In this document: positions 1 to 43,032 of the stretch, piece by piece | How positions within the stretch are numbered: position 1 is the first letter of the stretch | Layout: the number at the start of each line of letters is the position of its first letter | IMG/VR virus record: IMGVR_UViG_3300037602_000058 | Coordinates: 1-43,032 of that record | Direction: 5' to 3' (one strand) | DNA length: 43,032 bases | Origin: a virus | Lineage: Duplodnaviria > Caudoviricetes | The notes under the pieces: generated by a model | The model's database searches: none | The model's input: the letters and a program-made list of their open reading frames with translations, nothing else | Told to the model about the DNA's origin: nothing | Translations under genes and position numbers: made by a program

Positions 1-298
1 TGCGCGTTTCCTCGAGCGCGTCGCCAAGCGTTTCCGTGAGGTTCGGCCCCGGCTGTTTTTGCAGCCCGGCAAGCCCGGCAAGCGCCGCAGCTTTGGCCAC
101 GCGGACGTTTTCCAGTTCCGCGGTTCGGTCGGAAATCTCGGTTTCCAGCCTCTTTTCGCGCCGCTCGAATTCGATAAGCGATTTCTCGAGCGCGGTAAAA
201 AGCTGTTCCGTCGCCGGGGGTTTCGGTTCGGCCGCGCGCATGGCTTCGGACAGCGACGGGCGTTGCGGCTCAACTGGTCGTTTAGATAAAAGTTTCAT
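1..298 (-). CDS. hypothetical coiled-coil protein, runs off window start (MKLLSKRPVEPQ...)
   Basis: Read by hand: ATG at 298 with AAGGAA RBS, open to position 1. If the window is circular it ends ...EETRRTEG* at 43019. Confidence 0.7.
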   Translation of the reverse strand, partial: MKLLSKRPVEPQRPSLSEAMRAAEPKPPATEQLFTALEKSLIEFERREKRLETEISDRTAELENVRVAKAAALAGLAGLQKQPGPNLTETLGDALEETR

Positions 299-567
299 CG
301 TTTCAGTTCCTTGTTAGATTGCTTCGTCGCCGTTTTCGGCCTGGTCGACCCACTGCAGCACGGCTAGGATTTTCTTGCGGTGCGCAACGATCTTTTCGAC
401 GGATATATGCCCCGGGAACCCGGGCATCGGTGCGGGCGGCAGCCCTAGGCCTTCCGCCGATGTGGTGATATTCAAAATTTCGGCTTCGGCGGCCTTGATT
501 TTTGACGGGTGCAGGCCGCCGGCGTTGTCCGCGTAGGCTCTTACGGTTTTCATCGTTTCAGTTCCTT
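293..567. repeat. 20-bp exact direct repeat (293-312, 548-567) spanning RBS and start codon of two adjacent genes
   Basis: tttcatcgtttcagttcctt at both positions (minus strand AAGGAACTGAAACGATGAAA). Confidence 0.95.
314..553 (-). CDS. hypothetical protein (MKTVRAYADNAGG...)
   Basis: Internal ATG of ORF 314..718 with AAGGAA RBS; ATGA overlap with upstream gene. Confidence 0.7.
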   Translation of the reverse strand: MKTVRAYADNAGGLHPSKIKAAEAEILNITTSAEGLGLPPAPMPGFPGHISVEKIVAHRKKILAVLQWVDQAENGDEAI

Positions 568-774
568 CTTTGCTGTTTCGATCGGAATTTCCGCGACCAG
601 CATTGCCAGCATGGCCGCGCGCGTGTTTTCGATGTCCGCGGCCCGCCTCAAATGCGCCGGGCGCGGGTTGGCGGTGAGCTCGAGCCAATACGCTTCGTAT
701 TGCGCCACAAGTTCCCAATGCGTGGCCGCTTTGAGCGCGGCGGCCGTTCGCAGATCGGTCAAGATGTCAGTCAA
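550..774 (-). CDS. hypothetical protein
   Basis: ORF 550..813; TTG start at 774 chosen for overlap with upstream stop, start uncertain. Confidence 0.55.
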   Translation of the reverse strand: MTDILTDLRTAAALKAATHWELVAQYEAYWLELTANPRPAHLRRAADIENTRAAMLAMLVAEIPIETAKKELKR

Positions 775-952
775 TTTCAAGCTCGACGCGACAGCGAACA
801 ATCCGCCACCCATACTTGCGCTTCACTGATCGCCACGGGATCGCCCAATATCTAGTCTCTGCCACGCCCACTAGCTCGCTGCGCGTGCGCGCCGTTTCAA
901 CAATGAAATTTCGCCAATCAACCAGCGCCCACATTTTGGTCATGGCGATCAC
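767..952 (-). CDS. hypothetical protein
   Basis: 61-aa ORF with GTGA overlap to 949..1302; tightly packed operon. Confidence 0.55.
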   Translation of the reverse strand: MIAMTKMWALVDWRNFIVETARTRSELVGVAETRYWAIPWRSVKRKYGWRIVRCRVELEID

Positions 953-1302
953 CCGGCCCGATATTCGGGGCTTTGCGCGAACGCGTGCAGCGCCTCGGCC
1001 GCGTCGAACAGCGTTTCGAAAACCCCAACGCGTGTTCCCCGGCTCGCGGCCTTGAATTCCCCGCCCGCCGTTTCAACCGCGCCGATGCTGTCAAGATCAG
1101 CCTTGGAATATGCGAGCATGCCGGACCCGGCGACAATAAACGTCACTTCCCCAACCCAAATTTCAATCAGGTCAAACCCCGCATCACCATTCTTGCGGAT
1201 TTCGACGGGCTCTTTTCTGTCCGCCGCATTCCGCATCCGGGCCACGGTTCGCGCGGCTTGAAAACTCCCAAATTTCGAATTTCCGACGCTGTAAGTTACC
1301 AT
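949..1302 (-). CDS. hypothetical protein, first gene of a promoter-driven cassette
   Basis: 117 aa; AGGAGTTGGCAAAATG leader; promoter immediately upstream. Confidence 0.75.
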   Translation of the reverse strand: MVTYSVGNSKFGSFQAARTVARMRNAADRKEPVEIRKNGDAGFDLIEIWVGEVTFIVAGSGMLAYSKADLDSIGAVETAGGEFKAASRGTRVGVFETLFDAAEALHAFAQSPEYRAG

Positions 1303-1333
1303 TTTGCCAACTCCTGGTTTGTTTCAGGTTCTA

Positions 1334-1362
1334 GGCATACGCGCATTTGACGGTGCCGTCAA
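1334..1362 (-). promoter_or_regulatory. sigma70-type promoter with overlapping palindromic operator
   Basis: TTGACG-17-TATGCC; palindrome TTGACGG-TG-CCGTCAA at 1347-1362. Confidence 0.75.
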
Positions 1363-1366
1363 GTGC

Positions 1367-2980
1367 CTATAGCGCGTCCAGAAACGACCGTTTGCGGGGC
1401 GCAAAGTCGATCATTACCGCGTCCGCATGGTTCGGGCTCTTGGCGCCGTCCGGGGTCTTGATAACCTGAATTTTACCCGCGGTGGTTTGCTCGAATGTGG
1501 GCTGTGACAACTCTTGAATGACTTTGCCCAGGTCCGGCATTGATCCGTCCAGGCAAATCAGATCGTCCGGCTGGTACCCGTTCAAATTGCCCGCCTCGGC
1601 AGCACGAAACGCACGCTGAAATCGCACGCGCAGTTCCCAATATCCTTGAGCCTTGGCATTCGCGAAATAGTCGCCGTTTTTCCGGGCGTTCTTGTCGCGT
1701 TGCCGATCGGGGTTGGCCGTAGGGATCGGATCATCCGGCTTGAAAACCGCGCCGGATCCGCGAAACGCCGAAACCTTGATCTGCCGGACCTTGGCGTCCG
1801 CACGCGCCTGGTTGATCACGCGGGCGTCGCCCCTCACGCCGGCGCCCAGGCCGTCCGCATCGTACGTGAATTCTTCCAGGTTCTCGTTATCGCAGATTTC
1901 GAAAGCGCGCTGGACCGTGCCAAAAATATCGTCCCCCTTGCCCGTCCACGCGCGCACGCTTTCAACCCGGACGCCGGCGGACGCGCAAAACGCGTTCAAG
2001 TCCACGCCTTCGTCGGCCACGTCGAGCGCCCCCCGCCGTTTGCCGCGAAATTTAATCCCCAGCTTTTTGTCCAGATCAACCGCGGCCTGTATCCATGGCG
2101 CCGGGATCAGAACCCCGTGAACGCTTGCGGTGTATGACAAATCAACCTCTTGCGCCAGCGTCACGGGGTCGAGCTCGTCGCACTGTTTGGCGTACCACTT
2201 TTCGTCTTTGCGGGGGTCGTCGCGCCAATGGAACGTAAAAACCGGGATCTTGCCCGAATGCCGGCGGGTCGCAAAACTGTTCGCCATGCCGTTGGGCGTG
2301 GATATGTCTTGCCGGCAGTTGGTAGTTTGGGAAAGCGACGCGTCGACTTTTTGGGGCCTTTCCAAGAACGCCGCTTCGTCAACGAAATAGATGGACTGGC
2401 GATCGCCGCGGCCGATGCCGTCGCCGGCTTCCCCCTGGATGATCGACCCGGTGGCGGGGAACCGTATTAGCATTTCGACGCTGTCGCGCCGTTCGTCCCA
2501 CCCCTGCCGAAACTCCGGGGGCAGTCGCTTGATAAACTCGCGCGCTTTCCAGAACAACGATTTGGGGCTGCCCAGCTTGTCGACGTATTCCGCCTTGCGC
2601 GAGCCGAAGCCGACGCCCACGCCATCCCGAAACAGGCAAAGTGTTGAGGCGGTCGACACGGATAGCCACGACAAGCCGCAGTCCCGGGATTTTTCGGTAA
2701 CGCCAGGCTCGCGCGATTGCCAGCGCTCGATTATCCATTCAATCCATTCGCGTTGTTTTGGGAACAGCACAAACGGGATGGTGGTTGGCAGCCCTACGTC
2801 GGCGTTGCGCGGGTCGAATGTCACGCCCCAATCGTTGATGAATTCCGCGATGTGGTCGCGATAGTAGGCCCGGACGCCCGGCAGCAACTCCGGGTTTGCC
2901 CGCAACCGCTCGAGCCGTTCCAGGCGCTTCTGAAAAACGGCCACGTAATCGGGGTTTTTCCAATCAAACGGCTGGGTCAC
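1367..2980 (-). CDS. terL: terminase large subunit
   Basis: Walker A-like EKSRDCGLS, Walker B YFVDEAAF, RNase H-like ALDVADEG and SPNHADAV; N-terminus PFDWKNPDY typical of Bcep781-like TerL. Confidence 0.95.
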
Positions 2981-3236
2981 GGGCCGCCTTATATTTATCC
3001 CACAAAATCAGCAAAATTTTTGCGCGCGCCCACTCCTGCGGTACTTTAGACCACGGGCGGTCTAGTATGATGGCGATCGCCTCGCACGGCGAAAGACCGC
3101 CCCGAGACGCCAACCTTTTCAGCGTTTGACTATGGTTTTTTTGCGCCTGGGCTTCGTGGGGTTCGAGAACGGACCACGGAATGGCGCGCAAAATCGGATC
3201 GCTCAAAATCGGAAACATGGGTTCCTCTTCTCTCAT
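2964..3236 (-). CDS. hypothetical protein ([11 protein letters not shown]...)
   Basis: ATGA overlap with upstream gene; [26 protein letters not shown] resembles a recurrent small phage protein. Confidence 0.65.
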
Positions 3237-3499
3237 GGCCCGAACCCCCGCCGATCGGCGAAACGCTCCTGGTACCGTTCGCGGTACGGGATCGCGCCGG
3301 CTTCGACCGCGCCGCAAATAATGCGGCTATTCCACCGCGCGTGGTTTTCCATGCCCAGCGCGACGCCGCCCGGTTCATCGTGAACCCCCGTCGCCCGCCA
3401 TATTTCCGCAACCCGAAGACGGGCTGCCTTTGGGCGAACCAGCCACATAAGCCGGATCATGCCGCGCGCCGCCGGCTCGTTTCGCTTGTCGGTCACCAT
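3233..3499 (-). CDS. hypothetical protein
   Basis: 88-aa ORF overlapping both neighbours in operon fashion. Confidence 0.55.
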   Translation of the reverse strand: MVTDKRNEPAARGMIRLMWLVRPKAARLRVAEIWRATGVHDEPGGVALGMENHARWNSRIICGAVEAGAIPYRERYQERFADRRGFGP

Positions 3500-3942
3500 C
3501 GCCGCACCCCCACGAAAAACAGTTCGGTCAAACCGCGTAAGCTGTCGTTTTCGATCTTTGACGGGCGGCTGTCGCCCAGGGTATCACTGCAAAATTGCTC
3601 GAGCAATGCAACGGCCTGCGCCCATTCGGTGCGGAATTCCTCGAGCTCGTCTTTTTCCTTACCGGCAAGCGTTTTGGCCTCTTGCAGTTCTGCGATCAAC
3701 TCGCATTGCTGCGCGATCAACTCGGCCATGGGGTCGACGGGAGCCGGCGCGGCTGGCGCTGGGGGCGGCCCGTCTTCGATCACTTCCAGCAATCCGTTCG
3801 CAATCGACCCCTTACCGTCGCATTGAACCGATTTGGGGGATGTGTGTGCGGTGACCACACCCACCCAATCCGAACGGTTGTATTTCGAGCCCCACCGGAC
3901 GCGGGACCCGATCGGGATGGGGTTGACGGGCGGCGCGTTCAT
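3493..3942 (-). CDS. hypothetical protein with SH3-like N-terminus and coiled coil
   Basis: ATG 3942 (ATGA overlap); IPIGSRVRW...GVV, Pro linker, acidic helix. Confidence 0.65.
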   Translation of the reverse strand: MNAPPVNPIPIGSRVRWGSKYNRSDWVGVVTAHTSPKSVQCDGKGSIANGLLEVIEDGPPPAPAAPAPVDPMAELIAQQCELIAELQEAKTLAGKEKDELEEFRTEWAQAVALLEQFCSDTLGDSRPSKIENDSLRGLTELFFVGVRRW

Positions 3943-4046
3943 GACAGCCCCCACACCACCAACCGCCCTAGACAATCAACGACGCCCACCGCGGCGAAGA
4001 ACCCTATAAAGGCCTCACGCGCCGCGCGCTTTATCCGCCCGTTCAT
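3939..4046 (-). CDS. small hydrophobic protein (35 aa)
   Basis: MNGRIKRAAREAFIGFFAAVGVVDC...; ATGA overlaps at both ends. Confidence 0.5.
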   Translation of the reverse strand: MNGRIKRAAREAFIGFFAAVGVVDCLGRLVVWGLS

Positions 4047-4501
4047 CGTTCCCAATTCCCGTTCTGGATTTCCAGATTGGACGCCATCATGCCGCGGTAA
4101 GCTTCCATGAACGCGTCTTGGATCGCCTGCAGCACGAACGGGTGCGGGTCGGTCGGCAACCCCGGATGGTGCCGCACGATCGCGGCATACGCGCGGCCCG
4201 CCTTGCCTGACAGAATGTCCCGCATCGCCGGCGACGGCTCGAGCGGCACCGCAACGAATGTTTCGGGCGTGTGCGGGGTGTCGCCATAAAGCGCTTCGTT
4301 GACGCGCGCCATGGCCCCTTGTTCCGGCTCGTATTCGGGCCAAAGGTTCAACGCCTCGTAAGCGCCTGGGACTTTCGCGAGCTCCTGCGCGCGATCGAAA
4401 CCGGTAACAAACGCATGCTTGAGCGCGTCGGAAAGATCGCGCGGCCGCAGTTTATCGCGCGCCGAAACCTTGTTTCCCATGCTGTCAAATGTGGATGCCA
4501 T
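4043..4501 (-). CDS. hypothetical protein, first gene of cassette between terS and terL
   Basis: 152 aa; AGGAGTTGGCACAATG leader. Confidence 0.75.
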   Translation of the reverse strand: MASTFDSMGNKVSARDKLRPRDLSDALKHAFVTGFDRAQELAKVPGAYEALNLWPEYEPEQGAMARVNEALYGDTPHTPETFVAVPLEPSPAMRDILSGKAGRAYAAIVRHHPGLPTDPHPFVLQAIQDAFMEAYRGMMASNLEIQNGNWER

Positions 4502-4550
4502 TGTGCCAACTCCTGGAATTGATGGTTGACGGGGTGCGCCCCGCCGCCTT

Positions 4551-4566
4551 TTGACGCTTACGTCAT
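4551..4566. promoter_or_regulatory. palindromic operator-like site
   Basis: TTGACG-CTTA-CGTCAT directly after the terS stop. Confidence 0.65.
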
Positions 4567-5331
4567 TTAAGCCGTTCCGTCAACCATCTTTGCATAGGCC
4601 TCGGCCGCTTCCCGGGGGTCGGTCGTGGTAAGTTGCAGCGATTTTACCTTGGCTTCCATGTCGAGCCGCAGTTTATCGTCAAAGGCGCCCAGGATCCGGC
4701 CGATTTGCTCAAGCGCCTTGTCCTGGTTGGCAAACAGCACCTTTATCCCGTCCTTGGTTTGCTGGACCCCCCGGTACAACATGCGCGCGCCTGGCGACAG
4801 TTTGGTGGTATCCATGGGCACAATGCGGGTTACCCCCTCGCCCTCGCACTCGGCGCATTCCGGGTTCGGGTCGACCGAAAAACGATAGCCGAAGCCGCCG
4901 GCAATGTCGGGCATGGGCACGAGGGCGCCGGTCTTGTCGTTGGGCATCTTTTCCCATTCTGCCAGCGCCTCGAGATATTCCCGCTCTTTCCAATGGTAGC
5001 GGCCGCCGACGCCCCAGCAATGCCGGCACGCCCCAATTCGCTGCGAAATCAATTCGTTAGGATCGACGAAAGCAATTGCGATGTAGGTTTCCATGAGTTT
5101 TCGCGCGTCGAATTCAACGGCTTTTTGGGCCGCTTGCTGCCTTGCCAGCTGCAAAGCCTGGACGCGTAGGGCCACGTTAGGGGCATCCGCCAAACGCGAC
5201 GCCTCGACCCGCACGGCCTCAACGGACATGTTCTTGGCGTCGTACGCTTCCCGGTAAGCGGCGGTTTGGTTCAAACCCTCCGCGCCCACTAGGTGCGCAA
5301 ACCGTTCCTGCTTTTTCGTCAACGCTTTCAT
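4567..5331 (-). CDS. terS: terminase small subunit with Cys4 (Zn-finger-like) insertion
   Basis: LTKKQERFA...NQTAAYREAY...VEASRL HTH typical of TerS; CRHCWG...CAECEG; upstream of terL; start moved to ATG 5331. Confidence 0.9.
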   Translation of the reverse strand: MKALTKKQERFAHLVGAEGLNQTAAYREAYDAKNMSVEAVRVEASRLADAPNVALRVQALQLARQQAAQKAVEFDARKLMETYIAIAFVDPNELISQRIGACRHCWGVGGRYHWKEREYLEALAEWEKMPNDKTGALVPMPDIAGGFGYRFSVDPNPECAECEGEGVTRIVPMDTTKLSPGARMLYRGVQQTKDGIKVLFANQDKALEQIGRILGAFDDKLRLDMEAKVKSLQLTTTDPREAAEAYAKMVDGTA

Positions 5332-5338
5332 AGCCACA

Positions 5339-5367
5339 CATATGGCGAATTTTGCGCACTCGGTCAA
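5339..5367 (-). promoter_or_regulatory. putative terS promoter (possibly leaderless mRNA)
   Basis: TTGACC-17-CATATG, ATG 7 nt downstream, no SD. Confidence 0.5.
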
Positions 5368-5368
5368 C

Positions 5369-5720
5369 AAAGCCCGTACTGGCCCGTATAAAGCCCGTAC
5401 TTTTCGTTCGTTAGGGCTTTTCTATTTTAACATATATTTCAATTACTTAACACCCCTATAATACCTAATAATATGAAAAGCCCGTACAAACCCAAACCGC
5501 ATGTATGGAAAGCATAACTAGTTAGTCGTTATAGGCCCATTAACTAATTAGGTATTTTACCGGCTTCCGGTTTGGCTGGTACGGGCTTTTTGGGGGCGTC
5601 CGCATAAGTTATTGAAAACCAAGCGGTTTAACAGGCCCGTACGAACGGTTAAATTTGCTAGGTATTATAGGGTTGACCGCCTAAGCCCCGCGCTTTACAA
5701 AACAGCCGGGAAAAACGGAA
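5369..5720. other. AT-rich non-coding region with direct and inverted repeats; putative replication origin or pac region
   Basis: GCCCGTA copies at 5369-5379, 5381-5389, 5390-5400, 5476-5487, 5633-5642 and inverted at 5579-5590; IRs at 5454-5467/5659-5672 and 5437-5449/5605-5617. Confidence 0.6.
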
Positions 5721-5729
5721 AATATAGTT

Positions 5730-6389
5730 ATGCAAAAACAGCTGCAGAAATACCAGGTACTTTTAGACCCGTCAGGCAAAAGCGTTTCGGTGGGGTATTG
5801 GCCGCAGCCCGGGTTTACCGTTTTGAACGAATTCGACGACATGGACAGCGCCAAGCGCGCCGCCGCCAGCTGGGCCGCCGTCTCTTACGAAATCGGCATG
5901 CTGCAACGGTGGTTCGCCCGGTTGAACCCGGACGCGGGTCTGGCATCGGTTTTTGATCTCCATCAAGTCCCGCCGCGCGACATCACGCCCGATGCGACAC
6001 AAGAGATATACCAGACCGTCGTGGGCATCTTTGAAGCCCTGGTTATGGCAGAGCCCGGGACGATGCTGGAAAAATTCCAGCGCATGGGCGGCTCGCCTTT
6101 GCTGGCGCACTTTTGCGGCGTCCGTTCGACCCCTCTAACGCCCCGGGAACGCGCCATGTTCCTGCAGCAAGAGCAAACGGGGCACCGGACCGAAGACGCC
6201 GGGACCGTCGCGCGGGTGGCGAATGACCGCCGTTCCAAGCTGGTTATTGAGCCCGCCACGGGCCGGACGTGGTCGAGTGCTGCCGATTTGGCCCGCGAAC
6301 TGGGTTGCCACCCCGTTTCGCTTTATGCTCACTTGGGCGCCCGGAGAACACCGGCCACGATCTATAAAAGGGCGTTTGAATATGCGTAA
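5730..6389 (+). CDS. hypothetical protein with C-terminal NUMOD1-like HTH
   Basis: 219 aa; C-terminal LVIEPATGRTWSSAADLARELGCHPVSLYAHL. Confidence 0.7.
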   Translation: MQKQLQKYQVLLDPSGKSVSVGYWPQPGFTVLNEFDDMDSAKRAAASWAAVSYEIGMLQRWFARLNPDAGLASVFDLHQVPPRDITPDATQEIYQTVVGIFEALVMAEPGTMLEKFQRMGGSPLLAHFCGVRSTPLTPRERAMFLQQEQTGHRTEDAGTVARVANDRRSKLVIEPATGRTWSSAADLARELGCHPVSLYAHLGARRTPATIYKRAFEYA

Positions 6390-6834
6390 CCAGATAATCA
6401 CACTTGCGGCCGCTCTTGCGTTGTCGGGGTGCGTCACCGGCGCCCCGTCCGGATATGGGGACCTTTCGAAGATTGCCGCCGGCTATTCCGGATTGCACGA
6501 ACGCACGGACCGGAAAAAGCTTTCCCGCCTGGTTGGCGTCGACCCGACCCGTGTGCCTTGGTGCGGGGCCTTCGCTGCGGCCGTGGCGGGCAAGGCGGGA
6601 TACGAGCCCCCGCGGCACCATTTGGCGGCGATCAGCTGGACCCGGTTTGGCCGTCCCGTCAAGTTGTCAAAAGCGCGGCCCGGCGATGTCGTCGTGATGC
6701 GCAACCACGTAACATTTTTTACGCGCTCGAGCCGCGGCCGCGTCTGCGGCATCGGCGGAAATCAAGGCAACGCGGTTCGGGAAAGCTGCTATTCGGCCGG
6801 GCGCGTCAAAGCCGTGAGGCGGCCCGTTTCATGA
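6382..6834 (+). CDS. lipoprotein, NlpC/P60-CHAP-like (TIGR02594-like) peptidase
   Basis: Start ATG 6382; lipobox ALSGC; PWCGAF (Cys), GDVVV..HVTFF (His), GGNQGNAV. Confidence 0.85.
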   Translation: MRNQIITLAAALALSGCVTGAPSGYGDLSKIAAGYSGLHERTDRKKLSRLVGVDPTRVPWCGAFAAAVAGKAGYEPPRHHLAAISWTRFGRPVKLSKARPGDVVVMRNHVTFFTRSSRGRVCGIGGNQGNAVRESCYSAGRVKAVRRPVS

Positions 6835-6970
6835 TGCGCAGGGCCTTCGCGATCCACACCATAATGCGGATTTCCTTTTGCAGCCACTTCGGCTTAGGGC
6901 GCCCCCAATAATAGACCAGAACGGCAATCAGGATCGCCGCGTCTAGTATCATCAATTCAGCCCACGGCAT
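6806..6970 (-). CDS. small membrane protein (54 aa)
   Basis: Read by hand: GGAGG RBS, MPWAELMILDAAILIAVLVYYWGRPKPKW... Confidence 0.6.
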   Translation of the reverse strand: MPWAELMILDAAILIAVLVYYWGRPKPKWLQKEIRIMVWIAKALRIMKRAASRL

Positions 6971-7385
6971 TGCGCGCCCTCCGGATCCCGATCGCGAGAA
7001 CCAACCATACCAGCCACGCCGCGCAACTTACGAGTGTCCAATAGTCGCGGCCCGGCCCCTGCTGAAAAGTTATCACAAGCCAACCTTTGGCCGCAAACCC
7101 TGTAAACATGGGGATCAGCGCAAACAAAATTCCGGTAAGCAAGCCCAGGGTTGTATAACGAAAGAAGAGGTGCGCCCCGGCAATTACGGACGCCATCACG
7201 GCGACGGCATAGGCGGCTTCTAGCCCGGGGCCATAAAGGCCAATGTAAAATCGCGCCATGCCGTGAAACACGACCAGCGCAAAAACAGTCGAAACCGCCG
7301 CAAGCCGTATCGGGGAATTCCAGGCATAGACCCCCAACCAGGTAACAGCGGCGATTTCGACAATGTCAAAAATCGTGAGGTTCAA
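6957..7385 (-). CDS. multi-pass membrane protein
   Basis: 142 aa, about 5 hydrophobic segments. Confidence 0.7.
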   Translation of the reverse strand: MNLTIFDIVEIAAVTWLGVYAWNSPIRLAAVSTVFALVVFHGMARFYIGLYGPGLEAAYAVAVMASVIAGAHLFFRYTTLGLLTGILFALIPMFTGFAAKGWLVITFQQGPGRDYWTLVSCAAWLVWLVLAIGIRRARNAVG

Positions 7386-7658
7386 CTAGGTCCCGATCCG
7401 CAGGACCGCCCCGTCCGTGTGCCGGCTGACACGCTCATGCAACGCGGTTTTGGACGTTTCCAGCTTGTCCATGCGCCGGGCGGCGTGTTCCAGATCCTTT
7501 TCGATCTGGTCGAGCTCTTCGGCCGGCAGCAGGTTTTCGGCCCGGGCGGCGTCAATGGCGGCATCCATGCTGGTAACACCCGCCTTGAAACTGGCGATGG
7601 CCGCGGTCATGAGGTGCAGCGCGTTGGCCGCCTGGTTATGCACTGATTTCTTGGACAT
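7386..7658 (-). CDS. hypothetical coiled-coil protein
   Basis: 90 aa; GGAGAAAAACCC-ATG RBS. Confidence 0.7.
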   Translation of the reverse strand: MSKKSVHNQAANALHLMTAAIASFKAGVTSMDAAIDAARAENLLPAEELDQIEKDLEHAARRMDKLETSKTALHERVSRHTDGAVLRIGT

Positions 7659-7673
7659 GGGTTTTTCTCCGGG

Positions 7674-7853
7674 TTATTTCTTGTCACGCCCAAAAAAGGC
7701 GGCAAGCTTGGAAATGTCGATTGGCATCAACAGATATGGCGCCATCAGCAAAACCGACGGCAAGTCCTTCACATAAGCATGTATGTAAAGCATTACCCCG
7801 GCAAGTGCTGTCGCAACAACAAATTTGACATAATCGAAAAAAGAGGGCTTCAC
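7674..7853 (-). CDS. small membrane protein (59 aa)
   Basis: Read by hand: GTG start overlapping upstream TGA; KFVVATALAGVMLYIHAY...FFGRDKK. Confidence 0.6.
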   Translation of the reverse strand: MKPSFFDYVKFVVATALAGVMLYIHAYVKDLPSVLLMAPYLLMPIDISKLAAFFGRDKK

Positions 7854-8014
7854 CGCTTCCCGTCAATCTTTTTCTGGATGGCGCGGCCCATGAGAACGAA
7901 CAGCGCCGCGGCGATGATCATTGTAAGCAGAACGGGTAAAACGCCGTGATTTTTGGCGACTTCGACACAATAGAGCGCCACCGCGCTGCAGACTATGACG
8001 GCCGAATTGTTCAT
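7850..8014 (-). CDS. small membrane protein (54 aa)
   Basis: Read by hand: ATGA overlap with o-spanin; GVLPVLLTMIIAAALFVLMGR. Confidence 0.6.
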   Translation of the reverse strand: MNNSAVIVCSAVALYCVEVAKNHGVLPVLLTMIIAAALFVLMGRAIQKKIDGKR

Positions 8015-8238
8015 TGGGTTGCAATGTCCTGTTTGCGGTAAAACTGATCAAGCCGGATAACCCACGCGGCGGCGCTGGCATCGGCCCGGGCGACTTTTTC
8101 GAGCGCGTCCACGACGGACGGCGGCGGATCCGGAAGCTTAGGCCCGATCGTCGGAACGCGACCGCTCACGCAGCCGGTCAATAGAACCGTCAAGATCAGG
8201 GCTTTCCCCGTCAATGTGATCATATTTGACTTGCGCAT
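8011..8238 (-). CDS. o-spanin (Rz1-like lipoprotein)
   Basis: Lipobox LLTGC, Pro-rich mature part, overlaps the i-spanin 3' end; true start probably 8223 or 8214. Confidence 0.75.
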   Translation of the reverse strand: MRKSNMITLTGKALILTVLLTGCVSGRVPTIGPKLPDPPPSVVDALEKVARADASAAAWVIRLDQFYRKQDIATQ

Positions 8239-8365
8239 CGGCTTCCGCTTTCATTTGTTTGGCGCGAGCTCGATCGGCGCCAACCCCGGTTCCTTTGAGA
8301 AACGCGGCGAATATGGCGCCGATCGCAGCAACAACCGCGCCAGCAATCAGCGCTAGAGTTGTCAT
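8138..8365 (-). CDS. i-spanin (Rz-like)
   Basis: MTTLALIAGAVVAAIGAIFAAF N-terminal TM then charged helix; follows holin. Confidence 0.75.
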   Translation of the reverse strand: MTTLALIAGAVVAAIGAIFAAFLKGTGVGADRARAKQMKAEADAQVKYDHIDGESPDLDGSIDRLRERSRSDDRA

Positions 8366-8559
8366 GTAGCCCACCCGAACCGCTTGGCAAGCCGCCACCA
8401 CAACCAGGACGCGCCCGCAACAACGGCGGACAGCGCGGCCTGCACCATGGCGGCGGCTTCGGGGTCGTTGGTCAGCACGTCGCGGATTTCCGCGCTCACG
8501 TACCCGGACGAAAACAGCCACCCGGCGACGATGTAAAGCAGAATGCGGACGTGAACCAT
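8362..8559 (-). CDS. putative holin
   Basis: 65 aa, two hydrophobic segments, basic C-terminus; between endolysin and spanins. Confidence 0.7.
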   Translation of the reverse strand: MVHVRILLYIVAGWLFSSGYVSAEIRDVLTNDPEAAAMVQAALSAVVAGASWLWWRLAKRFGWAT

Positions 8560-8589
8560 GGGAAGACCTCGTTTCGGATTTCGGGCAAT

Positions 8590-9429
8590 TTACCAGCGCC
8601 GGAACAGCTTGGCAAGCAACGCCCAAAATCCGGTTGGTTCGGTCTTCGGTTTCGGCGCCGGTGCATCGACGTTAACGCGCGTCGGATCCGATTGCGGGGG
8701 TTTGGGCGCAGGCACGTCGACGCGGGGGGATGTCCACGCCGGGGGTGTTTCCGGCAGGGTCGTCGGCTTGGTCGCGCCGGTTTGCCCCCAGCCGGCCGCC
8801 ACAAGCGCCGCGTGGAACTTCCAATGGTTGGCCGTAACTTCGGCGTCGGATCCGTCAACCCCGTTCACGATGCGCCGGGGGTGCAAACCGGGCGGGTTGT
8901 CGAGTGCCGAAGGGAAGCCAAACCGGGAAAGCTTGATGGCGCCGTGTTTGTCGCGGCGAAATTTCCCCTGGACCATGCCTTGCACCGCGATCTTGGCGCC
9001 GGTGACGGGCTCGAGCGCGCGCTCCGGATGCTTGCGCAGCGGGACGCCCAGCAAGCGTTCGAATTTCTCGTAATTCGGCCAATGCGTCAACTGGATCGGC
9101 CCCCGGCCAAAAGCGCCGTCCCGCCAATAGGGGGTTTTCACGCCTTTGAGTTTGCCCGAAGCGTACGCGCGGTCCAGCCTGGCGATCACGGTTGCGTCGG
9201 ACGGGTTCTTGTCCTTGTGCCACGGCATCACGGTTTCTTTGATGCCCAGCATGTTGCCGCCGGTTTCGCGGTGGACGTTCGCGAGTATGTGCGCGGCGTG
9301 GTGGGCGTCGTTCACTTTGGACGACTGCATTTCCGACAAAAGCGCATTCATACCGTCCACCTGGGCGTCGGTGAGCGATCCACCAAAAACGTTCTTGCGC
9401 ACGGCATTGTAAAAAATCGTTCTGTTCAT
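8590..9429 (-). CDS. endolysin, GH19/lysozyme-like
   Basis: AHILANVHRETG and FGRGPIQLTHWPNY motifs; ATG 9429 with GGAG RBS; head of lysis cassette. Confidence 0.85.
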   Translation of the reverse strand: MNRTIFYNAVRKNVFGGSLTDAQVDGMNALLSEMQSSKVNDAHHAAHILANVHRETGGNMLGIKETVMPWHKDKNPSDATVIARLDRAYASGKLKGVKTPYWRDGAFGRGPIQLTHWPNYEKFERLLGVPLRKHPERALEPVTGAKIAVQGMVQGKFRRDKHGAIKLSRFGFPSALDNPPGLHPRRIVNGVDGSDAEVTANHWKFHAALVAAGWGQTGATKPTTLPETPPAWTSPRVDVPAPKPPQSDPTRVNVDAPAPKPKTEPTGFWALLAKLFRRW

Positions 9430-9449
9430 TGTGGTTTTCTCCGGTTTGT

Positions 9450-9491
9450 TAAACAAAAACCCCCGCAGCGTTGGCAAACTGCGGGGGTTTT
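9450..9491 (-). terminator. intrinsic terminator-like hairpin between promoter and endolysin
   Basis: 13-bp stem AAAACCCCCGCAG (9456-9468)/CTGCGGGGGTTTT (9479-9491), 10-nt loop, T-rich tail on minus strand. Confidence 0.8.
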
Positions 9492-9527
9492 CGGTCGGGT
9501 CAATCCTTGGGAGGCTTGTTCCTACGG
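9450..9527 (-). ncRNA. predicted ~75-nt small RNA or attenuated leader
   Basis: Promoter at 9533-9561 and terminator at 9450-9491 bracket it; loop UUUGCCAACG; contains CCUCCC. Confidence 0.5.
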
Positions 9528-9532
9528 TGCTG

Positions 9533-9561
9533 AACCTATCCGCAAATGACGGCGCTGTCAA
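9533..9561 (-). promoter_or_regulatory. sigma70 promoter with operator palindrome
   Basis: TTGACA-17-TAGGTT; ATGACG-GCGC-TGTCAA at 9546-9561. Confidence 0.8.
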
Positions 9562-9590
9562 TCTTGGTTGGCGCGATCTGAAAAACGGGG

Positions 9591-9779
9591 CTAGTTGGAT
9601 TGACCTAATGCGACCTCTTGCGCCCTCCGTTTGGCCATGACCGCCGCGATGTAATTCGGGCTGTTCTGCGGCGTAGAAGTCAGGTGGAAGTGGTCAGGGC
9701 ATATCTCCACCTCTCCCTCGAATTGAGCCGCAGGGTGAAGGTGGGGCTGCGCAGATCCGCAGCGTGGGCACTTGGTCAT
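9591..9779 (-). CDS. small Cys/His putative Zn-binding protein
   Basis: CPRC...HLHP...CPDHFH; AAAGGA RBS. Confidence 0.7.
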   Translation of the reverse strand: MTKCPRCGSAQPHLHPAAQFEGEVEICPDHFHLTSTPQNSPNYIAAVMAKRRAQEVALGQSN

Positions 9780-9795
9780 CTGTTTTCCTTTCGGG

Positions 9796-9975
9796 CTATT
9801 TGGATTTAGATTTCAGTCGCTGGTAAGCCGGCCAAAAGTCTGCACGGCAGCGGCTGCATCGATATTCCATGTCGATTGATCCTCCGCACATTGTGCAGAA
9901 ACCTCGCCAGTTGAAGTTGGCTGGCAGGATCTCGACTTTCACTTCTGAGTTATCGGGTGGGGAAGGGTCCCACAT
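9796..9975 (-). CDS. small zinc-ribbon protein (59 aa)
   Basis: Read by hand: GGAGGG RBS; MWDPSPPD...FCTMCGGSIDMEYRCSRCRADFW. Confidence 0.7.
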   Translation of the reverse strand: MWDPSPPDNSEVKVEILPANFNWRGFCTMCGGSIDMEYRCSRCRADFWPAYQRLKSKSK

Positions 9976-10008
9976 AGCTTGCCCTCCGGGCTAGTTGGTC
10001 GTGATGCG

Positions 10009-10174
10009 TTATGAATAAAGCGCAAGGCTCACGGCCTGCATGATTTCCACGCATTCGTCTTCGGTGAGCTGATCGGCGGCCTGCCAAAAAAAAAAGGGCG
10101 TTAGCGCCCTCAATGTCTCCGGAACGGATAGCGTTGTAAATTTCGTCTTTTGCGGAATTTTGTGCGGGGCTCAT
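10009..10174 (-). pseudogene. small helical protein apparently frameshifted at a T10 tract
   Basis: MSPAQ...ANALFF then A10 at 10086-10095; T9 would continue WQAADQLTEDECVEIMQAVSLALYS*. Confidence 0.55.
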
Positions 10175-10209
10175 AGCGGGGACCTCGGTTTGCATTTTGG
10201 CGTACGACG

Positions 10210-10238
10210 TATATAGCGCGTAATGACGCCTCCGTCAA
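10210..10238 (-). promoter_or_regulatory. sigma70 promoter with operator palindrome
   Basis: TTGACG-17-TATATA (GCTATA context); ATGACG-CCTC-CGTCAA at 10223-10238. Confidence 0.8.
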
Positions 10239-10245
10239 ATAGAAA

Positions 10246-12672
10246 CTATCGTTTGAATTCGGCAGCGGTGGTTTCGCTGATCGCTTTGTTTTGGGCTTCG
10301 CTATAGACGCGCGCCACATCTGCCGGCGTCTTGAGGTTCTCCCACGGTATCGAGCCGATTTTGCAGAACAGCCGCGGTTTGGTGTTGTCGGGCGCCACGA
10401 TCGACTTTGTGCGGCCGTTGTTGTCGGCAAGCGCGGGGTGCCAGTCGTAGCCCAGCGCTTGCATGATCTGGCGCCGTTTGTTTCGCGGGATCCGCAACCG
10501 CAGCCGGTCGATCAACTGATCCAGCGACTTTGATGAAATCCAACCGCCGCAGAAACCGGGCGTATCTTCGCCGACGGCTTCCAATATTTCCTGTTCTAGG
10601 TGCCCGCGGCCCGAAGCCACGGCAACGTCGGTCGAGCTCGTACGCGGCGCGCGGATCACAAGGCGCGCCGGATCAAAGCGCGCTTCAATCGCCCGCGTGT
10701 GGAGATAGTGCCCCATAACCCGGATGCCATAATTTTCGCCGTGTCCGGCATATTCCCCCAGGCCCAAAAGCCAATCGCGCAAATTGGCCACGTAAGCGTC
10801 TGTCATGCCGTCGCGCTGCATGTCCGCCTTGGTTTGCTGGGCGCAGAAAAACGCCCCGTACCGGCGGTCTTCGTCCACGATCGGGACGCCGTCTTGGTGG
10901 TTCGTAACGATAATTCCGTTTGCGCGGTTATCCCCAGTTATTTCTTCGACGCCTTTGCCCTCAATCGGTATCGTTCGATTGGTTACGGTCGTTTTGAAGC
11001 CTTCGAAAAACTCGCGGCGGTCGGCGGCGTAAACTTCGTCCAGGCCCAGGAACAGCTTGCATTCAATCCAGCCATTAAAGTTGCTGTCCCCCTTCACCAT
11101 CTTTTTCATGTTCGGCATATGGGCGTAGTGCGAGCCCACGGCGTTTGACATGATCAGCAGCAAGAACGATTTAAAGTTGCCCTGGGCGCCTTGAACGACA
11201 GGCCACCATTGCATCTTTGCACCGGGGTTCTGCACCACGCTTGCCATGTACGAGAGCAATAGCTCGAGATCGTCGCCATGGGGCAGCATGCGCCGCATGT
11301 GGTCAACAAACGGCGACGGGTCGCCCGGCGTAATGTCAACGTGGGCCGGGAAATAGGCATTGGCCAGGCGCTTACCGCTATCCATGACCACGCCGCCGGC
11401 GCCATGTTCCGGCCGGAAGCAAAGCCGATCGGCAACGGTTGGTTTGAACGTCCGCGCCTGGGTGAACGCTTCCCACGCGCTCGAAGTCATTTTCTTGCCA
11501 TCGGCGGAAAGGACAAAATCATATCCCCCATAAACCGCATCAAACCGCCCTTGGTTGAGCAAGTCGCCGCCCGGCGTGAGGATCTTGTGAACGCTGGCGA
11601 CATAGACGCAGCCCCCAAAATGCAAAAGCTGGTCGTGGTGTGACTTGATGCCGTCCCCGGGTCGTGTCTCAAAACCGGACGCGGCGGCTTGGTCGCTTGT
11701 AACGGGCGGCGGTGGTGGCACGGCGGCGGCTTCGGCGGGTGCTTTGTAAACGCCGGTAACCAGCTGCCGTGCCTTGAGGATTGTTCCTTCCAGGTAGTCG
11801 GGCCGGTCTTCCCATTTCTGCCGCAACAGGGCGCTTCGTCGCATGAGCCGTTCCATGCGTTCGCAGTTACGCCCCGTCCAAAACGCCAGCTGGTTTGCAA
11901 GCGACTGGTCCGCGCTGGACGCGTCGTACGGGTTGCCCCCGGACCCGGGCCAGCGTTTCGCCAGCGCGTCCGCATCGGCGGCCCATAGTTCGGCAAAAGA
12001 CAGTTTGCCCGGGCCGCCGAACGCATCGGCGGCGCTGTTGCCCCCCGACCGCAAAGCCCGGTTCAAAAGTTCGTCGTCGTCTTCCGGCCCGGACCATTCG
12101 GGGTCCGGTTCCGTTGTCCAGTCCGCCGGCGTCTGCCCGGCCACGGGCTCGAAGTATTCGGCAACCAGCGAAGCCACGGCGGCCGTGTGGTCGGTGGCGG
12201 CGGATCCGGTCGCGGACAGCCCGGTTAGTGCAACAAAACGCTCTTGGCTGTATAGCTCGATACCCAACGGGACGTTTTTGTTTCGGTGCGGCGGCAAACT
12301 CGAATACCGCCCTATGACGTGCAAGCCTGTCCCGGATTGCGACACTTCGACGCACGCACCCGCAAACCGTCCGCAAAGTTCGTTGGCAAGTTGTGACCAC
12401 GCGCCGTCGATCAGCGCTTTGTCTATGTCGAGAAAAAAGAACGGATCGGCAGCGGTAAACACGAAGCCCACCCCGGCCATGCCCTGGGCGCCGCAGTACG
12501 CGCCCGCCTGTTCGTATGTGCCCCAGTCGGACGGGTTCGTGGACGACGCCCGGCGCCCATGGATCGGGGAGTATGGGATTTTGTCCCATTTTTCGCGCGG
12601 CGCGTTCCACTCAAGGCGCCACGCGACGAATTGTGGCCATTCGGCCAAAGGTGCCAACGGTTGTGCGAGCAT
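10246..12672 (-). CDS. primase-polymerase/SF3 helicase fusion (NrS-1-like)
   Basis: AEP motifs FLDID, SQSGTGLH, IELYS; helical DxSSADxxLAxxLAFWTG; Walker A GAQGNFKS, Walker B LGLDE. Confidence 0.9.
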   Translation of the reverse strand: MLAQPLAPLAEWPQFVAWRLEWNAPREKWDKIPYSPIHGRRASSTNPSDWGTYEQAGAYCGAQGMAGVGFVFTAADPFFFLDIDKALIDGAWSQLANELCGRFAGACVEVSQSGTGLHVIGRYSSLPPHRNKNVPLGIELYSQERFVALTGLSATGSAATDHTAAVASLVAEYFEPVAGQTPADWTTEPDPEWSGPEDDDELLNRALRSGGNSAADAFGGPGKLSFAELWAADADALAKRWPGSGGNPYDASSADQSLANQLAFWTGRNCERMERLMRRSALLRQKWEDRPDYLEGTILKARQLVTGVYKAPAEAAAVPPPPPVTSDQAAASGFETRPGDGIKSHHDQLLHFGGCVYVASVHKILTPGGDLLNQGRFDAVYGGYDFVLSADGKKMTSSAWEAFTQARTFKPTVADRLCFRPEHGAGGVVMDSGKRLANAYFPAHVDITPGDPSPFVDHMRRMLPHGDDLELLLSYMASVVQNPGAKMQWWPVVQGAQGNFKSFLLLIMSNAVGSHYAHMPNMKKMVKGDSNFNGWIECKLFLGLDEVYAADRREFFEGFKTTVTNRTIPIEGKGVEEITGDNRANGIIVTNHQDGVPIVDEDRRYGAFFCAQQTKADMQRDGMTDAYVANLRDWLLGLGEYAGHGENYGIRVMGHYLHTRAIEARFDPARLVIRAPRTSSTDVAVASGRGHLEQEILEAVGEDTPGFCGGWISSKSLDQLIDRLRLRIPRNKRRQIMQALGYDWHPALADNNGRTKSIVAPDNTKPRLFCKIGSIPWENLKTPADVARVYSEAQNKAISETTAAEFKR

Positions 12673-12678
12673 GACGCG

Positions 12679-12981
12679 TTACGCCGTCGCCAGATAGGCC
12701 GCAGCCTTTTCCCGTATCTCTTGCGGCGCGGCAAGGACCAGCGCGTGCCGATCCCCCAGCCCCTGGGCAACAACGGGGATTACCCCGCGTTCGATCGCGG
12801 CGGACAAAACCGCGCGTTTCAGTTCCGGCATGGTGCCAAAGACGTTGTTGATGGTCCCCAGCGATACGCCGGCGGCGGTTGCCACACTCTCGCGCGTAAT
12901 CCACTGGTACCCGACGCTGCACGCCAGTTCCAGCGCCGCGTCCAGGATGCGGGCGTCCCGGTTCTCGATAATTTTAGCCAT
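12679..12981 (-). CDS. TetR-like HTH transcriptional regulator
   Basis: RILDAALEL...GYQWITRESVATAAGVSLGTINNVFG; ATG 12981 with AAGGA RBS. Confidence 0.85.
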   Translation of the reverse strand: MAKIIENRDARILDAALELACSVGYQWITRESVATAAGVSLGTINNVFGTMPELKRAVLSAAIERGVIPVVAQGLGDRHALVLAAPQEIREKAAAYLATA

Positions 12982-13312
12982 TGTCTGCGGTCCTTTTGGG
13001 CGTTCGATCGCCGGATGGTATAACGCTATTGACGACCCCGTCAAGTAATCTGCGGCGTTGGGGTGTGGGGTCCCCCAGAATAGCGGCCGTTAACGTGTCA
13101 GGATAGTCTGTTATGCGAACGCGCCACGCCGGGCGGTCCGGGGGTGTTTTTGGTTTGCGCGGCTTCGCAGACTTTGGGCCGTATCCGGGCGTGACGATCC
13201 GCCGAATGGTCATATGATGGACCCCGAAGTGATCGGCGACCGCGGCAAAGCTTTTCCCGCGGTCGATCATTTTTAACACGCGGTCGCGCGGAATGTGTTT
13301 TTTCGCGGGCAT
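12974..13312 (-). CDS. HTH DNA-binding protein
   Basis: KMIDRGKSFAAVADHFGVHHMTIRRIV; TAATG coupling with the VRR-NUC gene. Confidence 0.7.
   Translation of the reverse strand: MPAKKHIPRDRVLKMIDRGKSFAAVADHFGVHHMTIRRIVTPGYGPKSAKPRKPKTPPDRPAWRVRITDYPDTLTAAILGDPTPQRRRLLDGVVNSVIPSGDRTPKRTADNG
13017..13044 (-). promoter_or_regulatory. promoter/operator upstream of the TetR-like gene
   Basis: TTGACG-ACCC-CGTCAA at 13029-13044; TTGACG-16-TATACC. Confidence 0.75.
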
Positions 13313-13806
13313 TACCCGAAAGACCCCGGACCGGTTGTAAATTTGGCGTCTCCGCCATGTTTGAGGATAAGCATTTGCCAGTTCAATTGAGCCTGTTCGT
13401 GCGCATCCCCGGAAAAAACCCACCCAGGCCGCTTGCATTCGCGGCTCACAAACTGCCCGATTGTCGAACCGACATGCGCCGGCGTGATCATCACAGGTCG
13501 GATCCCGATCAGATCAGCCGATTTCAGAACCTTGTTTTGCGCGGGGGTTTCGTTTGCCAGCCCCCACCGTATATGACGGCGTTTCCCGTCGTCTTCGGTA
13601 ATCGTCCGGGCGCCCACATTGTTGCGGGTCAACCAAACGCCAAAACGGGGGGCCTCGAGCCGCACGGCGGATTGCGCCCATGCTTCCGTTTGGCCCCCCG
13701 TTTCCCCGGTGCCAGCGTCGCGCGTAAGGCTCGACACTAGGTCCGCCAGACATTCCGGGGGGATGCTCCACCGATCGGCCCATTGCTGCAATTCGCTCAT
13801 GGTCAC
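13312..13806 (-). CDS. VRR-NUC-like (PD-(D/E)xK) nuclease or resolvase
   Basis: E...Q..VRL, RNNVG, SADLIG, FVSRECKRPG, Q..W motifs. Confidence 0.85.
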   Translation of the reverse strand: MTMSELQQWADRWSIPPECLADLVSSLTRDAGTGETGGQTEAWAQSAVRLEAPRFGVWLTRNNVGARTITEDDGKRRHIRWGLANETPAQNKVLKSADLIGIRPVMITPAHVGSTIGQFVSRECKRPGWVFSGDAHEQAQLNWQMLILKHGGDAKFTTGPGSFG

Positions 13807-13916
13807 ACCCGGCTTATCTGGTATTGGTGTTCGTTGATCTGCAGCGCGCGGACCGTGAGCCCCGCGACCGACAGCAGCAACGCAACCGCAAGCGCGGTCA
13901 ACAGGAAACGTTCCAC
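13803..13916 (-). CDS. small single-TM protein (37 aa)
   Basis: Read by hand: AAAGGA RBS, GTG start, ERFLLTALAVALLLSVAGL. Confidence 0.55.
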   Translation of the reverse strand: MERFLLTALAVALLLSVAGLTVRALQINEHQYQISRV

Positions 13917-13920
13917 AGTT

Positions 13921-14133
13921 TTATCCTTTCGGGAAATATGGGTGTTTGGGCCTGGGTAGCCACGCCACGGGCCATTCCGTCGAAGCGAGGTTTGCCCAGC
14001 GCCCGCCGGGGTGGAACTTGTTTGGCGGGATAAAATGGCTGAAAAGCACTTCGCCCGCCATGGTCCCGACGATCACACGGCGGCCGTCGGTTGGCAAGTT
14101 TTCGATGTCGGTTCGCAGCGTGATTTCGATCAT
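13921..14133 (-). CDS. hypothetical protein (DUF551-like)
   Basis: IENLPTDGRRVIV...PVAWLPRP pattern; ATGA overlap. Confidence 0.6.
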   Translation of the reverse strand: MIEITLRTDIENLPTDGRRVIVGTMAGEVLFSHFIPPNKFHPGGRWANLASTEWPVAWLPRPKHPYFPKG

Positions 14134-14333
14134 GATGGTTTCCGCCAATCGTCGGCGATCGCCTTTTCTGCAGACGCGCGCGTTGCGTCGGAAACGAGGA
14201 TTTCCCCGTCGTGGTCGTACACCGTGAAAAACCCGCTATCCTCTTCGATAACGTGCCCCGTGTCCAAACACCCGTCACAAGAGGACCCGAACGTGCCGTT
14301 GCGGCGCAGATATATGATTGCGTTGCTCGTCAT
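14130..14333 (-). CDS. hypothetical protein, first gene of cassette
   Basis: AGGAGTTGGCAAAAATG leader sets start at 14333. Confidence 0.7.
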   Translation of the reverse strand: MTSNAIIYLRRNGTFGSSCDGCLDTGHVIEEDSGFFTVYDHDGEILVSDATRASAEKAIADDWRKPS

Positions 14334-14360
14334 TTTTGCCAACTCCTAGTTTGTAAAAAT

Positions 14361-14389
14361 ACTCTAGCCCTAAATGACGGGGGCGTCAA
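14361..14389 (-). promoter_or_regulatory. sigma70 promoter with operator palindrome
   Basis: TTGACG-17-TAGAGT; ATGACG-GGGG-CGTCAA at 14374-14389. Confidence 0.8.
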
Positions 14390-16121
14390 ATAGAATTTTT
14401 TCGATCAAGGCGCCCGCCTCGTTTGGTCCGAACGCCAGGCAGGTCAGGACGTCCACGCCGAAGCGTTCAAAAAACAGCTTTTGGATTTCTCGATCGGACA
14501 GCCCCCGAGCGTGCCAGATGCCGCCCCAAACGGCCATGGTTTCCCGCAGCGCTTTTTGCGCTTCGATCTTCGGGGCGTGGGTTTTCGCGTTTCGCCAAAT
14601 GAAATGCTGCGGTAACCCCGTCGCGGCCAGTTTTGCCCGGTAGTCGTCCAGGCTCATAACCGCTTCGGCCGCCTTGTTTCGCAGCGCTTCCAGCATGGCC
14701 GGGTCCATCATGACCATATCGCCGTCAACCGCAGCCGGCGAAGCGCGCGCCGCGGGCGGGGGTGGTTCGGACCCGCAGTACGGGCAACACGTCCGGAACT
14801 TTTCATACGGTTGCCCGCACTCCGGAACGTTAAGGCACGCCCGAAACTGGATCGCGTCCGAAGGCTCGTTTTTGCCTCGAGTAGATGCCAGGTTCCACAC
14901 GCATGGCCGATCGGGCGGACCGTGCCGGGTGAAGTTGCCCACGTGGTCGACGACATACGCAATGGGCTTTGGGCTCGCGGCGATGGCCGCCAATCGCTGT
15001 TCGCGCGTTTGGGCCGCCTTATATTCCGGCGTCATGAGCGGCCGAAGAACCCGCCCGATCTGTTGCCGGACCAACCCTTTGGACGCGGACGCCCGCGCCA
15101 ACGTAGCAACCTCGAGCGCGGGAAAGTCGGTTCCTTCGGAAATCACATCAACCGCAAGAATGACGTGGACTTGGCCGGCCTCAAGCCGATCGAAGATGCG
15201 CCAGCGCACCGCGTCGTCCGTTTCCCCGGTAATCAGTTCGGCGACAAAACCCGCGCTTCGATATGCGGTAAGCATTTCGGTCGCACGCTCGACACTGGAC
15301 GCAAACACGACAGCGCGGCGCGGGGTCTGGGATGCGGGGACCCCGCGAATACACCCGGCGTTCAAATTGCGATACGTCTTTACCGCGTCGCCAATGATCG
15401 GCGTTTGCCCCTCGGCGGCTTTCAATTGGGCCGTCGACCAATCCCCGGTTTTGCCCACGGCGCCCAGTAGATCCACCACGTGGCTATCCGCGCAAACCAC
15501 CCGGTAGTCGCATAGATACCCCTCGTTTATGAGCCACCGCATGGGCGGCCCCTCAACCATGAAATCGGCAACCCCCGCGCCGCCCAATTCTTCCGACCCC
15601 AGCCCCTGCCCGTCGGCGCGTTCGGGCGTGGCCGTCGGCAGCAACCCCCGGACGGCCGGGTTGGTGAATTTGGAAATCGCCGTATGCCATTTATTGCCGA
15701 CGACCAGGTGGTGCCCTTCGTCGATAACCCAAAGCGTGACGGACGCGGCCCAATTTTCCAGACCCTTACGCCGCACAAGTGTATCCACACTGGCGACCAC
15801 GCATGGCGCGTTGGGGTCGAAAAACGATCGACCGAAGATTTTAACGTGCCGTTCTGCGATCTTCCGGCGGTTCTTTTCGCTGGCGATGATGTTGTGACGA
15901 ACGCCGCACGCCGCAAGCGCAATCGACAGTTGGGAAACAATCGTGTCCCGGTGAGCGATCACACAAGACGCGCCGACGTGGTCCTGGATAATAGACGCGA
16001 GCGTTGCGGTCTTGCCCGCCCCGGTATCCATCCGCAAGATGACCACGCGACGCCCGGCGGCCCATGCCGCGAGCGTTTCGGCTTTGGCTTTAGCCTGGTA
16101 GGGTCGAAGCGTTACGGTCAT
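14370..16121 (-). CDS. superfamily II DEAD/DEAH-like helicase with Zn finger
   Basis: LRPYQ, DTGAGKT, IDEGHH, TATPER, EGTDFP, QQIGRVLR; C..C...CPYC. Confidence 0.92.
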   Translation of the reverse strand: MTVTLRPYQAKAKAETLAAWAAGRRVVILRMDTGAGKTATLASIIQDHVGASCVIAHRDTIVSQLSIALAACGVRHNIIASEKNRRKIAERHVKIFGRSFFDPNAPCVVASVDTLVRRKGLENWAASVTLWVIDEGHHLVVGNKWHTAISKFTNPAVRGLLPTATPERADGQGLGSEELGGAGVADFMVEGPPMRWLINEGYLCDYRVVCADSHVVDLLGAVGKTGDWSTAQLKAAEGQTPIIGDAVKTYRNLNAGCIRGVPASQTPRRAVVFASSVERATEMLTAYRSAGFVAELITGETDDAVRWRIFDRLEAGQVHVILAVDVISEGTDFPALEVATLARASASKGLVRQQIGRVLRPLMTPEYKAAQTREQRLAAIAASPKPIAYVVDHVGNFTRHGPPDRPCVWNLASTRGKNEPSDAIQFRACLNVPECGQPYEKFRTCCPYCGSEPPPPAARASPAAVDGDMVMMDPAMLEALRNKAAEAVMSLDDYRAKLAATGLPQHFIWRNAKTHAPKIEAQKALRETMAVWGGIWHARGLSDREIQKLFFERFGVDVLTCLAFGPNEAGALIEKILFDAPVI

Positions 16122-16876
16122 TTTTCCTCACAAAAAATGCCGCATTCAATGGACATGTTTTTTAGGGGTCGGCCAATGGCGTTTTGCGGCAGTTCATCCA
16201 AAAAGATGCGTTTTCCCTGGTACCGTACGAGCCTAGCCCCCAGCCGCCGCGACTGTTCGGCGCGCTCTGCGAAAACCTCCGGGCGCGTGCGCCGTACCAA
16301 GTTCCAATAAGTCGGGCTTGTGGCTTTCACGCACCCGATGCAATTCGCGTTCGGGTAGCCTTCCGAATAGACGCGGGGCAGGGAAAGGCCTTGTCCGATC
16401 AAAAACCGCGCGCAGTCTTCTTTCGTCATGCCTGCGTCAATTAAAACCGGAATTACATTGCTGCGTTCGGTCAAGACGAAACGGTCAAACCGTGATTTTT
16501 CGTCTGCCGTAAAACCCAAAACATGCCAGTCGACGCGCCAATGGCGTTCGTAATCCTGTCTCGCTTCTTTTTTCAGGTGGACCGTGCAAGGCGCGCCTTT
16601 AGGAAAAACCATCGCCCCGCGGCGGTCCCATACCATCTTTGCCGAACCTTCGGGGTACTTCGGGGAAACGTGGCGTATGACGGGGCGGTTAAGCCAGCGT
16701 TCGACGTCTAATTGGAAACGTAAGTTATCCGCATCCTCTTCGATAACGGGGTTGTTGATCACGCGAACGTTGCAGGCTTCGCCGAAGCGCTGCAGGGTGA
16801 TGAAAGCCGCCAGCGCGGTGGCGGCCCCGTTAGAAAACCAGACTGCAACATTGTCGCCGGGCTTAGGTCGTGCCAT
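16118..16876 (-). CDS. PAPS-reductase-like / adenine-nucleotide alpha-hydrolase family protein
   Basis: VWFSNGAAT (degenerate PP-loop), APCT..LK, GFTADE..R, NANCIGCVK, ECGIFC; start from GGAGTTGGC leader. Confidence 0.75.
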   Translation of the reverse strand: MARPKPGDNVAVWFSNGAATALAAFITLQRFGEACNVRVINNPVIEEDADNLRFQLDVERWLNRPVIRHVSPKYPEGSAKMVWDRRGAMVFPKGAPCTVHLKKEARQDYERHWRVDWHVLGFTADEKSRFDRFVLTERSNVIPVLIDAGMTKEDCARFLIGQGLSLPRVYSEGYPNANCIGCVKATSPTYWNLVRRTRPEVFAERAEQSRRLGARLVRYQGKRIFLDELPQNAIGRPLKNMSIECGIFCEEK

Positions 16877-16899
16877 TTTTGCCAACTCCAAATTTTTAT

Positions 16900-16939
16900 T
16901 TGACGGGATCGTCATAACGGTTTAGGGGTAGGCGGTCAA
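16900..16939. promoter_or_regulatory. overlapping divergent promoters sharing one operator
   Basis: Plus TTGACG(16900)-17-TAGGGG; minus TTGACC(16939)-17-TATGAC; palindrome TTGACG-GGAT-CGTCAT at 16900-16915. Confidence 0.7.
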
Positions 16940-16959
16940 CAGCGAAAGGAACCTTTGAC

Positions 16960-17706
16960 ATGATCCGCATTGAAGTAACAGACCCCAGCGAAGACGAAGC
17001 GCGCGCGCTCGTTGCAATGTTTCGCGCCCAGTTCCCCGCGATCGCCGACGCCACCCCCCGCGTGACCAACGTCACGAACGTTTCCGCGGCGGCCCCGGCG
17101 CCGGATGGCTTCCCCGCGAGCCCCGAAGAAATCGCCGCCGCCACGCCGTCGGAAGCCCCTGCGACGCCGTCGGAAGCACCCGCCACGCCGTCGGCGGTCG
17201 AGCGCGACGCGGACGGCATCCCGTGGGACGAACGCATCCACACAAGCAACAAATCGACGAAGCAGGACGGGACTTGGAAGCGCAAGCCCGGCGTGGACGA
17301 CGCGGTTTTTAACGGGGTCCTCGCCGAACTTCGCGCTGCCAATACCGCCCGCACGGTGGAGGCGGCCGCGTCGCTCACTGCCGCCGAAACGGACACTTCC
17401 GCGGCCGATGCTTTCGGGGCGAAGGCACCCCCGCCGCCGGCACCCGCAGAAGCAACACCCCCACCGCCGCCGGCGCCTGCCGCAGCCGCACCCCCGCCCC
17501 CGCCGCCGGCGCCTGCCGCAGCCGCTTCCGGGGTTCCATCTTTCGTGCAGATCATGCAGAAAATCACTGCAGCGCAACAGGCGGGCAAGCTCGACAAGGC
17601 AGCGCTTGACGCAGCGCTGACAGGGTGCGGACTGCAGCACGTCGGGCAGTTGGCCTCTGCCGACGAAGGGACGCGCGCCGCGTTTGACGCGCTTCTGCCG
17701 GCATGA
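16960..17706 (+). CDS. Pro/Ala-rich hypothetical protein of the replication module
   Basis: AAAGGA RBS; core DADGIPWDERIH...GTWKRKPGVD; ATPSEAP tandem repeats (about 17138-17194). Confidence 0.8.
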   Translation: MIRIEVTDPSEDEARALVAMFRAQFPAIADATPRVTNVTNVSAAAPAPDGFPASPEEIAAATPSEAPATPSEAPATPSAVERDADGIPWDERIHTSNKSTKQDGTWKRKPGVDDAVFNGVLAELRAANTARTVEAAASLTAAETDTSAADAFGAKAPPPPAPAEATPPPPPAPAAAAPPPPPPAPAAAASGVPSFVQIMQKITAAQQAGKLDKAALDAALTGCGLQHVGQLASADEGTRAAFDALLPA

Positions 17707-18824
17707 GCGATCACGCTTTTCTAGCCCCCTCGTCGGCCTCGGCGTGGGGGCCGGGGGGCTGCCCCGCCTATCCCCGAATGGCGGCCGCTTTCCCGGAAGA
17801 CGGCAGCACGCTAGAGGCTCGCGAGGGGGACGCCGCGCATTGGTATGTTTCCGAAACGGCGCTGGGCCGCCGGCCGGAAATGGGCGCGGTTGCCCCCAAC
17901 GGGCACCCCGTCAACGAAGAAATGGCGGAATGCGCGTGGGCCATGGTTACGGATATTTGCGCCAAGATCGAAGACCCCGCCGTCATGACGGCCACGGAAC
18001 AGCGCGTGGAAATGCCGGAAATCCATCCGACCTTAAACTGGGGCCGCATGGATTTTGGGGCGATCGACCCGACAAAGCGAATTCTTTACGCGTGGGATTT
18101 CAAATACGGCCACGGGTACGTTGACGTTTTTGAAAACTGGCAGCTTGTGGATTACGCCGTCGGCGCCGCGCGGCATTTCGGCGTGACAATTGACCACACG
18201 TGGACGATAGACAACCGGATTTACCAGCCGCGATCGTTTCACGAAGACGGGCAAATCAAACGCTGGGTTTGTGACGGCGCGCGGTTTCTCGAATTGCGCG
18301 CCCAACTCGCGGCGGCTGCTACTGCGGCGGTCGACCCCGACGCGCCAATGGTCACGGGGGTGCAATGCCACCACTGCCCGGCCCGTCACGCGTGCCCGGC
18401 GCTTAAACGCGTCGGCGGGGTCGCCATGGACATGTCTTTGCGCGGCGTGCCCCTTGAGCTCGAGCCGGAAAATGCGGGGCTTTTGCTGCGCATGGTCCGC
18501 ACGGCCCGTGAAAGGCTCGAAGACCTTGAAACCGGTCTGGACGCGTATGTGTCGGAAGCGCTACGGTCGGGCGTTCGGATCCCGGGTTGGGAAATGAAAC
18601 CCGGCACTGCGCGGGAACGGTGGACGCAGCCCGTTGCCGACGTGCTGGCGCTGGGCGCTGTCCTGGGCGTTGACCTGCAAAAGCCCGTCGAGCCCATCAC
18701 GCCCGCCCAGGCTCGCAAAAAAGGAATTGACGCCGCCGTCATATCGGCGTATTCCGAAAGACCCCCCGGCGCCGTCAAGTTGCAGCCGGTGGACGAAAAA
18801 GACATCCGGAAAGCTTTTCAGTAA
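17703..18824 (+). CDS. DUF2800 Cas4-like exonuclease
   Basis: HAFLAPSSA..W...C, EGDAAH, GRMDF, DFKYG, NWQL..YA, QCHHCPARHAC. Confidence 0.88.
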   Translation: MSDHAFLAPSSASAWGPGGCPAYPRMAAAFPEDGSTLEAREGDAAHWYVSETALGRRPEMGAVAPNGHPVNEEMAECAWAMVTDICAKIEDPAVMTATEQRVEMPEIHPTLNWGRMDFGAIDPTKRILYAWDFKYGHGYVDVFENWQLVDYAVGAARHFGVTIDHTWTIDNRIYQPRSFHEDGQIKRWVCDGARFLELRAQLAAAATAAVDPDAPMVTGVQCHHCPARHACPALKRVGGVAMDMSLRGVPLELEPENAGLLLRMVRTARERLEDLETGLDAYVSEALRSGVRIPGWEMKPGTARERWTQPVADVLALGAVLGVDLQKPVEPITPAQARKKGIDAAVISAYSERPPGAVKLQPVDEKDIRKAFQ

Positions 18825-18842
18825 CACAAGGAAAACGGAATT

Positions 18843-19904
18843 ATGGCTTCACCAAATCAAGTCAGACTTACCAGCCCCCGCGGGCGTTTGGTCCAGGGGG
18901 ACGCGTTTGAAGCGCAGACCAAGGACCAGTCCGGCGCACCGCTCACGATCAAGACGGGGCCGAACCAGGGGCAGCCGACCAAGCGCTGGTTTATCGCCGT
19001 CGCGTACCCGAAGAACGATCCCGAAACCAACCAGTACCTTGCCCAGCTGGGCGAAGTTGCCCGCAAGTCCTGGCCCGCATACATGGCGGGTTTCAACGGC
19101 GCCCCGCCGACGTTCGGCGCGTCCCACCCCCGTTTCTCAACCAAGATCATGGACGGGGACGGCACGGACGACAATGGCAAATCAAACCGCGAAAAACCGG
19201 GTTTTGCCGGACACTGGGTCGTCAAATACTCGACGTCCATCAAGGCCCCCGGCGTATGGCAGGAACCCAATTTCGACGAAATGGACCAGATCACGGACCC
19301 GCGCATGTTACCCCGTGGCTATTTTGTCCGGGTTAACCACACGGTCGACAGCAACGAAAACGACGGGCGCCCGGGGCTTTACGTGAACCTTGACAAGATC
19401 GCGATTTGCGCCAATCAGGCCGGCGCCGAAATCATCCAGTCCGGGCCGACCGCCGCAGAAGCGTTTGGCGGTGGCGGCGGCGGGAACGCTGCGCCCCCTG
19501 CGCCGGGGGCAGCCCCCGCACCCCCGGCCGCGCTGGTCATGAAAAACGGCATGGATTATGCGGCCATGAAAGCCGCCGGATGGTCCGATGATCAGATGAT
19601 TGCCGCCGGGCACGCCGAAAGGCCCGCCCCGGCCCCTTTGCCTGTTTCGCCGCCCCCGGCGCCCCCTGCACATACCCCCGGTGCCTCTATACCCCCTGGG
19701 ACGCCCGGCGCGGGCGCCCCGCCGCCCCCGCCTGCGACGCCATCCCCTTCTAGCCCCCCGCCGCCCCCCTATGGCGGGTTTATCCCCGAAACCGCACCCG
19801 CGGGTCCGAAAATGACCGCAGCGGCCGGGGGCGCAACCTACGAGCAAATGATTGCCTCCGGCTGGACGGATGCTATGCTCAAACAGCACGGCATGATGGA
19901 ATAG
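18843..19904 (+). CDS. single-stranded DNA-binding protein (DUF2815-like) with Pro-rich C-terminal extension
   Basis: KIMDGD, PGFAGHWV, PGLYVN; sits between Cas4-like nuclease and polymerase. Confidence 0.75.
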   Translation: MASPNQVRLTSPRGRLVQGDAFEAQTKDQSGAPLTIKTGPNQGQPTKRWFIAVAYPKNDPETNQYLAQLGEVARKSWPAYMAGFNGAPPTFGASHPRFSTKIMDGDGTDDNGKSNREKPGFAGHWVVKYSTSIKAPGVWQEPNFDEMDQITDPRMLPRGYFVRVNHTVDSNENDGRPGLYVNLDKIAICANQAGAEIIQSGPTAAEAFGGGGGGNAAPPAPGAAPAPPAALVMKNGMDYAAMKAAGWSDDQMIAAGHAERPAPAPLPVSPPPAPPAHTPGASIPPGTPGAGAPPPPPATPSPSSPPPPPYGGFIPETAPAGPKMTAAAGGATYEQMIASGWTDAMLKQHGMME

Positions 19905-19908
19905 TGAT

Positions 19909-20007
19909 TGGGGGCCGTGGGTCGGGTTGGCTGTAATCTCTCGACTTGGCCCCCAGTAGGGCCGAACCGCCGTAAATTCCCCCCGGTGGTTCGGCCCTTT
20001 AATTTTT
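19909..20007 (+). terminator. two hairpins; the second is an intrinsic terminator-like structure before the polymerase RBS
   Basis: TGGGGGCC...GGCCCCCA, then AGGGCCGAACC...GGTTCGGCCCT-TTAATTTTT. Confidence 0.7.
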
Positions 20008-20020
20008 GGAGTTGGCGCGA

Positions 20021-22267
20021 ATGTGGGCGATTGAGCAACACGCAACGATTGATTTTGAAACGTATAGCGAGGCGGGCCACGTCTGGGACGAAGACGGCCA
20101 AACCTGGCGCGCCCCACCCGGCGCCCAGAAAAAGGGAATTGCGGCCGTTGGCGCGCTGGCATACGCCGAACACCCCACGACCGAAGTTCTAACTATGTCC
20201 TATAGGTTGCCCGGGGACGTGGCGGTTTCTCGGTGGCGGCCGGGGCTGCCGAACCCCCAGCGCCTTTTTGACCACATCGCCGCGGGTGGGTTGCTCGAAG
20301 CGCATAACGCCATGTTTGAGCGCGCCATATGGTTTTTCGTTTGCCGCCGGCGCTACGGTTGGCCAGACCTACCCCCGCAACAAATGCGGTGCAGCATGGC
20401 GAAAGCCCGGGTGAACAACTTGCCCGGCGCGCTGGAAAATTTAACGGCGGTGTTGCCGGTCCAGGTACGCAAGAACCCCGACGGCAAACGGCTATTGAAT
20501 AAATTTTCCATACCCCGGAAACCGACCAAAAAAGACCCGCGCACGCGGATCCTGCCGGCAGATGATCCCGACGACGCGGAAAAGCTTTACGCCTATTGTG
20601 ACGACGACGTGCGCGCCGAAGACGAAGCGAGCGCGTTGACTATGCCCATGAGCGTTAACGAACTGCGTTTCTGGCAGCTGGATCAGCGGATAAACTGGCG
20701 CGGGGTTGGCGTCGATCGGCGGTCCGTCCGAAACATGATTTCGGTACTGGAACAGGCTGTGGGCAAGTACGGCGCCGAATGCCGGGAAATAACCGGCGGC
20801 ATCAAGCCAACCGAAGTTCAGCAGCTGCGCGGGTGGATGTGCGCCCACGGGCTTGACCTTGGAAGCCTAGACGCCGAAGCGATCGAGAACGCGCTAGAGC
20901 GGCCGGGCTTGGCGCCGCACGTTCGACGGGTTCTTGAAATCCGTCAATTGATTGGTTCCGCCAGCGTCAAAAAGCTTTACGCGTTCGAACGGTCTGCCAG
21001 CAACGACAACCGCGTGCGGAATATCATCACACACCACGGCGCGAGAACGGGGCGCCCGACCGGCGACCTTGTGCAGCCCCTCAACATGCCAAAGGCCGGC
21101 CCGGATTTGATTTACTGCGGGTGCGGCAAGCCTCACGCGCGCCGCGACGTGTGCCCGTGGTGCTGCGTGCCCGTGCCGCCGGAACCACGGTTTTACAAAT
21201 GGCCGGACGCGCCTAAAGGTCACACGGAAAACCCCGTTGACGCGGTGCAAGAAATCATGGCGTCCCGAAGCCTCGAGACAGTTGAATACTTTTTTGGCGA
21301 CGCGCTGCTTTCCATTTCCGGATGCATGCGCGGCATGATTTGGGCGGACGAAGGCCACGACTTGATCGCGTCGGATTATTCGGCGATTGAAGCCGTGGTA
21401 ACTGCGGCGCTTTCCGGGTGTGAGTGGCGCATGCAGGCTTTCCGGGAACGCAAGGATATTTACCTTGTTTCCTGCGCGGCCATGGGCCTGGGGCTGGCAT
21501 ATGAGGATTACAAGCAATATAAACTTGAACACGGATCCGACCACCCGCACCGACAGAAAAAAGGTAAAGTTGCGGAGCTCGCGCTAGGCTTTGGCGGTTG
21601 GGTTGGCGCCTGGCGTCAATTTGACCCGGACGGCGCCACGGACGAAGAGGTTAAGGAAACAATCCTAGCTTGGCGTAAAGCGTCCCCTGAAATCGTGGAA
21701 ATGTGGGGCGGCCAGGAACGCGGGCGCCCATGGGACCGCGATTACCGCTTGGAGCGTTACGGGTTCGAAGGCGCGTTCGTCAACGCCGTGCAGTACCCGG
21801 CGCAGTCTTTCCAGGCGCACGGGATTACCTTTTTTATGAGGGGCGATTGTCTTGTGGTCCGGCTGCTTTCGGGCCGGGAATTGTGCTACCACGGGCCGCG
21901 GCTGCACCCATCAAGCCGGGAATATGTCGGCGCCGGCGTCTTGGAAATCACTTATAGGACGTGGAACAGCAACCCGAAATATGGCCCCGTTGGCTGGGTC
22001 ACAATGCAGACTTACGGCGGCCGCCTTGCGGAAAACATTATCCAGGCCACCGCACATGACATTCAACGATACGGCATTGAAGCGCTTGAAGCCGCCGGGT
22101 ACCCGATCGTTTTGCACGTCTATGACGAAAACGTGGCCGAAGTTCCGCACGGGTTTGGGTCGATTGAAGAGTTTGAAAGCATTATGTCGAGAATGCCGCC
22201 ATGGGCTGCGGATTGGCCCGTCCGCGCCTCGGGCGGCTGGCGCGGACGGCGGTACCGGAAAGCTTGA
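20021..22267 (+). CDS. family A DNA polymerase with 3'-5' exonuclease
   Basis: IDFETYS, AHNAMFE, YC.DDV, ARTGR, ASDYSAIE, GKVAELALGFGG, ENIIQA, HVYDE; start from GGAGTTGGC leader. Confidence 0.95.
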   Translation: MWAIEQHATIDFETYSEAGHVWDEDGQTWRAPPGAQKKGIAAVGALAYAEHPTTEVLTMSYRLPGDVAVSRWRPGLPNPQRLFDHIAAGGLLEAHNAMFERAIWFFVCRRRYGWPDLPPQQMRCSMAKARVNNLPGALENLTAVLPVQVRKNPDGKRLLNKFSIPRKPTKKDPRTRILPADDPDDAEKLYAYCDDDVRAEDEASALTMPMSVNELRFWQLDQRINWRGVGVDRRSVRNMISVLEQAVGKYGAECREITGGIKPTEVQQLRGWMCAHGLDLGSLDAEAIENALERPGLAPHVRRVLEIRQLIGSASVKKLYAFERSASNDNRVRNIITHHGARTGRPTGDLVQPLNMPKAGPDLIYCGCGKPHARRDVCPWCCVPVPPEPRFYKWPDAPKGHTENPVDAVQEIMASRSLETVEYFFGDALLSISGCMRGMIWADEGHDLIASDYSAIEAVVTAALSGCEWRMQAFRERKDIYLVSCAAMGLGLAYEDYKQYKLEHGSDHPHRQKKGKVAELALGFGGWVGAWRQFDPDGATDEEVKETILAWRKASPEIVEMWGGQERGRPWDRDYRLERYGFEGAFVNAVQYPAQSFQAHGITFFMRGDCLVVRLLSGRELCYHGPRLHPSSREYVGAGVLEITYRTWNSNPKYGPVGWVTMQTYGGRLAENIIQATAHDIQRYGIEALEAAGYPIVLHVYDENVAEVPHGFGSIEEFESIMSRMPPWAADWPVRASGGWRGRRYRKA

Positions 22268-22270
22268 AAG

Positions 22271-23266
22271 CTACTGCCTCACAAGTTCCGAATTCTTGTG
22301 GACAACCACGCGAAGCCCGTTATAGGGGCCGTTCGTGGTCGCGAGCCCGTCCCGGCTGTCCCCGTCTGTGTGGGCCGTCCCCAAAACACCCACTTGGCAA
22401 AAGCCCGTTTCGGTAGCTTCAAAAGCCGTCACGATAGCAGCGTTGCCATAATGGGCGGGGTTGCGCTCGTCGATGTTGAAACCGACCGTACTTGGCGCCG
22501 GCATAGTCGACCAGACTTTGCCCAAAACGCCGGGGTATGTATCATCGCACCGGTAATGCAGCACGAAACCAACGCCAATCGCGCCCAGGTATGCCGGGCT
22601 GAAAGTGTTGCCGACATGCGCCGTGTCTGCGTAAAAAGTCACTTCCGCAACGGAACCCGCCTCGATCGCAAATTCCGTCGTGAATTCCGGAAGAATAACC
22701 CCGGTCCACGGAAGCGGGACGCTTGTGGCGACATTCTTCAAATATACGGCGGTGTCTTTGGTGCTCAATACCGGGGTGGGCGGCGGGCCGGCCGGTTCGA
22801 AGATCCGAACTTCTGCGCCGACAGACCAAACGCCGGTCTGCCAGGAAACCCGGATTTCCCGAAACGGCCCCTGCGTTGGCAGATTGAAAACGCGTGTGGT
22901 CGTGGCGTTGACGTCGGTGAAGGACTGCGAGCCCAGCGCGACAGTCGTGCCGCTCGTATCGACGCCGGTTACGGTCAACGTTATGGAAGTCGTGAGCCCG
23001 GAAGCGTCAAAACCGTTTGTGGCGCTGACAACCTCAATTGAGCCGATCGACTGCGGGTCTGCGGTCATGTCGAGCCCGGCCCAGGCCGTGGACGCCTCGC
23101 GGTACCCGGTAGTGCCCGGGACGCCGTCGAAGATACCCGCAAGCCCGGATCCGTAAGTCATATTTCCTAGACGCGGGAAAGCGGAATTGTCGATTTCCGT
23201 CGCGGCCGCGAGCCCGGGAAGGGCCGCGAGCACAAAAACGGCGATTGCCGCAAATATGTTTCGCAT
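22271..23266 (-). CDS. exported beta-rich protein with signal peptide (possible lectin/discoidin-like domain)
   Basis: AAAAGGAGA RBS; MRNIFAAIAVFVLAALPGLAAA-TE; FDG...W...D...AEVRIF pattern. Confidence 0.7.
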   Translation of the reverse strand: MRNIFAAIAVFVLAALPGLAAATEIDNSAFPRLGNMTYGSGLAGIFDGVPGTTGYREASTAWAGLDMTADPQSIGSIEVVSATNGFDASGLTTSITLTVTGVDTSGTTVALGSQSFTDVNATTTRVFNLPTQGPFREIRVSWQTGVWSVGAEVRIFEPAGPPPTPVLSTKDTAVYLKNVATSVPLPWTGVILPEFTTEFAIEAGSVAEVTFYADTAHVGNTFSPAYLGAIGVGFVLHYRCDDTYPGVLGKVWSTMPAPSTVGFNIDERNPAHYGNAAIVTAFEATETGFCQVGVLGTAHTDGDSRDGLATTNGPYNGLRVVVHKNSELVRQ

Positions 23267-23283
23267 TTTGATTTCTCCTTTTG

Positions 23284-24459
23284 TTATACAAATTCCCGAA
23301 TGATAACCACGCCAGCGCCGCCAAGGCCCCCAGGCCGATCGCTGGTTGAGTTTTCGCATGCGCCCCCACCCCCGGCGCCGAAGCCGCCCGCCGGTTGTCC
23401 TGGGCTGCCCTCGGTGATGCCCCCGCCCCCACCGCCGAACGCGCTAGGCGCGCCAATGCCCCCAACGCCAAGCGTCCCGTAGAGCGCAGCCACGCCGCCG
23501 CGCGTACCGTCCAGAAAAATATCGGTCCTTAGCGATGTGCCGCCCGACCCGGAAGCCGCGCCGCCGGCCCCCGCCGGCCCGGCCCCGCGTTGGATCGTTG
23601 CCGTTCGAGTGCTGCCCGCCCCACCACTGCCACCCCCCGCCACTGCCAGGGTGCCAACGCTGGACGTTCCCCCGGCGCCGCCGTTGCCGGCAGCCCCCGC
23701 ACCCATGGCACCCGCGGCGCCCACCGTGACGGTTTCCGAAGCGCCCCAGCCGTCGGATAGAAACCGGCTCACGAACGCGCCAGCGCCACCCCCGGCGCCC
23801 CCGGACGTCCCCGAACCGGATCCGCCGGCGCCACCGCCCCCACCGCCGCCGCCCTGCACGATGAATTCAGCGGCCTTGATGCCCGCCACGGGCGTCCAGG
23901 TCGCGCCAGACGTAAAAACCGTTTCTTTCGCCAGGCGGTAAACGCCCTGTTTAACTTGAGCCATGACGAACGCGGTTGTGGCGATCTGGTCGCTGTTCGT
24001 GTCCACGGGGGCCGTGGGTGCTTCGGGCTCATCGGTGAACACCGGCCCCGACAAGGGGGCTTTCAGGTCCAACGCGTCTTGCGTGGCGGTGCTCACGGGT
24101 TTGTTTGCGTCGCTGGTATTGTCGACGTTACCCAGCCCCAGGTTATCCCGGGCGCCCCCGGCGTCGGCGGCGCCCGTGCCCCCGTCCGCGACCGCGAGCG
24201 GATCCGCCAAGCCGGACACGGTGCCGCCGGTAATTTCCACGTCGTCCGCGCCCTGCGTGGCGATCGAGCCTAGCCCGATGTTGTCGCGGCCTTGTTGTTT
24301 TTCGCCATTCGTAAAAGTCTGCGCGGCGTCAACACGTACGTATTTGGCCACAAGGCCGGGGATTTCCGACGTGAGCGCGAACCCCAAAGCCTTGATGCCT
24401 TCGAGCGTGGCCGGGCCCGCCGCCCCCAGATTGCGAATGTAGTTTGACCATTTAGGCAT
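23284..24459 (-). CDS. tail fibre with glycine-rich C-terminal domain
   Basis: LGLGNVDNTSDANKPVSTA, APTA....QIATTAFV, GGGGGGG...GGAGVVIIRE. Confidence 0.85.
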   Translation of the reverse strand: MPKWSNYIRNLGAAGPATLEGIKALGFALTSEIPGLVAKYVRVDAAQTFTNGEKQQGRDNIGLGSIATQGADDVEITGGTVSGLADPLAVADGGTGAADAGGARDNLGLGNVDNTSDANKPVSTATQDALDLKAPLSGPVFTDEPEAPTAPVDTNSDQIATTAFVMAQVKQGVYRLAKETVFTSGATWTPVAGIKAAEFIVQGGGGGGGGAGGSGSGTSGGAGGGAGAFVSRFLSDGWGASETVTVGAAGAMGAGAAGNGGAGGTSSVGTLAVAGGGSGGAGSTRTATIQRGAGPAGAGGAASGSGGTSLRTDIFLDGTRGGVAALYGTLGVGGIGAPSAFGGGGGGITEGSPGQPAGGFGAGGGGACENSTSDRPGGLGGAGVVIIREFV

Positions 24460-24865
24460 CTTCGATCAAATCCCCGGTGTCTGTCGTGACATAAAAGCCG
24501 TCGTCGGTGAAAATATACCCCACGCGAGCCCCGGCGGCTATGGCCTGCCCGGCGGTAACGGGCGGGATTTCGGAAATCTCGGCCGCAGACAAGTAAACAA
24601 GAGTTTGCGTTACCCCGAAAAGCGCCCAGTCCGGCGCGTTGTCGTCGGTCGTCAAAAACACAAAATTTCCCGTTTCAAGGTAACTGTAAGGTATGAGCGG
24701 TTGCCCGGCAAGAACCCGGACCCCGTCAAGCAGTCGCACGCCGTCCCGGCTCACGCTGGCGCACATCACGCCACGGGCTTCTTTCAACGACAAAGCCCAC
24801 CGCACGCCGTCGAGAGTGACCGTAAACGCCTGGTTGGGCGCCGATGTGAGCGGGACCACGCGCAC
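24452..24865 (-). CDS. baseplate plug-like protein with C-terminal extension
   Basis: VPLTSAPNQAFTVTLDG...GNFVF motif of Bcep781-type baseplate proteins; GTG 24865. Confidence 0.65.
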   Translation of the reverse strand: MRVVPLTSAPNQAFTVTLDGVRWALSLKEARGVMCASVSRDGVRLLDGVRVLAGQPLIPYSYLETGNFVFLTTDDNAPDWALFGVTQTLVYLSAAEISEIPPVTAGQAIAAGARVGYIFTDDGFYVTTDTGDLIEDA

Positions 24866-24867
24866 GG

Positions 24868-26025
24868 CTACGCGCTCAACGCATAGTCGATATACCCGAT
24901 AAGCGACCCCGTGGACGTTCCGGTTTCCCAATCGGTCAAAACCGAAGCCGTCGCGGCATACCGCGTTACGCTGCGGGTTTGGATATATGCCGCGTAGCCA
25001 TCCATTGCGCCCGCCGGAACAGGGTTTCCCGATGCCACGTTGCCGGCGATGGCTTGCACATCGGCGGTGCGGGACCAGTTCAAAGTCAACGACGTCGACA
25101 GCGTTCGGTTGCCCGCACCGCCATCAACGATAGTCCCCGAAGTACGCTGCGACACTGCCAGACGCGCCAAATTGACCAGGGGCGTGATTGTCAGGACGTT
25201 GCCCGCGGATGTGGTGATCCGGGCAATAAGCATGTCGTCGCGGGTCGTGTCAAAAGCCGCATTGGTTTCCGCCAACGCGGACGGGTTGTAAGTTCCGTTC
25301 GAAAGATCCCGCAACACAAAACCGCCGGTGGGGGTCCACCGCAAATGATACGTTTTGTTTGCAAGCGTTGGCAGGTCGGTTTCCGCGCTTGTGTAAGTGA
25401 AAGCCCCCCGGTGAACGAACTGCGTTCCAGCTTCCACCCGCAGCGTGCCCGACGACGGCGAAGACAGGTCAAAAAGTCCATCGTCGGTCAATACCTCCGG
25501 GAACACGGGGTTATTCAACAGCAAATTGAAAAGCGCCCCCAGCCCGGCCGGGGTAACCACGCGATCCGTCGCGGTGCGGGCCGCCGCTTCGGCGGTTGTG
25601 GCAAGCCGCACCTTTCCAAAACGCGCTTCCGTTGCGTTCTGCACCACGTCGTCCAGCGCCCACTTCGTGGCGTCGGTGCCCGGCTCGACCGTGTTGCCCG
25701 TGACCAACGACGCGTAAACAAGATCGTTGTGCCGTACCCTCGAGCCGATCGGATAGCTGATAGACGCGCCCCCATTTGCGCTTGCCGGGTACCAATCGGG
25801 CACGCCGTGCAGCTGGTATTGGCGCAGATTGTCCGTGACGTCAAAAAGGTACTGGTTGGTTTCGGACCGCGGAATGCGCTTTGCCAGCGGGTCGGTTTCG
25901 GGGTCGCGCTCGTAATCCGGGCCGAACCCCTGCGCGTAGCTGACCGCGCCCCCGGCGTCTGTCGGATCCGGAATTTCGGTCTTGTCGCCGGTGGTGGCCC
26001 ACGGGAACCGGAAGAATTTAGCCAT
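24868..26025 (-). CDS. tail fibre (baseplate-anchored)
   Basis: FRFPWATTGDKTEIP...SYAQGF.PDYE N-terminal anchor; ATEARFGKVRLAT repeat motif. Confidence 0.8.
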   Translation of the reverse strand: MAKFFRFPWATTGDKTEIPDPTDAGGAVSYAQGFGPDYERDPETDPLAKRIPRSETNQYLFDVTDNLRQYQLHGVPDWYPASANGGASISYPIGSRVRHNDLVYASLVTGNTVEPGTDATKWALDDVVQNATEARFGKVRLATTAEAAARTATDRVVTPAGLGALFNLLLNNPVFPEVLTDDGLFDLSSPSSGTLRVEAGTQFVHRGAFTYTSAETDLPTLANKTYHLRWTPTGGFVLRDLSNGTYNPSALAETNAAFDTTRDDMLIARITTSAGNVLTITPLVNLARLAVSQRTSGTIVDGGAGNRTLSTSLTLNWSRTADVQAIAGNVASGNPVPAGAMDGYAAYIQTRSVTRYAATASVLTDWETGTSTGSLIGYIDYALSA

Positions 26026-26674
26026 TGCGTTGTGCTCCAAATTGCCCGTTTTCGAAATTCAGATAGATCGGATCAAACCCGAAAACATTGTCCGGGTTGA
26101 TCAGAATATTGATACCGACCCCCGCGGGGCGTGGCAAGAGGTCGAATTGTTCAAGTACTGCGATAACCTGCGACGGTAGAGCGGTTTCGAAAACATAAGT
26201 TGCCGTCATATCCCCGCCGTCCAGGACGTACCCTTGGCCAAACACGGACTGCAGAACAAAGTTCGTGTGGGGCACGCTGCCATCCGATACCAGCTGAAAA
26301 TAGCGCAGGCGCAGGACAAGGCGCTTTTGTTCCGTGGTCAAGCCGGCGACGCCCGCGCTATCCCGCCCGAAGTTGCCGTTTTCAAAGTTCGTGTTGAATT
26401 CCCCGAAGCCGAAGACTTCCCGCGCCCCTGTCCCGGGCTGCCCCAGCGACAACGGAACGCCCAGAATGACGCCCCAGACCGCGCAACCGAAATCGTTTGC
26501 CGTCGTGAGGTCGAAGACGTCCCGGCGCCAGCTTTCCCAAAATCCCGTCTGGTTTTCGGAGTACCACTGCGCTTTTGATGCGAGTAGGGATTGCAGCCCG
26601 GCCGCGTCCTCGTATTGCCACAAGATCGCCCGCAGTAGGTCAACCGAAAAATCGAATTGCTGGACCCGGTTCAT
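26018..26674 (-). CDS. baseplate wedge protein (DUF2612-like)
   Basis: ILWQY, FDLTTA..FG..VWG.ILG, LLPRPAGV; follows baseplate J. Confidence 0.85.
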   Translation of the reverse strand: MNRVQQFDFSVDLLRAILWQYEDAAGLQSLLASKAQWYSENQTGFWESWRRDVFDLTTANDFGCAVWGVILGVPLSLGQPGTGAREVFGFGEFNTNFENGNFGRDSAGVAGLTTEQKRLVLRLRYFQLVSDGSVPHTNFVLQSVFGQGYVLDGGDMTATYVFETALPSQVIAVLEQFDLLPRPAGVGINILINPDNVFGFDPIYLNFENGQFGAQRNG

Positions 26675-27870
26675 GTCGCCACCGTCACCGCGATATTTCC
26701 GGACAGCGCGACCGCCTTTTGCGCGATCGTGATTGGAATGGTGGCGCTGGAATATGTGATGCCATCAAGGCTCAAGGTCAAATCCGTGACGTAAACGGGG
26801 GCCACGGCACGGTTGACCGCGCCCGCGATTTCAAACGCCGACACGTCGCCGCCGACCACGAAACCGTCTTCGCCGTCCTGGTCGCCGTTGGCGTATGCCA
26901 GGATCGCCGCCCTTACTTCGCCGGGCACATCCGCGTAGGGCGCATTCGGGGCAACCGTGACACGCATGTATATGGGGATTTCTTCGGGCCGCGAGAATTT
27001 CACGTCGTACGCCTGCCCGCTATACGGCTCGATCACGGTTACCGTGGTCAACCCGTTCCAACCCGCGCCAATGGATTTTTTGCGCAAGAGCATAAGCGCT
27101 ATGTCGTTATCCAGCCCGCCGTCCACGCATGCGTAAACCGAATGGGGCGCCAGGTCCACGCCCTCGATCGTAATGGTGGCATTGGTGGTATTTTCCCGGA
27201 ATGACATGGACCGGACGCCGGGCAGATCGTTGACGCCCGAAACGATTGCTTCCGGCAACGACACGCCTTGCAGCGCGAGAGTGAGCCGCCGGCGGCGCTT
27301 GGAAGCGGCGTCACTCTCTTCCGTCGCGCCGGTTTCGGCCGCGTATGGGTTGGTGACGGTTTCCCATCCAAGGACGCCGGACACGATGGTGTCCAACGCG
27401 CCAACGGCTGCAGGGAAGTCGCCGGGTTCGACCGACTGAAAAACCCCCAGCCCCTGCCCGGAACCGTCCAAAATCACCGTGCTTGCCAAAGCGAATTGAG
27501 CCCCGCCGGCGCCCACGCTGGCGATCGCACCCGCGGGAATGATGGTCGTGGGCACGCCCGCCAGGATGGCCCCCCGGATAACCGATGGCGTGCCCGGGAA
27601 GCGCGCGCCGCCCGTGAGTTTCCACACCGCGTCCAAGAAAACGCCGCCGGCAAGATCCGGGTTGATCTGGTTTGCCAGCGCCGCGTTATTGCGGGCCACC
27701 GCGTCGCGGCTTTCCGTTTCCGCGGCGATCAACACGCCCTGCGGCGTTTCGGGGCTCACGTCCAAATCATCCCCGAAAGCCGCGCGGTATTCGTCCCGCA
27801 CCTGCTCGAGCGTTTGGGATGTATCCGGGACGATCACGCCAGTTTCAACAATGAAATTGTAATCAGCCAT
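26671..27870 (-). CDS. baseplate J/gp47-like wedge protein
   Basis: TPQG.LI, NPD.A.GVFLD, GWETVTNP..A..G...ESD, PHSVYACVDGG. Confidence 0.9.
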   Translation of the reverse strand: MADYNFIVETGVIVPDTSQTLEQVRDEYRAAFGDDLDVSPETPQGVLIAAETESRDAVARNNAALANQINPDLAGGVFLDAVWKLTGGARFPGTPSVIRGAILAGVPTTIIPAGAIASVGAGGAQFALASTVILDGSGQGLGVFQSVEPGDFPAAVGALDTIVSGVLGWETVTNPYAAETGATEESDAASKRRRRLTLALQGVSLPEAIVSGVNDLPGVRSMSFRENTTNATITIEGVDLAPHSVYACVDGGLDNDIALMLLRKKSIGAGWNGLTTVTVIEPYSGQAYDVKFSRPEEIPIYMRVTVAPNAPYADVPGEVRAAILAYANGDQDGEDGFVVGGDVSAFEIAGAVNRAVAPVYVTDLTLSLDGITYSSATIPITIAQKAVALSGNIAVTVAT

Positions 27871-28204
27871 CTATGGTTCCAGTCCCGTAAATCGTGGTGA
27901 TGGTTGCGGAATACCGCATGGCGTCGCCGATTTGTTCGGTTGTCAGGTCGTCGATCGACACGACCCCGGAAACGCGGCCGATACGATCCCGGAAAGCCGC
28001 CTCGAACGGCGCCGTCGTGGGCGCCCCCACCCAAACGGTTTCAAAATACGGCATGCCCTGGTCTTGCGCGAAAACCATTTCGCCCAATATCGCTTGAGCC
28101 GCGTGCCGGCAGACCAAAAGCACGGCGTCGATGTCCGACGCAAACGCGAGCGACCGCCCGGAAAGCAAAAAATCATTCGTACCGGTAGTGGCGAACGTGA
28201 TCAA
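27863..28204 (-). CDS. baseplate wedge/sheath initiator (gp46/gp25-like)
   Basis: GEMVFAQDQGMPYF, VSGVVSI, ITTIYG; synteny. Confidence 0.8.
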   Translation of the reverse strand: MITFATTGTNDFLLSGRSLAFASDIDAVLLVCRHAAQAILGEMVFAQDQGMPYFETVWVGAPTTAPFEAAFRDRIGRVSGVVSIDDLTTEQIGDAMRYSATITTIYGTGTIDG

Positions 28205-28848
28205 ACCGGTTCTCCCGTATTACCGCCGCCGGGCGTTACGCCGTCGTGGATGTGGGTATCCCCTATGTCTTTGCCGTTGTGGGTGACCGTGCCGCCCGTC
28301 TGGGCAAACCCGGCCGCCGTGAGCGTAAATTCGGTCCCACCAACGTTAAAATAAAACCCGTCGCCGTCAAACGCAAGAAACGAACCCCCGTCATTCGAGC
28401 CGATCACCACGCGGTCGCCCTGCCCCGCGGGCGCGTCGCCGTTGGCCATGGCGTCGGGCATAAAAAGCCCGTCCTGAAACGAATGCATGCGCGCCGTGTT
28501 TGGGGCGCCTTCGGAAAGCCCCTGCTGAAAAACCGAAATATCCCGATCCGCCGCCATCAACCAACCCTTGTCCCCGGGTTTGATCGGCAACGAAATGCTG
28601 AAAGCCCCGTTGCCCGGCTGCATGACGCGGATGCTCGCAACATTGGCGCGGCTCACTTTTTCCCCGTTGGCGCCTTCCATCTGCACTAGATGCTTGATGG
28701 TTGCGCGGTTGGTCGCGCGGTCGTACCCGACAACTTCAACCGGTAGCATGACGTTTAGGTTCTGCAATTCCTTGCGGATCGCGGTTTTCATCACGCCGGC
28801 AAGGCTGCTTTCATCGGCCGGCCGCATACTGGGCGTTTGGTTAACCAT
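28201..28848 (-). CDS. baseplate central spike (Gp138-like)
   Basis: LPIKPGDKG....DRDIS, RMHSFQDG, terminal HIHDGV..GG.NTG iron-binding tip. Confidence 0.9.
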   Translation of the reverse strand: MVNQTPSMRPADESSLAGVMKTAIRKELQNLNVMLPVEVVGYDRATNRATIKHLVQMEGANGEKVSRANVASIRVMQPGNGAFSISLPIKPGDKGWLMAADRDISVFQQGLSEGAPNTARMHSFQDGLFMPDAMANGDAPAGQGDRVVIGSNDGGSFLAFDGDGFYFNVGGTEFTLTAAGFAQTGGTVTHNGKDIGDTHIHDGVTPGGGNTGEPV

Positions 28849-28854
28849 CGGTCG

Positions 28855-29682
28855 TTACTCGTTTCGTTCGGCTTCGATATTGAGATACCACGGCGCGTCC
28901 CGACTAGCCAAATCAAAATCTATTTTGAAAATGGTGTATGGCCCATCGAGCGCCGGGTTTAGCTCGCTTCTCAAGTCGACTTGGCCGCCCAGATCGGTTT
29001 GCAGGTCAAACAAAATTTGCACGCTCACGCCGCGTTCCGTCGCTTCCGGTATTCCGATCATGCCCGACGTGTTGTTGATCAGCTTGACGCGGTTCTGCAG
29101 GGGCTTGCCGCGGTCTTTTACAACGAAGGTTTCATCGTCCAGATAGGCGTCCACGCCCCCGGCTTCGGCCACCGCGTCAACCTGCCGGATGGAAGCGCCG
29201 GAAAACGAATAGTTGGCAATGAACTTGTCTTGCGCCTCGAACACCAACGACGCGCCCAGGTCCCCCGCCACCCTTTCCGCGATCGTCGAAAGCTTTTCCT
29301 TGGCTTCCCCCGACCGCGCGACCAATTCGCCTTTTTTGAACGCCCCCGTTTGCGCCTTCATATTCAAGCCAATGTCGGGCGGTTGGGTCGGGCTGCTTGA
29401 AATGATGTCGCCGACAAAGAGCCGGGCGGTGCCCGTGGATACGCGGCCCGCCTCGATAATCAGCTTTTTGGGCGTGCGGTTTTTGTTGAACGGGCTTGTT
29501 TCTGTAAGGATGTAATTGCGGACCGGTTTGGACAGGTTCGTGATAGTCACATCCGCGCCGTTTTTGGTGTCGCTTACCCCTTTCGACCCCTTCGCGGTGA
29601 TCGCCAGGGGGCTTTCATACCATCGGATTTCGCCGGAAACTTCGACGCCGACCCGCAAAATTCTTTGGTCGATCGCGCTCAT
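28855..29682 (-). CDS. baseplate hub protein
   Basis: ITNLS, IEAG......LFVGDI, SGMIGIPE, PWY; synteny; ATGA start 29682. Confidence 0.8.
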   Translation of the reverse strand: MSAIDQRILRVGVEVSGEIRWYESPLAITAKGSKGVSDTKNGADVTITNLSKPVRNYILTETSPFNKNRTPKKLIIEAGRVSTGTARLFVGDIISSSPTQPPDIGLNMKAQTGAFKKGELVARSGEAKEKLSTIAERVAGDLGASLVFEAQDKFIANYSFSGASIRQVDAVAEAGGVDAYLDDETFVVKDRGKPLQNRVKLINNTSGMIGIPEATERGVSVQILFDLQTDLGGQVDLRSELNPALDGPYTIFKIDFDLASRDAPWYLNIEAERNE

Positions 29683-30305
29683 GCCGCGTCGTACCATCGG
29701 CGCAACGTCGAACCCTGCGGCGTGGGCGGCTGCGCGTTCGAGTAGGAGCTCGCGGCTTTACTCGCTTGTGACGTCGTGGCCGCCGTTGTCTGTTGCGCCC
29801 CCCGGTTGACCGTGGACGCCTGCGCGGGATTTTTCACCTGGGCGGGCGCCAGACCGGTTTTCGGCGAAACGAAACTTGCTTCGCGCAGCCGCAACCGGAT
29901 GGCGATGGCGTCGAACTGATCCGGCGTTTCATCGTGGGGCAGGTCCACAATTACCATATTGGGGTAAGAGCCGGTGCGGGTGCGCACCGTTAGAAGCGTG
30001 CCCGATTTAAACGCCGCTTTGATCGCCGCGTAAGTTGCCCGGTAGGCGAATTCCCCAACGCATACCAGCGGCAATTCGATTTCGACGGGCTGAAAAACAA
30101 TGTGGTCCGCGATCACCGCGCCCGTTTCCAGGGGGTGTTCCATCAAGTCGGCAAACTCGAACACGGACGCCGTCAAGGGGCGCGCGTTCCCGAACACCGG
30201 CACGAAACCGCCGGCGGTGATGGCCACGACGTCGACCGCGCGCGTGGGCGTGATCAACCCCCGGGCAAAAGTCGCGGCACCGGTAATGATGTCGGTGATT
30301 GCCAT
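29679..30305 (-). CDS. tail-tube initiator/Dit-like baseplate protein
   Basis: EHPLETGAVIADH...P, YPNMVI; directly after tape measure. Confidence 0.8.
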   Translation of the reverse strand: MAITDIITGAATFARGLITPTRAVDVVAITAGGFVPVFGNARPLTASVFEFADLMEHPLETGAVIADHIVFQPVEIELPLVCVGEFAYRATYAAIKAAFKSGTLLTVRTRTGSYPNMVIVDLPHDETPDQFDAIAIRLRLREASFVSPKTGLAPAQVKNPAQASTVNRGAQQTTAATTSQASKAASSYSNAQPPTPQGSTLRRWYDAA

Positions 30306-32245
30306 TACTTCGCCACCCCATCGTCGAATTGTGAAGCTGTTTCCCGCAGCTTGGATGAAAGCGCGCTGTCCACGGCCGCCGCCACGCCCCGGGCGTCCGT
30401 GGCTTGCGTGTTTACGGTCACGCCACCAACGTTGACCGTGTTGCGGACGTCGTTGTTTGTCACGGGCGGGGCGATGCTTTGCACCGTCTGCCCATTGATC
30501 GGGGAAGCGGCTGCCGCGCCCAACATGGCCTGCGCGCGCTGCACCTGGGCGGCGGGGCTGTTATCGTTGGCCGGGGGTTGCATGCCCCCGCTAACGTCCC
30601 CGCCGCCCCCGCCTTCGTTCGGCGTTTCCTCAACACCACGGATGTAGTCCGCCCACCCCCGGATCCGGCTTGCAACGCCCTTGATCCCATCGGCAACGGC
30701 CGAAATCTTCCCGCCTAGGGCGCCCATCGTTCTATCCCAAACAGCCATCACAAATTCAAACGCGCCCGCAAACCCGTTCTTGATCGCGTTGGCCGCGTCG
30801 GATACCGCGCCAGCGATCGGCGCGAGCCCATCCGAAATTGCCCGGAACAGGTCGAGCGCCGAAGCTTTGGCCCCGGCGAACCATTCCGACATTTGGGCGA
30901 AAGCCGGCGCCAAACCATCGGACAGCCTGGCGCCCAGCGCTGCGAGCAAATCCCCCGTAGCGCTAATCAATTCGCCCACGCCGTCCCATATCGGGGCAAA
31001 CTGCGCCCAGAATTCGCGCTGATCAGCGATGAACCCGGCAACCGCGCCCGACACGCCCTCCCACGCGTCCAGGATCGCCGCAATTGCCGTTGTGACGACT
31101 TGCACCGACGTGTCCCACGCGCTCGAAATCTCGTCGATCGACGTAACGGCAGCGTCTTTCAACCACCCGTAGCTGTCCCCGATCGCGGCAATAAGCGACG
31201 CGAACCACTCGTATTTTTCGGCAAGCGCCCCGATCAAAGACGGCTGCCCGTCCATGAACGCAATAACGTCCTCGTACGCCAGCGCGAAGGCCGCGCCCAC
31301 CGCTGCGATCGCAGCGCCAACCAGCAACAACGGCCAAAGCGCGGCGATGGTGGCCGCGGCCACCTGGACAAGCGCGGGCAAATAAACCCCGGTCAATATT
31401 GCCGACAACCCAATGAAAAACCCGGTAACCAACGTGCTGTTTTCAGAAACCCACCGCGCCACCGCCCCGAAAGCGTCAACCAGTTTCGTCACGGTTGGGA
31501 TGAAAAAATCCAAAATCTTGTTGCCGATGCTCGTCAACGCGTTCTGCGCGCGGCCCAAAGCCTCGTAATATTCGCGAACCTTTCGGGCCTGGTCTTCCGT
31601 GACCACGCCCAATTCCTTTTCCGCCGCAATGCGTTGCTCGAGCGCGGCGCGCCCTTTCAACAAAAGGTCGATCGTTGCGGCGTCCTCTATCCCCAGCTTT
31701 TTAATGCGGGCCAACGCCTCGGCCCGGCTCACACTCTCGAGATTTCCTGCAAGCTCCAGCATGGCGTCCGACGCGCCCAAAGCTTCGCCCTTGGCGTTTC
31801 GGAACGCCAGGCCCCAGGCTTCGAAGTCCTTGCGCGCCGCGCTCTCACTGTCGGCGAAGGCCTCGTTAACCTTTTCGCCCAGCTTGACAAGGCTGTCCAC
31901 GGCCGCGGCGGTTTCCCCGCCCAGGGCGGTAACAGACCTTTGGAACGCGTCAACGTCGGAAACGCTCGAGTTCAATTTACTTGCGAACTGGTCGAGCTCG
32001 CGAACGCCGGCAGCGCGGCCGATCGCGACGTTTAGAAGCGTTCCAAGCGATGCCATGGCCAAAAGCGGTGCGGCAATGCTCTTGGCCATGTTGAGGAACG
32101 ACGCCCCCACACCATCGGCGGCGCGATCGACTTTTTTCAGACCGTCCTCGGCCTTGTCGCTCGCGTCGTCGACCTTTTCAATGTCCGCGGCGGCTTTGTC
32201 CGCATCAGTTTTGAAAAGGATATAGAACGTGTCTAGGATGCTCAT
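30305..32245 (-). CDS. tail tape measure protein
   Basis: 646 aa, Ala-rich helical, hydrophobic segment, spaced W/F; follows chaperones. Confidence 0.9.
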   Translation of the reverse strand: MSILDTFYILFKTDADKAAADIEKVDDASDKAEDGLKKVDRAADGVGASFLNMAKSIAAPLLAMASLGTLLNVAIGRAAGVRELDQFASKLNSSVSDVDAFQRSVTALGGETAAAVDSLVKLGEKVNEAFADSESAARKDFEAWGLAFRNAKGEALGASDAMLELAGNLESVSRAEALARIKKLGIEDAATIDLLLKGRAALEQRIAAEKELGVVTEDQARKVREYYEALGRAQNALTSIGNKILDFFIPTVTKLVDAFGAVARWVSENSTLVTGFFIGLSAILTGVYLPALVQVAAATIAALWPLLLVGAAIAAVGAAFALAYEDVIAFMDGQPSLIGALAEKYEWFASLIAAIGDSYGWLKDAAVTSIDEISSAWDTSVQVVTTAIAAILDAWEGVSGAVAGFIADQREFWAQFAPIWDGVGELISATGDLLAALGARLSDGLAPAFAQMSEWFAGAKASALDLFRAISDGLAPIAGAVSDAANAIKNGFAGAFEFVMAVWDRTMGALGGKISAVADGIKGVASRIRGWADYIRGVEETPNEGGGGGDVSGGMQPPANDNSPAAQVQRAQAMLGAAAASPINGQTVQSIAPPVTNNDVRNTVNVGGVTVNTQATDARGVAAAVDSALSSKLRETASQFDDGVAK

Positions 32246-32475
32246 TTTTTAGAGGCGTCCTTATGGGCCAGCCATTGATTGAACTGCGACGTTACAATGA
32301 TTTCCCACATCACGAAAGCGTCTTCGAGACTATAGACGGCCCTCAACTCTTGGAGCGTGGCTTTTCCGTTTGCAACGATGTGGCCAATGAAGGGATCAAC
32401 GTTTGGGAAATCCACTGCACGGCCTTCTGGCTGAAACTCTCGAAGGAACCGGAGTTCAGCCCGTTGCCGAAAAAA
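32242..32475 (-). CDS. tail assembly chaperone, -1 frameshift extension (GT-like)
   Basis: ATLQELRAVYSLEDA motif; entered via T TTT TTC at 32469-32475. Confidence 0.7.
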   Translation of the reverse strand, partial: FFRQRAELRFLREFQPEGRAVDFPNVDPFIGHIVANGKATLQELRAVYSLEDAFVMWEIIVTSQFNQWLAHKDASKK

Positions 32476-32780
32476 CTTATGTTGTACTCCAATTGCGACC
32501 ACTCGAGCCGCGCCAGCGTTTCCCAGTCCGGCACGTGGTTATCCACAAGCGCGCGCGTCGTGAGGGGCAAATGCGCCCCTTCGGACGTGACGACCGCCGT
32601 GAACGCAAGCAGCTTTAACATAACCTCTTCGGACTGTTTGTAATCGCCCAGCTTCGGGACATTTGAAACCGGGTACTTGGTCACGATTTCCCGGCCTTGA
32701 ATGGCCGGGAACTTCGATATGACGTAAGTTTTTTCTTCGCCGGCCTGGGTCTTGAGCGTGATTTCTTTGGGCTCAATCAT
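32343..32780 (-). CDS. tail assembly chaperone (G-like)
   Basis: 145 aa between tube and tape measure; LEYNISFF. Confidence 0.8.
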   Translation of the reverse strand: MIEPKEITLKTQAGEEKTYVISKFPAIQGREIVTKYPVSNVPKLGDYKQSEEVMLKLLAFTAVVTSEGAHLPLTTRALVDNHVPDWETLARLEWSQLEYNISFFGNGLNSGSFESFSQKAVQWISQTLIPSLATSLQTEKPRSKS

Positions 32781-32980
32781 GCGTCGCGCGCCTTGATCAT
32801 CGCATCCGCAACGTCATACGCGGACGCCGCCATCTCATGCAGCGACGCCGACGCGGGGGCCTGGGAAAACACCACCGGCAGCGCGGCCATTGCGAATTCA
32901 TCCCGGCGGCGCTTGTGCTCGAGAATTTCGCGCACTTCGTCCGCGGTCATTCTTTCGTTTTCGATCGCTGTCGCGTCCAT
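32777..32980 (-). CDS. small moron-like protein
   Basis: RRDEFAMAAL...AYDVADAMIKAR; AGGAGTTGGCCAAATG leader. Confidence 0.75.
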   Translation of the reverse strand: MDATAIENERMTADEVREILEHKRRRDEFAMAALPVVFSQAPASASLHEMAASAYDVADAMIKARDA

Positions 32981-32995
32981 TTGGCCAACTCCTAT

Positions 32996-33032
32996 ATAAA
33001 AACCGGGCTCGCTTGATTGCGGCCCGGTTTTT
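32996..33032 (-). terminator. intrinsic terminator-like hairpin after tail tube gene
   Basis: AAAAACCGGGC...GCCCGGTTTTT with A/T tracts on both sides. Confidence 0.75.
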
Positions 33033-33061
33033 ATTTAACCGCTAAATGACGAAACCGTCAA
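33033..33061 (-). promoter_or_regulatory. promoter/operator palindrome
   Basis: ATGACG-AAAC-CGTCAA at 33046-33061; TTGACG-17-TTAAAT. Confidence 0.7.
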
Positions 33062-33501
33062 GAGCGGGCGAGGTTTTCGAAAGCAAACATGTAGGGTTTG
33101 GATTTCATCCGGCCCGACGCGGCCAAAGCTTTGCCCGGGATGCCGTCCGTAATCCGACCCTGCGACCATGTTTGCGTTGTCCCGTCGGGGTAAACCGCGG
33201 TCATGGTGATCGTGTCGCGCGCGCCGCGCTTGCCCCGGGCCACGCGGTTGGCTTCGAGCAACACGGACAAATTGCGGTCATCGTCGGATCCGGGGATGAC
33301 GTTGAGCGTTGTCAAAAGCGGGTTCGCCTTTGACCACACGACCAGATCGCCGTTGACGCCCATGGCCTTGTCCGCGATTTGCTGCTGCGGCACGTCAAGG
33401 CTGTCGCCGTCGTCGGCGAATTGGGTAATGGTGATCCCTGCCGGGAAAGTGACGGAAGCCACGATCTGGACGCGGATACCGAAAGCGGAAATGTCTTGCA
33501 T
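33058..33501 (-). CDS. tail tube protein
   Basis: 147 aa after sheath; [22 protein letters not shown]. Confidence 0.85.
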
Positions 33502-33516
33502 TGAGGGGTCCCCCGG

Positions 33517-35016
33517 TTAGATCAGAACGTGCGAGCCTTCAACCTTACGGATCGCATCATCCTTGGCGTAAACCAGGGTGTAAACGATTTTGTATTCCGT
33601 CCGGCTGTCTTCCGTTACGTAGTCTTGGATTTCAGCGTCGAGCCAATACCCGGCGTTTTGCACCTGGTACCATGCGAGGTCGTCGCCGGTGATTGAGCCG
33701 ATAAACAGCTTTTGCGTGATGTTCAACGGCTTTTCGACGCTGATAACGCCGTTGAAAAGCGCGCGGTCGATCGCGTCTTGCAGAACGGCGATAATCTGCC
33801 CGCGGCCTTCGGCGTTTGCCGGCACCCGGCCGACCGAGAGAAGCAGCGACAGGATAACGGCGCGGGCCGCGTCCTTGAACCACATTTCATTCGCATAGGT
33901 GTTCTGGTCAACGGCTGCCGTCGACCCGCCGCCCATGACGCCGCGCTGATAGAACGAAATCAGCTGTCCGGCGGTTTGGGTCACGCCATAGTAGTTGATC
34001 CGCAGCGCGTCGAGTTCCGCGCTTAGGGCGTTCGTGCTGACCTTGGCGTCCAGGGTCATTTGCTGAAACATGTAGTTTTGAACCGCATTCCGGCGCGTGT
34101 AGTCGGTGGCGGCCAAAACGATCATGGGCACCATTTCGTCCCATTCCGTGGCGGTGGGCGCATAGGTAAGCGCGGTGCCGGCGATGCCGATCAACGCCGC
34201 GCCCAGGGCGGCCCGGTTGGTGTCGTCGCAGCGGATGCAGTACATGAATTCGATATTGCGCGCGGCGTTCCAGTTTGCGGCGGCCAAAATTTCATCCGTG
34301 GTAACCGTCGGCATGAGAAGAAACGAACCAAAGTTCGTGCTGGCATCGGCCGATGCCGTGAGCGCGTCGGCAATGGCGGTTACGTCAACGCCTGGCGAAA
34401 AGACCGCAGACGGCCCCCACCCGATCGCGGTTGCCACGTCATTGGCGCCGCCCGTGACAGTCACGGCGACGGGGGCCGCTTCGGCGACGGTACCCGTGAA
34501 ATTGAACGCGCCGGCTGTCGCGTCGTAAACCACGACCGCGGTCGCGAACTGATCGCCGGAAGCCGCACGGATGGCCGTTTGCAGGATGGTGGCGACCGCG
34601 GCAAAACTCGCTGCGCCCGAAAAGTCCAAGCCCGTAAGCGATGCGGTGTCCGCGCCCGCCGTGATCGACAGCGTGCCGGTTGAGAACGCCTGCAACGCCG
34701 TGAGCGTCGAAGTCAAACGCGTGCCGTAAATGCGGGGTTCGGATGCGGCATTTGCCCAGCGCGCAAACTGCAGTTTCTGCGGCGCCGTGATGTTCTTCGA
34801 CACGAACGAAAAATAGAACAGGGCGCGCGCATACTCTTCGGACGAAGACCCGAAGTACGACAGCGCGTCCGCCGGTTCCGTGATTTCCACAAGGCCGTCG
34901 ACGGGCACTTTCGGGTTATCCGTGAAAATGCGGCCGATCAGGTCGCGCTGTCGCACCGCCCCGTTACCGCCGACGCCGGACGTAATATCGACGTATCTCG
35001 AGATGCTGATTGTCAT
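33517..35016 (-). CDS. tail sheath protein (DUF3383-like)
   Basis: 499 aa; YFG..SEEY..A..YF, INYYG.TQ, YANEMWFKD, terminal IRKVEGSH. Confidence 0.9.
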   Translation of the reverse strand: MTISISRYVDITSGVGGNGAVRQRDLIGRIFTDNPKVPVDGLVEITEPADALSYFGSSSEEYARALFYFSFVSKNITAPQKLQFARWANAASEPRIYGTRLTSTLTALQAFSTGTLSITAGADTASLTGLDFSGAASFAAVATILQTAIRAASGDQFATAVVVYDATAGAFNFTGTVAEAAPVAVTVTGGANDVATAIGWGPSAVFSPGVDVTAIADALTASADASTNFGSFLLMPTVTTDEILAAANWNAARNIEFMYCIRCDDTNRAALGAALIGIAGTALTYAPTATEWDEMVPMIVLAATDYTRRNAVQNYMFQQMTLDAKVSTNALSAELDALRINYYGVTQTAGQLISFYQRGVMGGGSTAAVDQNTYANEMWFKDAARAVILSLLLSVGRVPANAEGRGQIIAVLQDAIDRALFNGVISVEKPLNITQKLFIGSITGDDLAWYQVQNAGYWLDAEIQDYVTEDSRTEYKIVYTLVYAKDDAIRKVEGSHVLI

Positions 35017-35019
35017 TTC

Positions 35020-35583
35020 CTAGACCCTTCCAAAATCCGGTTCAATCGTGATCGCCGGGGGCGTTGCGTCGCTTGTCAACTCTGGGTAAACGAGCGTCAA
35101 ATCGAAACTGGGCATAGCCTCATATTGATCGCTTTCGTTTACAAATTTCACGTTTCGGATTTCCGTAACCCGAAGGGGCCGAACGCGCTGCACTGCGAGC
35201 GCGGCCAATCCCGCGTCCAGTTGTAAAATATTCGCCGCGGCTTTGCAAATGTCATTCGCCGACGGCAGCGTGAGAAAATCCGCGGCTGTAGGGTCGCGCC
35301 GGGCAATAGCCCCAATCTGCAGCGTGTGTTCAATCCATTGGGTGTATTGGTTCGACATGTCGTCCGCGCCCGATCCGGCGCCGGGCTGCAGCACGTTGCG
35401 ACGCGGCGGCCCATACCGGCGGGTTAGGATGGTTTGCATCAAAACGGACGGCGTGGCCGGGGCGCCCAGTATGAGCGGTTCGCTCAACTGCCCCACCAAA
35501 ACGCCGGCGTAATCGCCGCCCAGGCCCTCGAACCCGTCAAGCAAAGTCGACCGAACCAACGTGAACAGCGCGTTTTCAAGCAT
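35020..35583 (-). CDS. tail terminator/neck protein
   Basis: FVNESDQYE..PSFD; directly upstream of sheath. Confidence 0.75.
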   Translation of the reverse strand: MLENALFTLVRSTLLDGFEGLGGDYAGVLVGQLSEPLILGAPATPSVLMQTILTRRYGPPRRNVLQPGAGSGADDMSNQYTQWIEHTLQIGAIARRDPTAADFLTLPSANDICKAAANILQLDAGLAALAVQRVRPLRVTEIRNVKFVNESDQYEAMPSFDLTLVYPELTSDATPPAITIEPDFGRV

Positions 35584-35944
35584 TTGTCACTTCGACACAC
35601 AAGGCGCCGTCCCAACCGTCTTGCGTAAACCACTTCGTGGTGCTTTCAATCTGGTATGTTTTGCCGCCGTACTCAAGCAAATCCCCCGTAGCGCCCCGGC
35701 GAACCTCATTGAAGTTCGCCGAAGCATAGAACACGGCGTAATTTTTCGTCATGTCGAGCCCCAGCGTTTGCATCATATCGGCGGAAACCGGTTGAAAACT
35801 GCCGGCGATGTCCACGGGATCCGCCCATGTCGGCACGTTAAAACCCGCAGCGTTTTGGGTTTCCCCCTGAAAGACGCGAAGCCCCACGGTTTGCGCCCCC
35901 ACAAGCCCCAATGCCATCTGCAGAATGTTTGAACCTGGTATCAT
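35576..35944 (-). CDS. head closure/collar protein
   Basis: IPGSNIL..A, GSFQPV, GD...YGG..Y, W..QDGW; synteny. Confidence 0.75.
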   Translation of the reverse strand: MIPGSNILQMALGLVGAQTVGLRVFQGETQNAAGFNVPTWADPVDIAGSFQPVSADMMQTLGLDMTKNYAVFYASANFNEVRRGATGDLLEYGGKTYQIESTTKWFTQDGWDGALCVEVTNA

Positions 35945-36390
35945 GCCGTCTTTTCCACTTTGCCGGTTACGGACTGCAGCATTTGCCCCGTGTCGACAAG
36001 GGGCTTGCTCGAGCCTTTGCGTGCCACCGTCGCGGGGGAAAGGGGCGGGCTTGTCACCGCCACGATCTTCTCCGCAACGTTCGCCGCCGCGCCCAGGGCC
36101 ACAAGCTCGAGAACCGACGCCGGGGGCGGTCCGCCCGTAAGCGAAGCCTTCGCGCCGTCTGCTAGCTGTTCAAGCCACTGTTGCCCGTTATCAGACACGG
36201 CCGGGCGCATGAACGGGCGCGCCGGGATCCGGGCCGTTCCAAACTCATGGATAGTGGCGACGTAAGCGACGGGGGTTCCATCCGGGTACGCGGCGGTTTC
36301 AAACCACCCCACTTTCCCCTCTAGCCCGTCGAAATCTTTCAGGATCCGCACCACCTGGTTTGTGCCCGGCCCTTCGCGCCGGACGGTCAC
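35941..36390 (-). CDS. neck/tail-completion protein
   Basis: KVGW, HEFGT..IPARPFMRP, KPLVDTGQM; GTG 36390 overlapping upstream TAG. Confidence 0.8.
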   Translation of the reverse strand: MTVRREGPGTNQVVRILKDFDGLEGKVGWFETAAYPDGTPVAYVATIHEFGTARIPARPFMRPAVSDNGQQWLEQLADGAKASLTGGPPPASVLELVALGAAANVAEKIVAVTSPPLSPATVARKGSSKPLVDTGQMLQSVTGKVEKTA

Positions 36391-36833
36391 TAGAACCGCC
36401 CCCCGGCTTTGCGGTACCCGCGCCGTTCGGTCGACCCGCCAATATACAGGCCCCCCGCGGATGTGCGGGACAGCAACGCCCACAACTGCAGGCCGTAGGG
36501 CGTCGACGCCAACCAGTACCGCCAACCGGACGAAACCGGCGGGGGCGTCATGGAAACCGACACTTTGTCCACGGTGGCGCTTTGCAGCACGCCGACGTTC
36601 GGCGTTGCGCCCCCACCCGTGATAATGACGTTTGTCTGCGTGAGGTGCGCAGTCATAAGGTTTAGCGCCAGCTGCAGTTCATCCCCCGCCAAAAGCGGCC
36701 CGTCGTACTTGCCCAGATAGACCCCTGCGGCCGTCCATTGCGCATTAAGATACGCGTCGGGGAAAGTCGTGGCATTAGAAAACGCCGGGTAAAGCTGCCG
36801 GAATGTGGGGATGTCGAAAACGTGTTCTGCCAT
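36390..36833 (-). CDS. head-tail adaptor (DUF4054-like)
   Basis: FR..YPAF, L.L.TAH, SATVDKVSVS, WLASTPYG. Confidence 0.85.
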   Translation of the reverse strand: MAEHVFDIPTFRQLYPAFSNATTFPDAYLNAQWTAAGVYLGKYDGPLLAGDELQLALNLMTAHLTQTNVIITGGGATPNVGVLQSATVDKVSVSMTPPPVSSGWRYWLASTPYGLQLWALLSRTSAGGLYIGGSTERRGYRKAGGRF

Positions 36834-36844
36834 CGGGCGTCCTC

Positions 36845-36875
36845 AAAACGAAACCGCCCGCATGATAGCGGGCGG
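36845..36875 (-). terminator. intrinsic terminator-like hairpin
   Basis: CCGCCCGC-TATCAT-GCGGGCGG-TTTCGTTTT. Confidence 0.65.
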
Positions 36876-36900
36876 CGGGGGTGGTGGCAAGCGGGCCGGA

Positions 36901-37320
36901 TCAGGCCTTGCGGCTGTTCTTCGGCGCGGCCGGTGGCTTGCTGGCGGCGTCCGGATCCGTGTTCGTCTTCGGCTTCTGATCGTCCGAAAAGTCCTGCTCG
37001 ACCAGCGGCGCGGCATCGTCGCGCGTCGTCATGTCTGCGGCGACCTTTTCGGGGTCCGCGGATTTCTTCTCGACCTTGATGAAACCGCCCTTGCGGTGAA
37101 GCTGGAACACTTCGTTTTCTTCCAGCAATGTCATTTCTTCGTCGGAAACTCCCGTCATAACGCCAATCGGCGTCCGCATGTACTTGTCCGGGATGTTCGA
37201 GCCGCCGGCGATATAAACCTGCGCGAGAACGCGGGGCAAGTCACTGCCGCCCGCGGCCGTGCGCGTGTAAACCTGCGGCGCGGTGAGTGTGGAAAAAACG
37301 TAATGGGTGGTTTTCGACAT
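36901..37320 (-). CDS. conserved virion-associated protein after the capsid gene
   Basis: YVFSTL, IAGG, TP.GV.T.V, F..H.K.GFI. Confidence 0.75.
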   Translation of the reverse strand: MSKTTHYVFSTLTAPQVYTRTAAGGSDLPRVLAQVYIAGGSNIPDKYMRTPIGVMTGVSDEEMTLLEENEVFQLHRKGGFIKVEKKSADPEKVAADMTTRDDAAPLVEQDFSDDQKPKTNTDPDAASKPPAAPKNSRKA

Positions 37321-37341
37321 GGGGGTTACCTTTTGGTTTGG

Positions 37342-37382
37342 AACAAAAACGCCCGCGCAGCATAACCACGCGGGCGTCTTTT
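37342..37382 (-). terminator. terminator after major capsid gene
   Basis: ACGCCCGCG...CGCGGGCGT-TTTTGTT. Confidence 0.75.
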
Positions 37383-37398
37383 GGCAATGACGCGCTGG

Positions 37399-38508
37399 TC
37401 AGATCCCGGAATAACGGACGACGGCCCACGGACGCTTGAGCATAACGCCCGCCGTCGCGTTGGTGAAGTCCTCAAGATACGACTTTGCGCGCTGTTCGAC
37501 GCCCAGGCTTTTCAGCTTGGCGGGCACGATCTGGTCAAATACCCGGCTGCCGTCGCTCGAACCGTCGTCGACCGTTTCGGCGTGCAGGTAGAACACATTC
37601 GCCCCACCGTTCGCGCCGTCGAGTTCGGGGACCGGCACAATCCGCATATTCGGGTAGGTTTTCCGGATCCAGTCATAGACCGAAATTCCGAAATCCGACG
37701 TTACGGACAGCATGTCGACCGCGGCCGACGCGACCGACAGCACAAGGTTTGTGCGGGCCGGGTCGATCGTCGAGCCCGAACGGGCACGAAGCGCCGCAGC
37801 CGCCACGCGAATGTCCGCGGTGATCTGCAGAAACGTTTTCACGGCCCAGGTCGTGCCGGAACCCGGGTTGGCCACGGTCACGTAAGCCGGCAGGTTGGGG
37901 TCATTGAGGTAGCCGAACGTCCGGCCGTCGCCTGACATGAAACCATAAAAACCAATGCGGTTTCGCAGAATTTCAAGCGCAAGCGTTGCCGACAGCCGTT
38001 TTTCAGCCGCGGTATTCAGGTTCGGCATGCGCCCGGCGCGGTCCTCTTCAAGCCGGCTTACGGAAAAGCCCTGCTCGAAGCGAACGACCGTACGGCGTTC
38101 GTACGACGGGTTCCAGGACGCCAGCGGCACGTTGCCGGTGTCGGTGTACGGAACCGCCGAACCCGTCGGCTCAAGAACCGTCTGGATAACCTCTTCGTCC
38201 GACCATTGGCCGCCGACCGACATGCCGACAATCTCGTCAATGACGCGGGCCGCCGTGATGGTGCGGACAAGGCCCGGAAGCCACGTCTGCAGGTACTGGA
38301 CGGGAACGGCCATGGTGGCCGCGCCGATTGTCGGCTGCAGGACGTTGGCGTCCATGGCGGCCGCCATCTGGTTGATGTGGCGCGTATCGAGAACAATGCC
38401 CAGCTGGGCAAGGTCCGGATAATCGCCAACCTGGGCGGCGTCCATGGCGAACGGCCCCTTGAGCATCGTTGATGCCGCGATGTGAGCAATGATTGCGGTG
38501 TTTTTCAT
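37399..38508 (-). CDS. major capsid protein (DUF2184-like)
   Basis: QYLQTWLPG, ERRTVVRFEQG, RN.IGFYG, G.LNDPNLP, NATAGVMLKRPWAV.RYSGI; ATG 38508 with AGGAGG. Confidence 0.9.
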   Translation of the reverse strand: MKNTAIIAHIAASTMLKGPFAMDAAQVGDYPDLAQLGIVLDTRHINQMAAAMDANVLQPTIGAATMAVPVQYLQTWLPGLVRTITAARVIDEIVGMSVGGQWSDEEVIQTVLEPTGSAVPYTDTGNVPLASWNPSYERRTVVRFEQGFSVSRLEEDRAGRMPNLNTAAEKRLSATLALEILRNRIGFYGFMSGDGRTFGYLNDPNLPAYVTVANPGSGTTWAVKTFLQITADIRVAAAALRARSGSTIDPARTNLVLSVASAAVDMLSVTSDFGISVYDWIRKTYPNMRIVPVPELDGANGGANVFYLHAETVDDGSSDGSRVFDQIVPAKLKSLGVEQRAKSYLEDFTNATAGVMLKRPWAVVRYSGI

Positions 38509-38509
38509 G

Positions 38510-39073
38510 TTAGGCGACCGCCTCCTGCGGATCAACGTTGGAATTGAACGCCACGACGGCAAGGCCGGCGGCGGCGCTTTCGTACCGGACGACACGGCCG
38601 CCGGGGACGCGGGTGCTGTCCGCCGGGATGTTGTCGAAGCCCGGGGAAGCGGTGATCAGAACACCGGTGGCCGTGGTGTAATAGAGCCAGTCCCCGACAC
38701 TGCACGCCGCGCCCAGCGCGACGACCATTCCGGCGGTTTCCTGGATCAGTTCAACCATGGTGTCGTTTGGCAACACGATCGAAGATGCGAGCGTGTCGCC
38801 GGCGGTTCCGGAAAGCGGGTAGTTTTTCGGCATTGCGAGAATGCCGGCGAAAACCCCGGACTGCCCCGCCTGGACGTCGAGCGGCTGCGGGTCTGCAGCG
38901 GTTTCAAACGATGCGGTGGCGTCGTCCTTGATGGAAAACGCCCGGCCCACGACATTGTTTGCGGCGCTGGCGCTGTCCAGCCGGCCGGGCTGCGCGCGCA
39001 GCGGGCCGTCGAGAAAAATCTCGCCCGGTACGCCGAAACCGATATTGCGGGCAACGGTTGACTGAAAAGTCAT
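38510..39073 (-). CDS. capsid cement/decoration protein
   Basis: MTFQSTV....GFGVPGE...DGP.RA; between protease and capsid genes. Confidence 0.75.
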   Translation of the reverse strand: MTFQSTVARNIGFGVPGEIFLDGPLRAQPGRLDSASAANNVVGRAFSIKDDATASFETAADPQPLDVQAGQSGVFAGILAMPKNYPLSGTAGDTLASSIVLPNDTMVELIQETAGMVVALGAACSVGDWLYYTTATGVLITASPGFDNIPADSTRVPGGRVVRYESAAAGLAVVAFNSNVDPQEAVA

Positions 39074-39076
39074 GGT

Positions 39077-40204
39077 TCAAGCTCCTGTGTATTCGGCGAC
39101 CGACGCGGAAAGCGCCGAAGTCTTGCCGTCGGTTGCGATCTTGTGCGGCGCGGGGACCGAACGAACCTGCAGCGCCGCGTCAAGCGCGACCGCTTCGGCG
39201 CCCTTCGGAACGTCTTTCAGCCCCAGCTTTTCGACGCCGTATTTCACGACCGCGTCAAACGTCATGGCCGCGTGATCGAACGTCCCGACGTGCTGGGCAA
39301 GGCGTTCCGCCAGGCTGGTCTTGCGCGCCAGCGTCTTGATCACGGCGGCCTCGTCGAGCACGACCATCCCCGAAACCTTGCTCTTGAGGTCCGCGAGTTC
39401 CTTGAAAACGGCGTCCATGGCGGCGTTTTCCCCGCCCTCGTCTTCGTCCTCGTCTTCGGCGGCTGCTGCCGCGGCGGCCTCTTCGGCGTCCTTGGCCGCT
39501 TTTTCCTCGGCGGCGGCGGCGGCGGCCTCTTCGGCGTCCTTGGCCGCTTTTTCCTCGTCGGTCATTTCCGACTTTTCGTCGTACTTGTCGGCGGCGGCCG
39601 CCTCCAGCGCATCCATCCGGGCCGCGAGTACGGCAAGCATTTCCTTAATTTCGTCCATGGCGGGTTCGAGCTCCTTTGCATCAACCGTGAAAACCATTTG
39701 ATCCAGGACCGAAACGGACGGCCCCATGCGCCCCTCTTTGACAAGTGCCAAATGATTTCCCCGAAGCTGGCGCTGGACGGCGTCGTACTTTTGCCCGTTC
39801 CATTCGCCAGGGGTGAAATCATAAACGCACCGGTACCCGCAGGACAGTTCCTTTTTACCATTTTTGATCTTTTCGGCAAGCGCGCCGCTAAAAATCTTGA
39901 GGTTGGCTGTCATGACGCCATCGGTAACTTTGACATTTTCCCCGATTACACCGTCCACGCCCACCTCTTCGGCCGGCGTCGCGCCTTCGCCAAGCATGGT
40001 GTGGTCATCAATGATCGGCATAAGCTGGAAGCTTGCCAGCGTGTCCGGGTGCGCCAGTTCCTCGGCCGGGCGGTACACTTGGTAAATGCGGTCTTTGTCC
40101 TCGGCGCCGATCTGGGCGCCGGAATACGGAAATATGCCTTCCCGGCTGATTGGGTTGTCCCGAACCAGGAAAAACGAATTTATGTCGTACTCTCGCGCCG
40201 TCAC
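39077..40204 (-). CDS. prohead protease/scaffold (DUF2213-like)
   Basis: NPISREGIFPY, VYRPAEEL, KKELSCGY, GNHLALV.EGR.G; acidic scaffold tail; GTGA start 40204. Confidence 0.9.
   Translation of the reverse strand: MTAREYDINSFFLVRDNPISREGIFPYSGAQIGAEDKDRIYQVYRPAEELAHPDTLASFQLMPIIDDHTMLGEGATPAEEVGVDGVIGENVKVTDGVMTANLKIFSGALAEKIKNGKKELSCGYRCVYDFTPGEWNGQKYDAVQRQLRGNHLALVKEGRMGPSVSVLDQMVFTVDAKELEPAMDEIKEMLAVLAARMDALEAAAADKYDEKSEMTDEEKAAKDAEEAAAAAAEEKAAKDAEEAAAAAAAEDEDEDEGGENAAMDAVFKELADLKSKVSGMVVLDEAAVIKTLARKTSLAERLAQHVGTFDHAAMTFDAVVKYGVEKLGLKDVPKGAEAVALDAALQVRSVPAPHKIATDGKTSALSASVAEYTGA
39471..39557. repeat. 48-bp-period tandem duplication (EEKAAKDAEEAAAAAA x2)
   Basis: 39 identical bp at 39471-39509 and 39519-39557. 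Confidence 0.9.
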
Positions 40205-41082
40205 TTCGTTGTTTCCTCGGCCTTGAATTCGATAACCGGAACCATGCGGCACCGGCAGTTGATCAGCTGACCAGGCAAACCCCTTTCGCCGGTTCGGTCG
40301 TCGATTACGGGCGGTTCGTCTAGCGAATACACGTTACCGTTCAAAACGTTTTTATGCAACGGGCGCGGCTCTTTACCCCCGCCCGAATGCAGCCACTTGA
40401 ATTTGCGCACGCCCAGGCCTTGCATTCGCGCGCGGTTTATGGCCGTCGTTGCCTTGCTGGTTTGGTCGCGGGCGATCAGCGCGGCGCGGTTTTTCGTGAT
40501 GTTGTAGCGCTTTTCCAAAAACGGCTGCAGATCCGCCATGCCGCGCCCCGATTGGATCGACCGCATAACCGCGCCTTCGATTTCCAAAAAGTATTCTTCG
40601 GGGATGGACTTGATCAGCGCCACGTTTTGGCGGATTGACGCCCTGATCACATCGGCGACGGCGCCGCCCACCACATCCGTTTTCAGCGTAACGCCGCCCG
40701 ACAGTTCTTTCAAACTGCCCTTGAGCGAAATTGCAGACTGCCGGTCGACGCCCTTTGCAAGCGCTTCGGCAAGACCGCCGGCCAAATCCGAAAACAGCAC
40801 ATTGAACCGTTTGCGCAGCGCCCGCAAAAGCCGATCGGCCATGCTGGCAAAACTGGCGTCCTGGGCAACGCCCGGCGCAGACGGTGCGGTGTAGAGCCTC
40901 CGGATTTCCCGGTTGGTTCGTTCGGCCATGATCCGGACGGCTTTTTGGAGCGTCGCGTTAAAACGCGCTTCGGCCGCGTCGGGCGCCGCAAGCGCTTTCC
41001 CCTCAAACGTCGCCGACCCGCGCCCTTCGGCCCAGCGCTTACGCGTCGGGGTCAACCGGATCTTGCGCGCCTGGGTCGCCAA
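40201..41082 (-). CDS. minor head morphogenesis protein (Mu gpF/SPP1 gp7-like)
   Basis: RAALIARDQT.K, W.HS...EPR..H, PGQLINCRC; TTG start 41082 inferred. Confidence 0.88.
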   Translation of the reverse strand: MATQARKIRLTPTRKRWAEGRGSATFEGKALAAPDAAEARFNATLQKAVRIMAERTNREIRRLYTAPSAPGVAQDASFASMADRLLRALRKRFNVLFSDLAGGLAEALAKGVDRQSAISLKGSLKELSGGVTLKTDVVGGAVADVIRASIRQNVALIKSIPEEYFLEIEGAVMRSIQSGRGMADLQPFLEKRYNITKNRAALIARDQTSKATTAINRARMQGLGVRKFKWLHSGGGKEPRPLHKNVLNGNVYSLDEPPVIDDRTGERGLPGQLINCRCRMVPVIEFKAEETTK

Positions 41083-42562
41083 GGTCGTCCCCCTCTTCGT
41101 CGTCAACGTCGGGCGCCTCGAGTTTTTCAAGGTCCGTGTAATTGGAATTCGGATCCGACCGCAGTCGGTTACGGATGTCCATGGCGTCGATCGCCCCGGT
41201 CAACTGCAAAATGTTGTCGGTTTCAGCGTTCAACCGCGAGATTTCCGCGTATTCCTTGGCCGTCGGGCTGTCCACCGGCGCCCAGTCGATTTCAATCCGG
41301 GTCGAGCCCGGCGAAAGCCCCATGTCCGGTTCGATTTCCGAACGCATGACAAGGATGTGGTGGCGGTTCACAAACTCGGTCAAGTCGTTTGCCTGGATCG
41401 TTTCCAGTTCTTCGTGATAACTTTCCGCCTCGTATTCGCCGGTTGCGTTGAACCCCTTCGGCGTCGTGCCCAGCAATTTGGTTGCCGGGACGCCCGCAGC
41501 TGCGGCAACTATCTGATATTGCGTCATGATCACGCTATCCAGATCGCCCAGCGCCGTGTCGAACTGCTGGATGGTGTCGTCCGTGTCGGCAACCTTGATC
41601 CCGAAATTGTCCCGGTAGTAAGCCCATTGCTGCATATGCTCAAGAAACTTGCCCTGGTTGGCGTATGCTTCGCCCAGGTCCGTGTTTTGGACGGTGAGCC
41701 GTTTCGACTGCGCCAGCTGCGGGCCTTCGTTTGCGGTCCGTTCCGCCGCATAGACGCGTTCAAGAATTCGTTGGGGTACCGAAACGCCGCCGTAATTATA
41801 CATCGGTTTCAGCACGTCGGGCAGTTCCCCGGTACGGAAAATGCAAAGGTGGGACCGATGATATTTGCGCCCGTTGATCAGCCACCATTCGGGCTCATAA
41901 AAATGCATGCTTGACGGGTCGCTGGCAGCCTCGGCCGACAGCAACGGCACGCACCAATACGGGTCCACCTGGACAATGCCTTGATAAGAGCCGGGCGTGA
42001 TCCCGTCCGGGTTGAACGGGTTTTCATAGTATTCCGGGGTCGCCCCCTTGATCTTGAAAAACGCGACGCGGACGCCGAAAATCCGGCCCATGCGCACAAA
42101 CTCGCGCATGTTCGCGGGCAGCTTGTGCCGGCGGTCTGCGCGTTTGATTTTTTCTGAAATGTCTGCGGTTTGCTCGTCGGTGAGCGGGGTTTTTTCGCCA
42201 TAAGCCTGGATGTCGAAACCGTGCCGGATCGCGTCGCGGGCGGGCATCGTGCAAGCTTTGTCGACCAACCAATGCTGCGCGACCGTCGCGCACGTCTGAT
42301 ACCCGATAAAGCGTTGCGACGCGTACCAGCCCACCAATTCGTCGGGCAGCGCGGAAAGCCCCAGCTTGAAACTTACGGCCCCGCCCGATGCCTCGTCCAT
42401 GGCCACGACCTTAGCCGGCTGCGCCTCGATCGCCTGATTGAAGCTTTGAATGGCCGCCTGGGCGATCGCCGGCGTGGCGCCGTGCGTCAAAAAAGCCCCC
42501 CGACGCGCTGGGGCTTCGGGGGTTTTAGTTGGCGGGGCAGACTTGCGCGGAAAAGGCCACAT
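41039..42562 (-). CDS. portal protein (DUF1073-like)
   Basis: FIGYQ.C...AQHWLVDKAC..PA.DA.R.G, GVPATKLLG..PKGFNATGE. Confidence 0.92.
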   Translation of the reverse strand: MWPFPRKSAPPTKTPEAPARRGAFLTHGATPAIAQAAIQSFNQAIEAQPAKVVAMDEASGGAVSFKLGLSALPDELVGWYASQRFIGYQTCATVAQHWLVDKACTMPARDAIRHGFDIQAYGEKTPLTDEQTADISEKIKRADRRHKLPANMREFVRMGRIFGVRVAFFKIKGATPEYYENPFNPDGITPGSYQGIVQVDPYWCVPLLSAEAASDPSSMHFYEPEWWLINGRKYHRSHLCIFRTGELPDVLKPMYNYGGVSVPQRILERVYAAERTANEGPQLAQSKRLTVQNTDLGEAYANQGKFLEHMQQWAYYRDNFGIKVADTDDTIQQFDTALGDLDSVIMTQYQIVAAAAGVPATKLLGTTPKGFNATGEYEAESYHEELETIQANDLTEFVNRHHILVMRSEIEPDMGLSPGSTRIEIDWAPVDSPTAKEYAEISRLNAETDNILQLTGAIDAMDIRNRLRSDPNSNYTDLEKLEAPDVDDEEGDDLGDPGAQDPVDPDA

Positions 42563-42587
42563 CAAAAACAGATCCTATGATGCGGCC

Positions 42588-42616
42588 AATATGCCGCGCG
42601 CGGGGTCCGGCGTCAA
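42588..42616 (-). promoter_or_regulatory. putative promoter of the portal/structural operon (no palindrome)
   Basis: TTGACG-17-CATATT; resembles the terS promoter. Confidence 0.55.
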
Positions 42617-42963
42617 CCGTTGCCGAACCGGACCAGCTGGCGACAACGGTTCGGCCCCTGTTCCTTGGCGGCGGCCAGATACGCGTCCGGATCCACGATA
42701 AGCCCGGGCACGTCAACGTCCAGCCCTTCAACCGCGGCGTCGATCGCCTGGCGTTCGGCTTTTTCGGCACGGTTACGCGCCGCCGTCAAAACCGGGTGCG
42801 TGTCGGCAAATGCTTTCCGTATCTCCGCGACAACCTGCAATCGGGCCTCGGCGGCTTCCCGGGTTTCGAAACGCCCGCGACAATCGGCGGCCCGGGCGTG
42901 GGTGTTTTCCCCGTCTTCGGTCGTGCCGTAATACCGGCGGGGTTTCGCCGTGGTCACGCGCAT
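42613..42963 (-). CDS. hypothetical protein
   Basis: 116-aa ORF; frame stays open to the window end, so the true start may be upstream. Confidence 0.65.
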   Translation of the reverse strand: MRVTTAKPRRYYGTTEDGENTHARAADCRGRFETREAAEARLQVVAEIRKAFADTHPVLTAARNRAEKAERQAIDAAVEGLDVDVPGLIVDPDAYLAAAKEQGPNRCRQLVRFGNG

Positions 42964-43032
42964 GATTTCGAACCCGCCGGCCCACCACTTCGGTTTGATC
43001 GTCCAGAAAAGCGTCGGTTTAGCCCTCGGTCC

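Follow-up and report, generated by a model that had tools for sequence, protein, structure and literature searches.

The window, i.e., the whole 43,032-nucleotide stretch analyzed here, corresponds to an entire 43-kb contig that was rated 97% complete. It represents a myovirus with genes for terminase, portal, capsid, sheath, baseplate, primase, helicase, SSB, and a family A polymerase; neither a tRNA nor a tmRNA was found in it. No cultured close relative was found, and the best identities were approximately 50% (polymerase), 53% (capsid), 61% (terminase), and 45% (primase). Because no tyrosine integrase, serine recombinase, or ParA-type ATPase was detected in any of the five records searched for each (the window and four relatives), we consider the phage to be probably lytic. 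Among the 120 endolysin matches listed, the five homologues named by organism were from Ancylobacter, Pelagibacterium, and Pseudohoeflea, which are Hyphomicrobiales. This is a weak pointer to an alphaproteobacterial host.

A short box ahead of dispersed start codons

The 9-mer GGAGTTGGC, which combines the Shine-Dalgarno (SD) core GGAG with the hexamer GTTGGC, occurs six times in the window, against a mean of 0.34 in 100 shuffles (shuffle maximum, 2). The coordinates and strands of all six sites given in a preliminary description of this DNA were correct (Table 1). The enrichment is confined to the exact form; 15 one-mismatch matches were found and 12.5 were expected. As previously described, every copy precedes an ATG by 3 or 4 nt (3, 3, 4, 4, 4, and 3 nt for the six sites). 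The boxes open ORFs of 67–748 codons, namely, four without an assigned function (one with weak PHROG matches), a PAPS-reductase-like gene, and the polymerase gene. A repeat finder run on the window did not pick up the box. GTTGGC was present before none of the 29 starts of virion, lysis, or packaging ORFs in the window. The earlier statement that the structural-gene starts examined lack the motif thus holds for the window, but not without exception beyond it, as the fragment G006 carries one box directly before a tail-assembly gene.

Table 1. Positions of the boxes, operators, and predicted RNA elements in the window
Feature	Position	Strand	Context
Box (SD GGAG + GTTGGC)	1306..1314	-	3 nt before ATG of 117-aa gene of no assigned function (949-1302), just after terminase large subunit
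Box	4505..4513	-	3 nt before ATG of 152-aa gene of no assigned function (4043-4501), between terminase small and large subunits
Box	14338..14346	-	4 nt before ATG of 67-aa gene of no assigned function (14130-14333), after helicase
Box	16881..16889	-	4 nt before ATG of PAPS-reductase-like gene (16118-16876), the stop of which overlaps the helicase start
Box	20008..20016	+	4 nt before ATG of family A DNA polymerase (20021-22267)
Box	32984..32992	-	3 nt before ATG of 67-aa gene (32777-32980), an insertion behind the tail tube gene; stop overlaps the following tail gene's start
Predicted small RNA, ~70 nt	9455..9525	-	Between primase and endolysin; weak 5' hairpin and 16-bp terminator hairpin with U-tract
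Terminator loop TTGCCAAC, 8 nt	9470..9477	-	GCCAAC at 9470-9475 is the exact complement of GTTGGC
Promoter-like site of predicted RNA	9533..9561	-	TTGACA (9556-9561), 17 nt, TAGGTT (9533-9538)
Operator palindrome TGACG-N4-CGTCA	1348..1361	.	Overlaps promoter -35 of 1306 unit
Operator palindrome	4552..4565	.	Upstream of 4505 box
Operator palindrome	14375..14388	.	Overlaps -35 of 14338 unit
Operator palindrome	16901..16914	.	Overlaps -10 of 16881 unit; divergent intergenic gap
Operator palindrome	33047..33060	.	Overlaps -35 of 32984 unit; conserved leader hairpin follows
TetR-type helix-turn-helix protein	12679..12981	-	Exact operator in own promoter (13030-13043); no box at start
Terminator-like hairpin	19958..19998	+	After SSB gene, directly upstream of polymerase box

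Related contigs (G001–G003) were obtained from 4 of the 16 stretches returned by an operator-plus-box scan, the pattern of which could match with or without an ATG. The presence of one box was the basis on which these three were selected; G030 was found independently via its primase alone. Together with the window, they make up five box genomes, four of which are complete (G001 is a partial contig). The remaining stretches of the viral-contig pattern scans (12 of 16 and 8 of 12) were rejected as isolated matches outside the clade, and a scan for the leader-hairpin pattern (76 stretches) returned box-bearing matches only in three relatives that were already known. The major virion and packaging proteins of the relatives are mostly 50–86% identical to those of the window.

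When the frequency of the motif was compared with the positions of starts, as the preliminary description had proposed, 27 of 28 exact 9-mers in the five genomes were located 2–6 nt before an ATG, against a background of approximately 4%. The counts were 6/6 in the window, 3/3 in G001, 9/9 in G002, 3/3 in G003, and 6/7 in G030, in which the seventh copy lies 1 nt from an ATG. Each of these genomes (the window and its four closest relatives) has six to ten box-led genes, which are scattered and mostly non-virion. The slots that recur lie between the two terminase genes, behind the large-subunit and tail tube genes, on either side of the helicase gene, and ahead of the polymerase gene. They are occupied by unrelated genes: only 3 homologous pairs were found among 38 box-led proteins, a set from which five matches antisense to or inside known genes were left out by hand, and 8 of the 31 proteins scanned had any PHROG family.

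In the relatives, these slots also carry GGAGGTTGGC and AAGGTTGGC, and GTTGGC is kept behind GGAG, GAGG, and AAGG cores; only GTTGGC is therefore constant, and it is found in two registers. The SD core itself differs between boxes, as do their spacers and flanks. The conserved 9-nt leader that was initially described is thus the form seen in the window, whereas the relatives keep an SD core plus GTTGGC. As read from this comparison, the functional unit is the SD core with GTTGGC rather than a fixed 9-mer.

Pairing with 16S rRNA was evaluated against the canonical 3' tail, from which that of the host may differ. Extension past the SD adds approximately 1 kcal/mol with this tail in one register (-8.8 versus -7.8). 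TGGC is unpaired with the canonical tail in the GGAGG register, and the final C pairs in neither register. GGAG-u-UGG is able to form a second short helix with the same tail. Assuming the canonical tail, 16S pairing does not explain the conservation of GTTGGC in two registers, and the earlier view that TTGGC is not accounted for by such pairing was borne out.

Operators and a predicted small RNA

The palindrome TGACG-N4-CGTCA occurs in the window in 8 exact copies and in 13 copies with at most one mismatch, against 1.5 expected; in most cases, it overlies a -35 element, TTGAC, that is followed by a 17-nt spacer. It lies within 90 nt upstream of five of the six box sites. Among the eight exact copies, five stand at the head of a box unit, and three do not. 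The polymerase box (20008) is preceded by a 15-bp hairpin and not by a palindrome. The proposal that each box-led gene is the first after a palindrome or hairpin is consequently valid in the window, but does not extend to the relatives, in which a box may also occupy a later position in its unit, as several do within operons of G002. The TetR-type protein is likely, by inference, to be the binder of these operators; approximately 40 homologues of it, with identities of 55–73%, are on record. Since TetR homologues and TGACG-N4-CGTCA-type palindromes also occur in box-less relatives, the box appears to be a layer separate from the operators.

A small RNA of approximately 70 nt was predicted between the primase and endolysin genes, with its 5' end (9525) placed according to the -10 element. 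The predicted unit folds at a z of -4.7, and its terminator hairpin starts approximately 40 nt past the TTGACA-17-TAGGTT site. A consensus scanner called neither the promoter, which was below the threshold, nor the terminator; by inspection, the -10 element agrees with the consensus at 3 of 6 bases, and the U-tract is engaged in pairing with the stem. An operator with one mismatch (9547-9560) overlaps the promoter-like site in the window, and the hairpin is located approximately 25 nt before the endolysin start. No match at the gathering score was found in the window with Rfam. Nine sub-threshold Rfam matches at the RNA locus were rejected as generic terminator or leader models.

The terminator loop was predicted to be 95% unpaired and the box hexamers only 6–50% unpaired in local folds. 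The computed energies of loop-box duplexes were approximately -9 to -12 kcal/mol. Loop-box pairing is guaranteed over 6 bp only and stops short of the stem. The one contig from an RNA library that covers the locus is 947 nt long, runs into the neighboring genes, and gives neither the ends nor the strand of a transcript. In a near-identical strain, the predicted RNA is unchanged among 7 listed differences over 246 nt while neighboring genes are swapped, which is weak evidence for its retention.

Conservation of the complementary loop

The GCCAAC loop was found at the primase-endolysin locus in all four complete box genomes (the window, G002, G003, and G030). The primase-endolysin interval of each of the latter three contains a long hairpin that has the loop CCGCCAAC(C) and lies behind a promoter-like site similar to that of the window; the loop length across genomes is 8–9 nt, and a -35/17-nt/-10 site is present ahead of the hairpin in 4 of 4 complete genomes. 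G030, found via its primase, carries the same loop right after that gene. The partial G001 contig ends just past a similar promoter-like site at the same position. The operator variant in the promoter of the predicted RNA is present in the window and G002, and not in G003, G030, or G001.

The 12 stem pairs adjoining the loop are kept in all four genomes; nine of them vary, eight with changes on both sides. The U-G pairs and the U-tract function only on the GCCAAC strand, and they thus fix the strand of the RNA. The 5' parts of the four RNAs were not alignable by MAFFT. The hexamer is invariant across relatives on both the box and loop sides. The two variable loop bases do not follow the bases after the box, and a genome's own loop pairs better at 4 of 6 true sites in the window, at only 4 of 10 in G002, and at none in G030.

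A blind screen was performed in which start-region hexamers were ranked and all terminator-like loops were then tested against the ranking. It returned one hairpin each in the window, G002, and G003, and the hexamer matched was GTTGGC, at ranks 1–3. In the 16 further genomes or records screened, one of which was the partial G001, no loop matched a top-20 hexamer. The probability of a chance loop match was 0.011–0.025 per genome; because of their shared ancestry, the four supporting genomes are not independent draws. All four complete box genomes have GCCAAC wholly within a loop, versus 0 of 18 more distant records, some of which are partial. SD+TTGGC+ATG sites were absent from 17 of these 18 records, and the remaining one had a single site. 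In G031, a distant, box-less genome, GCCAAC spans a tetraloop and its closing pair after the primase gene, in a repeat-rich and AT-rich stretch; this is either a chance occurrence or a loop without targets. No convincing case in which the box and loop had changed together was found in 16 other genomes or records, 106 primase loci, and 80 terminase loci. The few candidates flagged in this search were rejected as UUCG-type or anti-SD loops.

Proposed regulation, alternatives, and related systems

The features that we read directly from the sequences are the box itself, its placement ahead of starts, the two registers, and a complementary loop that is kept on diverged stems at one locus in four genomes. 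We consider it fairly probable that a phage antisense RNA represses a set of the phage's own early messages through pairing of its terminator loop with the boxes. The RNA of approximately 70 nt would be transcribed from its own promoter-like site and end at the hairpin. Its loop GCCAAC would pair over 6–8 bp with GTTGGC between the SD and start codon, perhaps with the help of a host chaperone. A duplex in this position normally blocks the 30S subunit. Pairing would block ribosome loading, and the box messages may be turned down together.

Regarding timing, we speculate that the TetR-type repressor turns down operator-bearing promoters while the stable RNA accumulates, and that the accumulated RNA silences leftover or read-through messages. 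The RNA could outlast the repression of the box units because the operator variant in its promoter is found only in the window and G002. Of the six units in the window, four are co-directional with the packaging genes, tail genes, or helicase gene that they lie among or behind, and later read-through would copy these units again. Two box-led genes in the window overlap the start of a core gene (helicase and the next tail gene, respectively), so that box control could extend downstream by translational coupling.

The preliminary description had suggested a control box bound by RNA or protein, or a homology tag for cassette exchange. The complementary loop of the conserved predicted RNA favors binding by RNA, and no good candidate was found for the protein. 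Binding by a phage or host protein, either a translational repressor or an SD-cutting RNase, for which T4 RegA and RegB may be compared, with the loop being a chance match or an other-strand decoy, is unlikely, if the best placed of the alternatives. RegB targets are GGA-centred SD sites with a conserved 3' extension, and the RegB/S1 system resembles the present one in that a GGAG ribosome-binding site with such an extension marks early messages for joint shut-off; however, RegB is a protein nuclease, and the extension is degenerate and A-rich, unlike TTGGC (PMC1702504). The AAGG variant of the box lacks GGA, and no RNase, other nuclease, or RNA-binding family match was found among the small ORFs scanned; the box was rejected as a RegB/S1 target site on these three points. 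An 84-aa protein without an assigned function (2964-3218) is present in 3 of 3 complete box relatives and in 0 of 4 box-less ones tested. However, it has no family and no usable fold match, lies at different loci in the relatives, and belongs to a stretch that is replaced in near-identical strains. The hairpin of the window may also be read as a plus-strand terminator with GTTGGC in its loop, whereas the U-G pairs, U-tract, and promoter favor the GCCAAC strand in the other three genomes.

Next in order, and also improbable, is a real pairing with the reverse effect: the RNA activates translation of box messages, or these messages control the hairpin, an attenuator in this case, and through it the read-through into the lysis genes. 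The hairpin is located between primase and endolysin in all four genomes, close to the endolysin start in the window, and boxes predicted to be partly paired in their leaders could be opened by binding. However, the pairing site lies between the SD and start codon, where a duplex is expected to hinder the ribosome. Moreover, a separate operator-promoter stands between the hairpin and endolysin in G002, G003, and G030, and the loop contact does not invade the terminator stem.

We regard as more doubtful again the possibility that the box, without any regulator, is a ribosome-binding cassette passed on by inheritance and serving as a pivot for recombination at gene-insertion slots, and that the loop match is coincidental. 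The occupation of the same slots by unrelated genes is in accordance with it, as are 2 of the 7 joints listed from near-identical strains, which fall at a box edge: at 16879, the PAPS-reductase-like gene is replaced between the box and ATG, and at 1315, the DNA just upstream of the box is replaced. However, the other 5 joints lie away from boxes, GTTGGC remains constant while flanks, spacers, and the SD core vary, and the same joints are expected if selection maintains a box ahead of each new start. The homology tag suggested earlier therefore agrees with some of the joints, but leaves the invariant complementary loop on diverged stems in four of four genomes unexplained. Extended SD pairing further into the 16S tail of the host, canonical or variant, is very improbable: the second short helix and the host's own, possibly different, tail speak for it, but the energy gained is small, the last base of the box stays unpaired with the canonical tail, and none of the 29 virion, lysis, or packaging starts uses the extended 9-mer. 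Readings as CsrA, sigma-54, Chi, or boxA sites were dropped because they would fit poorly to the flanks or strict position of the box.

By its position, orientation, and conservation, the box is a new start-associated sequence (SAS). SAS and ESAS were reported in cluster K mycobacteriophages and cluster EF Microbacterium phages (PMC3203893, PMC7302621, PMC11373665). They have been described in actinobacterial phages since 2011, and in 2024, their role was still described as unknown (PMC3203893, PMC11373665). Similar to these elements, the box is a short, asymmetric, multi-copy repeat that is oriented with its gene, occupies the ribosome-binding position within a few bases of the ATG of genes that are mostly non-structural, is conserved at positions beyond 16S pairing, and is preceded in a subset of cases by an inverted repeat and promoter (here 5 of 6 window sites). 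The distance to the start, mostly an ATG, is 3–7 nt in SAS and ESAS. It differs from the SAS and ESAS of these accounts in sequence, in its shorter length (an SD core plus 6 nt), in its two registers, and in its 6–10 copies, and also in its carrier, a myovirus of a probable alphaproteobacterial host in which no integrase was found. Membership in the cluster K sequence family was rejected because the motif differs from the 13-bp consensus given in PMC3203893. Furthermore, a candidate RNA partner is encoded in the same genome here, whereas none is named for SAS in the text available of the cited accounts.

The predicted RNA resembles the C4 antisense RNA of P1 and P7 in its length (approximately 77 nt for C4) and in having a loop complementary to a short stretch of the phage's own mRNA where ribosomes bind. 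C4 has three stem-loops, is excised by RNase P, uses two pairing loops, and serves temperate-phage immunity (PMC5320573); in contrast, the predicted RNA has one conserved loop, which is on the terminator, and 6–10 dispersed targets. A C4 assignment was rejected on the basis of this single conserved loop, the lack of a gathering-score Rfam match, and the absence of C4 among the nine weak matches.

A likeness in design is also seen with ManS of Salmonella and RepG of Helicobacter, in which the terminator loop is the seed, is longer than usual and C-rich, and engages G-rich leader or ribosome-binding sequences in a kissing complex (PMC11745405). By prediction, all four complete genomes have the corresponding arrangement, i.e., a stand-alone short unit with an intrinsic terminator and an exposed loop complementary to the leaders of its targets. 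ManS and RepG are host RNAs with loops of 12 and 17 nt, whereas the present RNA has a loop of 8–9 nt, is encoded by the phage, and would be directed against a tag that recurs in the messages of the phage itself. The phage sRNAs covered in the available text of a 2025 review target, for the most part, single phage genes or host genes (PMC12197685). Our full-text literature searches, which included this review and had most subscription papers outside their scope, returned no description of a phage RNA antisense to an SAS.

If antisense repression through the terminator loop is correct, a phage sRNA controls a dispersed set of the phage's own genes, including the polymerase gene and the helicase chain. 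This would also explain how swappable accessory genes amid late genes stay on schedule. A broader view, which we find evenly balanced, is that this lytic-looking phage has an RNA-only, regulon-wide translation switch in which one 70-nt terminator-loop RNA silences every gene arriving behind a six-base tag, bringing newly acquired genes under immediate control, and that SAS in general may be the targets of such RNAs. With a 6-nt tag, one candidate RNA of 70 nt, and natural variants, the clade offers a compact test case for this type of control.

The predicted sRNA and neighboring non-coding elements

The endolysin frame of the window (8590-9561, minus strand) is open across the predicted sRNA and its terminator, as far as the TTG of the -35 element. 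Gene callers might extend endolysin too far and thereby hide this RNA. In three relatives, an additional operator-promoter and leader are placed between the candidate sRNA and endolysin (Table). The window carries no second operator-promoter or leader in this interval. A GTGACC...GAGG motif is common to G002 and G003, both box-bearing. The leaders are possibly a further non-coding RNA or a lysis attenuator. GCCAAC, present in the loop of the predicted sRNA terminator, also occurs after primase in G031, a distant phage without boxes, in a terminator-like hairpin embedded in repeated CCCCGTAT units.

Coordinates of the features (L-numbers, stretches of relatives' DNA: L031 and L032 apparently from G002, L034 apparently and L035 from G003, L176 apparently from G030, L143 from G031)
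Feature	Location	Remark
84-aa protein, no known family	window 2964-3218 (-)	
Second operator-promoter and non-coding leader, 150-200 nt	L031 3554-3770 (+); L034 17764-17960 (+); L176 about 12620-12800 (+)	
GAGGTTGGC, antisense within head protease gene	window 39899-39907 (+); L031 19857 (-); L034 5837 (+)	
Two tandem hairpins 3' of SSB gene	window 19905-20000 (+); L032 about 18650-18760 (-); L035 about 9345-9425 (+)	
Terminator-like hairpin after primase	L143 12350-12560 (G031)	GCCAAC across CCAA tetraloop and its closing pair
AT-rich stretch without genes	window 5370-5730	between lysis region and small terminase subunit
Longer inverted repeat (GATGGTTGACGG ... CCGTCAACCATC)	window 4520-4590 (-)	surrounds operator upstream of 4505 box

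Polymerase and head protease genes

The tandem hairpins after the SSB gene sit immediately upstream of the polymerase box. Their loops are C-rich and anti-SD-like in G002 and G003 (CTCCTCCC), whereas the second hairpin of the window has a weaker loop of this kind; the motif is missing from G030. These hairpins could pair in cis with the SD close by, or represent a second 3'-derived RNA. The polymerase ORF itself comprises 1030 codons in G003 (L035 9454-12543) and 748 in the window; it is likewise longer in some other relatives, where the match is in two pieces. The longer ORF is possibly due to an intein or other insertion.

Since the head protease gene of three genomes holds antisense GAGGTTGGC, the late mRNA itself bears GCCAACCTC. 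This probably reflects codon constraint, and these matches were excluded from the count of box-led proteins.

The 84-aa protein and inverted repeats

The 84-aa protein was found in all three complete box-bearing relatives, but in none of the four box-less ones tested. A further 42 homologues are on record, and its DNA stretch is replaced between near-identical strains. GCCCGTAC occurs as a repeat unit, alongside a long inverted repeat, in the gene-free stretch of the window, which is a candidate origin or packaging site. Because the operator upstream of the 4505 box lies within a longer inverted repeat, this leader could double back onto its own promoter region.

Follow-up and report, generated by a model that had tools for sequence, protein, structure and literature searches.

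We have identified, in the genome of a phage, a candidate small RNA of about 74 nt that probably acts in trans as an antisense RNA, likely blocking the translation of early genes that share a tag at their start codons, on top of a likely TetR operator. The stretch analyzed here (the window; 43,032 nt) is a 43-kb myovirus-type record that is 97% complete and encodes a primase-helicase, DNA polymerase, exonuclease, ssDNA-binding protein, helicase, terminase, contractile tail, and endolysin; no integrase was found among the 66 window ORFs scanned. Searches for a close cultured phage found none, the best matches being 50% for the polymerase and 53% for the capsid. The endolysin as bait retrieved no viral loci, a search of genome contigs with terS found no prophage, and a search of the same kind with the primase gave 38 distant loci. 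A pattern search with operator plus tag returned 20 stretches, nine of them in four related records (G001 to G004), which with the window phage (G000) make up the tag-bearing clade; in a primase scan that made no use of the tag, G001 to G004 ranked first among 71 loci. The polymerases of the three relatives with an intact RNA unit (G002 to G004) are 64 to 77% identical to that of the window. Window-like sequence makes up a small share of five RNA-library runs; their contigs represent a 96% sister strain, with even cover of the promoter, the hairpin, the lysin, and an AT-rich origin-like stretch, a pattern that points neither to a separate short RNA nor to transcription as such. This strain has no changes in 9441-9526, three in the promoter spacer region, and an untagged leader downstream of the 1348 promoter. 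We also observed that window positions 5370-5730, upstream of terS, are AT-rich, noncoding, and origin-like, with repeated (G)TACGGGC units, and that the G003 polymerase is a 1,030-aa ORF interrupted in frame by about 276 extra, intein-like residues (L029 11513-12342).

Table 1. Coordinates of the features discussed (window positions unless a contig is named).
Feature	Position	Strand	Remarks
Candidate RNA promoter, TTGACA-17-TAGGTT	9533..9561	-	-35 9561-9556; -10 9538-9533
Candidate small RNA, about 74 nt	9453..9526	-	ends predicted
Terminator-like hairpin, 13 bp, then U-run	9456..9491	-	
Hairpin loop UUUGCCAACG	9469..9478	-	invariant seed GCCAAC = 9475-9470
Endolysin, untagged	8590..9429	-	start 26 nt past hairpin
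Primase-helicase	10246..12672	-	marker of syntenic site
TetR-family HTH gene, candidate palindrome binder	12679..12981	-	PF00440, E 2.7e-5
Tag GGAGTTGGC, 9-bp seed	1306..1314	-	ORFan 1302-949, 117 aa, directly past terL
Tag, 7-bp seed	4505..4513	-	ORFan 4501-4043, 152 aa, directly past terS
Tag, 9-bp seed	14338..14346	-	ORFan 14333-14130, 67 aa, past helicase
Tag, 9-bp seed	16881..16889	-	PAPS-reductase-family gene 16876-16118
Tag, 6-bp seed (7 with G-U)	20008..20016	+	DNA polymerase 20021-22267
Tag, 6-bp seed	32984..32992	-	67-aa gene 32980-32777, insert in tail module
TGAC-N6-GTCA over -35 of candidate RNA, likely operator	9547..9560	.	
Operator/promoter palindrome	1348..1361	.	upstream of 1302 tag
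Operator palindrome	4552..4565	.	upstream of 4501 tag
Operator/promoter palindrome of TetR-family gene	13030..13043	.	
Operator/promoter palindrome	14375..14388	.	upstream of 14333 tag
Operator palindrome	16901..16914	.	between 16876 tag and divergent exonuclease operon
Operator/promoter palindrome	33047..33060	.	upstream of 32980 tag, hairpin in between
Second operator promoter unit (relatives)	L025 3554-3775; L028 17764-17965; L032 5724-5885; L220 180-333		

The initial annotation had described a good promoter, TTGACA-17-TAGGTT, about 35 nt ahead of a 13-bp terminator-like hairpin. The promoter sequence and the distance stand (predicted +1 near 9526, hairpin start at 9491, minus strand), but "good" is too strong, the -10 box TAGGTT agreeing with TATAAT at only three of six positions. 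A consensus scan of the window listed neither the promoter nor the terminator, because of this -10 box and because the loop exceeds the scanner's limit. The hairpin itself was fully borne out, with 13 Watson-Crick pairs (9491-9479 with 9468-9456) around a 10-nt loop and a U-run behind them. Folding gave the RNA a single stable hairpin; the 79-nt stretch containing it reached -34.9 kcal/mol (z -4.5), and none of 200 shuffles was as stable. The loop is of the CGCCAA type, UUGCCAAC. An Rfam search of the window gave no match at an E value of 1 or less. On the opposite strand, no gene start faces the hairpin, and in both the window and G002 to G005, the flanking genes (on the primase side and the lysin) have the same orientation as the RNA.

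The GCCAAC seed of the loop is the complement of GUUGGC in a tag, GGAGTTGGC; this hexamer lies between the Shine-Dalgarno site and the AUG, inside the ribosome footprint. The window holds six exact copies in total, all 3 to 4 nt 5' of an ATG; GGAGTTGGC-N2-5-ATG gave six matches versus 0.03 expected. The 9-mer GTTGGCAAA gave five matches versus 0.73 expected, three of them in the leaders of 1302, 14333, and 16876, where the loop complement had been reported, and one being the hairpin itself. The GUUGGC core was likewise found where it had been reported, in the leaders at 4501, 32980, and 20021, so that all six genes are confirmed. The 9-mer inside terS (4726-4734), which had been offered as a reason for caution, is on the plus strand, whereas terS is on the minus strand; it is therefore not a target and the caveat falls away. 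A seventh GTTGGC match, at 39912, was not counted as a tag, the ORF behind it, an output of a crude gene caller, merely shadowing the protease gene in another frame. The initial annotation had also counted a 12/15 match with the flanks included; the count is right, but the additional positions are held in the stem by pairing and show no covariation with the leaders, those of G004 going on with A while the G004 loop has C.

All 32 copies of GGAG(G)TTGGC in G000 to G004 lie in a single orientation 1 to 5 nt ahead of an ORF of at least 40 aa, as an asymmetric repeat at the ribosome binding site (RBS) a few nucleotides 5' of the ATG. In the window, the tagged genes are spread over 32 kb, the lysin next to the RNA gene is untagged, and inhibitory structure is absent from most tagged leaders. 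Five of the six tagged window ORFs have no homolog in nine relatives, and among 43 loosely tagged ORFs, BLASTP joined only the polymerases of three genomes (this gene is loosely tagged in G003 and G004 too) and four other pairs, two of which are shadow or internal frames. Since these mostly unrelated ORFs occupy recurring slots (past terS, past terL, beside the helicase, in the tail module, and at the polymerase), the tag has been repeatedly attached to unrelated genes. When 413 window ORFs were compared with nine relatives, no protein tracked the tag and no window gene was restricted to tag-bearing genomes. As a separate observation, a terminator-like hairpin with a C-rich loop lies directly before the polymerase or the preceding gene in the window (19958-19998, plus strand), G002 (38671), and G003 (29402).

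The first reading of the sequence had overlooked a palindrome, TGAC-N6-GTCA, over the -35 box of the candidate RNA. Eleven copies occur in the window, versus 0.31 expected, between 1348 and 39072. Most of them overlap a TTGAC -35 box, and five of the six tags have a copy 24 to 66 nt upstream. In 17 records examined, 14 had a homolog of the TetR-family gene, and in 11 of these the palindrome lies no more than 130 nt upstream. The palindrome is likely the operator to which this protein would bind. In G014, the TetR helix-turn-helix has diverged and TGAC-N6-GTCA is replaced by another palindrome; this phage seems to have switched to TGAAC..GTTCA over the -10 box along with the altered helix-turn-helix. 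At the RNA promoter, the perfect palindrome is present in the window and G002 only and not in G001, G003, G004, or G005; with the operator in two of these six genomes, the timing of the RNA may differ. The palindrome over -35 boxes is family-wide and extends far beyond the tag clade (many of L038-L103, G007-G013, G015-G017, and G019), and the TetR gene beside the primase carries it; a literature search for this operator string found no paper. At the tail-module insert gene, the operator promoter and the tag are separated by a hairpin with a U-run (32996-33034, minus strand), whose counterpart is present in G002, G005, and G014, which suggests antitermination or processing.

The RNA unit is conserved among the relatives. 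The -35/17/TA..T promoter layout is kept at the syntenic site of G001 to G005, and in G002, G003, and G004 the promoter, some 30 nt, and a terminator hairpin with the loop CCGCCAAC(C) follow one another shortly past the primase; the G001 record ends 25 nt past the -10 box, inside the RNA. RNA lengths at this site are 69 to 77 nt in G002 to G005 and G014. Across the four hairpin sequences (window, G002 to G004), 6 of 11 stem pairs have changed on both sides, and none of 500 shuffles reached this covariation score, which derives from only four sequences and a structure that we supplied. The U-run is on the GCCAAC strand in all four hairpins and on the other strand in the window only. G001 to G004 share one common origin and were first found by the tag pattern; therefore, only the hairpin counts as independent evidence there. 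The proposed pairing of loop and shared leader gains support from this comparison, the loop hexamer being kept on unrelated stems where the tags are kept.

G000, G002, G003, and G004 each contain exactly one GCCAAC terminator loop, out of three to five terminator-like hairpins per genome. Tags are enriched in 5 of 17 genomes (p 1e-7 to 1e-9 with a crude gene caller), of which four have exactly one such loop; none of the 12 tag-poor genomes has enriched tags or a GCCAAC terminator loop. A distant complete relative, G019, taken as an 18th genome, is a counterexample, with a GCCAAC terminator loop past the primase and no tags; its terminator (L103 12349-12560) follows a 34-aa ORF, and its stem is built of an origin-like repeat, CCCCGTAT. 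By eye, the postprimase slot of nine outgroups holds a protein gene or a tRNA in place of the RNA unit, and in L234 a promoter-RNA-terminator unit has another interior. A covariance model built from four sequences and run against 96 sources found no new clade member, G005 appearing only at an E value of 0.34. Other features of these regions were observed: tRNA-like sequences lie behind promoters in relatives (L124 1320-1400; L226, past the primase of G008), and G002 to G005 have, before the lysis-side gene, a second operator promoter with a 130- to 220-nt leader and a hairpin, which is absent from the window. The gene behind this second unit is annotated as a lysin in G004 and G005; the unit is possibly an attenuator or a second small RNA.

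In two relatives where the tags have changed, the RNA has changed too. G005, whose polymerase is 74% identical, is nested within the tag-bearing genomes in both trees, with G003 in the polymerase tree (98/97) and with G001 and G002 in the terL tree (100/100). It keeps the promoter-short RNA-terminator unit, but the loop reads ACUCCCUCCC, and GTTGGC occurs once at its gene starts versus 0.33 expected. Instead, CAC precedes 13 of 55 ATG genes, compared with 0 to 3 in eight other genomes scored. The unstructured 5' segment of the G005 RNA pairs with leaders of its own genome in helices of 10 to 16 bp; its five best scores were matched by none of 100 shuffles, and its preference for CAC leaders or for the ten first-after-operator leaders by none of 174. 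In G014 (polymerase 67% identical), four leaders start with GTCACGA and the RNA at the syntenic site carries the complement, a circular observation in that this leader group was picked from the RNA. Scores are also better for a set of nine first-after-promoter leaders (p 0.004; 0/101 shuffles), and in an own-leader test free of the grouping, none of 100 shuffles was as good.

In cross tests, the GTTGGC leaders of all five tag-bearing genomes were favored by the four GCCAAC RNAs (p<1e-3, to a large extent by definition), which showed no preference for CAC or GTCACGA leaders, and the G005 and G014 RNAs favored only their own leader class. These pairing tests were post hoc, with one genome each and our own helix-plus-accessibility model. 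The matching segment in G005 and G014 is mainly the 5' part of the RNA, not the loop. For the same part of the other RNAs, the number of better-pairing shuffles per 100 was 98 for the window, 94 for G004, 25 for G002, and 17 for G003; the suggestion that a CCUCCC motif acts as an anti-Shine-Dalgarno element in the window RNA is thus not upheld. We also noted that UGUGCUCC, in the 5' part of the G003 RNA (L028), is complementary to GGAGCAC(A/G) in the leaders of three or four genes of G003, 17 of 100 shuffles doing equally well, and that the loop of the G014 RNA (L484), CCAGCC(C), is the complement of a GGCUGG present in the leaders of both the TetR gene and the tail-module insert gene, the slot of the latter bearing GUUGGC in the window clade.

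From these sequences, we infer that the RNA is transcribed, pairs in the cell, and is repressive. The locus would be transcribed into an RNA of about 74 nt ending in the terminator hairpin. At six scattered genes, the exposed GCCAAC loop would meet its trans partner, the GUUGGC tag that separates the Shine-Dalgarno site from the AUG, and pairing would block the loading of the 30S ribosome on all of them. TetR protein would close the TGAC-N6-GTCA promoters, and the accumulating RNA would silence the tagged early genes for accessory and replication functions; some of these genes sit in packaging or tail operons and might otherwise be translated from late read-through mRNA. The perfect seeds at the six tags are 9, 7, 9, 9, 6, and 6 bp, and full-structure cofolding gained -1 to -4.5 kcal/mol, which is no better than for untagged leaders. 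With a seed of 6 to 9 bp, a host chaperone may be needed; a chaperone or a kinetic effect would be required because the longer pairing that follows kissing in plasmid systems is not available here.

The seed is also short for blocking on its own, and in a different use of the same pairing, the RNA would guide a nuclease or other protein to the tags, or stimulate translation, rather than simply repress it. The complementarity and the switch data fit this equally well, and the RNA and its targets share the operator promoter type in the window and G002, so they would be made simultaneously; however, the ribosome footprint covers the tag, an inhibitory structure that the RNA could open is missing from most tagged leaders, and no window gene is limited to tag-bearing genomes, and we judge this unlikely. 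It is similarly doubtful that the tag is read by a protein like T4 RegA or RegB, or is a favored extended RBS, with the hairpin an ordinary terminator or a cis antisense element. T4 RegB cuts GGAG in the Shine-Dalgarno sites of early genes and RegA binds start regions, as described in PMC3014915, and GCCAAC loops are found in G019 without tags and commonly in unrelated prophage-like loci. Such a reading does not account for the exact complementarity of two conserved hexamers, one in the loop and one in the tag, for the joint absence of tag and loop from G005 and G014, or for the 10- to 16-bp helices of the G005 RNA with its own leaders; moreover, no candidate protein tracks the tag and no gene start lies opposite the hairpin. 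A sense-strand decoy for a protein was ruled out by the conservation of the promoter and U-run on the GCCAAC strand.

The initial annotation had also proposed that the terminator gates the lysis genes, and gating could be taken as the unit's sole function, in the manner of lambda pR'-tR', with the short RNA a by-product. The window endolysin does begin 26 nt past the hairpin with no other promoter seen between them, and gating is possible there; in G002 to G005, the second promoter, leader, and hairpin cut the unit off from the lysis gene, and yet the unit is kept, which does not support gating as a conserved role. Nor does a gate require a fixed loop sequence. Gate and guide are compatible, as in the StxS precedent (PMC7547250). 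Gating alone is very improbable. We give equally little credence to the tags being DNA microhomologies for swapping accessory cassettes behind fixed promoters. Unrelated ORFs do follow the same tag at syntenic slots, and the phage encodes exonuclease and ssDNA-annealing genes, but a homology of nine bases is short, tags are found on core genes as well (pol, ssb), and the antisense loop is left without a reason.

Repression by an antisense RNA, the reading that we favor, has partial parallels. R1 CopA is a plasmid copy-control antisense RNA with a CGCCAA/UUGGCG kissing seed, and a UUGGCG loop motif was reportedly named in a 1998 paper on the Inc RNA of ColIb-P9. In RNA1 of pSA564, the terminator hairpin at the end displays a CGCCAA loop as kissing seed, and when three of the kissing bases are mutated, copy number goes up to the same extent as on loss of the RNA (PMC8129170). 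Like these, the phage RNA is short and its terminator hairpin doubles as a kissing loop; the CCGCCAAC loop of G002 to G004 contains CGCCAA, and many tags read UUGGCG. Plasmid RNAs of this kind are cis encoded, fully complementary to one structured target, and proceed from kissing to longer pairing, whereas the phage RNA has no opposite-strand target and matches many dispersed leaders over 6 to 9 bp. With no cis target and no Rfam match (E of 1 or less), the window RNA is not a member of the CopA/Inc/RNA1 type.

P4 CI RNA is a phage antisense RNA that acts on its own immunity operon. C4 of P1/P7 is a phage RNA in which loop-displayed pairing near the RBS blocks translation and whose specificity switches between relatives, as P1/P7 heteroimmunity (PMC12197685). 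Loop-displayed pairing near the RBS and a specificity switch between relatives are features that our RNA is predicted to share. C4 and CI belong to temperate phages, where they are processed from the immunity operon on which they act; the candidate targets of ours are six to nine unlinked genes in a phage with no integrase seen, and it has one stable hairpin and no Rfam match, where C4 has a covariance model, a cloverleaf, and two guide loops. StxS is a short RNA with its own promoter and terminator that is encoded before lysis genes and acts in trans (PMC7547250), and SviR is a multitarget RNA acting on phage mRNAs (bioRxiv 2022.04.08.487710); in the available portions of these sources, neither is described with a repeated private tag at start codons. 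The alphaproteobacterial cuckoo/AbcR sRNAs, to which the window RNA had been likened, have two to four adjacent hairpins with CCUCCUCCC loops (PMC4615179). A loop-displayed seed on variable stems is common to both, but with one hairpin, another loop, and no Rfam match, the window RNA is not a cuckoo RNA. Separately, the cuckoo loop motif does appear as ACCUCCUCCC in the prepolymerase hairpin loop of G003, and the loop of the G005 RNA resembles it.

The closest counterparts of the tags are the SAS/ESAS elements of cluster K mycobacteriophages (PMC3203893) and Microbacterium cluster EF phages (PMC7302621), overconserved RBS motifs near the ATG of nonstructural genes, often with an upstream inverted repeat. 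According to these papers, their function has been unexplained since 2011 (PMC3203893; still in PMC7302621), and an RNA or protein partner has been suggested. The tags resemble them as asymmetric RBS motifs in one orientation with an inverted repeat upstream (five of six window tags); they differ in length (9 versus 13 nt) and from both published consensuses in sequence, and, unlike in these phages of actinobacterial hosts as so far described there, a complementary RNA was found that changes together with the tag.

Loops of this kind are widespread without tags: GCCAAC-loop terminators occurred at 43 of 120 unrelated loci on prophage-like contigs, a count that includes many near-copies. These contigs (L272-L383), unrelated and, as a guess from promoter style, Firmicutes-like, carry a strong sigma70 promoter, a 55- to 75-nt RNA, and a terminator whose near-invariant loop, G[CGCCAA]C, sits on stems that vary; the unit is directed away from a gene on the opposite strand. 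No GGAGTTGGC tags were found, ten RNAs tested had no Rfam match, and the Rfam search of the side loci showed only one weak tmRNA fragment. There is perhaps an even chance that the nonintegrating clade borrowed a plasmid-type CGCCAA kissing hairpin as a trans-acting master switch and marked each new accessory gene with a 6-nt address next to its start codon, and that address and guide were rewritten together at least twice. Our literature search, which covered mainly the main texts of open papers, found no report of a phage antisense RNA directed at a tag repeated at gene starts; 38 uncharacterized phage sRNAs are listed in a supplementary table of PMC12197685.

If this readdressing did occur, it would supply the missing partner for phage start-associated sequences, naming an RNA as a candidate reader of such motifs, with three natural tag/guide pairs in the window clade, G005, and G014. 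A lytic-type phage would then time a whole set of unlinked genes by means of one hairpin loop, and the tag and guide parts would constitute small orthogonal translation switches.
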